64,000 nt of DNA. Origin: a virus. The notes below the pieces were generated by a model. That model did not search any database and was not told the DNA's origin. It saw only the letters and a list, made by a program, of their open reading frames with translations. Position 1 is the first letter of the stretch. Every line of letters starts with the position of its first letter. This document shows positions 1 through 64,000 of this stretch, piece after piece. The stretch covers positions 32,001 through 96,000 of IMG/VR virus record IMGVR_UViG_3300028571_000013. One strand, written 5' to 3'. The position numbers and the translations under genes are program-made.

Positions 1-546
1 ACAATTACAAACCCCATAACTATCAACATAGTTGTCATCATCAGCATCGTAATCAAACTCTCCATAAATATCTGCAACCCATGAACTGAAACTTTCAACC
101 CCAAGGTCGATAGCAACCGGAACCCATGAACCCCTGCGTCGAACATAACCAAAATTACCCTTATGGCTATCGTTATAGTCTAGTCCATGTTCATTCAAGT
201 CATAAACTAATTCAGAAATAGTAGTACCATTACTACATTCACTCTGAAAACATTCACCATCACAATTTTCATCATCATGACACACCGGCATAGGTTTAGC
301 AACTTCGGTCAAATAACCATAAGCAGTTAATTCCCCATCGTGTCTACGAATCATACCAACATCCCCATATACCATAGGGGCCAAATCAAATTGAGCCAGA
401 TGCTTTTGAACCCGATGGGCAAACTCGGCCTCTTGTTTATTCTCAAACTCTTTGAAGCCCACACGCTTCCGGCCAATCTTCTTATCTTTGATAATATAGA
501 AAGCATTTTTACTTCCTGCATCATCATACAATCCAACGTAGCTCAT
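1..546 (-). CDS. Protein kinase-like fold protein (3'-truncated by window edge; absent from ORF track)
   Basis: Manual translation from ATG at 546: MSYVGLYDDAGSKNAFYIIKDKKIGRKRVGFKEF...AHRVQKHLAQFDLAPMVYG...YNDSHKGNFG...VAIDLG. Shows a beta3 Lys, a DxHxxN catalytic loop and a DLG (DFG-like) motif. Open to position 1. Confidence 0.7.
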   Translation of the reverse strand, partial: MSYVGLYDDAGSKNAFYIIKDKKIGRKRVGFKEFENKQEAEFAHRVQKHLAQFDLAPMVYGDVGMIRRHDGELTAYGYLTEVAKPMPVCHDDENCDGECFQSECSNGTTISELVYDLNEHGLDYNDSHKGNFGYVRRRGSWVPVAIDLGVESFSSWVADIYGEFDYDADDDNYVDSYGVCNC

Positions 547-557
547 ACCAATTCCTT

Positions 558-1271
558 TCAATGATTTAAAAACAAAACATTCGCAAGCCCCTTGACGCAG
601 AGATTACATTCTATCGAATCTTTCGTCCCGGTGCAAGTGACACCACCAGCTTGTCGGCCCCGTCGCATTTCTGGACAAGTGACATATCGTTCATCGTCGA
701 TAATAGCAAGTTTGGGGAGAGATTTTCTCCACGCTTCGATCTTAGCTTTTCCTCTTGGCTTTTTGGTACTGTAGACATTAGCAGTGTCACACCATGCGAA
801 ATATTTGAATCCCGCTCGACTTGCTGCCTCTTTATGATCTCGATTATGAACACTAGCATATACCACCATATACTTTCCAAGCATGGTAATAATCCGTTCA
901 TCGTAGATATGAGTATAGACCCACATCTCTGGGAGAGTCTTACCATCGGCAAGAATACTCTCACAAGCCCACACGATATTCTGGACATATTCAATATCCA
1001 GTTCATTGTTTTTCATGAAATCTCCGCGTTCGTGATAGCGGATAGCAACATTTTTCTTGATAGCTTCCAGAATCATAGCACGAATCAGATTCTTGTCTGT
1101 AATGATATTTCGCAAACCAACAGCCCGACTATTCTTGAAAAGATTTTCCGTAGCTTCGGCATAACAGCCGTCGCCCAAGAAATCGCAAGATGGAGGACAA
1201 GTATCGCCCACCGCACGACTCACGACCAAACAACCGTCACCCAACTTCTCATTACCCTTACTGAACTGCAT
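558..1271 (-). CDS. Gp88-like Cys-rich (radical-SAM-related fold) phage protein
   Basis: GNEKLG, TCPxxCxxxxxxCYA, IRYHERGDF, WVYTH, YASV and C-terminal CP..C..CxxC motifs resemble the phage Gp88 family. AGGAG RBS and its own sigma70 promoter. Confidence 0.6.
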   Translation of the reverse strand: MQFSKGNEKLGDGCLVVSRAVGDTCPPSCDFLGDGCYAEATENLFKNSRAVGLRNIITDKNLIRAMILEAIKKNVAIRYHERGDFMKNNELDIEYVQNIVWACESILADGKTLPEMWVYTHIYDERIITMLGKYMVVYASVHNRDHKEAASRAGFKYFAWCDTANVYSTKKPRGKAKIEAWRKSLPKLAIIDDERYVTCPEMRRGRQAGGVTCTGTKDSIECNLCVKGLANVLFLNH

Positions 1272-1296
1272 AGCGTTTTCTCCTAGTGATACCTGG

Positions 1297-1325
1297 ATTG
1301 TATACCATTAGTATCGGAGTGTCAA
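1297..1325 (-). promoter_or_regulatory. sigma70-type early promoter
   Basis: TTGACA-N17-TACAAT on the minus strand, CGATA in the spacer. Confidence 0.85.
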
Positions 1326-1355
1326 GAGATAATCTTGAAGAAATTATGTTTTGAT

Positions 1356-1435
1356 GCAAACCCTTGTGGCATAAGCACTTACGACGCGGCGGGCCGCCCG
1401 GCTTTGCTCTAAGTCTTTACTGGCAAAGAGTTTAC
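1356..1435. repeat. 80-bp double-palindrome element, copy 1
   Basis: gcaaaccctt-N7-aagcacttac / 26-bp GC-rich linker / ctaagtcttt-N7-aagagtttac. Confidence 0.9.
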
Positions 1436-1441
1436 AACAAA

Positions 1442-1515
1442 CGAGAGTGACGGGACTCGAACCCGCAACCTTCGGCTTGACAAGCCGACGATCTAACCAA
1501 TTGATCTACACCCCC
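1442..1515 (-). tRNA. tRNA-Asp(GTC)
   Basis: Cloverleaf: acceptor GGGGGTG/CACTCTC, anticodon arm TCGGC-TTGTCAA-GCCGA, T-arm GCGGG-TTCGAGT-CCCGT. No encoded CCA. Confidence 0.9.
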
Positions 1516-1520
1516 AACAA

Positions 1521-1594
1521 TAACCCCGGAGGGACTCGAACCCCCAACCTAGCGGATAGAAGCCGCTCGCTCTATCCAATTGAGCTACGGAGTC
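1521..1594 (-). tRNA. tRNA-Arg(TCT)
   Basis: Cloverleaf: acceptor GACTCCG/CGGGGTT, anticodon arm AGCGG-CTTCTAT-CCGCT, T-loop TTCGAGT. No encoded CCA. Confidence 0.9.
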
Positions 1595-1604
1595 GTCTCG
1601 TCAA

Positions 1605-1643
1605 TACCGCAAGCCCCCACAGCGTCCTGTGGAGGCTCGCAGT
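1605..1643 (-). other. GC-rich hairpin between ORF 1666-1926 and the tRNAs (terminator or processing signal)
   Basis: Minus strand actgcgagcctccacag-gacg-ctgtgggggcttgcggt forms a long imperfect stem. Confidence 0.5.
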
Positions 1644-1665
1644 CATTATAACTCCTTAGAGTCTA

Positions 1666-1926
1666 TCACGCAACCGCTTCCGCTGTTGCCTTACCAGACT
1701 TCGTTGCCTTGTGGCCGTCACCGGCCTCCTTGACACCGATCCCGAACTTACGGTTACGGGCAACCTTCCAACCCTGCTCACTATACTCCTTCACGCCATC
1801 GGCCTTGACGAGAGCAAGAGTCTCGCTCGGCAGACCATCAGCAAGAGCCTGACGCAGCGTATCTTCCACCACATCCGTATCAAGAACATCCGAAGCAATC
1901 GTCACGTTGAAACTAAAAGCCTTCAT
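1666..1926 (-). CDS. Hypothetical protein (86 aa)
   Basis: GGAGG RBS; two tandem sigma70 promoters upstream. Confidence 0.8.
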   Translation of the reverse strand: MKAFSFNVTIASDVLDTDVVEDTLRQALADGLPSETLALVKADGVKEYSEQGWKVARNRKFGIGVKEAGDGHKATKSGKATAEAVA

Positions 1927-1976
1927 AATATAAAACCTCCAAAGTAATTGTAAAACTAACTCAATCGTACGGTATC

Positions 1977-2005
1977 AGTATACGCTACTAATACTCACTT
2001 GTCAA
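1977..2005 (-). promoter_or_regulatory. sigma70-type promoter
   Basis: TTGACA-N17-TATACT. Confidence 0.8.
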
Positions 2006-2066
2006 GTCCGTCGTGATGGTTTCTTATGTTGTGCATCGTCGTGGGGTCTTGACTTGTGATACTCTC

Positions 2067-2095
2067 ATTCTACAGTATAGTATCGTCATTGTCAA
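2067..2095 (-). promoter_or_regulatory. sigma70-type early promoter
   Basis: TTGACA-N17-TAGAAT, CGATA in the spacer. Confidence 0.85.
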
Positions 2096-2135
2096 GGGCG
2101 AACTTGAGCGTTGTTGAAAGATTTTTGATTTTGTC

Positions 2136-2215
2136 CTAAGTTGTTTGGTAGTAAGGACTTACGTCAAATTCGGCCGCCCCGCCTCGCCCTAAGTTCTTTA
2201 GGGACAAGGCTTTAG
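2136..2215. repeat. 80-bp double-palindrome element, copy 2
   Basis: ctaagttgtt-N7-aaggacttac / 26 bp / ctaagttctt-N7-aaggctttag. Confidence 0.9.
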
Positions 2216-2216
2216 G

Positions 2217-2591
2217 TCAAGAGAGAAAACCCTCGCAACCCAAGGTGGTCAACTCACGAAGCAAAGCCTCTGCCGCTTCTGGCGTTTTCAGAGTCATACT
2301 CTGCTTGGTGTTCTCTGGGGCAGGATACCACTTGTCGTACTTCCAGCCACCAACCAGATAATCACTCCAATCTTTGGCCTCTTTGAGACCCCATCCGGTG
2401 TGCAGTCGGATAGCCTTGATGCAGTGGATACGGTTATCCAGAGTCATACCGCCCGTGATGGTCACCATACGACGCTGGTTCACACCCAGTGCCACTTCCA
2501 ACGAACAAACAATCTTCTCGAACATATCCAGACTGCAACCATTAGCAATCATGTTCAACGACTCACGCACGCTCATTTCGATTTTGATCAT
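2217..2591 (-). CDS. Ribosomal protein bL12 (L7/L12) C-terminal-domain-like protein
   Basis: RIHCIKAIRLHTGWGLKEAKD matches the bL12 CTD motif KIxVIKxVRxxTGLGLKEAKD; the C-terminal EAAEALLRELTTLG also fits. Confidence 0.7.
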   Translation of the reverse strand: MIKIEMSVRESLNMIANGCSLDMFEKIVCSLEVALGVNQRRMVTITGGMTLDNRIHCIKAIRLHTGWGLKEAKDWSDYLVGGWKYDKWYPAPENTKQSMTLKTPEAAEALLRELTTLGCEGFLS

Positions 2592-3072
2592 AAATTCCAA
2601 AACTTTCTGTATACTTAGGGTCTATGTCGTAAACGCTGTCAAAATTTTCTTCGTGTTCTTCCAGAATATGCACCTGTCGCCCATCCGTCACCAGACTAGC
2701 ATACTCACTATCATCCCACACAAACTGTCCATCGTCACTTTCCCTACGCCAATGTATATCTTTGATTGGGTTATAATACAACTTTTCAAGATTGTCAATA
2801 GGCAAAGTTGGATAAAAATCCTTGCGAATCATCACTTCTTCACACTGCACCCACCCACTCACATTCTTCTTCTGTTTTTTGTTCACATACCTTGCCCGAG
2901 CAACCTTATTGACCAGCTTACAGCCCCTCATCTCCAACTGGTATTCGGTCGGATCGACATAAAATTGGTCAACCCTTTTCTTTCCTTGCATAACATTAAC
3001 TTGCCATTTCCGGTAATTTTTACCGTTAAGCAAATGAAACCGTACTTCAGCGTGTGGTTCAACCTTTTTCAT
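2563..3072 (-). CDS. Hypothetical protein
   Basis: Long ORF coupled to its neighbours; start taken at MKKVEPH after GAGG. Confidence 0.75.
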   Translation of the reverse strand: MKKVEPHAEVRFHLLNGKNYRKWQVNVMQGKKRVDQFYVDPTEYQLEMRGCKLVNKVARARYVNKKQKKNVSGWVQCEEVMIRKDFYPTLPIDNLEKLYYNPIKDIHWRRESDDGQFVWDDSEYASLVTDGRQVHILEEHEENFDSVYDIDPKYTESFGIYDQNRNERA

Positions 3073-3311
3073 TTTCCTCTCCCGATAACAATGCAATTGA
3101 CAGGCTGATCTCCAACCATATCGCTATAATATGCTGCGTGTCGTCCATTATACCAATAAAACTTCTCTTGTCCATCCCAGTTGTCGTTTTCAACAAGCGT
3201 GGAAGTACAGATATTTGGGTTGTCGTAACCACCCTCGTAGCCAGGAATCACCACCATGCTATCCTGTGGCACCATCTTCAGTTCTTCGATCAGTTCAGCA
3301 ACAGTCATCAT
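3069..3311 (-). CDS. Hypothetical phage protein (MTVxELIEEL family)
   Basis: MTVAELIEELKMVPQDSMVVIPGYEGG is a typical small phage protein N-terminus; first gene after a promoter. Confidence 0.8.
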   Translation of the reverse strand: MMTVAELIEELKMVPQDSMVVIPGYEGGYDNPNICTSTLVENDNWDGQEKFYWYNGRHAAYYSDMVGDQPVNCIVIGRGK

Positions 3312-3332
3312 ATTCCCTTTCGTGTTACCACT

Positions 3333-3361
3333 ATCTTACACTACTATTATCGACAAGTCAA
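3333..3361 (-). promoter_or_regulatory. sigma70-type early promoter
   Basis: TTGACT-N17-TAAGAT, CGATA in the spacer. Confidence 0.75.
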
Positions 3362-3390
3362 GAGATAATCTTGAAAAAATATGGCTAAAC

Positions 3391-3470
3391 GTAAAGTCTT
3401 TGTAGATAAGGACTTATGACGAATCCGGCCGGTCGCCCTTGAGCTAAGTACTTTAGCAGCAAGGACTTAT
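3391..3470. repeat. 80-bp double-palindrome element, copy 3
   Basis: gtaaagtctt-N7-aaggacttat / 26 bp / ctaagtactt-N7-aaggacttat. Confidence 0.9.
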
Positions 3471-3471
3471 G

Positions 3472-3726
3472 TCAACCACTAGGATAATCGGGTGGGTAAG
3501 GCTGTTCTGGTGGAGGCGGTTTGGTCTGTCCCTCATCGGACTGCCACCAAGGGGCATCCATACGATCTACGACACCGGGAGCTTCATGACAGAATATACG
3601 GTGTGGACTAAAAGGATCGTTCTCACAGTAAGAATACTCACCAGCCCACACGCCAATATACTCACCATAATACCAGATACCTTGACCATGTTCTGGTTTA
3701 CGATCAAAGAAACTAATCCATTCCAT
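3472..3726 (-). CDS. Hypothetical protein (MEWIS..., DUF551-like start, Pro-rich tail)
   Basis: Start taken at MEWISFFDRKP after AGGA; the stop abuts element copy 3. Confidence 0.7.
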   Translation of the reverse strand: MEWISFFDRKPEHGQGIWYYGEYIGVWAGEYSYCENDPFSPHRIFCHEAPGVVDRMDAPWWQSDEGQTKPPPPEQPYPPDYPSG

Positions 3727-3728
3727 TA

Positions 3729-3893
3729 TTATATCCTCATTGCCATCTTTTCCCAAACTTCGATCAAATCTCTAACAGTTATACCATGAACTTCTGCTAA
3801 AGTCAATGCTTCTTCTTTATTGGGCTTACACACAACCATCATGGCACTTTTCAAAACCTTCAAAACCTTAATGATTGCCTCATCTTTAGTCAT
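3729..3893 (-). CDS. Small hypothetical protein (54 aa)
   Basis: Manual translation MTKDEAIIKVLKVLKSAMMVVCKPNKEEALTLAEVHGITVRDLIEVWEKMAMRI; AAGGAG RBS. Confidence 0.65.
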   Translation of the reverse strand: MTKDEAIIKVLKVLKSAMMVVCKPNKEEALTLAEVHGITVRDLIEVWEKMAMRI

Positions 3894-3913
3894 CTCTTCT
3901 CCTTTGTATTAAA

Positions 3914-4143
3914 CGTGGCGAGGACGCGACCCCCATAAATTGGCATTACTATCTAGTGCGTAACCAGCACCATCAGCCCCATCGCTGCCGCGACATGCGG
4001 GGCTTATCGTAATGAGTTACCCAACCTAGTCCAAGGCATAGACCCACGAGTTTTGTATTGTAAAGCAGATAGGGTTGAGCCATACTCGACAGCCATTTAA
4101 CCGTGGCTTCTTTGATATCATTCTGCCAGCGGCCCTCATCTGC
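3914..4143 (-). ncRNA. Candidate structured non-coding RNA(s)
   Basis: Three-way junction at 3940-4024 (CATTAC/GTAATG, AGCCCC/GGGGCT capped by TCGC-GGCA-GCGA, GTGC/GCAC). A second closed domain at 4065-4143 (GCAGAT-AGGG/CCCT-ATCTGC). Confidence 0.35.
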
Positions 4144-4161
4144 TTGTTTTTTAAATATACC

Positions 4162-4368
4162 CTATAGTTTTCCTTTGTCAAGCCCTCTTCGCCTAATTTC
4201 ATCTGCACAATAGCAGATTTCATCCGTATAGTATCCATAATTGGATTGATCAGGCCATGCTTTTAAAACTTCCTTACAGTCATTAATAGTGAACAAAAGC
4301 TCAGAATGGGTCATTTTCTTGACCTTGCGAGCATAAGCAGCATGATCCATAAACTTAGTAGCAAACAT
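4162..4368 (-). CDS. Hypothetical protein (68 aa)
   Basis: GGAGG RBS; promoter at 4389-4417. Confidence 0.8.
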   Translation of the reverse strand: MFATKFMDHAAYARKVKKMTHSELLFTINDCKEVLKAWPDQSNYGYYTDEICYCADEIRRRGLDKGKL

Positions 4369-4388
4369 AAATCCTCCAGTGTTTCTGA

Positions 4389-4417
4389 ATTCTACCCTAT
4401 CAAAGACTCTTTGTCAA
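4389..4417 (-). promoter_or_regulatory. sigma70-type promoter
   Basis: TTGACA-N17-TAGAAT. Confidence 0.8.
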
Positions 4418-4464
4418 GCCCCGACTATTGGCTGACTAAACCCATCCAGCCCGACCCCGTAGGG

Positions 4465-4614
4465 TTAGGCGGGACAAACACGAGAGATGCGTTCAAGCAT
4501 CAAATTCTTCCCGTATAGCTTTTCGGCCATAGCCAGGGCATGATAAGTGCTATATGCTTCCACATAGCCCACAATCTTATTACCCTTCATTACCATATAG
4601 GTATCGGTATTCAT
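4465..4614 (-). CDS. Small hypothetical protein (MNTDTY...)
   Basis: ATGA overlap with the upstream ORF; GGAGG RBS. Confidence 0.7.
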   Translation of the reverse strand: MNTDTYMVMKGNKIVGYVEAYSTYHALAMAEKLYGKNLMLERISRVCPA

Positions 4615-4880
4615 ACTTCCTCCTCCTCTGATCCTGCAAACATCTCTTCCCAATCTTGAGCATCAAACCCTGTTTTGAGAATCTCACGATCATCAGCACC
4701 AAGATACGGGAAGCAATTCTGAATCAAACCACCATTCAGCCACTCGTTAGCATCACTGAGTTTGGTTGCAATACAGAATGGACGACCACCAACACTGTAG
4801 CCGCTGAACCTAATCATATCGCCTTCCACAGTGCGAGTCACAGTATCTCTCAAAGCATACGGTTTACCGAGCATAAACAT
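4611..4880 (-). CDS. Hypothetical phage protein
   Basis: WLNGGLIQNCFPYLGADDREILKTG is a motif typical of small phage early proteins; AAGGAG RBS. Confidence 0.8.
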   Translation of the reverse strand: MFMLGKPYALRDTVTRTVEGDMIRFSGYSVGGRPFCIATKLSDANEWLNGGLIQNCFPYLGADDREILKTGFDAQDWEEMFAGSEEEEV

Positions 4881-4907
4881 CTTCTTTTTCTCCTTTTGAT
4901 TCCCTGT

Positions 4908-4936
4908 ATTCTACACTACTATTATCGGCCTGTCAA
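4908..4936 (-). promoter_or_regulatory. sigma70-type early promoter
   Basis: TTGACA-N17-TAGAAT, CGATA in the spacer. Confidence 0.85.
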
Positions 4937-4966
4937 GAGGAAAAACTTGAGGAATAAAAGATTGTC

Positions 4967-5046
4967 GTAAAGTGTTGGGGCATAAAGACTTACGACGACG
5001 CGGGCCGGCCGACCTCGCCCTAAGTCCTTTGGTGCCAAAGGGTTAG
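4967..5046. repeat. 80-bp double-palindrome element, copy 4
   Basis: gtaaagtgtt-N7-aaagacttac / 26 bp / ctaagtcctt-N7-aaagggttag. Confidence 0.9.
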
Positions 5047-5081
5047 GGGTTGGTCAGTTAGTAGGCAGAGACTGCTAGTTT

Positions 5082-5486
5082 TTAGAACAGGTTAGCAAAC
5101 CCGCTCTTGAACAAAGCACCAGCCAGCAACGGCTTTCGGCACTTCGTTACACGCTCTGCATAGAAATTACGCACCTTACCATCCGCAGTCCGACACGTTA
5201 CCAGATTACTGGTACGGATAAACTCAGGATCATTGATACGATACCGACTCTTGCGATTCAGTCTCGCAATCTGGTCAGCAGTCAACGTCTGCTTACCGAT
5301 CACCTTAGCAAGAAAACGCTCATGCGTTCCGTGCAACGGCTGCTCGTAAACAAAGTTATAGACTTGACCCTCTTGAGCATTCGCCAAACTAGCCTTCGAT
5401 CCACCATAGACCGAATAGAAGACGAAACCCACAACAGCAGCGGCAACAGCCGCAAGAATCGAACCAAACAAAATCACATCGTTCAT
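5082..5486 (-). CDS. Membrane-anchored hypothetical protein
   Basis: N-terminal hydrophobic helix (ILFGSILAAVAAAVVGFVFYSVY) followed by a soluble domain. Confidence 0.75.
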   Translation of the reverse strand: MNDVILFGSILAAVAAAVVGFVFYSVYGGSKASLANAQEGQVYNFVYEQPLHGTHERFLAKVIGKQTLTADQIARLNRKSRYRINDPEFIRTSNLVTCRTADGKVRNFYAERVTKCRKPLLAGALFKSGFANLF

Positions 5487-5531
5487 AGAAACCCTTTCAA
5501 ATTGAAAATCGATCACAACATCCATACGCCA

Positions 5532-5632
5532 AGTCTACACTAATTATCGTCATTTGTCAAGCGGGAACTTTAGAAAAATTTTCTTCCCTTTCTTGTATAC
5601 GTCATTCTACTATAGAGTATCGTCAATTGCAA
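5532..5632 (-). promoter_or_regulatory. Two tandem sigma70-type promoters
   Basis: TTGACA-N17-TAGACT (5532-5560) and TTGCAA-N17-TAGAAT (5604-5632), both with CGATA in the spacer. Confidence 0.8.
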
Positions 5633-5670
5633 GGGGTAATCTTGAATCTTACAAGATTGTAAGGATCGAC

Positions 5671-5750
5671 GTAAAGTGTTGATGCATAAGGACTTACGTC
5701 AAATGAGGCCCGCCCCGTCGGCCCTAAGTGCTTACGCACAAAGGGTTTAC
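5671..5750. repeat. 80-bp double-palindrome element, copy 5
   Basis: gtaaagtgtt-N7-aaggacttac / 26 bp / ctaagtgctt-N7-aagggtttac. Confidence 0.9.
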
Positions 5751-5769
5751 GACGAGGGATGAGAGATGT

Positions 5770-6000
5770 TTACTCAAAATCAACAAAGATGATTTGAGCA
5801 TAGCCACGAGGCTTAACGGTATAGCCGTCGCCATAGTCATAGGTTTCAGACTTGACCGCTGTCATACCGGCCAGAGCCTTAGCCTTACGAACAACACTAC
5901 GCTGAGAAGCATTCTTCTTGGGAATGAACTCATAACGATTCACCCAACCAAAGTTAGCTTCACCACCATAGGTATCGGTATGTGTAACGACGCACTTCAT
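5770..6000 (-). CDS. Hypothetical phage protein (TDTYGGEANFGWV motif)
   Basis: ORF with AAGGA RBS and ATGA overlap with the upstream ORF. Confidence 0.8.
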   Translation of the reverse strand: MKCVVTHTDTYGGEANFGWVNRYEFIPKKNASQRSVVRKAKALAGMTAVKSETYDYGDGYTVKPRGYAQIIFVDFE

Positions 6001-6134
6001 TTAACAAGTTCCTTTGCTTTCATGGTTTCAAGATACAACTGTTCCAACATCTTCACACGATTCATCGCACGAACAGCTTCACGATTCATAAGTATAACCG
6101 CTTTCTGGTGTGCTGTCAATGGTTTCTTTTTCAT
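5997..6134 (-). CDS. Small basic hypothetical protein (45 aa)
   Basis: Manual translation MKKKPLTAHQKAVILMNREAVRAMNRVKMLEQLYLETMKAKELVK; contains an internal TTGACA-N17-TATACT (6091-6119). Confidence 0.6.
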   Translation of the reverse strand: MKKKPLTAHQKAVILMNREAVRAMNRVKMLEQLYLETMKAKELVK

Positions 6135-6147
6135 CTTACTAACTCTC

Positions 6148-6405
6148 TCAATCTTCATAAGGCCCATCCTCGTTATAGTCTACGAATCCTACAGCCTCAT
6201 CGGCGTGGAAATCTTCTACTCCGTCGTCACCATAGTAGCCATATGATTCGTCCAAACCCCATCCACATGACTCGAACGCAGATTCAGCATCACCATCCAT
6301 ACTATCATCAAACGAATCATCCTCAACCTCATAATCAGAAAGGTCGGTGTCCATGCACTCGCCGTAGAAATCTTCAACATCGTCATACTCGTAGCTCATG
6401 GTCAA
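6148..6405 (-). CDS. Extremely acidic small protein (possible DNA mimic)
   Basis: 32 of 85 residues are D/E, with no K or R; promoter TTGACG-N17-TATACT at 6475-6503. Confidence 0.7.
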   Translation of the reverse strand: MTMSYEYDDVEDFYGECMDTDLSDYEVEDDSFDDSMDGDAESAFESCGWGLDESYGYYGDDGVEDFHADEAVGFVDYNEDGPYED

Positions 6406-6465
6406 TCCCTCACAATGGTAGTAACGTAGAACAAACCGACATAACCCACAACAAAAGCAATTGCA

Positions 6466-6627
6466 CTAAGCATTAGTATACTCCTCGGGAACAAATTCGT
6501 CAATGACACCCACAACATCGGCCCAATCCCAAAAATTGACTTCTACGCTCGGGTCACCGATAGGCTCAACAATACCCGCTTCGGCCATGTCATTCAGAAT
6601 AGCATTGATCTCGTCGAAGTTCAGCAT
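6466..6627 (-). CDS. Small acidic hypothetical protein (53 aa)
   Basis: Manual translation MLNFDEINAILNDMAEAGIVEPIGDPSVEVNFWDWADVVGVIDEFVPEEYTNA; AAGGA RBS. Confidence 0.7.
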   Translation of the reverse strand: MLNFDEINAILNDMAEAGIVEPIGDPSVEVNFWDWADVVGVIDEFVPEEYTNA

Positions 6628-6665
6628 GATTCTGTTCCTTGGTGGTTTCCGTTCGTGATGTTGGT

Positions 6666-6694
6666 ATTCTACACTTATTATCGGCTAGTGTCAA
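6666..6694 (-). promoter_or_regulatory. sigma70-type early promoter
   Basis: TTGACA-N17-TAGAAT, CGATA in the spacer. Confidence 0.85.
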
Positions 6695-6757
6695 GCAGCA
6701 ACTTGGGAAATTCCAGAATATAATTTCATGCCAAAGATGAAAAATCTTTTAGTTGAC

Positions 6758-6837
6758 GTAAAGTGTTGTGGGATAAGCACTTAGGACACGGCGGGCCGGC
6801 CGGTCTCGACGTAAGTCCTTACTGGTGAAGGAGATAC
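6758..6837. repeat. 80-bp double-palindrome element, copy 6
   Basis: gtaaagtgtt-N7-aagcacttag / 26 bp / gtaagtcctt-N7-aaggagatac. Confidence 0.9.
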
Positions 6838-7007
6838 GTCAAGCCACACCCTAGAAGAAAACACATCCCTAATAGAATATAATCACTGATTTTCATCATT
6901 TTCCTCCATATACATGATATTTGACATACTAGCATAAAGAATAATGCCGCAAATATAACCAAAGGCAACACTGATAAAATCAAACTGATACATCCCTGTA
7001 TCTCCAT
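6819..7007 (-). CDS. Small membrane protein
   Basis: Two hydrophobic segments; the 3' end runs into element copy 6. Confidence 0.5.
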   Translation of the reverse strand: MEIQGCISLILSVLPLVIFAALFFMLVCQISCIWRKMMKISDYILLGMCFLLGCGLTYLLHQ

Positions 7008-7020
7008 TTTGTTTAAGTGG

Positions 7021-7215
7021 TCAATCCCCGTATCCGACCCAGAAATCATCACCCTTATCATTCTTCATAAGAGTATAACCCCTAGACTTCATATTCTCAT
7101 ACTCATTGATTCGTTGCCAAACTTCACAGAGAGTTTCCATAACTTTAAGGAAAGCCCCCATAACCCACACAAACGGATATTCGATCATTCTCATAATTTG
7201 CTCCTTCTGCACCAT
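7021..7215 (-). CDS. Hypothetical protein
   Basis: ORF downstream of promoter TTGACG-N17-TAGAAT (7214-7242); true start probably MRMIEY after AAGGAG. Confidence 0.65.
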   Translation of the reverse strand: MVQKEQIMRMIEYPFVWVMGAFLKVMETLCEVWQRINEYENMKSRGYTLMKNDKGDDFWVGYGD

Positions 7216-7304
7216 TCTATACTATTGTTATCGGTTCGTCAAGGGCTCTGACTTTAGGCTGACTATACCCACCTTACCCAAATCCGGAGGATTAGGAGAG
7301 ACTG

Positions 7305-7481
7305 TCAATTCCCTTTATTTTTGCTCAGAGCAGCATGAGATACGATCTGATCAAACGTATACCAGCTACCATCATCGTATCGGCCAGAAAGTAGAATTTT
7401 GATATTCTTTCCGACAATTTGCTGGACACTACCATATCCATCGACTACTTGAACCACATCACCAACTTTAATTTTTTGCAT
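7305..7481 (-). CDS. Small hypothetical protein (SH3/KOW-like KVGDVVQV start)
   Basis: GAGG RBS; promoter TTGACG-N17-TAGAAT at 7499-7527. Confidence 0.65.
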   Translation of the reverse strand: MQKIKVGDVVQVVDGYGSVQQIVGKNIKILLSGRYDDGSWYTFDQIVSHAALSKNKGN

Positions 7482-7532
7482 CTTTTCCTCTTTCAAGTAT
7501 TCTACCAGACTTTTTTGCTGCCGTCAACCCCC

Positions 7533-7757
7533 TCATACGGGGGTCGGTTGTGAACGATAATATTTTGCCCACAATTCATCCATCACAAATTGGACAATCC
7601 GATCATGACTACCACGACAAACGTAGTATCCCATGTGAATGTCGAACAGAGCAAACGTTCCATCCTCTTTCGGATGATAGGTAAACCCACACTTGTAGGC
7701 ATAACCATTGATTTTACCCTTGACAGTCTCAATCTTAGGAGGCTTTCTCATTTTCAT
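7533..7757 (-). CDS. Hypothetical protein
   Basis: Start at MKMRKPP; promoter TTGACA-N17-TATAAT at 7780-7808. Confidence 0.75.
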   Translation of the reverse strand: MKMRKPPKIETVKGKINGYAYKCGFTYHPKEDGTFALFDIHMGYYVCRGSHDRIVQFVMDELWAKYYRSQPTPV

Positions 7758-7849
7758 TCCTTTTCTTTCTTGTTCTATCATTATACCAGTATTATCGTCC
7801 AATGTCAATAGCCTAGACTAGAAAATCTTTCCTTACATTTTCGTAAGGT

Positions 7850-8059
7850 TCAGATTCTCCACTCCAGAAAAACCAGTGTGAAGTTTTGGTTAGGATACTT
7901 TTCGGAAATATACCTTTCGGCAGTTTCTTTCCTATTGTCACTAGCTGACACACCCTGAACAACTTTCCCATCTATCATAACTTGCCAAATTTTACGCTTC
8001 CGAATTTTGGGAAGCGAACCGATGAAACCATTCACACTCATTGTCTTTTCCATTTTCAT
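7850..8059 (-). CDS. Hypothetical protein, paralogue of 9132-9356
   Basis: Shared pattern MKMEK..S.N.FI.SLP.I...K.W.V...G.VVQ.V.A.DNRK.TA..YI..KY. Confidence 0.8.
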   Translation of the reverse strand: MKMEKTMSVNGFIGSLPKIRKRKIWQVMIDGKVVQGVSASDNRKETAERYISEKYPNQNFTLVFLEWRI

Positions 8060-8169
8060 TCTCTCTTTTCTTTCTTTCTGTCTTACTTCTTATATCGACA
8101 TTATACCAAAGTTTCTTTAGTTTGCAAGAAAAAAAAATATGGAATTTTCCAAGAATATTTTATAGTGAT

Positions 8170-8185
8170 TGGCACAACATTTGCT
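8170..8185 (+). promoter_or_regulatory. sigma54 (-24/-12) consensus site
   Basis: TGGCAC-AACAT-TTGCT. Confidence 0.6.
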
Positions 8186-8194
8186 AGATGCGAC

Positions 8195-8274
8195 GTAAGT
8201 CGTTGTGGCGTAAGCACTTACGTCAAAAATGCGGGCGCCCCCTCGTCGTAAGTCCTTTAGCAGTAAGGGTTTAC
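8195..8274. repeat. 80-bp double-palindrome element, copy 7
   Basis: gtaagtcgtt-N7-aagcacttac / 26 bp / gtaagtcctt-N7-aagggtttac. Confidence 0.9.
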
Positions 8275-8415
8275 GTCAAGCTTTACGTTTGCGCCTATAC
8301 ACACGTTCAGTACCCACCCAAACGGGGAGGTAGAGTTTAGGATACAAGTGCACATATGTGCTCTTTACCCATCGCTCAGTCTCTAGTATAACATCGTACA
8401 CTAGTATACAATAGT

Positions 8416-8799
8416 TCATTCATCTTCTCCCTTGAAGCTGAACGGACTGATTTCTTCACCGCAGGCTGCGATGGCCGCATACTGCCTTGCCAATTCTTCC
8501 ACACGTTCACGGCTACCGGGCTTACCTACCGGAACGATCATGGTATCCTCACCCCCTACATAGCGGGGATCGGCCTTTTCCTTGCGAACCTTTCCGATAT
8601 TCTTCAAGGCAGTACGATTGAACTTGAGAACCTTTTTGGTCACAACGTAACGCTTCTGATCATCCACACCGTAGACGTAATCGGTATCTTCCGTGATTCG
8701 ATCATCGGGAATCTCGACCAGCATAGGGATTGCAATACCCTTGAAAATCATACGGGCTTGACGCTTGGCATTTTCGATGATGGGGAACTTGGTTTTCAT
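8416..8799 (-). CDS. Hypothetical protein (127 aa)
   Basis: ORF with an upstream TTGAAA-N16-TATAAT. Confidence 0.8.
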   Translation of the reverse strand: MKTKFPIIENAKRQARMIFKGIAIPMLVEIPDDRITEDTDYVYGVDDQKRYVVTKKVLKFNRTALKNIGKVRKEKADPRYVGGEDTMIVPVGKPGSRERVEELARQYAAIAACGEEISPFSFKGEDE

Positions 8800-8882
8800 T
8801 GTCTTTTTCTCTCTTAGGGTCTATCGTTCTCTTGTTCGTGTATTATACCAAACTGTTTTTCAATTTCAAGAGAAAAGTTTCC

Positions 8883-9068
8883 TTACAATATCGCAAGGAT
8901 ACCATTTTCTTTTTCGTAGCAGTCTAAATAAATGAACTGATCGACCCTATCTTGGTATTCAGTTTTGATAGTCCAAACATGACCTTCATCGTAATGATAG
9001 GAAACAATTTTTCCAGAAATTTCACGACCATCATCATTCACCACAACATTTTCACCAACTTCAAACAT
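8883..9068 (-). CDS. Small hypothetical protein (FEVGENVVV, SH3-like start)
   Basis: ORF with its own promoter-like sequence at 9095-9122. Confidence 0.7.
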   Translation of the reverse strand: MFEVGENVVVNDDGREISGKIVSYHYDEGHVWTIKTEYQDRVDQFIYLDCYEKENGILAIL

Positions 9069-9131
9069 TTTTTCTCTCTTTTCTTTCTTCTAGTATTCTA
9101 CCAAAGTTTTTCTTTTCTTCAACCCCCTCTA

Positions 9132-9356
9132 TTAGAGGGTCATCAATCCCTTGAAGTGCGAGAACGTCAGGGTCAAGGATTGTCCGACATATTTGTCGTC
9201 AATGTAATCTTGTGCAGTGCTTTTCCGATTATCGGTAGCACCAACATACTGAACAACCGTACCATTCTGATCGGTTACTTTCCATACTTTCTTCTGAACA
9301 ATCCTAGGCAGGCTGTTGATGAAATCGTTTGTTGAAATTGCTTTTTCCATTTTCAT
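9132..9356 (-). CDS. Hypothetical protein, paralogue of 7850-8059
   Basis: See 7850-8059; the upstream non-coding DNA is also homologous. Confidence 0.8.
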   Translation of the reverse strand: MKMEKAISTNDFINSLPRIVQKKVWKVTDQNGTVVQYVGATDNRKSTAQDYIDDKYVGQSLTLTFSHFKGLMTL

Positions 9357-9444
9357 TCTCTCTTTTCTTTTTCTTTATATCGACATTATACACTCTGTAT
9401 CTTGATTGGCAAGAAAAAAAAATATGGCAAAAAAATATTTTTTA

Positions 9445-9460
9445 TGGCACGATATTTGCT
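9445..9460 (+). promoter_or_regulatory. sigma54 (-24/-12) consensus site
   Basis: TGGCAC-GATAT-TTGCT. Confidence 0.6.
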
Positions 9461-9468
9461 CATGCGAC

Positions 9469-9548
9469 GTAAGTCGTTGGTACATAAGCACTTACGTCAA
9501 AAAAGCGGGCGCGTTTTCGTTGTAAGTCCTTTGGTAGCAAGGGTTTAT
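9469..9548. repeat. 80-bp double-palindrome element, copy 8
   Basis: gtaagtcgtt-N7-aagcacttac / 26 bp / gtaagtcctt-N7-aagggtttat. Confidence 0.9.
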
Positions 9549-9579
9549 GTCGAATCGTTGTACAGTAGTGTACGGGTGA

Positions 9580-9789
9580 TCACCCCCTCTTACTAGGGGA
9601 GCTACCCTTACCAATCGTCATCCAGCCATCATTTACGGCTTGAATCGTAAACTTTGCATGATTGATCATTTCAGACTCAGTGAACGTATGACCATTACGA
9701 TACACACGAACAATCTGAATTTCCTTACCGATCATTTGGTAATCAGCATAAACACCACCTACTGCAATCATCATCGTTTTCATATTCAT
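9580..9789 (-). CDS. Hypothetical protein
   Basis: Start taken at MNMKTMM. Confidence 0.65.
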   Translation of the reverse strand: MNMKTMMIAVGGVYADYQMIGKEIQIVRVYRNGHTFTESEMINHAKFTIQAVNDGWMTIGKGSSPSKRG

Positions 9790-9840
9790 TCTCTTTTTTC
9801 TATTGAACATTCTATCAAGTTTTCGCCGCCTCAACCTAGT

Positions 9841-10152
9841 CTACCGATACCGGCGACTAGGACGGACACCATACTTGACCAGACTATTATCTTTCAAGGC
9901 ATCATATCCATCATCGGTATTCTTAAAGGCCGGACGGACATTGTAGAACATAACGTCTTGAGCTTTTTCAAAGTAAATGGAACGGAAGCCGTCTACGGTC
10001 TCAATGACCAGCAGATTACCCTTACCCTCAATTTTACGTTGACTCTTGACGATACCCTCAATTTTGAGGGGGGAAGGATCCTTGACACCCTGATAGGTGC
10101 AAACAATCTTGCAACCGACAACATTCTTACCATTTTTGCTTACTGTAATCAT
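9841..10152 (-). CDS. Hypothetical protein (first gene of the early block)
   Basis: ORF downstream of a promoter-like TTGCTT-N16-TATAAT with CGATA (10195-10222). Confidence 0.75.
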   Translation of the reverse strand: MITVSKNGKNVVGCKIVCTYQGVKDPSPLKIEGIVKSQRKIEGKGNLLVIETVDGFRSIYFEKAQDVMFYNVRPAFKNTDDGYDALKDNSLVKYGVRPSRRYR

Positions 10153-10254
10153 TTTCTTTCTCTTTTCTTTCTTTCTTTGTCTTTCGTTTCACCGATTATA
10201 CATTATAGTATCGTCAAAGCAACAAAAAAAAATTAGAAAAAGAAATATTTTATA

Positions 10255-10270
10255 TGGCATGGCATTTGCT
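10255..10270 (+). promoter_or_regulatory. sigma54 (-24/-12) consensus site
   Basis: TGGCAT-GGCAT-TTGCT, preceded by the same A-tract/AATATTT context as the other two sites. Confidence 0.55.
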
Positions 10271-10277
10271 ACCAGCT

Positions 10278-10301
10278 TCCCCCACAAGTAGGGGGGTTTT
10301 T
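10278..10301 (+). terminator. Intrinsic terminator-like hairpin
   Basis: ccccc-acaagta-ggggg followed by a T-run. Confidence 0.5.
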
Positions 10302-10400
10302 CTGTTTTTCGATGGTATTGAGAATAAATCTCAAAAAGCGCCGGGTGGTCCAAAAACAATAAGCTCACTATAAATCAAATGTATTACCTAAACTTCCTTC

Positions 10401-11414
10401 TTAGCCCATCAACTTATTAGATACCAGATACTTGTGCCAAGTATACGAGCTTTCTAAACTATGTTCCAATGGTATGATGCACTCAAAATCCATATCTCTT
10501 TTGATTTTACTTCCACTAGCATATATCTTATCAATATCGCCCAACCTTCTTGGCCCAGTTTCCACCACCTTATTCTTAATACTATTAACTTCCAGATATT
10601 TATTCACTAATTGTTTAACAGATATTCCGCTCCCAGTCCCCACATTATACTTATCATAAAACCCACCTTTCTGCATAACAAATTCTAAGCATTTGACATG
10701 ACATCTTGATAAATCCCCCACATCCAAATAGTCCCTGATTGCACTGCCGTCTTCCGTATCATAGTCGTCTCCGTATATTTTAAAATCATCCAACCCAAAG
10801 ACCCACCTATTTAAACGACTCATTAGACTCTCATAGCCCCCTGGTGGATTTTCCCCTATTGGTATGCTATCGTAACCCCCTATGGGATTAAAATATCTTA
10901 AACTCACAATATTTACCCACCCATTTCTTGCATAAAAATCTTCTAATATTCTTTCACATATAATTTTACTTTGACCATATGGACTAGAACTATTTTTAAT
11001 ACTTTCATTTTCCCCCACAGGAACAGAATCAGGCCACCCATAAACTGTGCAACTACTAGAAAAAATCAGATTCGGTATTTTATATCTTTCAACATATTCC
11101 AACACTCTTAATAAACTATTAATATTATTATTATAATACTTTAAAGGATCCCTCACACTTTCCCCCACATTCTTAGATGCCGCAAAATGAATTATTCCAC
11201 TAACATCGCGCGGCTCAAATCTTTCAATATTCTCACAATCCCCGTAATATACAAACATTTTCTGCATAAATTTTCTACTAATATTATCCAGATTTAAAGT
11301 TGAACTATTACTTAAATTATCTAACACTATAACATTATAATTTTTATTTAACAGATCATAAGTAACATGAGATCCTATATAGCCAGCTCCGCCGGTAACA
11401 ATGATTTTGCTCAT
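10401..11414 (-). CDS. galE: UDP-glucose 4-epimerase (extended SDR)
   Basis: TGGAGYIGSH Rossmann motif, IHFAA, FSSS, YGQSK (YxxxK), LRYFNP, DGSAIRDY, YNVGTG. Confidence 0.92.
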   Translation of the reverse strand: MSKIIVTGGAGYIGSHVTYDLLNKNYNVIVLDNLSNSSTLNLDNISRKFMQKMFVYYGDCENIERFEPRDVSGIIHFAASKNVGESVRDPLKYYNNNINSLLRVLEYVERYKIPNLIFSSSCTVYGWPDSVPVGENESIKNSSSPYGQSKIICERILEDFYARNGWVNIVSLRYFNPIGGYDSIPIGENPPGGYESLMSRLNRWVFGLDDFKIYGDDYDTEDGSAIRDYLDVGDLSRCHVKCLEFVMQKGGFYDKYNVGTGSGISVKQLVNKYLEVNSIKNKVVETGPRRLGDIDKIYASGSKIKRDMDFECIIPLEHSLESSYTWHKYLVSNKLMG

Positions 11415-11509
11415 AATAATTCTTTCTTTACTTGACATTGGGCCACAATATATTATATTAATAATAACCGGTTAGTCATCTTTTTGATCCTAGAAAAAAA
11501 GGGAAAATT

Positions 11510-12112
11510 ATGAAACTTAATACTACAATAAATGTTTTGCCGCCGCCATTTTCTGATAATAGCGGCAATGTTACACGACCAGAAGCTATAGTTGCTGATA
11601 CTCTTAATGTGGCTTTTAATATTGATGTTAAGGGCAAATATATTAGTGGTCAGATAGAGCAATTTCCTAATCCACTATATTTATATACTGGTCAGGCATT
11701 TGAAGACCTTAATGGATTTTGGAATCAGGAACTTTTAGAAAGACGAGTTCTTCAATTATTAGGAGATAATCCTAGCGCCACATTACGATCATTATTTCCT
11801 AAAACTATGGAAGAAGAACCATATGGGCCAGGAACAGTATTATCAACCATGATCAAGAGTCTTGGTATTCAAATGAGCGATAGTTGTTCGTGCAGACGAC
11901 ATGCCCTGACCATGAATGAAAAGGGTAATGACTGGTGTGAACAAAATCTTGATACCGTGGTGGGTTGGCTAAGAGAAGAGGCTACTCGCAGAGGATTACC
12001 ATTTGTTGATATGATTGGGAGAGTTATGGTTAATAGGGCAGTTAAAAAGTCACGAAAGTTATTGGCCAATCAGCCAGTACCAGAAAATGACGAAGAGTTA
12101 GATAAAGAATAA
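11510..12112 (+). CDS. Hypothetical protein with a C-terminal CxC/WC domain
   Basis: 200-aa ORF; GPGT...CSC...MN..G.DWC..N...VV.WL.EEA..RGLPF. Confidence 0.8.
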   Translation: MKLNTTINVLPPPFSDNSGNVTRPEAIVADTLNVAFNIDVKGKYISGQIEQFPNPLYLYTGQAFEDLNGFWNQELLERRVLQLLGDNPSATLRSLFPKTMEEEPYGPGTVLSTMIKSLGIQMSDSCSCRRHALTMNEKGNDWCEQNLDTVVGWLREEATRRGLPFVDMIGRVMVNRAVKKSRKLLANQPVPENDEELDKE

Positions 12113-12148
12113 TATTCTTTTAATCTATAATTCTTAGAAACTAAGATT

Positions 12149-12185
12149 AAACCGCATCAATAATACTGGTGCGGTTTATTTTTTT
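12149..12185 (+). terminator. Intrinsic terminator
   Basis: aaaccgcatca...tggtgcggttt followed by a T-tract. Confidence 0.65.
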
Positions 12186-12237
12186 GGTGTATGTAATGGA
12201 TAATATTGTATTATCATTATAAATTTTAAGGTGTACT

Positions 12238-13329
12238 ATGGCCGATAATCTTTTACGTGGTGACAAAACTGTCGAAATTGCTAGAGCTAAAAAAGTTGTT
12301 GATTGTTCAAAAGGCTCTCCAGAGTGTGAAGGGCCTAACATTATATGCAAAGTTATAAGAGATGGAAATGCTCCGGGAGTAGCTACTGTTGTATATAATC
12401 CTGAAGATATAGCTAATGGGCTTCCAATTAGAAGAAACAGCGGGCCACGGCTCATAGGAATTACAGATGTTGGTCCCATTCCTTGTCAGATGTGCGCCGA
12501 TAATACATTATCCAATGGTAGAACTGTGGCTATGGATAATCTATTACATCCAGCCATAAGAGATCAGGATGACCAAACATTTAGAAACAATCATGATGGT
12601 CAGTCCAAAGCAGAATATTTACAACAGGATATGCTTAGGGCTTGTATGGAATGGATGGGAGGAAGCGAGAGTGCAATAAAAGCATTTTATGATTTGGTTA
12701 ATCCTAATTTTAATAGTCAATGTGGAACACCCTATATTTTTGAAACAGCAGCTTTAAGAATTGTAATTACAGTATCTATGAATGTTTACTGGTTTACTAA
12801 TAATTGTGTAAGACAAGAAAAGACCATTACTGCTAATAGAACCGTTAGCATAGGGCGTAGGACTTTTGCATTAGATACATTAAAAGGGGCTAGGGTAAGT
12901 TATGCTGGTAATAGAGGTAAGGGTGTCAGATATGGTATCGAGTATGACTGTTCACAACATAAAGCGACTTTAATGTGTGGTACATGTTATTATACTAAAG
13001 ATGCAGGAGGTTTCCTACAACCAAATTGTTTTGAGCCAGATGGAGTTAGGTTTTTAGAAACTGTAGCTAGACGAGCGGATGCCGACCTTTTTGATAAAAA
13101 CGGAGCACCTACTAGGCCTTTTGACGACGCTAAAAGGACTAGGGATAGTATTGCATCAGAAATTGAAGCAGAATTACCAGCCAAAGTAAGAAGTGCTGCT
13201 CTGCAACTGGTCGAAACGGCTTCGACAATGGCGGCTGGTGGATACATAGACTGTACTCCTGTGTGTGGTCTTGGATATGAATTAGCTGATGATATAGAAG
13301 TTGAGTATAGACTAATTGGCAATAGTTAA
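12238..13329 (+). CDS. Hypothetical protein (363 aa, several Cys)
   Basis: Long ORF preceded by the GGTGTA motif. Confidence 0.8.
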   Translation: MADNLLRGDKTVEIARAKKVVDCSKGSPECEGPNIICKVIRDGNAPGVATVVYNPEDIANGLPIRRNSGPRLIGITDVGPIPCQMCADNTLSNGRTVAMDNLLHPAIRDQDDQTFRNNHDGQSKAEYLQQDMLRACMEWMGGSESAIKAFYDLVNPNFNSQCGTPYIFETAALRIVITVSMNVYWFTNNCVRQEKTITANRTVSIGRRTFALDTLKGARVSYAGNRGKGVRYGIEYDCSQHKATLMCGTCYYTKDAGGFLQPNCFEPDGVRFLETVARRADADLFDKNGAPTRPFDDAKRTRDSIASEIEAELPAKVRSAALQLVETASTMAAGGYIDCTPVCGLGYELADDIEVEYRLIGNS

Positions 13330-13354
13330 ACTTAAAAATAATAAATAATAAATA

Positions 13355-14575
13355 ATGAATCATATATATAATCCTATCAATTTAAATAGTATTCCACCAA
13401 AACTATCCATGTATGGTCTATCTGACGATGTATTCACAGTATATGATAATGGTAATAATTTTACTCTTGATACGAGATTAGTTTTTCCTGATTTTAAGCC
13501 AGGACTACCATCAGAAACTGTGCTTCTGTTAAGAATTAATAATGATACCTCAAAAATTTTATTCTTTACCGACACAGTATGGTTACAAAATATTACTAAA
13601 TTTTATCATATCATATATGATGCAAATGCTATTGTTAGTCAATATACATCTGATAGAGTAGCCTGTGTAGAATATACATATAATAATAGTACCAAGGTAT
13701 TAAATTCTAATATTATTTCTAGTGGTAAGCTGACAGCTAATAAATATTTATTTGATCAAGAACTATGGAATATATACCAAGGCTCTCCTATAAGTTCTTC
13801 GGATCTGGATAATGAAATAAAAGAACATAATAGTTCTCATGCTTATTTTAATAATACTATAGGATATAGTGTACAAAATGTTAATGTTTTTGGATCAGGT
13901 GCTGGATATAAATTAAATAGCACCTTTTTCTTACGCAGATCAGAGTTGATGAGCGAAGTATTACCAGATAACTGTGTTCTCTCAGCACCCTTACAGCTGT
14001 GCTCAGGCACTGTCGTAATTACTGGGGGCGTTAATTATAAAGTAGGAGATACTTTTACTATCAATAACGTAAATGCTGCAGGTTGTTTTGGTTTGGTACA
14101 AGTTATAGAAACCAATCGGACAGGAAGTATTTTACGTACACAATTAATTAATCCTGGTTGTAATTTTACGTCTTTACCAACGGCAACAGACAATAGTTCC
14201 ACTGGTTCTGGAGCCCTAATATCTATTAATAATTCATTTGGCATAGATGTTTGTCGAATTATAGACGGTGGCAATGGATATATCCCAGGAGAACATACTA
14301 TAGGATGTAAACTGAGCGGTACAGAATATGAGCCTAGTGTCTATGCCAAGGCAATTACACAAATAAATCAATTAGATATAGTACCACTATTAAAAAATAA
14401 TTTTTCAATAGACTCAGTATCTGTTATAGCTGCTGGTAATAATGTTTCAGAAGTTCAATTTGATTTGATAAATAATAATCATATTATAGATAATAACTAT
14501 ATTTCAATAGATAATAATAATTTAATTAAAACTCAAAATACAGGCGTTTCTAATAGACCAAGATTTTTTATCTGA
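13355..14575 (+). CDS. Putative virion structural protein with GxGY-type beta repeats
   Basis: Repeats GSGAGY, GGVNYKVGDTFTI, INPGCNFTSLPT and DGGNGY resemble baseplate or fibre-associated repeats. Confidence 0.55.
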   Translation: MNHIYNPINLNSIPPKLSMYGLSDDVFTVYDNGNNFTLDTRLVFPDFKPGLPSETVLLLRINNDTSKILFFTDTVWLQNITKFYHIIYDANAIVSQYTSDRVACVEYTYNNSTKVLNSNIISSGKLTANKYLFDQELWNIYQGSPISSSDLDNEIKEHNSSHAYFNNTIGYSVQNVNVFGSGAGYKLNSTFFLRRSELMSEVLPDNCVLSAPLQLCSGTVVITGGVNYKVGDTFTINNVNAAGCFGLVQVIETNRTGSILRTQLINPGCNFTSLPTATDNSSTGSGALISINNSFGIDVCRIIDGGNGYIPGEHTIGCKLSGTEYEPSVYAKAITQINQLDIVPLLKNNFSIDSVSVIAAGNNVSEVQFDLINNNHIIDNNYISIDNNNLIKTQNTGVSNRPRFFI

Positions 14576-14594
14576 TATAAGAGAAACATAAACT

Positions 14595-15584
14595 ATGGGT
14601 ACATGTTGTAGTCAAGATTGTTGTCCAACAAAAGACATGAAGAGTGGCTGGGGGGGAGGGCGCGTTCCTCCTAACTATGCTTCTGGATATGTATACAATG
14701 ATATTGATCCTAGTGAAAATTGTTGCAAGTGTGTTTTTACTAATGCTTTTTGTAGGGGTATAGACTCCAAATATCCTCATGCCGGGAGTGATTGTGGTCC
14801 GTGTAATTGTGACTATAAAAAAGTTATGACACAGAGAGCTGGTTTCGACAACTGCTTAAAGCCCGTTCCTCCAGCTACCTGGAGATGTCCGCCAGATAAA
14901 CCGGTATGGAAAGATCCAAATGATGATATGTGTGAATGCGTTTGCGATAAATCACCAGGTGATTGTCAACCATATGAAACATTTAGGGCTGATTTTTGTA
15001 GATGCATATGTGAAAAAGATCTTATAGTATGTGATGGTGGAGATCCTTGTAGCAGCGCACCATTTTTAGAGAATCCTACTCCAAATTACCATCCAGAAGA
15101 TTGTAGCTGTAAGTGTGATCTTGATGTTGCTAATGGTGGACCTGGATGTACTGGCAACCCAAGAAAACCACAATTTAATTCTGCTAAGTGTGAGTGTGAA
15201 TGTATATACGATGTTGGTCCTGATAAATGCTCAGAGCGTTATCCTTATATTATGAAAGATGCTTGTGATTGTGAATGTCCAGATAGTGTAGCAGAGTCTT
15301 GTACATCTGATCAAGAATTTGATACGGATACTTGCTCATGCAAACCATGTCCTGAACCCTGTAAATTTGCACAAACAAGAAAACCTGGTAGTTGTGATTG
15401 CGAATGCCTTAAGAAAAGATCCGATTGTCCTAAAGATCAACCAATTTTCGATGATGTTAGTTGCGAATGTTATTGTCCATTATCAATTCAGATGTGGTGT
15501 ACTGGACGCCATAAGCGCTATGATTCTTCAAAATGCGAATGTGTATATGATGCTAGTGTAATGTCAATTTTATTGGAGCCATAA
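14595..15584 (+). CDS. Cys-rich CXCXC-repeat protein
   Basis: About nine C-x(10-14)-C-x-C-x-C-type units (CECVC, CRCIC, CSCKC, CECEC, CDCEC, CECYC...). Confidence 0.8.
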   Translation: MGTCCSQDCCPTKDMKSGWGGGRVPPNYASGYVYNDIDPSENCCKCVFTNAFCRGIDSKYPHAGSDCGPCNCDYKKVMTQRAGFDNCLKPVPPATWRCPPDKPVWKDPNDDMCECVCDKSPGDCQPYETFRADFCRCICEKDLIVCDGGDPCSSAPFLENPTPNYHPEDCSCKCDLDVANGGPGCTGNPRKPQFNSAKCECECIYDVGPDKCSERYPYIMKDACDCECPDSVAESCTSDQEFDTDTCSCKPCPEPCKFAQTRKPGSCDCECLKKRSDCPKDQPIFDDVSCECYCPLSIQMWCTGRHKRYDSSKCECVYDASVMSILLEP

Positions 15585-15758
15585 TTTTATGAATATATTA
15601 TATGCGAGTATTTTAAAAAGTAGATTAAAAACAAAAAATATTGAAAGAAATAATACTAATACAACAAAAGCATTAGACGGAGTCACATATCCATCTAAAG
15701 TAGATAGTAGAATTTTTGTACCAATTTTAAATAAAGCAGTATTAGCTTTAGCAAATGA

Positions 15759-15956
15759 TTAGATGCTAGTTTTAGGTCTTCCACGCTTTCTTCCAAGCTG
15801 TAGCTTGCGTCTTTGTCGTCGTATCATACTAATACTAATACTTTGTCCAGAAATCTTAGCCATCGTTTCTGACATCTCTTTATCGGTCATTTTATCATAA
15901 TTATTCTTGATAAAGTCCAAATCAGAATCGTCCCATTTCTTATATGTTTTGTTCAT
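15759..15956 (-). CDS. Small HTH/Myb-like DNA-binding protein with a C-terminal AT-hook
   Basis: KKWDDSDLDFIKNNY...MTDKEMS...RRQRRKLQL plus RKRGRPK; divergent from the sigma gene. Confidence 0.65.
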   Translation of the reverse strand: MNKTYKKWDDSDLDFIKNNYDKMTDKEMSETMAKISGQSISISMIRRQRRKLQLGRKRGRPKTSI

Positions 15957-16175
15957 TATTAGTTACTTCCTTTACATTGGTGTAATTATACCTATAATAG
16001 ATATATTATAGACCATTTTTTCTAACAGGCAACACGCCCAAGGCTTTTATGAAAGATATTAAATTTAATGTTGTTGGATCAACAATGAAGGTTGTAGCAT
16101 CCTCTAAGGTTAATATTGAAAAAGATTTAGAGCAGGATAATGATCAGGAACATAAAACTATAGCAGAATTACTTG

Positions 16176-16802
16176 ATGAGCAAAAAACAAAACAAGAAAC
16201 CACAGATAAATAAAGAAGTTTCTGAAGAGGATTTTCTAAAGACACTAGAGATTATTACTAAAAAATTAGTATATAAATTTAAGTTTGGATATCACGACGT
16301 TGATGATATGAGACAGCAAGCAGCAATATTTGCTTTGGAGGGTTTAGACCATTATGACTATTCTAGACCTTTAGAAAACTTCTTATGGACACATGTAAGA
16401 AATCGTTTATTTAATTACAAAAGAGATAATTACCAGAGACCAGACAAGCCGTGTCTTACCTGTCCATTATATAGACCAAATAGTGAAGGTTCTGATTGTG
16501 CACAGTTTAAGGATAAATTAAATTGTAATGCTTACAAGGTTTGGTTTAAGCGTAATAATAGTAAAAAAAATATAATGAAACCAGGATACATCGAGGATTA
16601 CGATCCTGAACAATCTAATAATAATTTTATAGAATCTATTTCTAATCAAGAAATTATAGATTATTTAGAAGATAATTTACCAACCAAATATAGAGAGATT
16701 TATTTAAAGCTAAAACATGGAACTAAAATCTCTAAGAACGATAAAACCAAATTACAGAACTATATAAAAAATAATATTTTACCTAAATTTAAAAAAGACT
16801 AA
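16176..16802 (+). CDS. Phage-encoded sigma70-family (region 2/4) factor
   Basis: Region-2-like DDMRQQAAIFALEGLDHYDYSRPLENFLWTHVRNRLFNYKRD; a CxxC..C..C insert; region-4-like LEDNLPTKYREIYLKL. Confidence 0.7.
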   Translation: MSKKQNKKPQINKEVSEEDFLKTLEIITKKLVYKFKFGYHDVDDMRQQAAIFALEGLDHYDYSRPLENFLWTHVRNRLFNYKRDNYQRPDKPCLTCPLYRPNSEGSDCAQFKDKLNCNAYKVWFKRNNSKKNIMKPGYIEDYDPEQSNNNFIESISNQEIIDYLEDNLPTKYREIYLKLKHGTKISKNDKTKLQNYIKNNILPKFKKD

Positions 16803-16803
16803 C

Positions 16804-17619
16804 ATGACTAAAAAACGTGGACAACTAAGTTTAGAAGAAGAAAAATATATCAGAGAGAATATAGAGCAGCAAACTGTGGAAGATATAGCTTCTTCTTTGA
16901 ATCGTAATCCTGATCCTATTAAAAAATATATAGAGTCAGAAAATTCATTTCCCCCAAAAGGAGAGCAACACGAAAACGAAATTCTAAAACTTAAATTACG
17001 ATCCAAGTCATTCTGGCAAGAAGTATGTAAGCAGTTTGATAAAGAAACTGGAGAATTACAGTATTTTGAAAATACATGGGTTAATTTAGTTAAACAGTTC
17101 CGTGAGGACGTTTTACCAGCAGAAGAATTACAAATCAAACAATTTATTACTATCGATATTCTAATTAACCGAAGTATGAAAGAAAGAAAAAGACATATCG
17201 CAGAAACGGAGAAGCTCCAAAAACAAGTCGATAAAGAATATGATAAACCAGAAGACCAAAGAGATATTGCTAGATTAGCTAATATGGAAACTCAATTAAG
17301 TTTTGCTAGGAATAGTATAGCAAGTTATACAAATGAGTATACTAAATTATTATCAGAACAACAAAAAATTAGTAAGGATCTTAAGGCTACCAGAGAGCAG
17401 CGTATTAAAAGAATTGAGGACGGTAAAAGCTCTTGGACTGGACTTATTCGTATGCTAGAAGAAGAAGAGATAAGAGAAAAAGAAGGTAGACAGCTTGAGA
17501 TTCTTAAAATGGCAACTGATAAATCCAGAGCTACTTTATATGACTTACATTCGTACCAGGATGGTCAGTTAGATAGACCCATACTTAATCATGAATCGGT
17601 ATTAGAAGATGACTCGTAG
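16804..17619 (+). CDS. HTH/coiled-coil protein, candidate terminase small subunit
   Basis: N-terminal HTH (TVEDIASSLNRNPDPIKKY), long coiled coil, position upstream of HNH and TerL. Confidence 0.45.
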   Translation: MTKKRGQLSLEEEKYIRENIEQQTVEDIASSLNRNPDPIKKYIESENSFPPKGEQHENEILKLKLRSKSFWQEVCKQFDKETGELQYFENTWVNLVKQFREDVLPAEELQIKQFITIDILINRSMKERKRHIAETEKLQKQVDKEYDKPEDQRDIARLANMETQLSFARNSIASYTNEYTKLLSEQQKISKDLKATREQRIKRIEDGKSSWTGLIRMLEEEEIREKEGRQLEILKMATDKSRATLYDLHSYQDGQLDRPILNHESVLEDDS

Positions 17620-17887
17620 ATATTATGATAGACAATATAAACAATGGATTAAAAGTATTTTTGAAAGAGACAATCATGGTTGTCAGTGGCCTCATTGTGT
17701 ACAGCCGCATAAAAAACTTAATGCTCACCATATAAAAAAGTGGGCAGACTATCCAGGCTTACGTTTTCATTTATCCAATGGTATTACTCTGTGTAAATAT
17801 CATCATGATCTAATTAAAAACAATGAAGAAAACTACGAGCTTTTTTTCTTAAAACTTTTATTAAACAAAAATGATGACAACAAGTAA
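17609..17887 (+). CDS. HNH endonuclease
   Basis: ERDNHGCQWPHC...LNAHHI...NGITLCKYHH. Confidence 0.9.
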   Translation: MTRRYYDRQYKQWIKSIFERDNHGCQWPHCVQPHKKLNAHHIKKWADYPGLRFHLSNGITLCKYHHDLIKNNEENYELFFLKLLLNKNDDNK

Positions 17888-18560
17888 TAATGCCTATTTA
17901 TATAATTTAATATTATCATCATCATTAATAAACTATGATGATCAATATACAGCCATATCTGGCATGGATGCTTCGCTAGCATTATATTTATTGAGCTATT
18001 CTAGAGAACTATTTTTCTCCTATATTACTAAGTTTAATGAGTGTTCTATAGTTGCCGATACTGATTTATTTTTTAATGTTTGTCTTGGTATTATACATAC
18101 TATACCGTCGGTTTCTCATATAGTTTATAATAACGAGCGTATTAGGTTTCAGTATTTAAATAGATTCAATTTTAATATTTATAGTCCTAGTAATTTATCT
18201 CCATTTAATATACTATATAATTCTAATGAACCTATCGAATATCTTTATAATGGTATTTTATTTAGAGTTCCTAGTATAGAGTCTGTAATCACTTATTGTA
18301 TTTATCAATATGGAGAGCTAAACAAAAATTTAGAATATTTAACCAATGTTGCTGTGTTATCTACCATTTATAAGTCATCTATTATAACTAATAATATACT
18401 GATTAATATACTTAAACTTAATATTAATATACAAAAAACCATTAAGAGTATGATTAAAGATATATCATCTGATAAAATAATGCCTGTTCCTTTTTTAAAC
18501 TTTTCTAACAATGTTGTAAAAAAAAGAACAGTAGAAATATTAGAGTTTTGTTATGGATAG
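17871..18560 (+). CDS. Hypothetical protein (very AT-rich)
   Basis: ORF overlapping both neighbours. Confidence 0.6.
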   Translation: MMTTSNNAYLYNLILSSSLINYDDQYTAISGMDASLALYLLSYSRELFFSYITKFNECSIVADTDLFFNVCLGIIHTIPSVSHIVYNNERIRFQYLNRFNFNIYSPSNLSPFNILYNSNEPIEYLYNGILFRVPSIESVITYCIYQYGELNKNLEYLTNVAVLSTIYKSSIITNNILINILKLNINIQKTIKSMIKDISSDKIMPVPFLNFSNNVVKKRTVEILEFCYG

Positions 18561-19026
18561 TAAATATAGTTTTAATATTGTTGTTGATACTAGAGAACAA
18601 AAACCATGGGCTTTTGCTGAGTGTAATACTATTCATAAAAAGCTTGATACTGGAGACTATTCAATTGAAGGTCTCGAAAATTTCTTATGTATTGAGCGTA
18701 AGAATTCAGTAAGTGAAATAGCTAATAATATTTCAGAACAAAGATTCAGGGATGAGATCGAAAGGATGTCAAACTATTTATATAAGTTTATTTTGTTAGA
18801 ATTTAGTTTACAGGATGTTTTAGACTATCCTAAAGGTTCTAATGTTCCTCCTAAGATGTGGTCCAAAATTAAAATTAGACCACTGTATATTTTAAAATTT
18901 TTAACAGAATTACAGATCAAAGATAATATACATGTCATCTTTTGTGATCGTCCAGCAGCAGCTGAACAGATGGCATTTTCTATAATTAAACGAGTAAATG
19001 AGATGCATACTAATGGTAAACTATAA
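18553..19026 (+). CDS. ERCC4/XPF-family nuclease
   Basis: VVDTREQ, GDYSI and IERKNSVSE give the VDxRE / GDxnERKxxxxE signature. Confidence 0.85.
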   Translation: MDSKYSFNIVVDTREQKPWAFAECNTIHKKLDTGDYSIEGLENFLCIERKNSVSEIANNISEQRFRDEIERMSNYLYKFILLEFSLQDVLDYPKGSNVPPKMWSKIKIRPLYILKFLTELQIKDNIHVIFCDRPAAAEQMAFSIIKRVNEMHTNGKL

Positions 19027-21037
19027 TCAACTTGATAATGCTTGGTTGGGGCTGGGAGATACAAATATCCTATCTCTACCTAAGAATTTAATGATTAATA
19101 GGTCGCAAAAAGACATAGAAAATCCTGATAGATTTTTAATCAAGCTTATGCGAGACCCAGCTAACTTTAGTACAACAGTAAAGCTACTGATGGATATAGA
19201 ATTACATCCTATACAGATAGCTATCATACAAGAATTTTGGGATAGGCCATTTCCAATGTTTATTGCTAGTCGTGGTTTTGGTAAATCTTTTTTATTAGCA
19301 TTATATTGTACCTTAAAATGTATTTTTGTACCAGGAACTAAGATAGTAGTTGTTGGCGCTGCTTTTAGACAGAGTAAAGTGGTTTTTGAATATATGGAAA
19401 ATATATGGCGAAAATCATCTATTATGAGAACGATTTTCAATGGTAATGATGATGGTCCTAGAAGAGATGTTGATAGATGTACTATGAGATATGGAGATAG
19501 TTGGACTATTGCTATTCCTCTTGGTGACGGTAGCAAAATTAGAGGTTTAAGAGCGCACATTATTATTGCTGACGAATTTGCTTCCATATCTCCAGAAGTT
19601 TATGAAACAGTAGTCTCAGGTTTCGCTGCTGTATCTGCTGATCCTATTGGTAATGTTAAAGCAGAGGCTAAAAAAGATCTTATGAAAGAACTAGGGATAT
19701 GGTCTGAAGAATTAGAGGATTTACAATATCGTCGTAGCAATCAAGCTATTGTTGCTGGTACAGCAGACTACTCTTTCAAGCACTTTGCCTCTTACTGGGA
19801 AAGATATAAAGCAATTATCCATAGTCGTGGTGATGATAGAGTACTAGCTGATCTTTTCAAAGGAGAAGTTCCATTAAATTTTAATTGGAAAGACTACAGT
19901 ATAGTTAGAATGCCCTATGAGCTTATTCCTAAGGGATTTATGGATGATAGACAGGTGGCTAGAGCTAAAGCTACCATTCATAGTGGTATATATAATATGG
20001 AATATGCCGCATGTTTTACTAAAGATAGTAGTGGTTTTTTTCGCAGGAGTTTAATAGAAAGCTGTGTCTCTGATGTTAAAAATCCTATATTAATTAATAA
20101 TCAACCTATTATTTTTGATGCTAAGGTGGTTGGAGATCCTAATAGAAAATATATTTATGGAATTGACCCTGCTAGTGAACAAGATAATTTTAGTATTATT
20201 ATTTTAGAAATTCATCCTAATCATACTAGGATAGTATATTGCTGGACCACCAATCGAGCTAATTTTAAACAGAGGCAGCAAACTGGCTTAGTCAATGAGA
20301 ATGATTTTTATGGATTTTGCGCTAGAAAAATTCGCAATCTAATGAAAGTATTTCCTTGTGAGCGAATAGGCCTTGACGCTCAGGGTGGAGGAGTAGCTAT
20401 TGAAGAAGCTTTACATGATACTACAAAAATTAATGCAGATGAGATTCCAATTTGGCCTATCATTAACGAAGCTAAAGATAAAGACACAGACAGTAAACCA
20501 GGACTACATATACTAGAACTTGTTCAGTTTGCTAGGGCCGAGTGGACAAGCCATGCTAATCATGGTCTCAGAAAAGACTTTGAGGATAAAGTATTATTAT
20601 TCCCAACGTTCGATAATTTAACTCTTGGACTAGCTCTAGCTAATGAATCACAAGATATTTTATCTACTAATTTAGACCCTATTTATGATACTGTAAGTGA
20701 GTGCATATTGGAAATCGAAGAGCTTAAAAATGAATTAACTACTATAGTCATGACACAAACTAGCAATAGTTCTGGAGCTAGAGAAAGATGGGATACTCCA
20801 GAAATTAAAGGATCTAACGGCAGAAGAGGAAGATTACGAAAAGACCGATATAGCGCACTAGTTATAGCTAATACTTTAGCAAGATCTCTTATCAGAGCTG
20901 ATACCCCAATTACTTATGACGTAATCGGTTCAACCAAGAATTCCTCTTTAAGCAAAGAGAAAATCTTATACAGAGGACCATCTTGGTTTACAGAAGCTGC
21001 TAATGAAGATTTATACCTTGGTATTTATAAAAAATAG
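19013..21037 (+). CDS. terL: Terminase large subunit
   Basis: Walker A ASRGFGKS, Walker B IIIADEF, RNase H-like YGIDPA ... KDRYSA; followed by the portal gene. Confidence 0.9.
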   Translation: MVNYNQLDNAWLGLGDTNILSLPKNLMINRSQKDIENPDRFLIKLMRDPANFSTTVKLLMDIELHPIQIAIIQEFWDRPFPMFIASRGFGKSFLLALYCTLKCIFVPGTKIVVVGAAFRQSKVVFEYMENIWRKSSIMRTIFNGNDDGPRRDVDRCTMRYGDSWTIAIPLGDGSKIRGLRAHIIIADEFASISPEVYETVVSGFAAVSADPIGNVKAEAKKDLMKELGIWSEELEDLQYRRSNQAIVAGTADYSFKHFASYWERYKAIIHSRGDDRVLADLFKGEVPLNFNWKDYSIVRMPYELIPKGFMDDRQVARAKATIHSGIYNMEYAACFTKDSSGFFRRSLIESCVSDVKNPILINNQPIIFDAKVVGDPNRKYIYGIDPASEQDNFSIIILEIHPNHTRIVYCWTTNRANFKQRQQTGLVNENDFYGFCARKIRNLMKVFPCERIGLDAQGGGVAIEEALHDTTKINADEIPIWPIINEAKDKDTDSKPGLHILELVQFARAEWTSHANHGLRKDFEDKVLLFPTFDNLTLGLALANESQDILSTNLDPIYDTVSECILEIEELKNELTTIVMTQTSNSSGARERWDTPEIKGSNGRRGRLRKDRYSALVIANTLARSLIRADTPITYDVIGSTKNSSLSKEKILYRGPSWFTEAANEDLYLGIYKK

Positions 21038-21091
21038 TGTATTATAAGTATAAATTGAATAATACCATTACAATGGGAATACAATACTATT

Positions 21092-23317
21092 ATGGCTAGA
21101 AAACGAACAAAAAATAACGCGATTCCTGATGCCCAGCCCAATAATGAAAAATTAGAAGCTTATGTAACATGGGGGGACGATCTAGAATCTAAGAAAAACG
21201 CACTAAATGAATCATCAGCTTCTTTAGATGAGTATAGCGGTATCCAGAAAACTACGGGTTATGCTAGGTATAGTAGGGATTTTTCTAATCTATCAGGAGA
21301 CACATCTGGTAGGCCAGGATTAACAAGATCGGATTATGACTATTTTAGACCAAGTGAATCTGTACCCCAACAAATCAAGAATGTTATCAGAACTGCTGAT
21401 GTTGTATATCAGAGGGTGGGTTTGGTAAAAAACGTTATTGATCTCATGGGAGATTTTGCTAGTCAAGGTATTAGACTAGTACATAGAAATAAAAGAATTG
21501 AAAGATTTTATCGTAATTGGTTTAATAAAGTGCGTGGACAAGAAAGATCAGAAAGATTTTTAAATAATATTTATCGTGTTGGTAATGTTGTGATAAATAG
21601 ACAAACAGCAAAAATTACTAAAAAGGTTGCAGATAATCTATACAAGGCATCTGGTAAAGCGGATATTATTTTATCTGAAGACGAGTTGATCGTAGAAAAA
21701 AAAGAAATTCCATGGAGATATACTTTTATCGATCCTTTCTATGTTGATGTTGTTGGAGATAGTTTATCTTCTTTTGTTGGTAAAAGAATTTATGAGATAG
21801 CTCTTCCCGGACAATTACGTAAAACTATCAACAGTCCTAAAAATGATTTGGAAAGAAATATAATTTCTCAATTACCAGATGATATTCTTCAAGCAGCTAA
21901 AAATAAAACCTCATATCTATTAAATGCTGATAAGACTTTAGTCTTTCACTATAAAAAAGATGACTGGCAGATATGGGCTTATCCCATGATTTATGCCATT
22001 ATGGATGATATTAATATTATTGAAAAGCTTAAGTTAGCAGACTTAGCAGCTCTTGATGGAGCCATTTCTAATCTTCGTATTTTTAAACTAGGAAGTTTAG
22101 AGCACAAGATAGCTCCTACAAAAGCGGCAGCTTCTAAATTATCTAGTATACTACAAAATAATGTTGGTGGCGGAACAATGGATTTAATTTGGGGTCCAGA
22201 TATTGAGTTAATAGAAAGTAAAACACAAGTACATCAGTTTCTTGGAGAAGGTAAATACACCCCTCACTTAAATAGTATTTATGCTGGGTTAGGTATTCCC
22301 CCAACACTAACTGGTACATATGGAGCAGCCGGAACAACCAATAATTTTATCAGTCTAAAGACATTAACACAAAGACTTCAGTATGGTCGCAGTATACTTT
22401 TGGATTTTTGGACAAAAGAAATTGAAATTGTTCAGAAGGCTATGGGATTCACATATCCAGCCAAATTAGAATTTGATACAATGGATTTGAGTAATGAAGA
22501 TACTGAAAAAGCATTATTAATACAGTTGGTTGATCGTAATTTAATTAGTGATGAATTTATTCAAACTAGATTTGGTTGTGATCCAGATATTGAGAAAACC
22601 AGAATTAATCGTGAAGACAGAGAGAGATCGTCACAGAGAAGAACTCAAAAAGCAGGTCCATGGTACGATCCTCAGTTTGATAATAGTCTTAAGAAAATAG
22701 TACTACAAACTGGCGTAGCTACACCTAGCCAAGTTGGTCTAGAACTTGACTCAAAGAAAAAGGGAGAAAAAACTTTATATGACCTTAAACTTGAGACGGC
22801 CCCTAAGCCAATTGGAGCACCACCTTCCGGTGGCCCCACAACGAAGTTGGTAAAAGATTTGCAAGAATCTTTACCTGGTGTTCCAGGTCAGGGTAGACCC
22901 AAAAACTCAAAAGACTCAGAGAAACGAAAAGAAAAAACATTTAAACCCCGTACAGGCGCTACCCTAAATGTTTGGGCGCAACAAGCTCAAGATAAAATTA
23001 GTGATATCATAAATCCACTTATTTTAGAATTCTTTGAAAAGAAAAATCTAAGATCTTTGTCTAATGAAGAAAGTAAATACTTAGAAAATTTAAAAACTCA
23101 AGTGCTATTTTCTATTAAGCCATACTCTAATATCGATGATAATCAAATTAGTCTTAATATTAAAGCTTCCATAAATCAAGACAAAAGTACCATATCGGGG
23201 TATGAGTATTGGTTAAGGTCTATATCGAATGATTTGAATAGACCATTGACCACGGACGAACAAAAAACTGTTAAGTCAATGTATTATTCAACAATTCATA
23301 CAACACTAGAGATTTAA
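21092..23317 (+). CDS. Portal protein
   Basis: 741 aa directly after TerL; helical core with a disordered Pro/Lys-rich C-terminal part. Confidence 0.75.
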   Translation: MARKRTKNNAIPDAQPNNEKLEAYVTWGDDLESKKNALNESSASLDEYSGIQKTTGYARYSRDFSNLSGDTSGRPGLTRSDYDYFRPSESVPQQIKNVIRTADVVYQRVGLVKNVIDLMGDFASQGIRLVHRNKRIERFYRNWFNKVRGQERSERFLNNIYRVGNVVINRQTAKITKKVADNLYKASGKADIILSEDELIVEKKEIPWRYTFIDPFYVDVVGDSLSSFVGKRIYEIALPGQLRKTINSPKNDLERNIISQLPDDILQAAKNKTSYLLNADKTLVFHYKKDDWQIWAYPMIYAIMDDINIIEKLKLADLAALDGAISNLRIFKLGSLEHKIAPTKAAASKLSSILQNNVGGGTMDLIWGPDIELIESKTQVHQFLGEGKYTPHLNSIYAGLGIPPTLTGTYGAAGTTNNFISLKTLTQRLQYGRSILLDFWTKEIEIVQKAMGFTYPAKLEFDTMDLSNEDTEKALLIQLVDRNLISDEFIQTRFGCDPDIEKTRINREDRERSSQRRTQKAGPWYDPQFDNSLKKIVLQTGVATPSQVGLELDSKKKGEKTLYDLKLETAPKPIGAPPSGGPTTKLVKDLQESLPGVPGQGRPKNSKDSEKRKEKTFKPRTGATLNVWAQQAQDKISDIINPLILEFFEKKNLRSLSNEESKYLENLKTQVLFSIKPYSNIDDNQISLNIKASINQDKSTISGYEYWLRSISNDLNRPLTTDEQKTVKSMYYSTIHTTLEI

Positions 23318-23319
23318 CT

Positions 23320-24930
23320 ATGCATATATATCAAGATGAGTATAAAGCTAACATAGCTGATAAAATCTTAGCCAATACAACACTGGCTTATTCCACAGAA
23401 GCTTTACTCTGCACAAAAAAAGATATAAGCTTTGCCAAGGCTAATTTAACAGATAATAAAACAATAAGTAGTTTTGATGATGAGGATCTCTACTATGTTC
23501 AATCAATTTTAGTTTCATCTTCTTGGAATAAGAATGATGATATTTTTGATAAAAAAGAAGTTTGGGCAGCAAGATATACTCCAGAAGATAAGCCCACAAA
23601 CTTAGAACATGATGAAGATCAGATTGTAGGACATATTATTTCTAATTGGCCAATTGATATGGATGGTATCACATTGGCAGAGAATATGGATATTAATGAG
23701 CTACCAGATAAATTTCATATCGTAACCGGATCTGTAATATATCGCAATTTTACATCACCAGAACTTAGAGATAGATCAGAAAATTTAATTAAAGAAATTG
23801 AGGCAGGACAAAAGTATGTTAGTATGGAATGTTTTTTTGATAATTTTGATTATGGTTTAGTTGATAAGAGTACTGGAGAATATAAAATATTAACAAGAGA
23901 TGATAAGACTTCATACTTAAGTAAACATCTAAGAGCTTATGGTGGGCTTGGAGAATATGATAACTATAAAGTTGGTAGAGTATTAAGAAATATTAATTTT
24001 TCTGGCAAGGGTTTTGTTAATAAACCAGCAAATCCGGAGAGTATAATTTTTGATATAGATGTGACTAAAAAAATATTAACCAAAAAAAATGTCCATTTTG
24101 ATAATAATAGTGTATCTAGTATAACAGAATCCCTTAACCAGGAGACAGATAAAATGAGTTTAGAAAAAGATATTCAATCACTGAAAGAAAAGGTCGAAGC
24201 CATGAGCGATTGTGGAACTATTGTAAAAGAAGCCTATAGTCGTATTAATGAGCTAGAGACCAAGATGCTTGAAACAGAATCGGCTATGAAAAAATATCAA
24301 GAAGATATGAACATGAAAGATAAAGAAATGGCCGAAAAAGATAAATTCTTAGAAGAATATAAGAATAAGATGCAATATGACGTAGCTTCTGCTGAAGCGG
24401 GTAAAGCTAATGAACTACAATCATTACAGACCGTTCATGAAGAAGTGGTTAAGGCTAAAGATTTAGAAATCGAAACACTTAAGAACGAACTTTCTGCCAC
24501 GAGTGAGGTCATTGATGCATATAAGACTAAAGAAGTCGAAATGATCAAACAGGCTAAAATTATGAGTAGAGTTTCTGAACTTGTTCAAGCTGGTGTAGAT
24601 TCTACTGTAGCAGAAGCTACGGTGAGCAAATTCGAAACACTAGATGACGAGGCATTTGCTACAATTAAATCTTTGGTACTCTCTCATATGCCAGAGTGGA
24701 TTAAACCAGTTGCTACTAGCGAAGTAACAACTGAATCAACCACTGAGGCTTCTGAAGAGAAAACTGGCTCCGCTGTTATAGAAGATGTTTTAGAAAACGC
24801 TGAAGTTGAACCAGGTGTTGATCTCAGTGTTGGTAGTGAAGATGACTCGGAAGTACAAAATACTAGAGCATCACTAATAGATTTTGTATATTCTAGACTA
24901 GGCAAACCACAACTTAATAAGGGAGAATGA
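23320..24930 (+). CDS. Prohead protease / scaffold fusion
   Basis: NKNDD..F, TNLEH, VSMEC and G.GFVNKPANP protease-like motifs, then an acidic coiled coil. Confidence 0.75.
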   Translation: MHIYQDEYKANIADKILANTTLAYSTEALLCTKKDISFAKANLTDNKTISSFDDEDLYYVQSILVSSSWNKNDDIFDKKEVWAARYTPEDKPTNLEHDEDQIVGHIISNWPIDMDGITLAENMDINELPDKFHIVTGSVIYRNFTSPELRDRSENLIKEIEAGQKYVSMECFFDNFDYGLVDKSTGEYKILTRDDKTSYLSKHLRAYGGLGEYDNYKVGRVLRNINFSGKGFVNKPANPESIIFDIDVTKKILTKKNVHFDNNSVSSITESLNQETDKMSLEKDIQSLKEKVEAMSDCGTIVKEAYSRINELETKMLETESAMKKYQEDMNMKDKEMAEKDKFLEEYKNKMQYDVASAEAGKANELQSLQTVHEEVVKAKDLEIETLKNELSATSEVIDAYKTKEVEMIKQAKIMSRVSELVQAGVDSTVAEATVSKFETLDDEAFATIKSLVLSHMPEWIKPVATSEVTTESTTEASEEKTGSAVIEDVLENAEVEPGVDLSVGSEDDSEVQNTRASLIDFVYSRLGKPQLNKGE

Positions 24931-24932
24931 AC

Positions 24933-25391
24933 ATGGCTTTAAAAGCAGATCGCGTTGAAAGTTTCACAGATATTTCCTACTTCATGAATACGACCGGCGA
25001 CAGAGGTGGCATTGTTGTGTTTAGTACTGGCGGCGTTGGATCGGCTATGGACGATGCTGATGCTGTTGTACGTTATCCAACAAGTGGTCCATCTGGTACT
25101 GTACCAGCTGGTGTTTTACTAAACGACGTTGTGAATCTTGATCTAACAAGACAGCACATCAATTGGCACAAAGACGAGACTCAAGTTGGCGGCAAGGTGT
25201 CAATTCTCCGTAGAGGTCAGGTCAGTACAGACATGATTGTTACTGGTCAAACCCCAGCTGCTGGCAATGCTGCTTACTATGGTACTGACGGAAAATTTAC
25301 TACCGTTTCAACCAATAGTGTTAAAGTTGGCACCTTCTTGAGTAGTAAAGATACCGAAGGTTACGTTAAAGTAGACATCAATATTACCTGA
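24933..25391 (+). CDS. Head decoration / capsid cement protein
   Basis: ~150-aa Gly/Thr-rich beta protein between the scaffold and capsid genes. Confidence 0.65.
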   Translation: MALKADRVESFTDISYFMNTTGDRGGIVVFSTGGVGSAMDDADAVVRYPTSGPSGTVPAGVLLNDVVNLDLTRQHINWHKDETQVGGKVSILRRGQVSTDMIVTGQTPAAGNAAYYGTDGKFTTVSTNSVKVGTFLSSKDTEGYVKVDINIT

Positions 25392-25409
25392 AACTAGGAG
25401 ATAAAAATA

Positions 25410-26414
25410 ATGGCAAATACTAGATTTGAACCGACATCAGAACTTACAGAACTTTTAGTGCGCAGCGGCTCTGCTGAAAAAGATCAGTCTTTATCAGCAA
25501 ATAGAGAGTTTGCTAAAGCACTAGAGCTTCCTCTACGTCAGGCTCTCCTTAATGGAGATATTCTGAATGGTATTTTTGAGCCAATCAAGTTAGCTCAAAG
25601 TGCTACTCCAGAATTTCCATTAGACTTTTTAGCTCCTGGTACTGAGAAAGACTTTGTTGCTTATACAATTCCAAACCACGGTTATATTCCAGAGCGTCAT
25701 GTCGAGGGTGATTACGTGATGGTGCCAACATATGATATTGGCGCTAGCATTGATTATCTTCTCAAATATGCTCGTGATGCCCGCTGGGACGTTGTTGGCA
25801 GAGCAATGGAAGTCCTAGAGGCCCAGTTTGTTAAGAAGATGAACGACGACGGCTGGCACACACTATTGGCTGCTGGCGTTGATCGTAATATTGTTGTTTA
25901 TGATAGCGATGCTGCTGCTGGTCAGTTTACAAAGAGATTAGTTTCTCTTATGAAAACTGTAATGCGTAGAAATGGTGGAGGTAACTCTGCTAGTAATAAC
26001 AGAGGCATCCTCACTGATCTCTATGTTTCTCCAGAAGCAATGGAAGATATCAGAAACTGGGGTATTGATCAGGTTGACGAGATTACTCGTCGTGAGATTT
26101 ATACCGCTGCTGATGGTACTCTCAACAGAGTTTTCGGTATTAACCTACATGATCTTGATGAACTTGGCGAAGGTCAAGAATATCAAGAGTTCTATGACAA
26201 TGTTCTTAGCGGCACATTGCCCGGTGGCGATACTGAAGTCGTTGTTGGTCTTGATCTTCGTAAGAGAGACAGTTTCATTATGCCAGTTCGTCAAGAAGTT
26301 CAGATTTTTGAAGATGATACCCTTCATCGTCAGAAGCGAGCTGGCTTTTACGGCTGGAGTGAGCAAGGCTTTGCTGTTCTAGATAACAGAAGAGTAGTAC
26401 TCGGCTCTCTTTGA
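25410..26414 (+). CDS. Major capsid protein (HK97 fold)
   Basis: 334 aa, AGGAG RBS, canonical position, followed by a terminator. Confidence 0.85.
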   Translation: MANTRFEPTSELTELLVRSGSAEKDQSLSANREFAKALELPLRQALLNGDILNGIFEPIKLAQSATPEFPLDFLAPGTEKDFVAYTIPNHGYIPERHVEGDYVMVPTYDIGASIDYLLKYARDARWDVVGRAMEVLEAQFVKKMNDDGWHTLLAAGVDRNIVVYDSDAAAGQFTKRLVSLMKTVMRRNGGGNSASNNRGILTDLYVSPEAMEDIRNWGIDQVDEITRREIYTAADGTLNRVFGINLHDLDELGEGQEYQEFYDNVLSGTLPGGDTEVVVGLDLRKRDSFIMPVRQEVQIFEDDTLHRQKRAGFYGWSEQGFAVLDNRRVVLGSL

Positions 26415-26441
26415 TTTAAAGCTGTGTTGTTGTTCCAAAAG

Positions 26442-26472
26442 AAAAGGCTGGCCTTCTGGCCGGCCTTTTTTT
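26442..26472 (+). terminator. Intrinsic terminator after the capsid gene
   Basis: aaaaggctggcc-ttct-ggccggcctttt plus T-tract. Confidence 0.85.
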
Positions 26473-26519
26473 ATGGTGTATATAATATTATTATTCATAA
26501 TTAACTACTGGATATAACT

Positions 26520-26921
26520 ATGGCAGCAAGTAAATACGATTTTTCTATAGAACAAGGCACGTCTTTTAGAATTGCTCTCACATATAAAGATGATAAAAAA
26601 AATCCAATAGATATCACGGGCTATTGCTCAAGACTAATATGGACCACCAACACCGGTCAAATTCAGGTATTTTCTACAGAAAACACTGATCCCAGTTTAT
26701 ATAGATTTACTATTGGTGGAGTAGATGGTAAGATTACTTTAATGTTACCGGCAACTATAACTAATACATTTAATTTTACTTTAGCAAAATATGATTTGGA
26801 ATTAAGGTCTGATACTGATTTATATATTGGAGGAGGCAAAGAAATTTCTAGAATACTTTATGGCACTATTACTATAGTAAAAAGAAACAGTAAGATAATA
26901 TCTGAAATTAACTGTCAATGA
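26520..26921 (+). CDS. Virion structural protein (BppU-like Ig fold)
   Basis: DFSIEQGTSF...PIDITGY...GKITL...KYDLEL...RILYGTITI pattern. Confidence 0.6.
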   Translation: MAASKYDFSIEQGTSFRIALTYKDDKKNPIDITGYCSRLIWTTNTGQIQVFSTENTDPSLYRFTIGGVDGKITLMLPATITNTFNFTLAKYDLELRSDTDLYIGGGKEISRILYGTITIVKRNSKIISEINCQ

Positions 26922-26980
26922 GGTGTATGATACTATATAAATTTATAATTTTGTCCATAATACTTTTAAGAAAATTTTAA

Positions 26981-27259
26981 ATGGCTTTATCCCAACAATC
27001 TATAACAACAGTAGAAAGCTCAGATAAAAAAAACTATATCTTAGTTATTGATACTTTTTCAGAATCTGATTTGGGAAGTGTTGTTATAGAGCAATATGAT
27101 ACATATAATTTGGAAATTATTAATACTAATGGTATTATTCAATATGTTCTACCATACAATTTAACTTTAGAGAGTTTAGCTGGCAACTTACCTGTTTCCA
27201 GAATAAGTGGACTTGATGAATATTTAGATTCTTATATATTCGACTGCGGTACGCCATAA
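26981..27259 (+). CDS. Hypothetical structural protein
   Basis: Ends in DCGTP, similar to the IDGGMP end of the next gene. Confidence 0.6.
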   Translation: MALSQQSITTVESSDKKNYILVIDTFSESDLGSVVIEQYDTYNLEIINTNGIIQYVLPYNLTLESLAGNLPVSRISGLDEYLDSYIFDCGTP

Positions 27260-27275
27260 ATAAAGGAGAAAAATT

Positions 27276-29642
27276 ATGCCAGCATTAACTACTATTCAAC
27301 TTAGAAGAGGCACCTCTGCTGAGTGGTCAGCTTCTATTAGTCCATTAGCTATGGGTGAAGTTGGATATGATACAATATTAAAGAAATTTAAGATAGGCGA
27401 TGGAACCAGTTTATGGGGCAGTTTAGCTTTTGCTAATATATTACCATCAGAACTTGATGAGTTGGTAGACGATAGGGTTGCTTCTTTAATTGTTGCTGGT
27501 TCAGGTATTACCACATCATATAATGATGCTAGTAATACGTTAACAATTAATTCTTCTCTAGATACTGAAAGCGTTCAGGATATTATTGGCGCTATGGTAA
27601 CTGCTGGTAGTGGAATTAGTGTCAACTACAACGATCCTTCTGGTACTTTGACTGTATCTCTTAGTGATCCAACAATACAATCTACAGATATTACAGATTT
27701 TAATACCGCAGTAAGTGGACTATTAGGTGTTAAGAGTCTGGTTCAAGGTACTGGTATAGATATTTCGAATGTTGCAGGAAATCATACAATTAGTGTTACT
27801 GGTATAACAACATCTTTAATTACTAACTTTGCTAGTGGCGTTAATACTCTTATTGATAATGCTGTTAGTACAAGTATTGTTGGTGGTAGTGGTGTTGACA
27901 TTATATATAGCAGTGGAACTAATACTCTTACTATTAGTAGTGCCTTAACAGCAGGAAGTGGTATCTCTCTTACTCAAAATAGTGGTAACTATACTATTAC
28001 CTTAACTGATCCTACTATCCAACTAGCAGATATTACTGATTTACCATCAGACGCTAGAACTTTTTTAACTACCTCAAGTAGTAGTAATTTAAGAGCCTTA
28101 GTAACAGATGAAACAGGATCCGGGAATCTAGTATTTTCTGATAGTCCAACATTAGTTAGTCCAACCTTAGGCGCAGCCAGTGCTACTACTGTAAATAAGC
28201 TTACTATTACTGCTCCAGCAACTGGATCGACATTAACTGTTGCTGATGGAAAAACTCTTACTGCTAATAATACTTTAACATTTACTGGTACAGATTCTAG
28301 TTCTGTTGCTTTCGGAGCAGGCGGAACGGTAGTTTATACTAGTAATAAACTAAGTTCACTATCGTCTACAACTTCGTCTGAACTAGCCGGGGTTATTAGC
28401 GATGAAACGGGAACAGGAGCATTAGTATTTGCAAATAATCCAACAATGAGTGGGGTTATTGTTAATGGTGATCTTACTGTTAGTGGAAGTGGTCTAGTTG
28501 CTAGTAACATTAATGACTTTAATACCTCCGTAAGAACTAATCGTTTAGATCAAATGGCTGTTCCTACAAGTGACGTATCCTTTAATAGCTTTAAGATTAC
28601 TAGCTTGGCAGACCCAGTTAGTGCTCAAGATGCTGCTACAAAGGCCTATGTTGATGCTGCGCGAATGGGTCTTGATGTTAAACAAAGTGTTCGGGCTGCC
28701 ACCACAGCTAGCATAACTCTATCTGGGACACAAACTATCGACGGGGTTGCTGTTGCAGCTGGTGACAGGGTATTAGTGAAAAACCAAAGCACAGCTAGCC
28801 AAAACGGTATCTATACAGTAGCTGTTGGATCTTGGAGCAGAGCATCTGATGCTGATTCTGATTCTGAAGTTACTGCTGGGCTATTTACTTTCGTGTCTGA
28901 AGGTGCTGCTAATGCTGATAGTGGATGGGTATTGACTACGAATGATACTATCACTCTTGGAACAACGGGTCTAGCCTTTGCTCAATTCTCTGGTGCCGGT
29001 CAAATAACTGCTGGTGCTGGTCTAACAAAGAATGGTAATACTATAGATGCTGTTGGTACAGCTGGTCGTATAGTTGTTAATGCTGATAGTATCGATCTTG
29101 ATACTGTGAGTCAAACAGACGGTAGTGGTTCAGCTGGTACCAGTTTTATACAGAGTGTTACAAGAGACTCTTATGGGCGAGTAACAGGAGTAACATCAGC
29201 TTCGGTACAAGATGCCACGACTTCAGCTAAAGGTATAGCTAGTTTTGATAGTGGAGATTTTAGTGTTTCTTCTGGCGCCGTTAGTATCAAAGCTAGTGGC
29301 GTTGATAATTCTCAATTAGTTAATAGTTCTTTTACAATTGGTTCAACATTAGTTAGTCTTGGCGGAATCGCCACTTCTGTATCAGGATTAACTAGTGTCT
29401 CTAGCACATCATTTGTTGGTGATTTAAGTGGTACAGCTACCAATGCCTTGAATATTGAGGTGGATGTAGCAACTAGTGGAACTAATAATCTGGTTTTTGT
29501 AAATGGTACTGACGGGAATTTAAAGCCAGTCGTTAATGATAAATTAAGAATTAATTTGAATGCTAATGAACTATTAGGCTCTTCAAATACTACCCCAACA
29601 ATGACTCTCAAATACTTTATTATAGATGGTGGAATGCCATAA
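27276..29642 (+). CDS. Fibre protein with Mtd N-terminal-like domain
   Basis: IQLRRGT..EW...LAMGEVGYDT...FKIGDG; AGSGI repeats; DAATKAYVD; DVKQSVRAAT...GDRVLVKNQ...NGIY. Confidence 0.8.
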   Translation: MPALTTIQLRRGTSAEWSASISPLAMGEVGYDTILKKFKIGDGTSLWGSLAFANILPSELDELVDDRVASLIVAGSGITTSYNDASNTLTINSSLDTESVQDIIGAMVTAGSGISVNYNDPSGTLTVSLSDPTIQSTDITDFNTAVSGLLGVKSLVQGTGIDISNVAGNHTISVTGITTSLITNFASGVNTLIDNAVSTSIVGGSGVDIIYSSGTNTLTISSALTAGSGISLTQNSGNYTITLTDPTIQLADITDLPSDARTFLTTSSSSNLRALVTDETGSGNLVFSDSPTLVSPTLGAASATTVNKLTITAPATGSTLTVADGKTLTANNTLTFTGTDSSSVAFGAGGTVVYTSNKLSSLSSTTSSELAGVISDETGTGALVFANNPTMSGVIVNGDLTVSGSGLVASNINDFNTSVRTNRLDQMAVPTSDVSFNSFKITSLADPVSAQDAATKAYVDAARMGLDVKQSVRAATTASITLSGTQTIDGVAVAAGDRVLVKNQSTASQNGIYTVAVGSWSRASDADSDSEVTAGLFTFVSEGAANADSGWVLTTNDTITLGTTGLAFAQFSGAGQITAGAGLTKNGNTIDAVGTAGRIVVNADSIDLDTVSQTDGSGSAGTSFIQSVTRDSYGRVTGVTSASVQDATTSAKGIASFDSGDFSVSSGAVSIKASGVDNSQLVNSSFTIGSTLVSLGGIATSVSGLTSVSSTSFVGDLSGTATNALNIEVDVATSGTNNLVFVNGTDGNLKPVVNDKLRINLNANELLGSSNTTPTMTLKYFIIDGGMP

Positions 29643-29722
29643 TTTATCTTCAAAGTTTTATACTTTAAACTATTGTTTTTACATAATCATAACTAAATTC
29701 CTTTTTTTGAAATAGATATAAC

Positions 29723-30115
29723 ATGAAAAATGGTAAAGTATTTATTAAAAATGGTCAAGCTTTAATACCACCAGTTCGTTTAGAGAATGGTGTTTGGGTA
29801 GCTTATGTTGATGGAGTTACGGCTACCACAACAACCACGGCCGCTCCGACCACCACCACAACAACAGCTGCGCCCACAACAACCACCACCACAACGGCCG
29901 CTCCTACGACGACTACGACAACAACCACAACAGCTGCTCCTACAACAACCACTACAACAATACCGCCTAACACATATAATGTAACCAATAATGGTTTTGG
30001 AAACTATTTAATAAATGGTAGTTCAAACCCAACACTAACCTTAACAGCGGGTCAAACATATACATTTAATATAAACGCTGCCGGCGGGTGTATTAACAGT
30101 TATCATACCGTATAG
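29723..30115 (+). CDS. Thr-rich (TTTTTAAP)n protein, apparently C-terminally truncated
   Basis: Mucin-like repeat at 29818-29960; ends abruptly after NPTLTLTAGQTYTFNINAAG. Confidence 0.65.
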   Translation: MKNGKVFIKNGQALIPPVRLENGVWVAYVDGVTATTTTTAAPTTTTTTAAPTTTTTTTAAPTTTTTTTTTAAPTTTTTTIPPNTYNVTNNGFGNYLINGSSNPTLTLTAGQTYTFNINAAGGCINSYHTV

Positions 30116-30144
30116 TATTCATAAAAATAGGACTACTTTCCAAG

Positions 30145-32106
30145 ATGGCCGTAAATGATCTTATTACATTTCGCAAAGGACCAGCATCTCAATGGATATC
30201 GGTCAATCCCGTATTAGCTAGTGGTGAGCCAGGATATGATTTAACAAATAGTATTCTTAAGATAGGGGATGGAGTTTCAAATTGGGTAGCTCTTAGTGGA
30301 ATTGGGTCAACAAGCGTTGGCGGGTCATCATCTTCCTCTGTTGGAGTTAGAGGAACAATAAGCACAACGGGCACATTGAGCAGCTTCTCTGTATCAGGAG
30401 GTTACTCCCCTGGGTATTTAGATTTGTTTCAGAATGGCGTGAAACTATTAAATAACAGCGATTTTATAGCAACTAACGGTACTTCAGTCACACTAACTAA
30501 TAGTGTACCATCTGGAACAGTATTAGAGTATATTAGTTTGGGAACCTCAGTATCCTCCTCTGATTATACTAAATTAGATAGTATTAGTTCATCTTTTAAT
30601 GGATCGTCTACGTCATTCGGATTAGCAGTTAGTGGAACACCATATTATCCTGTTAGTGCTAATACTTTGGGGATTTATGTGGGCGGCGTTGCTCAAGAAC
30701 CCATTTCTTCATATAGTGTTAGCGGATCTAATATAATTTTTACTGAAGCTCCAGCTAGTGGTTTAACTTTCTGGGGAGTTGGCTATGGAACAACAGCTGT
30801 GGCCACTTTGAATGGTATAGCTCCAGGCTCAGTATCGTCTCCAGCCATTAGTTCATCAAATGATCTGAGTACAGGGTTTTATTTTCCATCTAGTGGATCA
30901 TTAGCAATAGCTAGTTCTGGAGTTGATAGATTTAAGATTGATAATAAAGGAGATATTTTTGTTGGTGGAGAAAATATTAATAGTTTAAGATATTTAGACA
31001 TTAATAATATTAACTCTGGTTCAAATGCTGGAAGTATTTTAAGACTTATTACTGCTAATGTTTCTGGTGTGAGTAATGTCTCAGCAGATATTATTAAACG
31101 TAAAAATGGTCAATTTTCTATCAACAACAGCGAAACAGACTCTGCTGCTTTTACAAGTTTTGATGTTGGTAATTCAGAACACTTACGAATAACGTCTTCA
31201 GGAAATGTTGGAATTGGCACCACGACACCAACAACTAAGCTTCATGTTGTGGGTGGTATTAGTGCTACTAGTGGTAATTTTACTAATACTTTACAAGTTA
31301 ATAATGTTAATGTTAGCGTTAGTGGTCATACCCATACATCTTCTGATATAACTAATTTTAATACTAGTGTTAGTGGTTTATTACCAATTACTAATATAAT
31401 TGCTGGAAGTGGAATTAATGTTGCTATTAGTGGAACAACAGCTATTATAACTGGTGATGATATTAGGTGGAATTTTTTATTACCGTCCGCGCCTACGGCC
31501 TTGACCGCAACTGTCGGAAACGCGCAAGTATCGCTGACGTGGACGGCACCGACCGGCGTGATTGCTCAGGCGCCGATCACGGACTACGTTGTTCAGTTCA
31601 GCAGTAACTCTGGATCGTCATGGACTACGTTCAGCGACGGAACATCCACGGCGACGAGTGCCACCGTGACGGGGCTGACAAACGGCACGGCGCATGTGTT
31701 CCGAGTCGCGGGCATCAACGGGATCGGCACTGGGGCGTATAGCACGGCGAGTGCTGCGGTGACGCCATTTGTTCCGGCACCCGTAACACTAAGCACTCCG
31801 TTTGGTGCTGTCACTGGCAACGGCACAGTAGGCTCCAAGTGGGCGTGGCAGTCTGGTTCTAGTGGCGCTACCGACGGAGGCTTCAAACTGCTGACAGTTA
31901 ATGATTCAATTACGTTGCAGGCAACGCTCAGTCAGACAGGAGGCGGAAACTGCGACAACGGCGAGGCCTTGAGCCTTGTGATTTACTCCGCATCAAATGT
32001 TCGCGTCAGAATAATGTCTGCAAACCCTGAGTCTCTCACGGCAGGACAATACATTGCTATGGAACTACAATGCGCACACGGGCGGGCGGAGGTGTGGAGT
32101 GTTTAG
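30145..32106 (+). CDS. Fibre / receptor-binding protein: Mtd-N-like domain, GNVGIGT repeat, C-terminal fibronectin type III domain
   Basis: NPVLASGEPGYD..KIGDG; GNVGIGTTTP; PSAPTALTAT...LTWTAP...DYVVQ...GLTNGT..FRVAGIN..GTGAYS. Confidence 0.8.
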   Translation: MAVNDLITFRKGPASQWISVNPVLASGEPGYDLTNSILKIGDGVSNWVALSGIGSTSVGGSSSSSVGVRGTISTTGTLSSFSVSGGYSPGYLDLFQNGVKLLNNSDFIATNGTSVTLTNSVPSGTVLEYISLGTSVSSSDYTKLDSISSSFNGSSTSFGLAVSGTPYYPVSANTLGIYVGGVAQEPISSYSVSGSNIIFTEAPASGLTFWGVGYGTTAVATLNGIAPGSVSSPAISSSNDLSTGFYFPSSGSLAIASSGVDRFKIDNKGDIFVGGENINSLRYLDINNINSGSNAGSILRLITANVSGVSNVSADIIKRKNGQFSINNSETDSAAFTSFDVGNSEHLRITSSGNVGIGTTTPTTKLHVVGGISATSGNFTNTLQVNNVNVSVSGHTHTSSDITNFNTSVSGLLPITNIIAGSGINVAISGTTAIITGDDIRWNFLLPSAPTALTATVGNAQVSLTWTAPTGVIAQAPITDYVVQFSSNSGSSWTTFSDGTSTATSATVTGLTNGTAHVFRVAGINGIGTGAYSTASAAVTPFVPAPVTLSTPFGAVTGNGTVGSKWAWQSGSSGATDGGFKLLTVNDSITLQATLSQTGGGNCDNGEALSLVIYSASNVRVRIMSANPESLTAGQYIAMELQCAHGRAEVWSV

Positions 32107-32572
32107 TCATATCTTACTACCTCCCAAGCCGACCAGTTTTCTTCCTCGCGGGAGTAACGTTATGCTTGAGTTCCCACCGACGCAGGATGTTGCAACAGCC
32201 GAACATGGTTTGTTCGGCGCTGTTGTTGGAAAAGACCTATATGGCAGCACCTGTACAAATGCGATTTGGTATCCTCCGGGCGGGTTCATGAGTTGGCACA
32301 CGAATAGCAACAACCCCGGACGCAGACTTTACGCGGCATGGAGCGAAACCGGCGACAGCGGTATGAGGTGGTACAGAGACGGAGAGGTTGTTGACGACCC
32401 CGACCAGCCGGGATGGAACGTCAGGATTTTCGAAACGCCTCAGTGGCACATGGTATATGCGAACTGCTGGCGGTTTAGTGTTGGGTGGAAAGTAGATTAG
32501 ATAGGTGTATTATTAGGTATTAGAAAGTCATTATTATGTCATTATCATATAACAATTCAATCTTAGCTCAAA
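31451..32572 (+). repeat. Direct repeat copy A (~1.1 kb, GC-rich)
   Basis: Matches 32689-33810 at offset 1238. One internal synonymous SNP seen (31548 A vs 32786 C), plus a few mismatches in the last ~30 bp. Confidence 0.95.
32162..32500 (+). CDS. Cupin / 2OG-Fe(II)-oxygenase-like small protein (copy 1)
   Basis: WYPPGGFMSWHTN...WHMV...RFSVG double-stranded beta-helix pattern. Confidence 0.55.
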   Translation: MLEFPPTQDVATAEHGLFGAVVGKDLYGSTCTNAIWYPPGGFMSWHTNSNNPGRRLYAAWSETGDSGMRWYRDGEVVDDPDQPGWNVRIFETPQWHMVYANCWRFSVGWKVD

Positions 32573-32586
32573 AAGACACCGAGTGA
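32536..32586 (+). pseudogene. Truncated remnant of gene 33774-33974 (MSLSYNNSILAQKDTE*)
   Basis: First 12 codons encode the same peptide as 33774, with synonymous differences. Confidence 0.6.
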
Positions 32587-32654
32587 AGATATACTATCAG
32601 CGTAATAATAGTTCCAACATAGCCATTTCTGATTATAGTACTTAAGGAATAATT

Positions 32655-33344
32655 ATGCCTCTTTCAAGAATACAAACAACTTTATTGTCTGGTGATGATA
32701 TTAGGTGGAATTTTTTATTACCGTCCGCGCCTACGGCCTTGACCGCAACTGTCGGAAACGCGCAAGTATCGCTGACGTGGACGGCCCCGACCGGCGTGAT
32801 TGCTCAGGCGCCGATCACGGACTACGTTGTTCAGTTCAGCAGTAACTCTGGATCGTCATGGACTACGTTCAGCGACGGAACATCCACGGCGACGAGTGCC
32901 ACCGTGACGGGGCTGACAAACGGCACGGCGCATGTGTTCCGAGTCGCGGGCATCAACGGGATCGGCACTGGGGCGTATAGCACGGCGAGTGCTGCGGTGA
33001 CGCCATTTGTTCCGGCACCCGTAACACTAAGCACTCCGTTTGGTGCTGTCACTGGCAACGGCACAGTAGGCTCCAAGTGGGCGTGGCAGTCTGGTTCTAG
33101 TGGCGCTACCGACGGAGGCTTCAAACTGCTGACAGTTAATGATTCAATTACGTTGCAGGCAACGCTCAGTCAGACAGGAGGCGGAAACTGCGACAACGGC
33201 GAGGCCTTGAGCCTTGTGATTTACTCCGCATCAAATGTTCGCGTCAGAATAATGTCTGCAAACCCTGAGTCTCTCACGGCAGGACAATACATTGCTATGG
33301 AACTACAATGCGCACACGGGCGGGCGGAGGTGTGGAGTGTTTAG
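32655..33344 (+). CDS. Stand-alone FN3 protein identical to the C-terminus of 30145-32106
   Basis: Unique 12-aa N-terminus with AAGGA RBS, then the duplicated module. Confidence 0.8.
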   Translation: MPLSRIQTTLLSGDDIRWNFLLPSAPTALTATVGNAQVSLTWTAPTGVIAQAPITDYVVQFSSNSGSSWTTFSDGTSTATSATVTGLTNGTAHVFRVAGINGIGTGAYSTASAAVTPFVPAPVTLSTPFGAVTGNGTVGSKWAWQSGSSGATDGGFKLLTVNDSITLQATLSQTGGGNCDNGEALSLVIYSASNVRVRIMSANPESLTAGQYIAMELQCAHGRAEVWSV

Positions 33345-33810
33345 TCATATCTTACTACCTCCCAAGCCGACCAGTTTTCTTCCTCGCGGGAGTAACGTTA
33401 TGCTTGAGTTCCCACCGACGCAGGATGTTGCAACAGCCGAACATGGTTTGTTCGGCGCTGTTGTTGGAAAAGACCTATATGGCAGCACCTGTACAAATGC
33501 GATTTGGTATCCTCCGGGCGGGTTCATGAGTTGGCACACGAATAGCAACAACCCCGGACGCAGACTTTACGCGGCATGGAGCGAAACCGGCGACAGCGGT
33601 ATGAGGTGGTACAGAGACGGAGAGGTTGTTGACGACCCCGACCAGCCGGGATGGAACGTCAGGATTTTCGAAACGCCTCAGTGGCACATGGTATATGCGA
33701 ACTGCTGGCGGTTTAGTGTTGGGTGGAAAGTAGATTAGATAGGTGTATTATTAGGTATTAGAAAGTCATTATTATGTCACTATCATATAACAACTCAATA
33801 CTAGCTCAAA
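32689..33810 (+). repeat. Direct repeat copy B
   Basis: See copy A. Confidence 0.95.
33400..33738 (+). CDS. Cupin / 2OG-Fe(II)-oxygenase-like small protein (copy 2)
   Basis: Identical to 32162-32500. Confidence 0.55.
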   Translation: MLEFPPTQDVATAEHGLFGAVVGKDLYGSTCTNAIWYPPGGFMSWHTNSNNPGRRLYAAWSETGDSGMRWYRDGEVVDDPDQPGWNVRIFETPQWHMVYANCWRFSVGWKVD

Positions 33811-33974
33811 CTATTAGTGTTAGTGGATCTAATACTAATGTTAGTGGAGTTTTAACTGCTACTAGTGGAAATTTTACTAATAATTTGTCTATTGGAACCA
33901 ATTCTTTGACAACAACTAACACACTTAATATAATAAATAGTTCAAATCTTTATTTATGGTCTAATTTCAGATAG
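33774..33974 (+). CDS. Small fibre-associated protein
   Basis: Shares ATSGNFTN with 30145-32106. Confidence 0.6.
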   Translation: MSLSYNNSILAQTISVSGSNTNVSGVLTATSGNFTNNLSIGTNSLTTTNTLNIINSSNLYLWSNFR

Positions 33975-33983
33975 GAGATTATC

Positions 33984-34367
33984 ATGGCAGCTAGTCCAGT
34001 TTTCGCAGTTACTCCAAGAATAGGAAACGTATCAATAGCTACTGCTGAAGCTAGTTATACAGCACCAACAAATTTTGGAACTTTAATAACAGGAGCAGCA
34101 ACAGGAACACGAATAGCAGAAATAGTAGTAAAGATGGCCGCAACTAGTGCTGCTGCTATTGTTAGAATATTTTTATATGATGGTACCACATACTGGCATT
34201 TTGACGAAATAACAGTTACCGCAGCCACAGGATCAGCAACTGTTCAACAAAACAGAGTATCTACTACGTATAATAATCTAATACTACCAAGTGCGTCATG
34301 GTCAGTAAGAGTAACAACATCAGTATCTCAGGTTACTCATGTTACAGCCTTAGGAGCAGATCTATAA
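33984..34367 (+). CDS. Hypothetical structural protein
   Basis: AGGAG RBS; beta-rich. Confidence 0.75.
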   Translation: MAASPVFAVTPRIGNVSIATAEASYTAPTNFGTLITGAATGTRIAEIVVKMAATSAAAIVRIFLYDGTTYWHFDEITVTAATGSATVQQNRVSTTYNNLILPSASWSVRVTTSVSQVTHVTALGADL

Positions 34368-35233
34368 TGAATCAAGGTATTTATGCAATTGGAAGTGCCA
34401 CAATAGCTTCGGTACCATATGGCGTTAATGGTATTCCTCTACCCTCTATTATTTCAGTATTGGTTGTTGGTGGTGGAGGAGGTGGCGGAGGTGGATTATT
34501 TTCCGGAAATCCAAATTTTCGTGGAGCGGCTGGAGGAGCAGGAGGTTTTATAGAATCTTTGTATATAATATCTTTGGGAACTAGCTATACAGTAACTATC
34601 GGGGCTGGGGGTTCCGGTTCGCATGCAACAGGATTAAAGGGAGGCGACAGCTTATTCTCAACTTTTACTGCTGTTGGAGGTGGTGGTGGTGGAGGCTTTT
34701 ATTATAGTGCCAATGGTAATACTCCATCATATTGGAACTCATCAATGGGTGGTATAGGTGGCTCTGGCGGAGGAGCAGCAATAACTGGAAATATGCCTGT
34801 TGCAAATTCTATAGGAGGAAGAGCAATATTAGGACAAGGAAATGTTGGAGGAAGTGGTTTTTACAGTGCTACTGGTCCAGTTCATTTTGTTGGTGGTGCG
34901 GGAGGGGCTGGTAGTGCTGGTGGAAATGCATCTTCTGGTGGTAACGGCACGGCGGGGACTGGCAAGGCATCAACATTAAATAACGTTACATATGCGGCTG
35001 GCGGAAGTTTGTCCTCTGGAGCTAACGCAAGTGTTAATACAGGTAACGGAGGAAACAATAATGGATCAACCACTTTTAATGGAACAAACGGAGGTTCTGG
35101 TGTTATCGTTGTAAGATTTAACAACGCTCTAAACATTAGATTAGGTGTTGGCTTGACATATGCCTCAATAATATCTGGCTCAGACAGGATTATTACAATC
35201 ACAGCAGGAACAGGTACTGTTACTTTTTTTTAA
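34367..35233 (+). CDS. Glycine-rich domain virion protein
   Basis: LVVGGGGGGG...GGAGG...YTVTIGAGG...GGSGVIVVRF; start at MNQGIY. Confidence 0.8.
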   Translation: MNQGIYAIGSATIASVPYGVNGIPLPSIISVLVVGGGGGGGGGLFSGNPNFRGAAGGAGGFIESLYIISLGTSYTVTIGAGGSGSHATGLKGGDSLFSTFTAVGGGGGGGFYYSANGNTPSYWNSSMGGIGGSGGGAAITGNMPVANSIGGRAILGQGNVGGSGFYSATGPVHFVGGAGGAGSAGGNASSGGNGTAGTGKASTLNNVTYAAGGSLSSGANASVNTGNGGNNNGSTTFNGTNGGSGVIVVRFNNALNIRLGVGLTYASIISGSDRIITITAGTGTVTFF

Positions 35234-35244
35234 AGGATTACTAC

Positions 35245-35559
35245 ATGGCACATTATGCATTTTTAGACGAAAATAATATTGTTAGTGAAGTTATAGTTGG
35301 TAAAAATGAAAATGAAGATGGTATTGATTGGGAAAAATACTATGGAGAATTTAGAGGACAAACTTGTAAACGAACTTCATATAATACGGTTGGCGGAGTT
35401 CACAACAATGGCGGAGTTCCATATAGAAAAAATTATGCGGGGATAGGTTATCTTTTTAGAGAAGACATAAATGCTCCAGAAGGAGCTTTTGTTGCACCTT
35501 GTCTCGGAGATGATTATGTTTTAGACGAAAATACTGGACTGTGGATAATTAAAAGTTAA
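35245..35559 (+). CDS. Small phage protein (MAHYA..DENN.V..VIV family)
   Basis: KRTSYN...RKNYAGIGY motif, commonly found next to glycine-rich genes. Confidence 0.75.
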   Translation: MAHYAFLDENNIVSEVIVGKNENEDGIDWEKYYGEFRGQTCKRTSYNTVGGVHNNGGVPYRKNYAGIGYLFREDINAPEGAFVAPCLGDDYVLDENTGLWIIKS

Positions 35560-35622
35560 CTAGTCAATATAAGGTGTATTAAAGTATTAGATATTCCTAT
35601 ATAATTTAAAAGGGGTCAAAAT

Positions 35623-36153
35623 ATGAGCTGGCAAGCAGAAATACCCATTATTGTAAGAACCCTTATTAATGACTTGGATCAAAATAATCAAAATTACTCG
35701 GACGAAAGACTTCTGCAAGTCATAGCCGTAGCAGCTAAATATGTTCAGTTTGATATATCTTTAGAAAGTAATTATATAATTGATGTTGTTAATTTAAATA
35801 TATCTCCAGATCCCACAGCGAATGATGATAGTCTTTTTATTAGTCTAACCGGTCTCAGGGCTGCTTGCATTATTGATCAAAGTGCTCTTAGAACCAAAGC
35901 AGCATTAGAAGGAATAAGAGCATCTTTAGGTCCAGCGCAATTATCTGTTGCTGGTAGTCTTGCTGGCTTTGACTTAATTTTAGAGAAGGGTCCGTGTGCT
36001 GCTTATAAAGAATTTATAGCCTATTGGGATGTTAAAGAAGCAACTGCTGTTAGGGCGATTCTCAGTCCGTTTGCTGGAAATAAATTTGATCCAACTTATT
36101 TACAGTCTTCGGATCTACCAGCCAGAAGCACAAGAGATGGATTTTACTCATGA
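35623..36153 (+). CDS. Putative head-tail adaptor
   Basis: VRTLIND....YSDERL pattern; position. Confidence 0.55.
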   Translation: MSWQAEIPIIVRTLINDLDQNNQNYSDERLLQVIAVAAKYVQFDISLESNYIIDVVNLNISPDPTANDDSLFISLTGLRAACIIDQSALRTKAALEGIRASLGPAQLSVAGSLAGFDLILEKGPCAAYKEFIAYWDVKEATAVRAILSPFAGNKFDPTYLQSSDLPARSTRDGFYS

Positions 36154-36653
36154 ATTTAGATTTAACACCATTTAAAGCCCTTTATAACGATGCTATAGAT
36201 AATCTATTATCAAGCACAGGACTGACCACCCCATGTAAACTTATATTTGAGTCTACTAAATTACAGCAATGTCCTAATTGTATTTATGATACTATTACTA
36301 AAAAATCATCCAATAGATATAAATCTGGTGGACCGATTAATTTTAGCAATGGCCAAGCATGTCCTTATTGTCTTGGAGTGGGCACAACATCTAATTCGCT
36401 AGCAGAAGAGTCCGTATACTTTGCTTTAATAATAAACTCTAAAAATTTTCTTGGAACAGTAAATACCCCAGACATAGTTGCCCAAACAATTTGTAATATA
36501 GATTATCTATCTAAAATACGTCAATGTTCGAAAATTATTTTTAATACTGATATAGCTGGCCTTAGTAATAATATTTTTATTAGAAGTAATGAGCCACAAC
36601 CAGTGGGTCTCGGAGATAATCGATATATTTTTACTAATTGGAAAAGACCATGA
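36150..36653 (+). CDS. Putative head-closure / neck protein with CxxC pairs
   Basis: CPNC...CPYCLGVG; position. Confidence 0.5.
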   Translation: MNLDLTPFKALYNDAIDNLLSSTGLTTPCKLIFESTKLQQCPNCIYDTITKKSSNRYKSGGPINFSNGQACPYCLGVGTTSNSLAEESVYFALIINSKNFLGTVNTPDIVAQTICNIDYLSKIRQCSKIIFNTDIAGLSNNIFIRSNEPQPVGLGDNRYIFTNWKRP

Positions 36654-37288
36654 CGTATCTTCATATTAATATATTAGAGTCTAATGATGAAATTAGTCAA
36701 AAAATATTAAAAGCTTTATTACCAGAAGTTACTAAATATTTTAATAAAGCATTTAATCAGTGTAAAAAAGAAATTGCTACTATTGTTAGTAATGCTATTG
36801 TAAGCTCACCAGAATATCAGTCAATAATGTCTGGTAAGCTAAAATATGAATTTGGTTTGCCAGATTCTGGTAGTAGACTATCATCTATTCTATCTTTCTG
36901 GAAATATTTAGACATACAATATGATAAACCTAAAATTATTAAAAATCAAATTAATAGCTATTTTACTTTATCTATGATCAGATCTGATTACTCCGACGTT
37001 TTATCATCAGCAGCAGCAGTTTTTAAAACAGAAAAAGGTAGTGATCTTGCATGGTTACAATGGTTATTATTATTTGGGGATAAAGTAATTATAAAAGATT
37101 ATTCTGTAGAGATGGGGCCAAATCCCAGATCAAGAACAGGTAATGCTATTATGGTTGGAAATACAAGAGGTAGATGGAGTGTTCCTCCAGAATTTTCTGG
37201 TACGGCACAAAACAATTGGATCACAAGAGCCATAGATAGTGTAGATAGTGATATTAACGAACTATTAAATAAATGCCTAAAGGTTTAA
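36650..37288 (+). CDS. Putative neck / tail completion protein
   Basis: Position in the neck cluster. Confidence 0.45.
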   Translation: MTYLHINILESNDEISQKILKALLPEVTKYFNKAFNQCKKEIATIVSNAIVSSPEYQSIMSGKLKYEFGLPDSGSRLSSILSFWKYLDIQYDKPKIIKNQINSYFTLSMIRSDYSDVLSSAAAVFKTEKGSDLAWLQWLLLFGDKVIIKDYSVEMGPNPRSRTGNAIMVGNTRGRWSVPPEFSGTAQNNWITRAIDSVDSDINELLNKCLKV

Positions 37289-37295
37289 ATTTTAT

Positions 37296-38243
37296 ATGGT
37301 AGCTGGAGATGAAAAATTCACTGGAGTATCCTCCATAAATGACTATTTACTTATTTCTAACCTAGAAAATAATCTACATTCATTTTTAGACTGGGGATTT
37401 TTAAACATTGGCGGATTTATTAATGTGAGTGGGGCTACTACTGATTATAGCTCTAATCCTAACCAGTTAGGCATTGTGATAGACCCTAATTATAATGATG
37501 GTCAAGTATGGCAGACTAGGCATTTTAATTGGGTGTGGGAATCTGGCATAACTTTTGGATCCTCTTCTCCCTCAATGATAACGTCAGTTAGTGTGGACGG
37601 CACTATAGTAAATAGTAGTAATTATATATTAGACTATATGAATAGTAGAGTAATTTTTAATACAGCTATCCCAACAGATAGTATTGTTACTATGAATTAC
37701 TCCTACAAGCTTGTTCAGATACACAAGTCATCTGATATTGCAGCTGCTACGTGGAAACAATTTGAATTAGATATGGCTAACGACACCGCTCAATTTGATG
37801 ATAATACCGGGGAATATGCTATTTTTGCACAGAATAGGATCCAGTTACCTTGTGTTATTATAGAAACTATTCCTAGGAGTGAATCTAAGCCATATCAATT
37901 AGGAAATAAATCACTAAGAACATATCAAGATATTCTATTACGTGTGGTAGCATCAAATATGAGCCATCGTAATTCTATAGCTGATATTATTAGATTACAA
38001 GATGATAAAGTTATATGGCTATATGATACTAATACTATTATTGGCGCTAATATTTTACCATTTAATTTTAATGGATCATTAAATAGTAATAGATTAAATT
38101 ATGGTCAAATCGTTAATGATAATGCTTATCGCTGGAAAAGCTGTCATTTGAAAAATTTTATTATCTCAGAAGTAGAGTCACGATATTATTTTGAAGAGGT
38201 TAGAATACGTATTACAGCTGAAATTATTTTTGATAATATTTAA
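37296..38243 (+). CDS. Putative tail terminator / neck protein
   Basis: IQLPCVIIE motif; immediately before the tail tube genes. Confidence 0.45.
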   Translation: MVAGDEKFTGVSSINDYLLISNLENNLHSFLDWGFLNIGGFINVSGATTDYSSNPNQLGIVIDPNYNDGQVWQTRHFNWVWESGITFGSSSPSMITSVSVDGTIVNSSNYILDYMNSRVIFNTAIPTDSIVTMNYSYKLVQIHKSSDIAAATWKQFELDMANDTAQFDDNTGEYAIFAQNRIQLPCVIIETIPRSESKPYQLGNKSLRTYQDILLRVVASNMSHRNSIADIIRLQDDKVIWLYDTNTIIGANILPFNFNGSLNSNRLNYGQIVNDNAYRWKSCHLKNFIISEVESRYYFEEVRIRITAEIIFDNI

Positions 38244-38303
38244 GCATTTGGTGTATAAAACAAATAGTGTTACCACAGTTTCAACTTAAATGGAGATTTT
38301 ATT

Positions 38304-39197
38304 ATGCCAAATAATAGAGTGTTTTACGCTTCCCAAGGTGTTAGTGTGGGAGGCACAACGGTTCAGGGCGCTCAAAGCGTCGGAATCACAACAAACTTTA
38401 ATCTAGAGCAAGCTTTCCAACTAGGTCAATTGTCCCTTTATGACAATATCTCTCTTGATCCTGAGGTAGAGATCACAGTATCTAAGGTTCTAGATGGTGA
38501 AGATTCAATTTGGAATCTTGCTGGTACCACTGGAACAAGCCTTATTGATAATGCTAATGATAGCACAACAGTAGTAGTTGGTATTGGTAGCGATATTGCC
38601 AGCTCACTTACTAGTAGTAGTGCTGTTACTTGCACAGGTATGTTCATTTCGTCTGTTAGCTATACGTTCCCTGTTGACGGTAATCTATCAGAAGAAATCA
38701 CTTTTATCGGCAATGCTAAGGCTCTTAGCGGTAGCGTTAGTGCTCCAGGCGTAACATCAAGTCAAGTATTACGTAGACAGAATGTTAATATTGCAGGTTC
38801 AACCATACCAACAGAAGTTAGTGGTAAGAATATTACAAGCATTACTATCAGTGCTGATCTTGGTAGAGAAACAATGTATAAGCTTGGTAGTCTTGCCCCA
38901 TTTCATCGCTTTGTAAATTTTCCACTCGAAGTTACATGTGAATTTGAAGTTAGTGCCACTGAGCTAGATGGTGTTGCAGTTAGTATTCCAAGTGCTGCTT
39001 GTAGCGGTTTACCAGCTAATGATAGAAGCATTCTTGTTAAGATTTGTGACGCAACTGGTACCGATAGATATGAGTTTGATCTTGGCACCAAATGCAAGCT
39101 TACTAGTGTTAACTATAGTGGTGGCGATACTGGCGGCGGCAATGCCACAGTTACCTACTCCTATAGTACCTACAATGAGCTAGATATCGTCGGCTGA
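38304..39197 (+). CDS. Major tail (tube) protein, paralogue 1
   Basis: GGAG RBS, beta-rich, followed by a terminator; position. Confidence 0.65.
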   Translation: MPNNRVFYASQGVSVGGTTVQGAQSVGITTNFNLEQAFQLGQLSLYDNISLDPEVEITVSKVLDGEDSIWNLAGTTGTSLIDNANDSTTVVVGIGSDIASSLTSSSAVTCTGMFISSVSYTFPVDGNLSEEITFIGNAKALSGSVSAPGVTSSQVLRRQNVNIAGSTIPTEVSGKNITSITISADLGRETMYKLGSLAPFHRFVNFPLEVTCEFEVSATELDGVAVSIPSAACSGLPANDRSILVKICDATGTDRYEFDLGTKCKLTSVNYSGGDTGGGNATVTYSYSTYNELDIVG

Positions 39198-39225
39198 TCG
39201 TAGTATCATATTGTTGGGAACATAG

Positions 39226-39253
39226 TGCGGGGGAGGATTCTTCCCCCGCATTT
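39226..39253 (+). terminator. Intrinsic terminator-like hairpin
   Basis: gtgcgggggag-gatt-cttcccccgcat-tt. Confidence 0.7.
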
Positions 39254-39279
39254 CACTTATATTTAGGAGTAGTCACAAC

Positions 39280-40140
39280 ATGGGTAATAGAATTTTTTAT
39301 GCTTGCCAAGCTGTGGCAATCAATGGGGCCCCCGTTAATGGCGCTCAAAGTGTTGGTATTACCACGAGTTTTGATTTAGAACCGGTATTTCAATTGGGTC
39401 AGATCAAACCGGTTGATATCTTAAATATATCTCCTAATGTTGAAGTCACTCTTACGAGAGCTCTTACTAGTCAAAATGCTACTGTTTGGAGTGGAGATTT
39501 TATTACTAATGTTGGATCGGCTAATAAGACTATTTGTATAGCTATTGGAGATGACACAGCTCCACTGTTAACTTCCAGTACCGCACAAATATATTGTACT
39601 GGTGCTGGTATTAGTGGTGTAACATATACATTTCCGGTTGATGGAATATTTACCGAAGAAGTCACCTTCGTTGCTCAACATAAACAAATTGGTGGTTGTG
39701 CAATTGTTATGTCTGAAGATACTACTTCAAAAGCAAAAACTAGACAACATTATAGTAGTGGCGCTCCATCTTTGGTTACCAGTGCCGGTAATCTGACAAA
39801 TATTACCATTAGCACATCTGTTGGTCGTGAAAATTTGTTTAAGCTAGGTCAATATCAATCATATCATAATTATGCTAATTTACCAGCTGAAGTAAGTGTG
39901 GAATTTGAAGTTAGCGCAACGTCTACTGATGGTATAGCCCTAGCTACCGCAGGATCTTGTAGTAGTCCTACTGGTGGAGCATTTGATGAACAAAATATTG
40001 TTTTAAATATATGTGGTAAAACATTTACAATGGATAAGTGTAAATTATCTAATGTTACATATGGTGGTGGTGATACAAGTGGTGGAAATGCCACTATCAC
40101 ATTTTCATATACAACATATAATAATTTAACAGTTAGTTAA
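39280..40140 (+). CDS. Tail (tube) protein, paralogue 2
   Basis: Colinear similarity with 38304-39197 (NR.FYA.Q.V, GAQSVGITT.F.LE..FQLGQ, YTFPVDG, GGDT.GGNAT). Confidence 0.7.
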   Translation: MGNRIFYACQAVAINGAPVNGAQSVGITTSFDLEPVFQLGQIKPVDILNISPNVEVTLTRALTSQNATVWSGDFITNVGSANKTICIAIGDDTAPLLTSSTAQIYCTGAGISGVTYTFPVDGIFTEEVTFVAQHKQIGGCAIVMSEDTTSKAKTRQHYSSGAPSLVTSAGNLTNITISTSVGRENLFKLGQYQSYHNYANLPAEVSVEFEVSATSTDGIALATAGSCSSPTGGAFDEQNIVLNICGKTFTMDKCKLSNVTYGGGDTSGGNATITFSYTTYNNLTVS

Positions 40141-40162
40141 TAATTAATTTTTTTAGGAAATT

Positions 40163-41194
40163 ATGCAGGATATTGAAGGACTAGTATATAGAATCATTAA
40201 TTCATATTATTATGTTGATATTAATAATATAAGTTATAAGGTGTTATCTCCAAGTTTAAAAATTAAACAACAAGCTCATAATATATACTTATCTATTCTA
40301 AATAGTAATAAGTTTGATGATACCAGCTGGATCCGTAAAACTGATGCTCAAGCTATTCTAAATCATAATAAAATCTGGGATAATGAGAAGGATGAACAAT
40401 TTAAGATATTAAGTAATCGTCTTGATGATATGAAAATTGAATTATATCTTAAGTTTCTTGATCCTGTAATGAAGAAGAAAATAAAAGCTAGTATAGAAAC
40501 TGGTAAAAATAAAATACAAGAGATGTTACACCTTAAAAATTCTATGGATCATTTAACTCTTGAAAATCATGCAGAGGGTATTAAAAATGAACATATTATA
40601 TTAAATACGGTGTATGATATAAATGATAATTTGGCGATTCAAGATACTGTGGACACGAGATTATTTGAATCATTTGTTGTTGCGATAAATAAAGCATCTA
40701 TAGGAATGGAAATTCTAAGGGAAGTTGCTAGAAGTGACTTATGGAAATCATTCTGGGATGCAGCAAAAGTAAATGTTTTTGAGTTGCCTGCATATAATTG
40801 GACAGATGAACAAAGACTATTAATTAATTTGAGCAAAATGTATGACTCTGTTAGAGAACATCCTGAATCACCAGAGGATGATGTTATAGCAGATGATGAT
40901 GCATTGGATGGATGGATGATGTTTCATAGAAGAAAAATTGAAAAGGAACGTAAGAAAAATAAATTAATGGATAGTGTTGGTGGAAAATATAAGAACGCTG
41001 GGGAGGTATTTATTGTGACGAACTCTGCTGAAGAAGCAAAAGAAATTTATGGTTTAAATGATCCAGAAGCTATGGCAGCAATTAATCATATGAAAACATT
41101 AGCACAGACTGCTGAACAACCTATTCAATGGGCTGACTTACCTCACGTTAAGGCTGATTTACAGAATAAGCTAAAACAAAAACACAAAAAGTGA
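40163..41194 (+). CDS. Putative tail assembly chaperone
   Basis: Helical; lies between the tube and tape-measure genes. Confidence 0.45.
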   Translation: MQDIEGLVYRIINSYYYVDINNISYKVLSPSLKIKQQAHNIYLSILNSNKFDDTSWIRKTDAQAILNHNKIWDNEKDEQFKILSNRLDDMKIELYLKFLDPVMKKKIKASIETGKNKIQEMLHLKNSMDHLTLENHAEGIKNEHIILNTVYDINDNLAIQDTVDTRLFESFVVAINKASIGMEILREVARSDLWKSFWDAAKVNVFELPAYNWTDEQRLLINLSKMYDSVREHPESPEDDVIADDDALDGWMMFHRRKIEKERKKNKLMDSVGGKYKNAGEVFIVTNSAEEAKEIYGLNDPEAMAAINHMKTLAQTAEQPIQWADLPHVKADLQNKLKQKHKK

Positions 41195-41216
41195 TATATC
41201 TAAAGGAAAATAATTT

Positions 41217-41528
41217 ATGAAAAATAACCAATCTTCTAGTCGCAGAGAAATTATAGAACAAATTGAAATAAGATTTAAAACTATAATGATAGGCTCTTTA
41301 GCAAGATTCGAAAAAGAATTTGGTCATTTATGGAATAATAATGCTGAGCCATCCAATAATCAAGAAGAATATTTTAGTGAAAAGTGGGAAGATTTGAGAC
41401 ATGATCTATTGGACCATGGAAATAATCAAATCCGTCAAGGAATAGAAGAATTGAATATGTATTTAAATAATGTTGAGAAATATAGACTACAAGTGTTTTA
41501 TAATCATAACAAGGAGAATAATCGATGA
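41217..41528 (+). CDS. Hypothetical protein
   Basis: ORF with AAGGA RBS. Confidence 0.7.
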   Translation: MKNNQSSSRREIIEQIEIRFKTIMIGSLARFEKEFGHLWNNNAEPSNNQEEYFSEKWEDLRHDLLDHGNNQIRQGIEELNMYLNNVEKYRLQVFYNHNKENNR

Positions 41529-42400
41529 GCGAAACTTTTAAGACAAAGATTCAGGATAAAGAAGTTACATTCTTAGTTAGGATGCCTAACCTACAAAATC
41601 AGAGAGAAGGACAAAAGATCTATAATCAAGCATTCTCGGATGCTGTTAAATCTGGTTCTATTGTTAGAGCTAAATTAGATGATCTATTAACAGAACAAGG
41701 ATTATGGGACGATAATAAACAGGCTAGATTTTTAGCCATTCAAAGAGAGCTTAATGATAGTGAAAAGAAATTGGCTGTTGGTGGTATTTCTCTAAAAGAA
41801 GCCAAAAATATAGCTATTTCTATGAAAAGAGTAAGAGATGAACTAAGAGAGTTAATTTCTGTTAGAACCAACTTAGACACCCATACTGCCGAAGGACAAG
41901 CTGATAACTCTAGATTTAATTATCTAGTTTCATGTTGTGTGGTGTATAATGATAACAAGAAGTCTTATTTTAATAATTATGAAGATTACTTGAATAGGTC
42001 CTCAGATCCCGTTGGTATACTTGGTGCACAAAAATTAGCATCAATGTTATATGGATTGGATTCAGATTTTGAGAAAAAACTACCAGAAAATAAGTTTTTA
42101 TTGGATTATAAGTTTATTAATGATGATTTGAGATACATTAATAGAGAAAGTCAGTTGATTGATGAAGATGGCAGACTGGTTGATGAAAATGGAAGATACA
42201 TTAATGATAGTGGGAAATTTGTTGATAGGGAAGGAAATTTGGTTAATGAAAAGGGAGATTATGTTGTAGATTTTACTCCGTTTGTTGATGATGAAGGTAA
42301 GCCAATAGTATTGGAACAGAAACCAAATGAAAAACCAGTCATTGACCAATCGACTCCGGAACCCAAACCAACAACAGAAACACCCCCTGTTAGCTCATGA
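41525..42400 (+). CDS. Putative tail assembly chaperone with 7-residue (D/N)xxG repeats
   Basis: LIDEDGRLVDENGRYINDSGKFVDREGNLVNEKGDY; directly upstream of the TMP gene. Confidence 0.5.
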   Translation: MSETFKTKIQDKEVTFLVRMPNLQNQREGQKIYNQAFSDAVKSGSIVRAKLDDLLTEQGLWDDNKQARFLAIQRELNDSEKKLAVGGISLKEAKNIAISMKRVRDELRELISVRTNLDTHTAEGQADNSRFNYLVSCCVVYNDNKKSYFNNYEDYLNRSSDPVGILGAQKLASMLYGLDSDFEKKLPENKFLLDYKFINDDLRYINRESQLIDEDGRLVDENGRYINDSGKFVDREGNLVNEKGDYVVDFTPFVDDEGKPIVLEQKPNEKPVIDQSTPEPKPTTETPPVSS

Positions 42401-42437
42401 TATCAGTGTAGTATTTGATTATATAAAACCTTGTAAT

Positions 42438-42471
42438 AATCCTCCATATTCCATGAGTATGGGGGATTTTT
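42438..42471 (+). terminator. Hairpin plus T-run upstream of the TMP gene
   Basis: aatcctccatatt-ccat-gagtatgggggatt-ttt. Confidence 0.5.
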
Positions 42472-42503
42472 ATTTCATCAATATTATGGAGCTATAATTA
42501 TAT

Positions 42504-45500
42504 ATGGCAGCAGCATTTAATTTGACAGCACAGATTAATTTGAGAGGACCAACCAACACAAAATCAATTGCTTCGTCTATTAGAAAGCAATTATCTAATA
42601 TCAAGGTTAAGATAGATCTTGATATGAAAGGATCTTCAGCCAAAAGTATAGCTCTGGTTAATAAAGGTTTACAAAGCATAGCTACAAATGCATCTAAAGC
42701 TAATTCTAATATTAATCAACTTAATGCTAGCATTCAACAATTAGCGACTAGTCTTGGTGGACTTGCAGCTTCTAGTCCACAAGCATTAGCGGCCACAGGT
42801 AAAGCGGCAAGTTCAGCTGGTAAGTCTGTTTCTACTGCAACTTCTCAGATGCAAGAATTCGGTAAACAGTCTGGACTAGCTATTCGTAGATTTGCTGCCT
42901 TCAGTACAGTTACTGGCGTAATTTATAGTTTAACTAATGCTATTACTAGTGCTTTTAAAGAATTTATTACATTTGATAAAGAACTGGTCAGATTATCTCA
43001 AGTTACTGGATCGAGCATGACTGCTTTATCCGATATTACAAAAGAAATAACCAGACTATCAACTACTCTGGGCGTTACATCTTCTGACTTATTACAAGTT
43101 TCTGTAACCTTAGCTCAAGCCGGCTTATCTGCACAAGATACTAAAACAGCACTTGAAGCATTGGCTAAATCAGCTTTAGCGCCATCTTTCGACGATTTAA
43201 ATAGTACAGTAGAAGGTAGTATTGCTTTAATGAGGCAGTTTGGTATTAGTTCTGGAGAGCTAGAAGGCGCTCTTGGTAGTATCAATGCTGTTGCTGCTGC
43301 ATTTGCTGTGGAAGCTAGCGATATTATCGTTGCTATACAAAGAACCGGTGGTGTGTTTGCTGCTGCTAGTAATGGTGTTAGTCAGGGTACGGATGCTCTT
43401 AATGAATTCATATCAGTATTTACTAGCGTACGAGCTACTACTCGTGAAAGTGCCGAAACTATCGCTACGGGTTTAAGAACAATATTTACCAGAATACAGA
43501 GAGGAGCAACAATAGAAACTCTCAAAGAATATGGTGTTGTATTAACAGACTTAGAAGGGAAATTCGTTGGACCATATGAGGCTGTTCGCAGATTAAGTGA
43601 GGGTCTTAATGGCCTTGATACTCGTGACTTGAGATTCTCTAAGGTTGTTGAAGAACTTGGTGGATTTAGACAAATTGGTAAGGTTATTCCTCTTATCCAG
43701 CAGTTTGCAACAGCAGAAAATGCCTTATCAATTGCTCAAAAGGGTCAGAGTTCTTTGAGTAAGAATGCTGTAGAAGCTCAAAAATCGTTAGCTATTCAGT
43801 TTGAAAAAACTAGACAAGCCTTCGTTGCCCTCATTAGAGATGTTGGCAATAGTAGTACCTTTAGAACAATTGCAACGATAAGTTTAACTACCGCTAATGC
43901 TTTCGTATCTCTTGCATCAGCACTTAAGCCATTGTTACCAATGTTAACGGCTCTTGCTGCTATTAAGGGAGCATCAATTCTTAGTGAATTTACTTCTGGT
44001 TTTGTAGGAGGTCTTGGTAAAGGCGCTCCTGATGGAGGAGACGACGGAGGTGGTGGTGGCGGTGCAGGGGGTGGAGGCTCTGGCGGCGGTGGTTCGGGCG
44101 GTAAGAGTGGCAAGAGTGGCAAGGGGAAAGGTCCAGCAAGCTCTAAGGTTGTAATGGCTAATACCCATGCTACAGCTGCAAATACTTCACAACTATCTAT
44201 AGTTAATACCACATTAGTAGGAATGATTACTAGTTTAAATAACTTAACTCAGATTATTGATAATGCATTTCCACCATCTGGAGGAACCGGATCTGGTCCG
44301 ACAACAGCTAGTAAGGGTGGCAGAATATTAGGATTTAAACGAGGGGGTAGTGTTCCTGGTTATGGTAGAGGAGATAAAGTATCGGCTCTATTAGAACCAA
44401 AAGAATATGTTATGAGTCGTGATGCTGTTGAGAAATATGGCACGGGTACATTTGATGCCATGAATAGTGGAGGAGCTATTCAGAGATTTAGTGTTGGTGG
44501 AGGTACTGATGCTATATCAACATATAAAGCAAGCTCTATGGGGCTTAATAGAAGTTTAATGCTTGGAACTCCATTAACTAAAGAACAACAAAAAATCAAC
44601 AAAGACTTAAGTAAACAAGCCAAAGATAAATTACCAAAACAATTATATTCTGGTATCGGAGAAAATAGACTCAACATTATTAAAAAACAGGTTGGAGACA
44701 AGCTACAAGAATCAAAAGGTAAAACATTTTCACTGCCTGGATTTTTATCTACCAGTTCAGATAGTTCTATTGCAATGGAGTTTGCTCGCCAAGGACTTTT
44801 GACTATTTTGACCAACCCTAAGAAAAAAGGCATTAATACCAATAAACGAGTGAGCACAGAATATGATCTGGAAAAAGAATTTATATTACCTCAAAATTCT
44901 AAATTTAAAGTCTTAAAAGCAGAACAAAGTCAGTCTGCTGTTCGTCCTGGTAGTTCTTTGAAAAAAGAAAAATCTAATTTAGATGTTCAACAACTAGCTT
45001 CGGGTGGAGCTATACAAAAATTTGGTAAAGGGTCGTCTGGTGGCAAGGGAGTTAAAGCATCTAAGCCTAATAGTCAATCATTAGTTGACCTACCTCCAGA
45101 CAAGGATACGCATTTTACACACCTAGACGCAAGAGTAGAAGCTAAAGATTTCCCCAAAGAATTTCAAAACTATTTAAAGAAAAACAAAAAAACATCAGTC
45201 GTTGATGCATTATATTCTAGTATGGGTTTAGATTTACCAAGAAACTGGAACCTAGACTGGAGCCAGTCACCTAATAGTGCTGGTTCATCTAGTAAATTGC
45301 TATCAGACTATATATCTAAGCCTAGCAATGAGATATTTAAAACATTATTAGGTAATAGAAAATCCTCTTCTGCGGCTGAAAAATATGGTTTTGAAGGTAG
45401 AGAAAAGTCTATAGCTGCTGGCTTTCTGTCCGAGGCACAAGATAATATTAGATCTAATTTGGCATCTTTGATTAAAAGTAATAGTAAGAAATTCTATGAT

Positions 45501-48500
45501 ACTGACAAAGATGATGTCTCCACGACCATGCCTGATCTTTTAGAAAGAAGTATAGGTAAGTCTTTACCTAAATCAAAATCACCAGTGCTTATGGAGGCAT
45601 TAAAAACTAAAATAGCTTATGTAGGCAAGAATAGTAAAGGTAAGGACTATAGAGATAGAATTAATAGGGAAATGAGGAAAGTACTAAACTCAAATAAAAA
45701 ATCTAATGGAGGATTCATACAAAAATTTGCTGATGCTGGAGAAGTTGATATTGATGAAAGCTTATTAAGACCTTATGGACAAGTTGGTGTTTTAGCTAAA
45801 AAGAGTCTTAAGGGTGATGCGGGATTAAGTATAGAAGAGGCCGTTAGGGAGGTTCTAGTTAAACAATTAGCCGGGCTAGGTAATGAAGCTGGTATAGCAG
45901 AACTAACCGCCATTCCTGCAAACCTACGCAGGAAGCTTAGGAAAGACATGATTTCTAAAGGGCAGATAGATTTACTAGGAGCATCTGATGTAATTAATAA
46001 TGCTCTGTCCTCTAAGGGAGTACAAGATGCAGAGTATGCTGCTAAAGTTGAAAAAATGAAAAAGGTTGGTGTTGTTGGATTAGTAGATGGTCAGGGTAAA
46101 TTAGATTATTCTAAAGATTTTGATAATTGGGATATTGGTAATAATCGTACAGTCTACGCTTATGCTAGAGGTTTCAAGTCCCAATATTTTGACGCTGTTA
46201 CTAAAATGCAACAGCAAACAGCATCTGCTAAGGGTCAGTTTGCAGAAAATCTACAATATGCTGATATATTTACTGGTGAACCACTAGCTTTTGATTTTGA
46301 TGAAACTTTAGTTGCTGGAGCAGATATTCTTAATGATAAAGGTAAACCAGATATTCCTAAATATTCTGATAGAACCATTGTGCAAGAAGCTCTAAAGAAG
46401 GGTAGATTAACAAAACTAGGAGCTAAGTTAAAATCTCTTATAGATGCCGACCCAGACTTTATTAAACAAACTAGAATTCTTACTGCTAGACCACAAAATA
46501 CTGAAGATCTTTTGGCACAGACCCTACAGAGTTTTGGACTACCATATAAAGCTGATGATGTTACTGGAGTAAGTCAAGGTCCTGGTACAGATATTGCTGG
46601 TGCCAAAGCGGCTAATTTAAGCAAGACAGAAAAATTAATTGATGATAATCTAGATAATGTTAGGGCTGCTGAAAAATCTGGTAAAAAAGCTTATCAATAT
46701 AGAGAACCAGGATTAGCTCCAGAATATCAAGAATTGATGGGTCAAGGAAATATTGAGGGTGCCGTAGTAGAGGCGGCATTAGCAGAGCTTGGAGCTAGCT
46801 TACCGCCAATCGCCCAACTAGAACAGAATAGAGCCGTAGACTTTGAGAATGGATTAGGCCCAGCTGCTAAATATTTTGGTATCCCAAGCAATATTCCAAC
46901 AGAAGTAAAGAGAACTCTTACCGGTTATGCTTTTGATAGAGCTCGTAAAGAGTTTGGTAGATATTATGATGAGAATCCTAGTAAGTGGTTTGAGGGTGGA
47001 CAAATTCAAGCTTTTGATGAGGGGTCTATGGGAGGCGTTAAGCCAGATAGATCAACTAAGAATAAAAGAAGAGGGGCCTATGGTACTCGTGGCTTTACGC
47101 CACTGTCCCCATCAGAGCACTCCTCATTTGCTGCACAAGCTTATAGAGATGCTGATAGTGATGATAGTGTTGAGTGGTCAGATCATTATGGCATGAAGAT
47201 GCCAAAAGTATTAGCTGATTATTATGATAAACTTAATAAGTGGACTTTTGAATCTGGTGGTGCTGGTATTGCTATTGGTAAGAAATTGGTTAAGCTACCT
47301 GATGATATAGATCCAGAAGCTTTAGAAGCACTTAAACCAGATTTAATTAAACAATATGATGGATGGTATACAGAGGTAGAAGAAGTATTACCATTTGGTA
47401 GACCAACAGAAACAAAGAATCCAGCACTAGCAGCTAAACAAGCTAGAGCATCAGCAGCACTAACGGCAGAAAGTCGTAATACTGCTTATACACAAGCAGA
47501 GGATGCTATAGGTTCATTTAAGAAAACTGGACAATTATCTTTTGATCCATCAATTGATAGTCATATCAAATCATCTTTTCCAAGCTATATTAGTGAATTA
47601 GAGGATGAATTAAAATCAACAAGTGATCCCGATGAAAAAATCTCTATTCAGCGCAAACTATCTAAGGCACAAAAGGCCTGGCCAGATTACCAGGCACTAA
47701 CTAAGGGAACATCAGTACCAAATCAAGGTAGAGTAACAGCGCTATCAGAAACCTTATATACTTTATTAGATCAGTATGGTAGTGGAGATGTTGCCGTATC
47801 CGAACTAGATAATATTCTTAAGGCTATGGGACAGAAACTACCAGTTAAAAAAGCCCATGGAGGAATACTACAAAAATTTAGTATTGGTGGTAAACTTTCA
47901 AGAGGATCGAATGTTCAGAATACAACGCAAGGGTTTGCGGTTGGAGGCGAAACAGAAGCTTTAAGTGACCTTAGAGATTGGACAAACGTTCAACAAGATC
48001 CAAACTTCCAACAAGCTGTTACTGACTTTGAAGGACTCTACGGCAGAAACAACGTCATGAATAAGCCTCAGTTTGATGCTTATGATAAAGATAAGAGTAA
48101 AACCCCCAAAATAGGAATGGACGAAGGATTAAGTGGGGCCTCGTACAAGGTTACTCCGGGAATGATAGAGCAGAAGGGCGCAGAATATCAAGATATTATA
48201 GCTAATAGGGTAGCAGGATATCGAAAAGCAAATAAAGTTCAGCAAGCAGCGATTGAAAAAAATAAGATTAAGTCCCCAGCACAACAAGCTATGGAGGACG
48301 CCCCATTCTTTAAAGACGCTCGTATACAAAAGGCTCTTGAGGATCAAGGAAAGGGGATGAGAGACTACGAACCTCGTCCTAAGCAATATGCTATTGGAGG
48401 AATACTACAAAAATTTGCAGATGGAGGAGCGCCCGGTAAGAAATATTCTTGGAGAGAAAGTAAAGGAGTTATGGATTCCTTTAATTCTAAAAGGACTTGG

Positions 48501-51500
48501 TACGATGTTTTTGAGCATAATCCAGAGGGTGGGGCTAAAGTTGTTCATAGTGGATCTTTTGATGAAGTATTAAAATTTTTACAAGATAATAGGAGTAAAG
48601 ATACTGAGCAAAAATCTAGCGAAGATCCAATGAAAAAACTAGCTGGTGGTGGTCGTATCAAATTATACCATGGATCAAATACTGGTGTCGATGATGCCAC
48701 ACTTAAAAGTTTTAAAGAAAAGGGGGCTTTGTCAGATGTTGCCCAAGGATATGGTCAAGGTGCTGGCTTTTATGTTTATAGCGGTAAAGAAAAGGCTAAA
48801 GAACAAGCTCAAATGAGAGTTAAGGGTGGACTAGGTTCTTTTGCTGTTGTTAGTGGAGATACTGCTGGTAAGCCGATGGTATTAACTTTTGAAGAAGCAC
48901 TAGATCCAGCTACATGGGACTTAGATTATGAGTTAAATAAAGGTTCGGTAGTTAAATGGTTAGCACAAAATTTTGATAAGATTAAAGATAAAGTTGCTCC
49001 TGGCGAAAAACTAACAGGAATCAAGGATGTTGTTAGTCCTGATAGTTCTAAAGGAATAATGTCACATGGTATTAGAGTACAAAGCGATACTGGGTCTATA
49101 AAAACCATATATTCCGGTATAGATTCTGATCTTAGAGAAGGAGAGCTTGTTGGACAAATAATGAATCGTCTTCAGTCCAATGATCCAGAGATGGTTCATG
49201 GTTTTGAGAATCAGTTCTTTAAGAGTCCATCACTAGCTAGTGGAGAATGGGATAATTTAGCATTAAAATATGTTGGATCATCTCCATTGAAACCAGTTGA
49301 TATTGAAACATTTGCCGCTGGAGGAAGTGTTCAACAATTTGCTAGAGGCGGAGTGCCAGCATTGGTTAGTAATGGTGAGGCTTATATCCCACCCTCAACT
49401 GCTAAAAGTATAGGATATGGAACCTTAAATCGTATGAATCAAGCTGATAAAAATGGTATGGGGCGTTTTGCGGTAGGTGGTGGCGTTGGGGTTTTCAAGG
49501 GGCCGGGTAGCGGCACTAGTGATAGTATCAGAACCAATTTACCAGTTGGTAGTTTTATTTTAAGGGAAAAGGCAACCAAAGCTTTAGGGTTTAATCGTGG
49601 TGGCAGTGTTGGCGTTCGTAAATTTGCCACAGGAGGCGGTGTTGGTGCTGATAGAATGGACTATCTAAATAGAATAGCAGATAAGTTGGGTATTACAGTT
49701 CAGCAGTATGAGCGCAGTATCAGAGAAAAAATCTATAAATCTGCTAAGGGTAGTGCGGAATCTAAAACATCAGCACAATCAGATGTTGGCGATGTTTTAA
49801 TTAAGAATTTAGAAAATATTGGAGATGCTAGTGTTGAGCAAGCTACTAGAGAATCATTAACAGAACTTATTAGTAAGATAGATCCAAATATAGATGCTAC
49901 TAAACTTGGATCTACTATTGATGATGTTATTACTGGTATGAAGAATGGTTTATCTGTTGATGAACTCAAACAGACTTCTAGTGATCTTAAAGATATCTTA
50001 GAAAAGGATATTTCTATAGTATCAGAACTTGCTGATGCTCATAAAAAATATGAATCAGAGTTGGGTTTCTTGACAGGTAAGATGAAAGTTAGGGGTATTG
50101 ATGTTAGAGCGCAAAAATCTCTCAAAGAGGGTAAGTTTGGAGCATTAGAGTCTGGTAATCTTAGACAAGCACAAAGAAATTTAGAGTCCCCAACAGGACA
50201 AAGAATAGATAAGTTTGGAGAAGCTCTTAAAACACAAAATATTCCGGGTATGAAATTATTATCTTCTGCTTTTCCAAAAGTTGCAGATCGTCTAACAACA
50301 CTTGGAGATAAGATTGGTGGAGTTACCGGTATCATAGGAAGTGGATCAGCATTATTAAGTACTCAAATGCCTGGGTTTTTAAAATCTATTGATGCATTTG
50401 CTGGTACTGTATCTGAGGCTAGTCCAGCCGTTGCTGGATTGCAAGGAGCTCTCAGAGATGCTGGTTCTTTTGGACTAAGTGGAGCTATTGTTGGTAAACA
50501 AGCTTTTGGAGCCAAGGGTGCTGCTGTTGGTGGTGCTGTTGGATTAGCTGGTGGCGCCGTATCTGGCTTTATTAAAGAGTCAACGTCTAAAGAAGTTGAA
50601 CTAGCTATGAAGGGCGTTTCAGCTGCTTCATCAGATTTGGACAAAACACTCAGTCAATTATCAGGCGCTAAAACTTTTGGAGAACGAGCAGAGCTACAAG
50701 ATAGGGCTGCTAAAAACTATGAAGCTCTTAATACTGCTTTAGAAAAATCGACCAGTACAATACAACAAAATAAAATTTGGACTTCGTTAGCAAGTGGCCT
50801 AGAAGGCTTTTTAAGCGGACTAACTATGGTTATAGGATTCATGGCCGCTGCTCAAATGGGTGGACCAACTCTTGGTCCTGGCTCTGGTAAAGGCAGTAAA
50901 GGCAAAAAAGGTGGTGGCGGTAAAGGTAAAAAAGCAGCTGGTGGTCCGATAGGATTTGCTAATGGTGGTTTAGTGCCAGTTAAGTTGGCTGACGGAGAGG
51001 GAGTTTTTACTCCTCCATTACCTGCTAGTACTGGCGAAATGAAAAAAATGAATAATGCGGACAGAAATGGTTATAAGCCGTCTTTTTCTGGTGCAATGTC
51101 GATTGTTCCTGGTGGTGGTAGCGGCAAGGTTGATAATTTTGAAACTATGCTACCAGAAGGTTCTTATGTCGTAAGAGCTGATGCTATGAAAGCTATGCAA
51201 GAACAGGAGATGGCAACAAGCAATAAGGGTGGTTCCATAGGAGCACATCAATCTAAGATTAGCATAACAGGTTCGACGCCCAAATTATCTTCCGGTGGAG
51301 AAGTACAACACTTTGCATCAGGTGGACAAATACAAAGACTAGCTAGTGGAGGAGGAACAAGGGGTTATGCTGTCGGAGGTATTGTTAATCTGATAATGCG
51401 AGGACTAAAGATGGGACTAGGTTCTGCCCTTGGTGCGGCTGTGATGAATGGTCTATTAAGTGCTCTTGGTCAATTTTTTGATACAAGCGCACAAGATGTA

Positions 51501-54500
51501 CAACTACAAGCAGAACTTCAAGCATTAGATCAATTAAGACGCATAGCAGATAATAGTGAGGCTTTTGCCACTGGAAATAAATCTTATGCTAATAGAATAA
51601 TGAGAAATAGTGATGTTGTTGAAAAAGCATCATTAACTCCAGAAGAAAGAAGAGCCTCTTATGGCCGCAAGGAGAGCGGAGGAAAGCTTAATAGCTTAAA
51701 TATACTACAAGAACAGGAGATGAGAAGCTCTCTTGGTGCTGAAGGTATGGTTGTGAATGATCAACAGAGCGTTCAGGAGTATCTCGATACTCTTGGTGCT
51801 GGTTCTGAAAAACGTAAAAAGGCTGATGCAGCTATAGTTAAAGCTCAAGAACGTTTACGTAAAAGAATATATATAGAAGCTCGCGTAAGACAGGGACAAG
51901 ATAAAGAAGTTGCTCGTAAAGAATATGAAGGGGCTATTGGTAAAGACGGCAAAGTTCGTAATGCTAAATCTGCTGGTAAAGTTAATAACTTAGTAGATCA
52001 AGAACTGGGTAGAGAAAATAGATCCCGAGTATTAGCTGATAGATTAGAGATAATAAATAGAGATGTTAAGAAATTTACTCTGAATATTAGCGATGTAATG
52101 AGTCGTTTGTCTTCTTCTATGGCTAGAATAGTTAGTGAGATTGATGCTAGTGCTACTAGGGCTATGAATATTTCTGGAGAGTTTTCTGGTCAAGGAGCAA
52201 GAGCTAATGAACCAGATGCTCAAAATGTAAGAGTTCTTGAAAATATCACAGCATATACCAGAGACGAACTATCTTCTGTTGTTGATAATGTTACTGCTGG
52301 TCTTGGAGATAACGAGCAAACAAAACAAATAGGAAGCTTTGTTAAAGGTCTACAGGCTATTGAACAAGAACTGCCACTGATTCTTAGAGATACAGAAGGA
52401 GGAAATCTTGAGGCTGGCTCTCGTTCGAATATAGAATCTAGATTGAGCGATATGTTTGCTGGATTAGACATGGCTCCTGGTATTCGTAAAAAATTAGAAG
52501 ATAGTGTTTTGGAGTGGATTGATAGTGGAACATCTATTAATAGAAAGGGCATGTCTGTAGATGATCTTGCTGATAATATTCAAGCATTTAAAGAACTTAA
52601 AGATTCTGGAGAAAAAGCTAGGAAAACTTTAGAGGATTATGCTAGAAAACAACTTGAGGTAAATCGTAAGCTTGGAGCTATGTCGGATTCGTTAGCTGCT
52701 CAATTTGATAAGCTAGCAGATAACTCCATTAAAGTTAAAGATATTAACTTACAGGCCGCACTGCAACTTAAGGAAAAATTTGGACAAACACTCTCTCTAA
52801 GAGAGATGACATCACCATTTGAAGCATCTGTTGGCGGACTAACTGGTGGATTAACTGATCCTGCTACTATTGGTCAAGAAATATCAAAAGCTATTGCAGA
52901 AAAGAGAATTCTAGAAGCTGATCCTTCTAAATCTACTAGCGCTTTGGGTTCTGGAGATATAGCAAAACTCACCTCAAAAATTAATAAGTATACTAAAGCT
53001 CTTGATCTATTGGCAAACAATACAGATAGGGCCTCTGCTGCTCTTAAGAAAATTGATGAACAATCTCAAATTTCTGCTGGTCGTCGTCGTAGTGTGATGG
53101 ACTTCTTTGATATTATAGATAACCCAGAAGCTATGCTGGGTTTTGCTAAAGAGACACAATCATATGGTAGAGTTATGGGTGGTGCTGGTAGTATTGGAGA
53201 TATTAAGGGAGCAAAGTCAACACTACAAAGTTTAGAAGGAACAAAAACGCCAGAAGAATATCAAAGACTACAACAACAATTCTTTGATAACGTAACAAGA
53301 ATACTTGCTAATGCTGGTGGTGATCCTGCTGTTTTTAATCAATTCAAAGATATGTTTGCTGGTGATTTTGGTAGAACTGAAGATAATCCACAAATCAAAC
53401 CATATATTGATGCATTTAATCAAGCAGCCACAGTACAAACGCAAGCAGTAAGAACACAGTCTGATCTTATTAGACAGGGTGGAGAACTATTATCCAGAGC
53501 ATTGTCCACATCTGCTGATGATTTTACCAATAAGATGCAAACTGCTATTACTAATATTGTTAATGAGTTAAATGCTGTGGCTACCAGATTAGGCGTAGGG
53601 GGCGGCGCTGTTCCAGCCCCACCACATGCTAAGGGCGGCTTAATAAATTATTATGCTATGGGTTCTATGGTCGATTTTGCCCCTAAGGGAACAGATACTG
53701 TTCCAGCAATGTTAACGCCAGGAGAATTCGTCGTTAACAGAGCTGCAACATCAAGGAATCTTCCACTACTACAAAATATTAATAGTGGTAAATATAGTAG
53801 TGGTGGAAGTGTTAAATATTTAGCTAAAGGAGGTTTATTAGACCGTAGTGTACGCACTAGGTTCCCAATGGTACCAGACACAGAGTGGGATAAATTAGCT
53901 GGCACATCTGATCATATACCATTGAGTAGTTTTCCACAAAGCGATTTGTTAAAATATGTAGATTTTAGATCAGCGTCTAAAGATAATGTATTAAATAAAT
54001 CAGAACTAGATAGTTATAATTCGGCAGTACAACAACATCATGACAGATACCTCTCAGGATCTGCTCAACAAAAATATAAGGTGTTGTCAGACAATAATCT
54101 TTTGATAGATAATTTACAAAAAGAAAAGAAACAATCTTCTGGATTTTTAGGTTTTGGAGGGGACAAAAATAAAACTAAACAAACTAGTCAAGCTTTAAAC
54201 AAAGCAATAGCATTTAGAGATAAAGAACTTAAAGCTGGTTCAGGTTTAGATTGGTACAAAACTTATGAAGCTGCTCATGCTATACAGAATAATAAACGAA
54301 TCACTGGCGGGCGTAACATATTAGAAGAGAATTATTTCGGTGGAGATAGAAATTTTCCATTTACTCCAGAATTTATGAAGGTGGATAATGCTTTTAGAAA
54401 CGCTAAATTAGGTCTTGAGCCAGCTGATTTTGAAAGTTTAATGTATGGCTTGGCTAGTAAAGCAATTCCCGGAGTATTGGGTGCTGTTGGTGGTGGTTTA

Positions 54501-57500
54501 GGTGCCATTGCTGGTGGATCCATCGGAACTTTGGGTGGTTTGATTACTGGCCCAGGAGCAATCGTTACAGGAACTGCTGGAGCATTATCTTTAGGCTTTA
54601 CTGGAGGTATGCTTGGAGATCAAATAGGACAAAATATAAATTCATATATATGGGATAAATATATTCCAGAATCTATGAAGAATAGAGTTATGGAGAAGAT
54701 GAAGGCTAGTCCAGAATCATATTCAGGAGGCCAGTGGATAGGCTTTGGTGCTGAGTTGATGGGAGGTGCTGCTGCTGATGATATGATAAGAAAGGGTATG
54801 ACATCAGCTTTTGGTAAAGCCACCTCAGTAAGCGCAAAAATGTTACAGAATGGCTCTATCACATCCAATGCTATTAAGCTTGCTCCTAATAGTATTCCTA
54901 TCGCTAATGCTGATGAAATTACTAATAGAAGTTTAGCATTATTTAAAGGTGGGGCTGAGCAAACTGTTCAAAAATCGAAGAGAGTGGTTGGTGGCAGTGG
55001 AAAGGTAGCAGTCCCAGAAATGCCAGCACCCAAATCAGAAGCTCCAGCTGGTGGACGAGCAACAGCAACAGTATCTCCTCGTAATTTGAAAGCTATTCAA
55101 GAACTCTTACAAAATTCTGGACTTAAGTACAACAATGTTGATAATTTATTAGATGACTTGGTTCGTAATCCTTCTGGTAAGGGGGTTTTTGAGATTCTTG
55201 GTAAGCCACCACAAACTGGTTCTGGAGTTCTAAAGCTTCAGAGATTATTACACCCAGACACTGCTGCAACATATTTACCAGATATTTCAGCAGATATACT
55301 TAATACGGGAAGTAAGAAATTTCAAAGAATCTTTAATATAGCTCAAAATAAAGATATTTTGAATAGATATTCATCTTTAATAGATGATGGATATTCTCCA
55401 AATAATATCGTTGATGCATTTAAGGGTAACGATCCTCCATATTTTATTAGAAGTCAGTTGGGACAAAAACCAGGCGCTCCAAAGTCAAGAGCCAAGGCTC
55501 CGGAAGCAAGTACAGGAACAGCTACTCCCAAACCTGGATCGACAACGCCACCTCAGCCAAAAACAGATGTTCCACCAAGAGGAAAAGCTCCAGAAAGTTC
55601 AACATCTGCTACTCCAAAACCAACAGATATGTCGGCACCACCAAAACCAACTGATATGTCAGCACCACCAAAACCATCCCGTGGTAAAGCTGGTGACGGC
55701 AGCACTGGAACTAAACCAAAGCCAACACCCCCAAAGGCCCCATCTGGAGCACCATGGTCCGATACTGTTAAGACCAAGCTTGCTCAATTATGGGAAAATA
55801 GTAAAAATACTGTTGGATCAGCTAAAAATTTCTGGGATAAATTACCATCTTGGGCTAGAAAGGGTATAAGTTGGGGTAGTACAGGATTAGGTTTGTATGG
55901 AGGCAAAGCTATATGGGATTGGGCTACCGGAAATTCATCAGTCACCATTCCAGATGCTACCCCTTCTGGAACTCCTACTGGCGGACCACTACCTCCATCT
56001 ACATTTGGCGACGACCCATTAGAACCTATTAAATATGCTGTTGAAGAAGCTAAACGTAAATATGAATCGACACAAGCTGGTAGAATGGATGCTTTCAAAA
56101 CACAAGATGGTCAATATAGTTTTGGACAGGTTGTGAGTGCTGCTGCTAATCTTGGTCTTAAAGATCCAATGGGTATCACGGACTTCAGAGCACGATATGC
56201 TAAAATACCAAAATTTGAACTTGGAGATGGCTCTGAGGCTGGACAACTATTAACACAAAAAGAAAGACAAGATAAACAAGACGAGCTAGATAGTCTAAAC
56301 AATCAAATAGGCGATATTGCTCAATATGATGTCGATAATGATCCAAATATTAAGGTTCTACTTGGTAGAAGAAATGAACTACGCAAGCAGTTGGAGAGTG
56401 ACTATAGGGGACAGCTTAATCTTGGAGTGCCTACAGGAGATAAGCCTCCTAAGTTTACGTTATCAAGTCCAAAAGTTCCCAGATCCAAAGAAGACTTTGG
56501 GTTAACAGACGATATGATTGATCCAGTTTCGGGTAAGCCACTACCGGGCTTAGTCAACGCTGCTAAAGATAGTCCAATAATTAAAGAGTTGTCAAATCTA
56601 ACTTCACATCAAGCAACCCTTAATAGAAAGGATGACTCAGGAAGCGCCACACCTGGACAAACTAATGGATCATTATTATCAAAATATAAATTAGATTTTG
56701 AAGATTTAGAGAAAGAATCAGCAAACGCTAATATGCGTAATGGACAAGATCTTCTTAATAGATTTAATAAATTGAAGAAGTCTTATGTTAAAGATTTTGG
56801 ACCAGTCAATGATCTTGACGATCAAGATATAGCATTTGGTATGGATGCTCAAGGAAAAGCAAAAGCACAGGGAGAGGTTATTAGGAAACATTTGGGCGGC
56901 AAATTAGGAGATAGCTCTTTTGTTGGAGCTCCATTTAAAGGTGGTCAATCTAATGGAGCAACACCACAAGAAAAAGCAAAAGCTCGTAAAGCTATCGATG
57001 AAATGAAGACTAAGTATGGAGTATCAACAGATGATGAATTAAAAAACAAACTAGAGGGTGCCTCTGTTAAAGAACAAAAAATTATCAATGCTGATAAAGG
57101 ATGGACAAGATTTGATAATAATAAGAAGACATATCATAGTGAATTAGAAAAATATTGGATGATAAGGGCAAGATGGGAAAATAGAGAAAAATTAAAGGCT
57201 GATCCAACTTTAATGATGACAGGTTCTCCAAATTTAAGCTCTGAAGATGTAACAAAACTTAATACAGAAATACAGGATTTGGATGGTCAGATACAGACTG
57301 CTGCTCCAGGTAAGCAAGATGTCGATGACCTAGTTCGTCGTAGACAAGAAAAGCTTGATCAACTACATCAAGGTCAAGGTATTAAGTTTGAATCAGTTCC
57401 ACCTATGGAATATTTGTTATTTAATACTCCACATGATTCATCCCATCTTAATCCATTTAATACATTTGATAATAATTCATATGCTTATGGTAAACCTGGA

Positions 57501-60065
57501 CAAAATATTAATAATGCTAAGACTCCATTTGTTAATGATACCAATTCTATTATTATTGAATTATTAACAGCATATGGTAAAGCATATGGTATTGAAGCAG
57601 ATATTCCAACTAATAATAATTCATTTAATGAGTGGATTAAAGGTATCAACCCTGAGACTGCAACTAGTCTACCATCAGTATCTACCAAAAAGAGTTGGAC
57701 ATTAGACAAGCTTCAAAATCATTATGCTTTAGGAGAGACTGCTGCTGATACAGAGGGTAATTTTGCAGCAAAGTTTGGTTTGTGGGGTGTCGATGGTACA
57801 GAAAACTCTTTCAATAATAATTTTACAGAGCAATACAAAGAGAAATTTTTACAAAAAGCACGAGACTATCTGGTAAGCAAATCTCAGAAAACTGCTAATG
57901 AACAATATCGTTTACCAGAAAATACAGATAATTATCTGAAAGCTATAGATGCGTTTGCTTCATATACTGGTGGAATGGATAGGGATATTTACGGAAAAGT
58001 TAATCCGGGTTTTGGTACGCTAAATATAGATAAAGGCATTGAAGGAGCGGACGATCAAGAGAAGCTAAAGAAATTACGTAGTAAAATTAGTAGAGCATAT
58101 GTGAAGTATAAGAGAGAAAATATAGATAAGGCTTTTGGTGGCATAACACCAACTAATATTGATAGATGGAAGAGTGTTGATAATAGATATGGCTTCCCAG
58201 GTAGTCCAGAAGAGGTTAGGGATACTGTATTAGCAGATGTTAATACTTTAGATAGAATTAATAATTTAGATAATTATATGTTAAGTAATAAGGTATCACC
58301 AGCAGATATTCGTTCGTTTACTGGTGGGGCTAATTTATTGATGGCTAATAATGGTCCTATAGGAGATGCTGTTGCTGGATCTTTCTCAGATGTTGATGGA
58401 AATAAGGTAAAGGGAGATATTAAATTAGTAGATTTCTTGGTTAACGCACTAGACTTTTCAGCTCCTAGTCTTGTTAATGATAGACAAGCTAGGATTGATA
58501 CGATTATAGGCATGGAGCTTGCTTCAAAAGTAAAAAATCCAAATCCAAGATATGCGCAGGCAGAAATTGATCTTGATACAGATCTAGAAAATATTAAAGA
58601 TTCTTATAAGTTGTGGGACTCTCTCCAATCATATAGCATTGATCCAACAACTAAAAAATCAACAGTCGATTATATTAATCCAGATACATTGGCTCTGGAT
58701 ACTTTTACCGGAGACAAGGATTCGGTAAATATTGCTGGCCAAAATATAGAGGCAAACTCTGGTTTCTTTAGGAGTTATGCTGGTGCCTTCACAGATGATG
58801 CTCCAGAATATAATCGATTAAAGCAAACTATTTCATATCTTGGTTCATTTGCTGGTGCAGGGTTGAAGTCTGCTGATCAGATGACAACTATGCCTTCTCC
58901 ATTTGATAATGATGCTTTTATCATGACTAAAAAAGAAAAGCAAATGCAGAGCGTGGCAACAAAACCAATTGGGGCGGCGGGTGCGGGAACTGCTCCACCA
59001 GCGGGAACCTCTCCTCCAGCGGGAACCTCTCCTCCAGCGGGAACCTCTCCTCCAGCGGGAACCTCTCCTCCAGCGGGAGCCGCGCCAGCATTAACTGGTG
59101 ATGTTAAGACCCAAATTCAAACAATGCGTGAATCAGTAATAGGCAGTACTGGTAAAGCTAATAGTATTTTTGCTGATAATGCTCTACAAGATAGCGAAGC
59201 TAATGAATATAGTCCTATGTTAGATAATTTAGGAAGTTTATTATTTTCTAATATATCATCGTTTAGGGGTGATTCAGAGGCAGAAGCTAAGGCATGGTGG
59301 GCATATAAAAAACATTATCGTACAATAAAAAGATTTGGAGATCCTTTTGATCCTAAAGTGGTAGCTTCTAAGCCAAATATGGAAAGTATTAATACAGAAA
59401 GGACTCTGAGAGGTAAACTAAATGAAATGATTCAACAGCCCAAGTATTTATCTAGTGGTGGTCCAGCACTAGTTAATTATCAACCAAAGGGAACTGACAC
59501 CGTACCAGCCATGTTAACCCCCGGCGAATTCGTTATTAATAAATCATCAGCATCTAGACATATGCCATTATTACAAGCTATTAATAGTGGTGGTATTTCT
59601 TATGCTAGTTCTGGTGGTGTAATCAATCCTGTATATAAGGCTAGGGCCGGTGGAGTAGGAAATATGATGGGTATGGTTCAAGGCTTTGGAAAAGCTATGG
59701 GTTTTGATATGGGTGGAGCCAGTGCAGTGTTTGATAGCTTTATCAAGTCATTCAATACCGAAACCAATAATTTTGGATCTTTAATCAATAATCTTGCTAA
59801 GGTATTTCCTGCTCTTAATGGTCCAGTTAATGCTTTTGGTGGTCATGTTGATAAATTAGTAAAAGCTCTTAATGAACTAAAATCGATAGAAATTAAGGGA
59901 CCAAATATTCCTAATACTATTAATGTTAATAGTGAAACTATAAGAGTAGAATTAGTAGGACCAGAAAATACTAACTATAAATTAAGCCCAGATGATCAGA
60001 AAAAGATCTCAGACTCTGTAGCACTACAACTAAAAACATTAATTACAATGGGTAGAATTGCATAA
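42504..60065 (+). CDS. Giant (5853 aa) tape-measure protein with embedded enzymatic domains
   Basis: N-terminal TP901-type TMP domain (FDKELVRLSQVTG...LAQAGLS...IATGLRTIFTRI). GTDTVPAMLTPGEFV(V/I)N motifs. Internal ART-like, HAD-like and J-like segments. Confidence 0.85.
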   Translation: MAAAFNLTAQINLRGPTNTKSIASSIRKQLSNIKVKIDLDMKGSSAKSIALVNKGLQSIATNASKANSNINQLNASIQQLATSLGGLAASSPQALAATGKAASSAGKSVSTATSQMQEFGKQSGLAIRRFAAFSTVTGVIYSLTNAITSAFKEFITFDKELVRLSQVTGSSMTALSDITKEITRLSTTLGVTSSDLLQVSVTLAQAGLSAQDTKTALEALAKSALAPSFDDLNSTVEGSIALMRQFGISSGELEGALGSINAVAAAFAVEASDIIVAIQRTGGVFAAASNGVSQGTDALNEFISVFTSVRATTRESAETIATGLRTIFTRIQRGATIETLKEYGVVLTDLEGKFVGPYEAVRRLSEGLNGLDTRDLRFSKVVEELGGFRQIGKVIPLIQQFATAENALSIAQKGQSSLSKNAVEAQKSLAIQFEKTRQAFVALIRDVGNSSTFRTIATISLTTANAFVSLASALKPLLPMLTALAAIKGASILSEFTSGFVGGLGKGAPDGGDDGGGGGGAGGGGSGGGGSGGKSGKSGKGKGPASSKVVMANTHATAANTSQLSIVNTTLVGMITSLNNLTQIIDNAFPPSGGTGSGPTTASKGGRILGFKRGGSVPGYGRGDKVSALLEPKEYVMSRDAVEKYGTGTFDAMNSGGAIQRFSVGGGTDAISTYKASSMGLNRSLMLGTPLTKEQQKINKDLSKQAKDKLPKQLYSGIGENRLNIIKKQVGDKLQESKGKTFSLPGFLSTSSDSSIAMEFARQGLLTILTNPKKKGINTNKRVSTEYDLEKEFILPQNSKFKVLKAEQSQSAVRPGSSLKKEKSNLDVQQLASGGAIQKFGKGSSGGKGVKASKPNSQSLVDLPPDKDTHFTHLDARVEAKDFPKEFQNYLKKNKKTSVVDALYSSMGLDLPRNWNLDWSQSPNSAGSSSKLLSDYISKPSNEIFKTLLGNRKSSSAAEKYGFEGREKSIAAGFLSEAQDNIRSNLASLIKSNSKKFYDTDKDDVSTTMPDLLERSIGKSLPKSKSPVLMEALKTKIAYVGKNSKGKDYRDRINREMRKVLNSNKKSNGGFIQKFADAGEVDIDESLLRPYGQVGVLAKKSLKGDAGLSIEEAVREVLVKQLAGLGNEAGIAELTAIPANLRRKLRKDMISKGQIDLLGASDVINNALSSKGVQDAEYAAKVEKMKKVGVVGLVDGQGKLDYSKDFDNWDIGNNRTVYAYARGFKSQYFDAVTKMQQQTASAKGQFAENLQYADIFTGEPLAFDFDETLVAGADILNDKGKPDIPKYSDRTIVQEALKKGRLTKLGAKLKSLIDADPDFIKQTRILTARPQNTEDLLAQTLQSFGLPYKADDVTGVSQGPGTDIAGAKAANLSKTEKLIDDNLDNVRAAEKSGKKAYQYREPGLAPEYQELMGQGNIEGAVVEAALAELGASLPPIAQLEQNRAVDFENGLGPAAKYFGIPSNIPTEVKRTLTGYAFDRARKEFGRYYDENPSKWFEGGQIQAFDEGSMGGVKPDRSTKNKRRGAYGTRGFTPLSPSEHSSFAAQAYRDADSDDSVEWSDHYGMKMPKVLADYYDKLNKWTFESGGAGIAIGKKLVKLPDDIDPEALEALKPDLIKQYDGWYTEVEEVLPFGRPTETKNPALAAKQARASAALTAESRNTAYTQAEDAIGSFKKTGQLSFDPSIDSHIKSSFPSYISELEDELKSTSDPDEKISIQRKLSKAQKAWPDYQALTKGTSVPNQGRVTALSETLYTLLDQYGSGDVAVSELDNILKAMGQKLPVKKAHGGILQKFSIGGKLSRGSNVQNTTQGFAVGGETEALSDLRDWTNVQQDPNFQQAVTDFEGLYGRNNVMNKPQFDAYDKDKSKTPKIGMDEGLSGASYKVTPGMIEQKGAEYQDIIANRVAGYRKANKVQQAAIEKNKIKSPAQQAMEDAPFFKDARIQKALEDQGKGMRDYEPRPKQYAIGGILQKFADGGAPGKKYSWRESKGVMDSFNSKRTWYDVFEHNPEGGAKVVHSGSFDEVLKFLQDNRSKDTEQKSSEDPMKKLAGGGRIKLYHGSNTGVDDATLKSFKEKGALSDVAQGYGQGAGFYVYSGKEKAKEQAQMRVKGGLGSFAVVSGDTAGKPMVLTFEEALDPATWDLDYELNKGSVVKWLAQNFDKIKDKVAPGEKLTGIKDVVSPDSSKGIMSHGIRVQSDTGSIKTIYSGIDSDLREGELVGQIMNRLQSNDPEMVHGFENQFFKSPSLASGEWDNLALKYVGSSPLKPVDIETFAAGGSVQQFARGGVPALVSNGEAYIPPSTAKSIGYGTLNRMNQADKNGMGRFAVGGGVGVFKGPGSGTSDSIRTNLPVGSFILREKATKALGFNRGGSVGVRKFATGGGVGADRMDYLNRIADKLGITVQQYERSIREKIYKSAKGSAESKTSAQSDVGDVLIKNLENIGDASVEQATRESLTELISKIDPNIDATKLGSTIDDVITGMKNGLSVDELKQTSSDLKDILEKDISIVSELADAHKKYESELGFLTGKMKVRGIDVRAQKSLKEGKFGALESGNLRQAQRNLESPTGQRIDKFGEALKTQNIPGMKLLSSAFPKVADRLTTLGDKIGGVTGIIGSGSALLSTQMPGFLKSIDAFAGTVSEASPAVAGLQGALRDAGSFGLSGAIVGKQAFGAKGAAVGGAVGLAGGAVSGFIKESTSKEVELAMKGVSAASSDLDKTLSQLSGAKTFGERAELQDRAAKNYEALNTALEKSTSTIQQNKIWTSLASGLEGFLSGLTMVIGFMAAAQMGGPTLGPGSGKGSKGKKGGGGKGKKAAGGPIGFANGGLVPVKLADGEGVFTPPLPASTGEMKKMNNADRNGYKPSFSGAMSIVPGGGSGKVDNFETMLPEGSYVVRADAMKAMQEQEMATSNKGGSIGAHQSKISITGSTPKLSSGGEVQHFASGGQIQRLASGGGTRGYAVGGIVNLIMRGLKMGLGSALGAAVMNGLLSALGQFFDTSAQDVQLQAELQALDQLRRIADNSEAFATGNKSYANRIMRNSDVVEKASLTPEERRASYGRKESGGKLNSLNILQEQEMRSSLGAEGMVVNDQQSVQEYLDTLGAGSEKRKKADAAIVKAQERLRKRIYIEARVRQGQDKEVARKEYEGAIGKDGKVRNAKSAGKVNNLVDQELGRENRSRVLADRLEIINRDVKKFTLNISDVMSRLSSSMARIVSEIDASATRAMNISGEFSGQGARANEPDAQNVRVLENITAYTRDELSSVVDNVTAGLGDNEQTKQIGSFVKGLQAIEQELPLILRDTEGGNLEAGSRSNIESRLSDMFAGLDMAPGIRKKLEDSVLEWIDSGTSINRKGMSVDDLADNIQAFKELKDSGEKARKTLEDYARKQLEVNRKLGAMSDSLAAQFDKLADNSIKVKDINLQAALQLKEKFGQTLSLREMTSPFEASVGGLTGGLTDPATIGQEISKAIAEKRILEADPSKSTSALGSGDIAKLTSKINKYTKALDLLANNTDRASAALKKIDEQSQISAGRRRSVMDFFDIIDNPEAMLGFAKETQSYGRVMGGAGSIGDIKGAKSTLQSLEGTKTPEEYQRLQQQFFDNVTRILANAGGDPAVFNQFKDMFAGDFGRTEDNPQIKPYIDAFNQAATVQTQAVRTQSDLIRQGGELLSRALSTSADDFTNKMQTAITNIVNELNAVATRLGVGGGAVPAPPHAKGGLINYYAMGSMVDFAPKGTDTVPAMLTPGEFVVNRAATSRNLPLLQNINSGKYSSGGSVKYLAKGGLLDRSVRTRFPMVPDTEWDKLAGTSDHIPLSSFPQSDLLKYVDFRSASKDNVLNKSELDSYNSAVQQHHDRYLSGSAQQKYKVLSDNNLLIDNLQKEKKQSSGFLGFGGDKNKTKQTSQALNKAIAFRDKELKAGSGLDWYKTYEAAHAIQNNKRITGGRNILEENYFGGDRNFPFTPEFMKVDNAFRNAKLGLEPADFESLMYGLASKAIPGVLGAVGGGLGAIAGGSIGTLGGLITGPGAIVTGTAGALSLGFTGGMLGDQIGQNINSYIWDKYIPESMKNRVMEKMKASPESYSGGQWIGFGAELMGGAAADDMIRKGMTSAFGKATSVSAKMLQNGSITSNAIKLAPNSIPIANADEITNRSLALFKGGAEQTVQKSKRVVGGSGKVAVPEMPAPKSEAPAGGRATATVSPRNLKAIQELLQNSGLKYNNVDNLLDDLVRNPSGKGVFEILGKPPQTGSGVLKLQRLLHPDTAATYLPDISADILNTGSKKFQRIFNIAQNKDILNRYSSLIDDGYSPNNIVDAFKGNDPPYFIRSQLGQKPGAPKSRAKAPEASTGTATPKPGSTTPPQPKTDVPPRGKAPESSTSATPKPTDMSAPPKPTDMSAPPKPSRGKAGDGSTGTKPKPTPPKAPSGAPWSDTVKTKLAQLWENSKNTVGSAKNFWDKLPSWARKGISWGSTGLGLYGGKAIWDWATGNSSVTIPDATPSGTPTGGPLPPSTFGDDPLEPIKYAVEEAKRKYESTQAGRMDAFKTQDGQYSFGQVVSAAANLGLKDPMGITDFRARYAKIPKFELGDGSEAGQLLTQKERQDKQDELDSLNNQIGDIAQYDVDNDPNIKVLLGRRNELRKQLESDYRGQLNLGVPTGDKPPKFTLSSPKVPRSKEDFGLTDDMIDPVSGKPLPGLVNAAKDSPIIKELSNLTSHQATLNRKDDSGSATPGQTNGSLLSKYKLDFEDLEKESANANMRNGQDLLNRFNKLKKSYVKDFGPVNDLDDQDIAFGMDAQGKAKAQGEVIRKHLGGKLGDSSFVGAPFKGGQSNGATPQEKAKARKAIDEMKTKYGVSTDDELKNKLEGASVKEQKIINADKGWTRFDNNKKTYHSELEKYWMIRARWENREKLKADPTLMMTGSPNLSSEDVTKLNTEIQDLDGQIQTAAPGKQDVDDLVRRRQEKLDQLHQGQGIKFESVPPMEYLLFNTPHDSSHLNPFNTFDNNSYAYGKPGQNINNAKTPFVNDTNSIIIELLTAYGKAYGIEADIPTNNNSFNEWIKGINPETATSLPSVSTKKSWTLDKLQNHYALGETAADTEGNFAAKFGLWGVDGTENSFNNNFTEQYKEKFLQKARDYLVSKSQKTANEQYRLPENTDNYLKAIDAFASYTGGMDRDIYGKVNPGFGTLNIDKGIEGADDQEKLKKLRSKISRAYVKYKRENIDKAFGGITPTNIDRWKSVDNRYGFPGSPEEVRDTVLADVNTLDRINNLDNYMLSNKVSPADIRSFTGGANLLMANNGPIGDAVAGSFSDVDGNKVKGDIKLVDFLVNALDFSAPSLVNDRQARIDTIIGMELASKVKNPNPRYAQAEIDLDTDLENIKDSYKLWDSLQSYSIDPTTKKSTVDYINPDTLALDTFTGDKDSVNIAGQNIEANSGFFRSYAGAFTDDAPEYNRLKQTISYLGSFAGAGLKSADQMTTMPSPFDNDAFIMTKKEKQMQSVATKPIGAAGAGTAPPAGTSPPAGTSPPAGTSPPAGTSPPAGAAPALTGDVKTQIQTMRESVIGSTGKANSIFADNALQDSEANEYSPMLDNLGSLLFSNISSFRGDSEAEAKAWWAYKKHYRTIKRFGDPFDPKVVASKPNMESINTERTLRGKLNEMIQQPKYLSSGGPALVNYQPKGTDTVPAMLTPGEFVINKSSASRHMPLLQAINSGGISYASSGGVINPVYKARAGGVGNMMGMVQGFGKAMGFDMGGASAVFDSFIKSFNTETNNFGSLINNLAKVFPALNGPVNAFGGHVDKLVKALNELKSIEIKGPNIPNTINVNSETIRVELVGPENTNYKLSPDDQKKISDSVALQLKTLITMGRIA
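58983..59078 (+). repeat. 18-bp coding tandem repeat (AGTSPP)n within TMP
   Basis: gcgggaacctctcctcca x4 plus one variant. Confidence 0.9.
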
Positions 60066-60114
60066 CTATGATTATTAAATATTATAATACATACTACGAG
60101 GTTATTTAATATCT

Positions 60115-61710
60115 ATGTTTAAAGTAAAAACAGAAACATTAGTAGAAAATATTAGCACACAAGCTATTGATGGAGCAACTGTGTCTTTAGCTGGATCAAC
60201 CCTGGACCCAGCGCCATTTGTATCATTATCTGTTGAGCAATATAGGGCTGGAGATTTGATTATTGGTGGCTCTTTAATAGTTTCATTAAATGGTACAGTT
60301 TATACAACTACTGGTGGATTTGGTAACATTGCTAGTCAACTACAAGCAAAATTTAAAACAATAGGCAGTAAGGGAGATTGTGTTAATTTAAATATTAATT
60401 GTAGTGGTACAGAATTGGTTAATGGTTATGGAACAATACGCTCCGTTAACATAGACGAAGGTCCAAGTCCAAGCTGGACCCAAATTGCTACATATTCTAT
60501 TGAGATAGAAATGTATGTTAATATTAATGAATTAGTTGTTAAGCCAAATACCGCCGCCTCTCAGTATGTAACAACAAACGAGATTATAAAAGATTTATCT
60601 GAATCTATTACTTTAAATGTTGATAATGATGCATTTGCTAGTGATACCTTGTCGGGCACTAAGGCTGGTAGAGCACATGCAAAATATAGTTTTAGTGTTA
60701 GTGCTACTGGTGGTGCTGTGGGTTGTAAAAATTCATTCTCTCAAAAAACAGGATTAGAAGCCGCTGAAGAAGTTATTAAGAGACGAATATCATCAATAGA
60801 AAGTGGTAATGTTTCAACATCAATAGCCGTCCCCTCCTCCCTCGTATCTGCATTATCTAGCTATAATTCTGGTACTAAGTGTATGCAGATTCGCAGTATT
60901 GATGCTGATCCCATAAGTGGAACAATGACGGTAAATGGTGATCTTATCATTAGGCCGAGTGGTACAACTTATCCAAATGCTTTTATAGATATTAGCGTTG
61001 ATGCTAGGGCAGAAACGGCTCAGGTTGGACGAAACGTTACAATCTCAGGTACTATTGAGGGATTATATACAACAAGTTTTAGTGATTTAATAACTAATGG
61101 AAATTTTCACTCTGGTATCAGCAAAATTAGTAATGCTGAGTCTGCATATAATTCATTAAAGGGTTCTTTTGCCGATTTTGCTAATCGATATCTTGAAGGG
61201 TTCTTATCAGATAGTTCAGACTGTACATCTGGTGGTTTATTAGCCATCTGCGCAAGTTATGTTGCTCCTAGTGAGTGTGGTATACGACTAGTTAATCGTA
61301 GCGTAACCAGAAACTTTGGACAAGGTAGCATATCTTTCTCTGACGAATATTCTACAGCTCGTAATTGTAGTATTCCTGGAGCAGCAAAGGTTGAGAGTGA
61401 AATAACCCACACATATCCTACAGATATTTTTGCTGAATTTACAATTCCGTTCAGAGGCGAACCACTCATGCAAAATCTTGGAACAACAACAAAAGAAACT
61501 GTTTCTGTTAACGTAAATGTTACTGTAGAAAATCCTGGTTGCGATATAAGAGATCTTAGTGGAGTTATAGGATGTGCACAAGGAGAAGCAGATAATCTGG
61601 GTTCTTCGGAAGGTGCTGGCGGATGGTATCTCACACAAAATACGGTTACAAAAAGCAATACTGGAACCTTAAGAATTAGTAAAGAATGGACTAAACCTTA
61701 TAATTGTTAG
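60115..61710 (+). CDS. Putative distal tail / baseplate protein
   Basis: Beta-rich 531 aa directly after the TMP gene. Confidence 0.5.
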   Translation: MFKVKTETLVENISTQAIDGATVSLAGSTLDPAPFVSLSVEQYRAGDLIIGGSLIVSLNGTVYTTTGGFGNIASQLQAKFKTIGSKGDCVNLNINCSGTELVNGYGTIRSVNIDEGPSPSWTQIATYSIEIEMYVNINELVVKPNTAASQYVTTNEIIKDLSESITLNVDNDAFASDTLSGTKAGRAHAKYSFSVSATGGAVGCKNSFSQKTGLEAAEEVIKRRISSIESGNVSTSIAVPSSLVSALSSYNSGTKCMQIRSIDADPISGTMTVNGDLIIRPSGTTYPNAFIDISVDARAETAQVGRNVTISGTIEGLYTTSFSDLITNGNFHSGISKISNAESAYNSLKGSFADFANRYLEGFLSDSSDCTSGGLLAICASYVAPSECGIRLVNRSVTRNFGQGSISFSDEYSTARNCSIPGAAKVESEITHTYPTDIFAEFTIPFRGEPLMQNLGTTTKETVSVNVNVTVENPGCDIRDLSGVIGCAQGEADNLGSSEGAGGWYLTQNTVTKSNTGTLRISKEWTKPYNC

Positions 61711-61718
61711 TAGGATAA

Positions 61719-63647
61719 ATGAACAATCAATTGTACTCAATAGATATTAATAAACCAAAATGTTTAAATAGAACTAATGGTAGCATCATCATAACTGATC
61801 TATCCAATGGGCTATTATCTTTTTCATGGTTAGATGTTCCAAATACTGCCTCTGTAGCGGATTATGGGAGAGCTATTTATAATTTAAATTGTGGCATATA
61901 TACACTTGATATATATAATATTAGAGATAGGAGCACAGAGACTATAGCCATAGATCTCTCTTGCCCTAATGAGCTTAGTATCGATTTGATACAAATGGAT
62001 GAACTATTATGCTATAATGATACCTCAGATTTATTTATAGAATGGTCTGGAGGACAGCCCCCATACAATTTAAGTATAAATGCTTTTCGTATTACAACAG
62101 ACAATACATCTTATACCTATAAAATCAGATCTAATAATGGTTATAATATTTCTATTATAGATAGCTATGGTTGTCTTGTAGCTAAAAACGACATAAAAAT
62201 TTTATCTGAACAGCTATCTGTTGATGTGAGATGGGAGCCTATAACTGAACATAAGAGTAAATCACCTAATGTATCTTGTATAGTTTCTGGAGGTAAGTCG
62301 CCATATAGAGTGGCTTGGTTTACAGATACAGACAAGCAACCAATTGTTGTTAATCAAACATCTATTAATGATAAATTATATACAGGTAATTATAGAATAG
62401 TTGTAATAGACGATAATGGTTGTGAGATTCAAAAAACTTTTACTATCAGTGAGCCACCACCCCTTTCTGTAAATATCTCAACATTTAATGACTATAGTAC
62501 AAAGTCTTTATTTGATCCAGTTAACTCTCACAGAGTTCATAATCTATTACTTTTACCAGAACATAAAGATATTAAAATTACTCAAGAATCTTTATTAAAA
62601 TCTTCTAGTATATTCTTAAAATATAATAATACTAAAATAGAACAAAAATTATGTATGGATTATGGTTCTATAGAAATAGATGATCAAAAATATAACTATT
62701 ATTATGTATCGCCAGGGCTCCAAAATCCTAAAACTCACAAACTAAAACTAATAGTTGATGATGTAGAGCATGATCTTGAACATGTTTTTGGCAGTAACCG
62801 ATCTAAACTAGTTATTGGTTCGCTTATTATGAATAATGATCACAGCTTTGCTTATAAAAATAAAGATATTATTCGTATTTATTCTAATGATAATGAAAAT
62901 ATAGATGCTCAAGTACATCAGGTCTATATTAAAGCCGGTTTATATTTATCTCCTAGTATTTATACTATTATTAATTTTATTCATCCAACTAGTACAGACC
63001 CCAATGTTCTTCTTTTCATAAACAATAACTCTAACCTGTCTGTTCAATCTTTAACAACGAAAAGTAACAAGAGACTTGGTTCTATTCGTTGTAATGTTTT
63101 AAATGCTGATAAATTTTCTTTACAAGCCATTATTATTAATGAATACAATGAATCAGAAATATTTTCATTTAATAATCAAAATACTCTTACTATTAATAAT
63201 ATAAAATATGGTCATTATAGAATAATTATCAAAGATAAAAATAGTACAGCTTATACATATAATCAAAAAAATATTAATACAGAGTATTATTCTATAGATA
63301 TATTAGATTCTTCTGAAGCAGAAAGAGAGCTCTCCATGATTCAATCTGCTGATATCTATCATATAGACTCCTCTTTATTAAATGTTTATAATAAACCTCC
63401 CAATAAGCTATTATTTTCTGACCCAGAATACAAGAATGGGGTATTAATGAATATCAGCCCCTCGGATTCTTGCTACAATATAGTTGGTGAAAATATAAAT
63501 ATTACGGATTGTGGATATAAAATTATCAAAGATTTACCACACGGTAAATATAGTATTAGGATCTTTAAGGATGGATACAAAACACAAAAATTAGAATTAT
63601 TCTATAATACAAATAAAGAGCTTGTAACAACTATTCTAGAGAGGTAA
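61719..63647 (+). CDS. SprB-repeat-containing protein
   Basis: C....NGSI, SGGQPPY, DSYGC, SGGKSPY and GNYRIVVIDDNGCEIQKTFTISEP are SprB-like repeats; PEGA-like end (LPHGKYSIRIFKDGY). Confidence 0.7.
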   Translation: MNNQLYSIDINKPKCLNRTNGSIIITDLSNGLLSFSWLDVPNTASVADYGRAIYNLNCGIYTLDIYNIRDRSTETIAIDLSCPNELSIDLIQMDELLCYNDTSDLFIEWSGGQPPYNLSINAFRITTDNTSYTYKIRSNNGYNISIIDSYGCLVAKNDIKILSEQLSVDVRWEPITEHKSKSPNVSCIVSGGKSPYRVAWFTDTDKQPIVVNQTSINDKLYTGNYRIVVIDDNGCEIQKTFTISEPPPLSVNISTFNDYSTKSLFDPVNSHRVHNLLLLPEHKDIKITQESLLKSSSIFLKYNNTKIEQKLCMDYGSIEIDDQKYNYYYVSPGLQNPKTHKLKLIVDDVEHDLEHVFGSNRSKLVIGSLIMNNDHSFAYKNKDIIRIYSNDNENIDAQVHQVYIKAGLYLSPSIYTIINFIHPTSTDPNVLLFINNNSNLSVQSLTTKSNKRLGSIRCNVLNADKFSLQAIIINEYNESEIFSFNNQNTLTINNIKYGHYRIIIKDKNSTAYTYNQKNINTEYYSIDILDSSEAERELSMIQSADIYHIDSSLLNVYNKPPNKLLFSDPEYKNGVLMNISPSDSCYNIVGENINITDCGYKIIKDLPHGKYSIRIFKDGYKTQKLELFYNTNKELVTTILER

Positions 63648-63655
63648 TAGGATTT

Positions 63656-64000
63656 ATGTCGAGTGTAAAGGTTTTTGGATGCGAAGTAGTAAGCTTAACA
63701 TGCAACTTAGGATTCGGTGGTCAAGAATCTACAGTTAGTCTTAAATTAGTAGAGTGTGGAACGCCGTATAATGGGTCTCTTGGTTGCGTTTATACAGTTG
63801 CCGTTGGTGGATTCACATTTACTGGTGTTTTAGCCGATCATTCTTATTCGAAATCAAGTTCTGGTTTAATATGGGATGTCAGATTAACAGATGGTAGACA
63901 AAGCTTATCTAATGTTTCTGTTATTCTAAACGATTATTATTGTAATGTTAATACTCCTAATCTAATTAATGTATTAGCTTTATTAGAGCCATCGGTATGT
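63656..64000 (+). CDS. Putative tail / baseplate hub protein (truncated by window edge)
   Basis: MSSVKVFGCEVVSLTCNLGFGGQESTVSLKLVE... open to the end of the window. Confidence 0.55.
   Translation, partial: MSSVKVFGCEVVSLTCNLGFGGQESTVSLKLVECGTPYNGSLGCVYTVAVGGFTFTGVLADHSYSKSSSGLIWDVRLTDGRQSLSNVSVILNDYYCNVNTPNLINVLALLEPSVC

Follow-up and report, generated by a model that had tools for sequence, protein, structure and literature searches.

A giant tape measure protein of an uncultured lake phage with predicted enzyme cassettes exchanged at nine-residue Gly-Gly joints

The single open frame at 42504..60065 (plus strand, as are all features given below) of the window, meaning the whole 64,000-nucleotide stretch of DNA analysed here, encodes the tape measure protein (TMP) of an uncultured lake phage: 5,853 residues in which at least three predicted enzyme domains and other segments alternate with copies of a short Gly-Gly unit. 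Comparison with related sequences gives good support to these units being recombination joints, where relatives have acquired, dropped or swapped domains, and on balance we favour a reading of the protein as a ruler backbone interrupted by exchangeable cargo cassettes that would be delivered to the host. The backbone would consist of the N-terminal TMP domain, the hydrophobic stretches, a conserved block at residues 3150–3700 and the C-terminal module. The cargo would comprise an ExE-type ADP-ribosyltransferase (ART), a Pnkp-like HAD phosphatase accompanied by two conserved blocks, a domain with a predicted H-Y-E ART fold, and other segments. The window belongs to a virus record of 125 kb, in which a same-strand late operon and fibre-like ORFs lie upstream of the TMP. 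The six ORFs directly upstream and the two downstream gave no usable family match, and near-identical DNA was not found among GenBank phages.

The N-terminal region (residues 1–500; 42504..44003) is that of a TP901-type TMP, as a first-pass annotation made from the sequence had proposed. It carries a PhageMin_Tail/tape_meas_TP901 domain, matched by Pfam PF10145 at residues 180–382 (E 1.2e-23; 84.5 bits, cutoff 33.2) and by NCBIfam TIGR01760 at residues 141–451 (E 1.3e-22; 80.3 bits, cutoff 28.8), and the protein also matches eight PHROG TMP families. Hydrophobic stretches lie at residues 257–280 and 456–495, and the region was found in 109–114 of 120 giant relatives. The conserved block at residues 3150–3700 (51951..53603) aligned in 55–96 of the 120; large parts of residues 2400–3700 are helical or without assignment. 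A lineage-specific region of 1,840 residues (3800–5640; 53901..59423), common to at most 14 of the 120, holds Pro-rich tracts plus five PPAGTS repeats and has no family match in Pfam or NCBIfam. The protein ends in the seventh copy of a recurrent module (residues 5649–5705) and a conserved C-terminus (together 59448..60062), recognised by PHROG, motif and conservation evidence. Besides the N-terminus, the first ART cassette and the module, searches of the TMP with Pfam, NCBIfam and PHROGs returned nothing; phmmer with residues 600–5853 against PDB sequences gave nothing at E ≤ 1, and ESM Atlas look-ups with residues 4480–5560 and with cassette B yielded no usable match.

The joint is a 9-residue unit, [LFY]-[ANS]-x-G-G-x-[IV]-Q-[KR], occurring mostly as 1.5 to 4 tandem units, and each cassette is flanked by it on both sides. 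More than 20 recurrent xGG motifs, often in doublets, had been reported at first reading; all 11 quoted examples were located, and the protein contains 22 [FYLHW][ASG]xGG motifs (2.8 expected from shuffles), 15 [FYLH]AxGG (0.9 +/- 1.0 in 300 shuffles) and 9 GGxxQx[FL] (0.4 expected). An exact nine-residue spacing between successive motifs occurs 8 times (shuffle mean 0.03), and the doublets are therefore tandem 9-residue units. Over 300 joints of the family, the consensus has G, G and Q at 100% (these define the pattern), I/V at 89%, K/R at 73% and F at 87%, followed by G at 89% and a further G at 76%. In two AF2 models the joints coincide with low-pLDDT stretches that separate confident domains (residues 1–21, 659–690 and 935–961 of model 1; 1–25, 236–246 and 474–493 of model 2).

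The second recurrent element, G(T/S)D(T/S)VPA(M/L)L(T/E)PGE(F/Y)V, had been described as present in several copies, and we count two strict ones (residues ~3731 and ~5665, 67% identical over 30 residues) and five degenerate ones identified by eye (611–660, 2279–2321, 2322–2373, 2818–2865 and 2866–2916). The pairs at 2279–2373 and 2818–2916 match by BLAST (E 1e-8 to 1e-10). Copy 1 with the first joint (FKRGG...SGGAIQRFSVGG) occupies residues 611–666 (44334..44501) and aligned in about 95 of the 120 relatives; a joint with copies 2 and 3 spans residues 2270–2380 (49311..49643), on the basis of motif listing, BLAST and conservation. Motifs and BLAST place copies 4 and 5 (residues 2818–2916) together with four tandem 9-mer units (LSSGGEVQH FASGGQIQR LASGGGTRG YAVGG, residues 2928–2959) at 50955..51380, and copy 6, the strict GTDTVPAMLTPGEFV with flanking joints, lies at residues 3708–3777 (53625..53834; PHROG, motif and BLAST evidence).

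The relatives come from one length-restricted search (3,219–10,243 residues) with residues 560–2400 as query, in which 125 giant TMPs passed E 1e-3; conservation counts within this region are biased upward because the relatives were found with it. Each of the 125 covers just 3–67% of the query, and 66 block orders occur among 120 relatives. The four closest (P0002–P0005) lack whole cassettes, with three cassette-sized gaps that each start and end in the joint. Of 1,590 homology-block ends, which stem from related sequences and hence are non-independent, 62% fall within 10 residues of a joint, against a background of 8.5%. Identities are discordant as well, with cassettes 83–89% identical between backbones that are 57–59% identical: P0007, P0009 and P0010 share 58% with the N-terminus, 83–84% with cassette E and 86–87% with cassette G, and P0041 and P0044 share 57–58% with the N-terminus and 88–89% with the first ART cassette, while P0005 is 88% identical at the N-terminus but 35% in cassette B. 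Contigs of a different lake study (run X7) join 44478 to 45013, skipping the first ART cassette, and one connects 47857 with 48395 through 22 shared letters, skipping cassette E; in runs X5–X7, parts of the stretch without contig cover do not count as absence. The first-pass annotation had taken the motifs for domain-swapping joints, and had named plain helical segments throughout and orthologue indels away from the motifs as findings that would speak against its reading; the segments are not all plain helices, the indels coincide with the motifs, and the proposal of recombination joints is borne out. The joint units, about 21–27 nt where conserved in DNA, serve as the recombination joints, with cassettes lost between two units and transferred among diverged backbones. 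Two further contig joins, 45192 to 47317 (side 20) and 49393 to 49497, were weak and set aside. The join of 48618 to 49356 is maybe a replacement, not a deletion.

Cassette ART1 (residues 667–830; 44502..44993) is assigned as an ExE-type ADP-ribosyltransferase by PF03496 (ADPrib_exo_Tox; residues 718–810, E 2.8e-7; 30.5 bits, cutoff 23.4). FLSTS at residue 749 and EKE at residue 790 supply the S-T-S and E-x-E motifs, and S94, S96, E135 and E137 (alignment numbering) do not vary among the copies aligned (10 of 10); the middle residue of STS is T, S or V. The NAD-binding Arg is replaced: ART1 reads L-Y-S-G where 8za7_B (Lmo0066 protein), the solved chain aligned to it, has LYRG, and all 10 copies carry Ser, Thr or Ala in this column. 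The ART-like domain proposed between the joints stands, though without its usual Arg, and because of this replacement ART1 may be inactive or unusual. Weak PDB profile matches were to the Lmo0066 protein (8za7_B), Vis and component a of the C. perfringens binary enterotoxin. ART1 is present in 32 of 120 relatives and absent from P0002, P0004 and P0005; a word-based search aimed at shorter proteins related to ART1 plus B yielded just 1.

The HAD phosphatase domain (residues 1257–1401; 46272..46706), likewise suggested at first reading, combines a predicted HAD fold with the conserved motifs I–IV: DFDET (residues 1264–1268), LTAR, K and IDD. The consensus over 44 rows retains DFDETL, RxLTARPQS and EKLIDDN, and in alignment A1 K29 and D42 are invariant and D41 almost so. 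The domain was modelled at a pLDDT of about 86–96 by block. The top three VIA rows are Pnkp-type (5uj0_B, Z 11.3, rmsd 3.2, 123 aligned; 1ltq_A, 10.8; 4xrp_A, 10.6) and the next row has Z 9.7, a lead over generic HADs of about 1.6 Z units only. A Rossmannoid HAD fold is indicated by 49 of the 50 VIA matches listed for model positions 381–565, the exception being 6xod_B (PEX4-PEX22 complex), and the Foldseek PDB and BFVD lists consist of HAD or Pnk proteins, with phage Pnk proteins leading the viral structure list. On this modelling, the domain appears closest to polynucleotide kinase 3′-phosphatase domains of the T4 Pnkp type. T4 polynucleotide kinase/3′-phosphatase (5uj0, 1ltq) and Pnkp1 (4xrp), the best structural matches, share the DxDxT nucleophile motif; the TMP domain differs from them in lacking a kinase domain, in its companion blocks C1 and C3, and in an identity of 15–16%.

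Block C1 (residues 1079–1256; 45738..46271), modelled as confident helices and a three-stranded sheet (pLDDT about 77–93 by block), is conserved together with the HAD core and present in 53 of 120 relatives. Block C3 (residues 1410–1500; 46731..47003) is the most conserved block of the family, with invariant columns and presence in 103 of 120. Its conserved motifs are NIEG..E, NRAxDF, GLG and PTEVKRT, and the stretch NRAxDF ... TEVKRT forms a D...ExK-like (PD-(D/E)xK-like) motif at residues ~1440–1475; a possible PD-(D/E)xK nuclease had been suggested at first reading. The AF2 model of C3 shows one clear strand plus helices, and a PDB profile search with it gave no relevant match; the fold-match lists for model 1 are filled by the HAD domain and bear on it alone. 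For residues 840–1800 the alignment folded was A5 (44 rows). The first mixed alignment, A4 (68 rows), placed diverged ART fragments on the HAD region and was not folded; 24 of its rows were dropped, namely the 18 rows of ART1, three diverged rows of D, a single row of B, and the two rows L032 and L041.

Cassette G (residues 2049–2273; 48648..49322) has a predicted H-Y-E ADP-ribosyltransferase fold, modelled with pLDDT mostly 74–93. ART folds make up most of the 50 VIA matches listed for model positions 240–480, all at Z ≤ 8.1 (Foldseek E ≥ 0.03), among them the Tpt1-type 9ld3_A (Z 8.1), TreX (7.0), PARP13 (7.0) and PARP16 (6.9); these matches span Z 5–8.1, and according to the tool's guidance values below 8 may reflect a common arrangement. 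Across 108 sequences of the G family, H2056 is conserved in 99%, Y2090 in 81%, and D2141 and E2143 in 100%, and in our reading H2056, Y2090 and E2143 would be the catalytic triad. The predicted fold (Z ≤ 8.1) and the conserved H/Y/E residues together support the second ART-like domain that had been suggested. The family consists mostly of free-standing proteins of 190–400 residues (about 107 free-standing; 141 representative clusters). Neither cassette G nor any of 10 free-standing relatives has a Pfam family, and among cassette G and nine free-standing relatives a weak PHROG (function not annotated) was matched by 1 of the 10 proteins scanned. The joint is missing on both sides of the free-standing homologues P0128, P0129, P0131 and P0132, so it belongs to the TMP context and not to the domain. 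The neighbouring cassette F (residues 1976–2045; 48429..48638) is a small alpha/beta domain whose model weakly resembles T7 Gp1.2 and ribosome hibernation factors (VIA 7u65_G, Z 6.3, rmsd 3.2, 75 aligned; Foldseek 7u66_G, prob 0.87).

Cassette B (residues 845–1045; 45036..45638) is an alpha/beta segment (AF2 pLDDT 61–96 by block) found in 14 of 120 relatives and without a Pfam, PDB-sequence or Atlas match. Cassette D (residues 1545–1785; 47136..47858), also in 14 of 120, was modelled as long helices, and cassette E (residues 1816–1960; 47949..48383), in 5 of 120 and absent from P0002–P0005, as low-confidence helices. A perfect 21-nt direct repeat encoding GGILQKF flanks E, which has a GC3 of 0.35 against 0.21 for the whole gene. 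When viral contigs were scanned for these cassettes, B gained 3 loci, D 4 and E 0, most of which had been in the set before. Discrete globular segments had been claimed between the joints, but not all of them look globular or enzyme-like: D and E were modelled as helical and could be ruler. This, and the helical or unassigned character of large parts of residues 2400–3700, would suit a TMP with no function beyond fixing the length of a very long tail, its inserted domains being decayed remnants or passengers without activity. A plain ruler of this size would give, at 1.5 Angstrom per residue, a tail of about 0.9 micrometre. The missing canonical Arg of ART1 is in line with such decay, and phages of the P23-45 type combine extremely long tails with TMPs of 5,002 residues (PMC10770324). 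We nevertheless judge this reading very unlikely: catalytic motifs are maintained (HAD I–IV; STS and ExE of ART1 in 10 of 10 copies; H, D and E of the G family at 99–100%), and the cassettes remain 83–89% identical while moving between backbones, pointing to selection that acts on the cassettes themselves.

Our preferred reading is of exchangeable cargo, and as domains are swapped among relatives exactly at the joints, enzymes made beforehand probably enter the host with the tail. Since TMPs leave the tail ahead of the DNA, we infer, as did the first-pass annotation with its proposal of injected host-modifying enzymes, that the cassettes would arrive in the envelope or cytoplasm of the host when it is infected and would work at that place, with NAD-dependent modification of host factors and 3′-phosphate removal from nucleic-acid ends or nucleotides as candidate roles. 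The flexible joints may permit the domains to thread the tube one by one. Against cargo counts that folded domains of 18–25 kDa in three copies have no obvious fit in the lumen of a tail tube. A precedent is gp96 of P23-45 (with P74-26, G20c and TSP4), a giant TMP of 5,002 residues whose fused virion RNA polymerase is active and is delivered with the tail, and whose relatives occur with and without the RNAP domain (PMC10770324). It differs in having one enzyme, a two-barrel RNAP near the N-terminus, and the available parts of that paper describe no cassette array or repeated joint.

Judged by motifs and models, the TMP appears to have the multi-domain make-up of a polyvalent-type protein, with delivery again presumed. 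The polyvalent proteins of phages and conjugative elements (Iyer, Burroughs, Anand, de Souza, Aravind 2017; PMC5512222) combine shuffled, unrelated effector domains, including ARTs, in one polypeptide and are thought to enter with the DNA; in the text of that paper accessible to us, "tape measure" and "tape-measure" have 0 occurrences. In the parts seen, it stresses a zincin-like peptidase for processing (frequent, not universal), whereas the TMP has no HExxH/HxxEH motif, carries its domains between a fixed 9-mer joint and is itself a tail protein of the tape measure kind. The MuF-fused ADP-ribosyltransferase toxins of actinobacteriophages similarly place a VIP2-type ART on a virion protein, predicted to be in the particle, but there the head protein MuF is the carrier and has only one toxin domain, at its C-terminus (PMC7302621). 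No description of a TMP that carries arrayed ART or HAD cassettes came up in a literature search mostly outside subscription journals.

The first-pass annotation had also proposed the motifs as protease cleavage sites, for which the support is by analogy. Cutting in a T5-like manner may occur at some joints, and a tentative alternative is that of an injected polyprotein, in which the joints (or joint plus module) would be proteolytic sites and the enzymes would be released at tail maturation or after ejection. The analogy is with T5 pb2, a TMP with a hydrophobic stretch and an enzyme part that is cut during tail assembly, after R1127, splitting the enzyme domain from the backbone (PMC10038345). 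AEGG follows this cut directly and GEHGTEVVTP comes 15 residues on, an A-x-G-G and a GE..V.P stretch that resemble FAxGG and the PGEFV module; T5 pb2 is also cysteine-free, and the C-terminus of our TMP with module copy 7 is a candidate counterpart of its pb2C fragment. The predicted flexibility of the joints in the AF2 models is consistent with cutting, as is lambda gpH, which is cut in its glycine-rich C-terminal region, although the accessible text states that site and protease are unknown (PMC12617516). T5 pb2, however, provides one mapped site, where R rather than F/Y/L precedes the A and the Q-[KR]-F half is absent. It has 1,219 residues with one C-terminal muralytic domain, no ART and no HAD, and is without 9-mer tandem units (0 [FYL..]xxGG motifs by pattern count). 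HExxH and HxxEH have 0 matches each in the TMP, and no peptidase family was found in it or in the flanking ORFs scanned. P23-45 gp96 was detected as a virion protein by antibody, and "proteoly" does not occur in the portion of PMC10770324 available. A combination in which the Gly-Gly unit is doubly used, as DNA crossover point and as a cleavage site of the T5 pb2 kind that releases host-takeover or anti-defence enzymes ahead of the DNA, is doubtful. It would make the TMP a modular "effector rack" with integron-like evolution but within one gene, and its cocktail would be two NAD-using transferases and an end-healing phosphatase.

The place of action also bears on the cargo reading. Cysteine is absent from all 5,853 residues of the TMP and nearly so from its relatives (44 in 619,777 residues across 120), compared with 92 in 28,199 residues of the free-standing G family, which fits a protein obliged to travel unfolded or outside the cytoplasm. 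The absence suits an oxidising compartment, and known TMP-borne enzymes are mostly periplasm-acting wall hydrolases, to judge from the available parts of PMC12617516 and PMC10038345. The cassettes might then not be cytoplasmic effectors: they could work inside the cell that makes the phage, on freshly synthesised TMP, or be confined to the envelope or periplasm, where envelope components would be their targets as the tail penetrates. This we regard as unlikely: all solved relatives listed for the NAD-dependent ARTs and the Pnkp-like phosphatase have cytoplasmic substrates, and Pfam finds no peptidoglycan-hydrolase family in the TMP.

If its cassettes are delivered as the cargo reading proposes, TMPs would be a second major route for pre-made enzymes at the first moment of infection, next to polyvalent proteins and the internal proteins packaged in heads. 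With 125 giant TMPs at E 1e-3 the family is large, the linker is found across it, and the joints provide a simple, testable rule for cargo exchange. The result bears on how and why TMPs get cut, on the travel of globular domains in or through the tail tube, and on whether the tail length of metagenomic phages can be inferred from that of their TMPs. The module of copy 6 is also present in TMPs of cultured phages; the 3,404-residue TMP of Nodularia phage vB_NpeS-2AV2 has the module in common with ours, but not the joint array.

The source virus record is 125,189 bp long, with a rated completeness of 89%, and the window covers its bases 32001–96000. Its tape measure protein (TMP) is encoded at 42504–60065 on the plus strand, as a single uninterrupted frame of 5,853 aa. 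The first 500 residues form a standard TMP N-terminus, which matches PF10145 (aa 180–382, E = 1.2e-23), TIGR01760 (aa 141–451, E = 1.3e-22), and eight PHROG tape-measure families; hydrophobic stretches lie at aa 257–280 and aa 456–495. The gene follows a terminase-like ORF and fibre-like ORFs in a late block that runs on the same strand, and family scans returned no match for the ORFs immediately flanking it. No match was obtained for aa 3800–5640 in Pfam, in NCBIfam or in an Atlas look-up of part of this segment. Beyond the N-terminus, the TMP carries a modular, recombining cargo region that holds enzyme-type domains.

This region is punctuated by short xGG motifs, and every example quoted in the first-pass annotation was found in the protein. 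Compared with 300 shuffles, [FYLH]AxGG was observed 15 times (0.9 expected), [FYLHW][ASG]xGG 22 times (2.8 expected), and GGxxQx[FL] nine times (0.4 expected). The motif “doublets” described earlier are real and are explained by a 9-residue repeating unit: consecutive motifs are spaced by exactly 9 residues eight times in the TMP against a shuffle mean of 0.03, the same spacing is by far the commonest short one in 120 giant TMP relatives (P0002–P0121; 289 times), and aa 2928–2959 is a tandem run of four units. The consensus of this joint over 300 family copies is [LFY]-[ANS]-x-G-G-x-[IV]-Q-[KR]-F-x-x-G-G. Two AlphaFold2 models were built from alignments of related loci and proteins, model 1 for aa 840–1800 (44 rows, mean pLDDT 76.8) and model 2 for aa 1800–2400 (22 rows, mean pLDDT 62.1), and in both the joints fall in low-confidence stretches separating confident domains. 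Several copies of a second element, the G(T/S)D(T/S)VPAMLTPGEFV module, had also been proposed, and we count two strict copies plus five degenerate ones that were identified by eye, with two pairs supported by BLAST. Judged by sequence, the module is a general TMP element and not peculiar to this protein, because tblastn also places it in TMPs of cultured phages (Nodularia siphophages, Clavibacter CN1A, Mycobacterium TM4, Pseudanabaena Pan1, and an EBPR siphovirus). The cysteine-free, 3,404-aa TMP of the cultured Nodularia siphophage vB_NpeS-2AV2 (NC_048637, 8983–19197; locus L076) has a GTDTVPA-type module and lacks the 9-mer joint array.

A length-restricted search recovered 125 giant TMPs, each covering just 3–67% of aa 560–2400, and mapping them on the query revealed a conserved backbone interspersed with segments present in few relatives. 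Among the 120 relatives, the cassettes between joints occur 32 (ART1), 14 (B), 14 (D), 5 (E), 6 (F), and 33 (G) times, counts within aa 560–2400 that carry a bias from the way these relatives were gathered, and 66 distinct block orders were found. The four closest relatives (P0002–P0005) are 76–99% identical over the shared parts and are set apart by three clean gaps: aa 662–839 (ART1) and aa 2038–2270 (G) are each absent from three of the four, and aa 1786–1964 (E) from all four. Both the ART1 gap (SGGAIQ[RK]F) and the E gap (GGILQKF) begin in one 9-mer unit and end at the equivalent point of the next, and the units flanking E form a perfect direct repeat of 21 nt; for G, the left end of the gap lies upstream of the left joint and the right end is at FAAGG. 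Over the whole family, 62% of 1,590 homology-block ends (from non-independent blocks) are no more than 10 aa away from a joint, as against 8.5% of positions.

Identity comparison revealed cassettes far more similar than the backbones carrying them: E is 83–84% and G 86–87% identical between TMPs whose N-termini share 58%, and ART1 is 88–89% identical where the N-termini share 57–58%. One relative has an N-terminus 88% identical and a B cassette only 35% identical. E (window 47949–48383) has a GC3 of 0.35 versus 0.21 for the whole TMP gene, the closest copies of this cassette occur in TMPs with backbones only 58% identical, and by its sequence it looks like a recent import. In contigs from a lake-water run of another study, position 44478 is joined to 45013, and 47857 to 48395; at the second junction, 22 letters are common to both sides. 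G is flanked by a joint on both sides when TMP-borne, whereas free-standing G proteins have none. Gaps, block ends, identity contrasts, and contig junctions together give good support to the earlier proposal that the xGG motifs act as recombination joints, and the cassette indels seen on comparing orthologues coincide with the motifs. A precomputed Pfam column lists PF28597, which has no match to the 5,853-aa TMP in a local Pfam copy, for P0003, P0004, P0005, P0047, and P0108, and SNase (PF00565), EF-hand, SHD1, and a sigma-70 region 3 domain for other relatives; the family as a whole therefore carries a wider range of cargo than this TMP.

The first of the two ADP-ribosyltransferase (ART)-like domains read from the sequence earlier, ART1 (aa 667–830), scores above the Pfam cutoff for ADPrib_exo_Tox. 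Across 10 aligned copies, both Ser of S-T-S and both Glu of E-x-E are invariant, and the central S-T-S residue is T, S or V; the canonical NAD-binding Arg is absent, every copy having Ser, Thr or Ala at its position, where 8za7_B (Lmo0066 protein), the top match in the PDB, reads LYRG. Two ART1-type cassettes occur inside one related TMP (L060:5630–6385 and L060:7160–7765). The second, G (aa 2049–2273), is a confident domain in model 2 and is supported by its predicted fold and by conserved H/Y/E residues, with modest fold scores (Z ≤ 8.1; Foldseek E ≥ 0.03). Its VIA list consists mostly of ADP-ribosyltransferase folds, with a Tpt1-type entry (Z 8.1) and the Rhs toxin TreX (7.0) followed by PARP13/16/10/15, PltA, Arr, DarT, and diphtheria-type toxins. 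In 108 sequences of the G family, H2056 is conserved at 99%, Y2090 at 81%, and D2141 and E2143 at 100%. An all-against-library HMMER search gave 141 representative clusters for this family; 107 of 136 tallied members (including four free-standing proteins found beforehand) are free-standing proteins of 190–400 aa and 13 exceed 1,000 aa, and none of the 10 proteins scanned matched a Pfam model.

Support for the HAD-like segment that had been suggested comes from VIA-align, Foldseek, and motifs I–IV, which are conserved in the relatives' alignments. The domain (aa 1257–1401) is confident in model 1 and is most similar in VIA-align to the T4 Pnkp 3′-phosphatase (5uj0_B, Z 11.3, rmsd 3.2, 123 aligned), followed by 1ltq_A (Z 10.8) and Pnkp1 (4xrp_A, Z 10.6); generic HAD enzymes rank below these Pnkp entries by a small margin (Z ≤ 9.7). 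The Foldseek PDB list contains exclusively HAD enzymes (best E 2.5e-3), and HAD and polynucleotide kinase/phosphatase proteins head the list from the viral library. Two family-specific blocks accompany the core: C1 (aa 1079–1256), helices plus a sheet with high pLDDT in model 1, and C3 (aa 1410–1500), the most conserved block, found in 103 of 120 relatives, a count biased upward as these were gathered with the aa 560–2400 query. The NRAxDF…TEVKRT pattern of C3 could be read as PD-(D/E)xK; the fold lists for model 1 were taken up by the HAD domain, and a PDB profile search with C3 gave no relevant match.

The broader claim of discrete globular segments does not extend to every segment: D is modelled as long helices (model 1) and E as low-confidence helices (model 2). 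Several helical segments may, on these models, act as a ruler. B is an alpha/beta segment in model 1 with no match in Pfam, PDB sequences or the Atlas, and F (window 48429–48638) is predicted in model 2 as a small alpha/beta domain. F weakly resembles ribosome hibernation factors and T7 Gp1.2, the inhibitor of the host dGTPase (VIA Z about 6), a likeness that may reflect merely a common small fold.

Because a TMP is expelled from the tail before the DNA, the cargo would arrive in the host at infection, and two published cases make such delivery reasonable by analogy. The 5,002-aa TMP of P23-45, gp96, carries a fused RNA polymerase; virions contain this enzyme, and it transcribes the first genes (PMC10770324). 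In T5 pb2, cleavage after R1127 separates a muralytic domain from the backbone (PMC10038345). The T5 record has R at position 1127 and AEGG immediately after it, with GEHGTEVVTP 15 residues further on, surroundings that resemble the joint-plus-module of our TMP. This likeness, the sole support for cutting at the joints, makes a thin case that they may be cleaved; for lambda, the TMP cut site and protease are stated to be unknown (PMC12617516). Along with gp96 and pb2, the closest published systems are MuF-ART fusions and the polyvalent proteins described by Iyer et al. (PMC5512222), a paper whose text nowhere mentions tape measures. The literature searched contained no description of a TMP in which ART and HAD cassettes are arrayed between copies of a fixed joint.

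The 5,853-aa TMP contains no cysteine, and the 120 giant relatives have 44 in 619,777 residues, with 99 of them lacking any; free-standing G proteins have 92 in 28,199 residues. Such near-absence fits a protein kept unfolded or working outside the cytoplasm, although it is only suggestive. Five tandem 18-nt repeats coding PPAGTS (window 58965–59086) lie in the lineage-specific part of the TMP, and a second Pro-rich tract contains a 27-nt repeat (window 55605–55658). Beside the fibre-like genes, two ORFs of equal length (window 32054–32500 and 33292–33738; 148 aa each) lie 1,238 nt apart. Window 1–12000, probably the early region, has higher G+C (0.41–0.45 vs. 0.30–0.40), negative GC skew, and mostly short, minus-strand ORFs.
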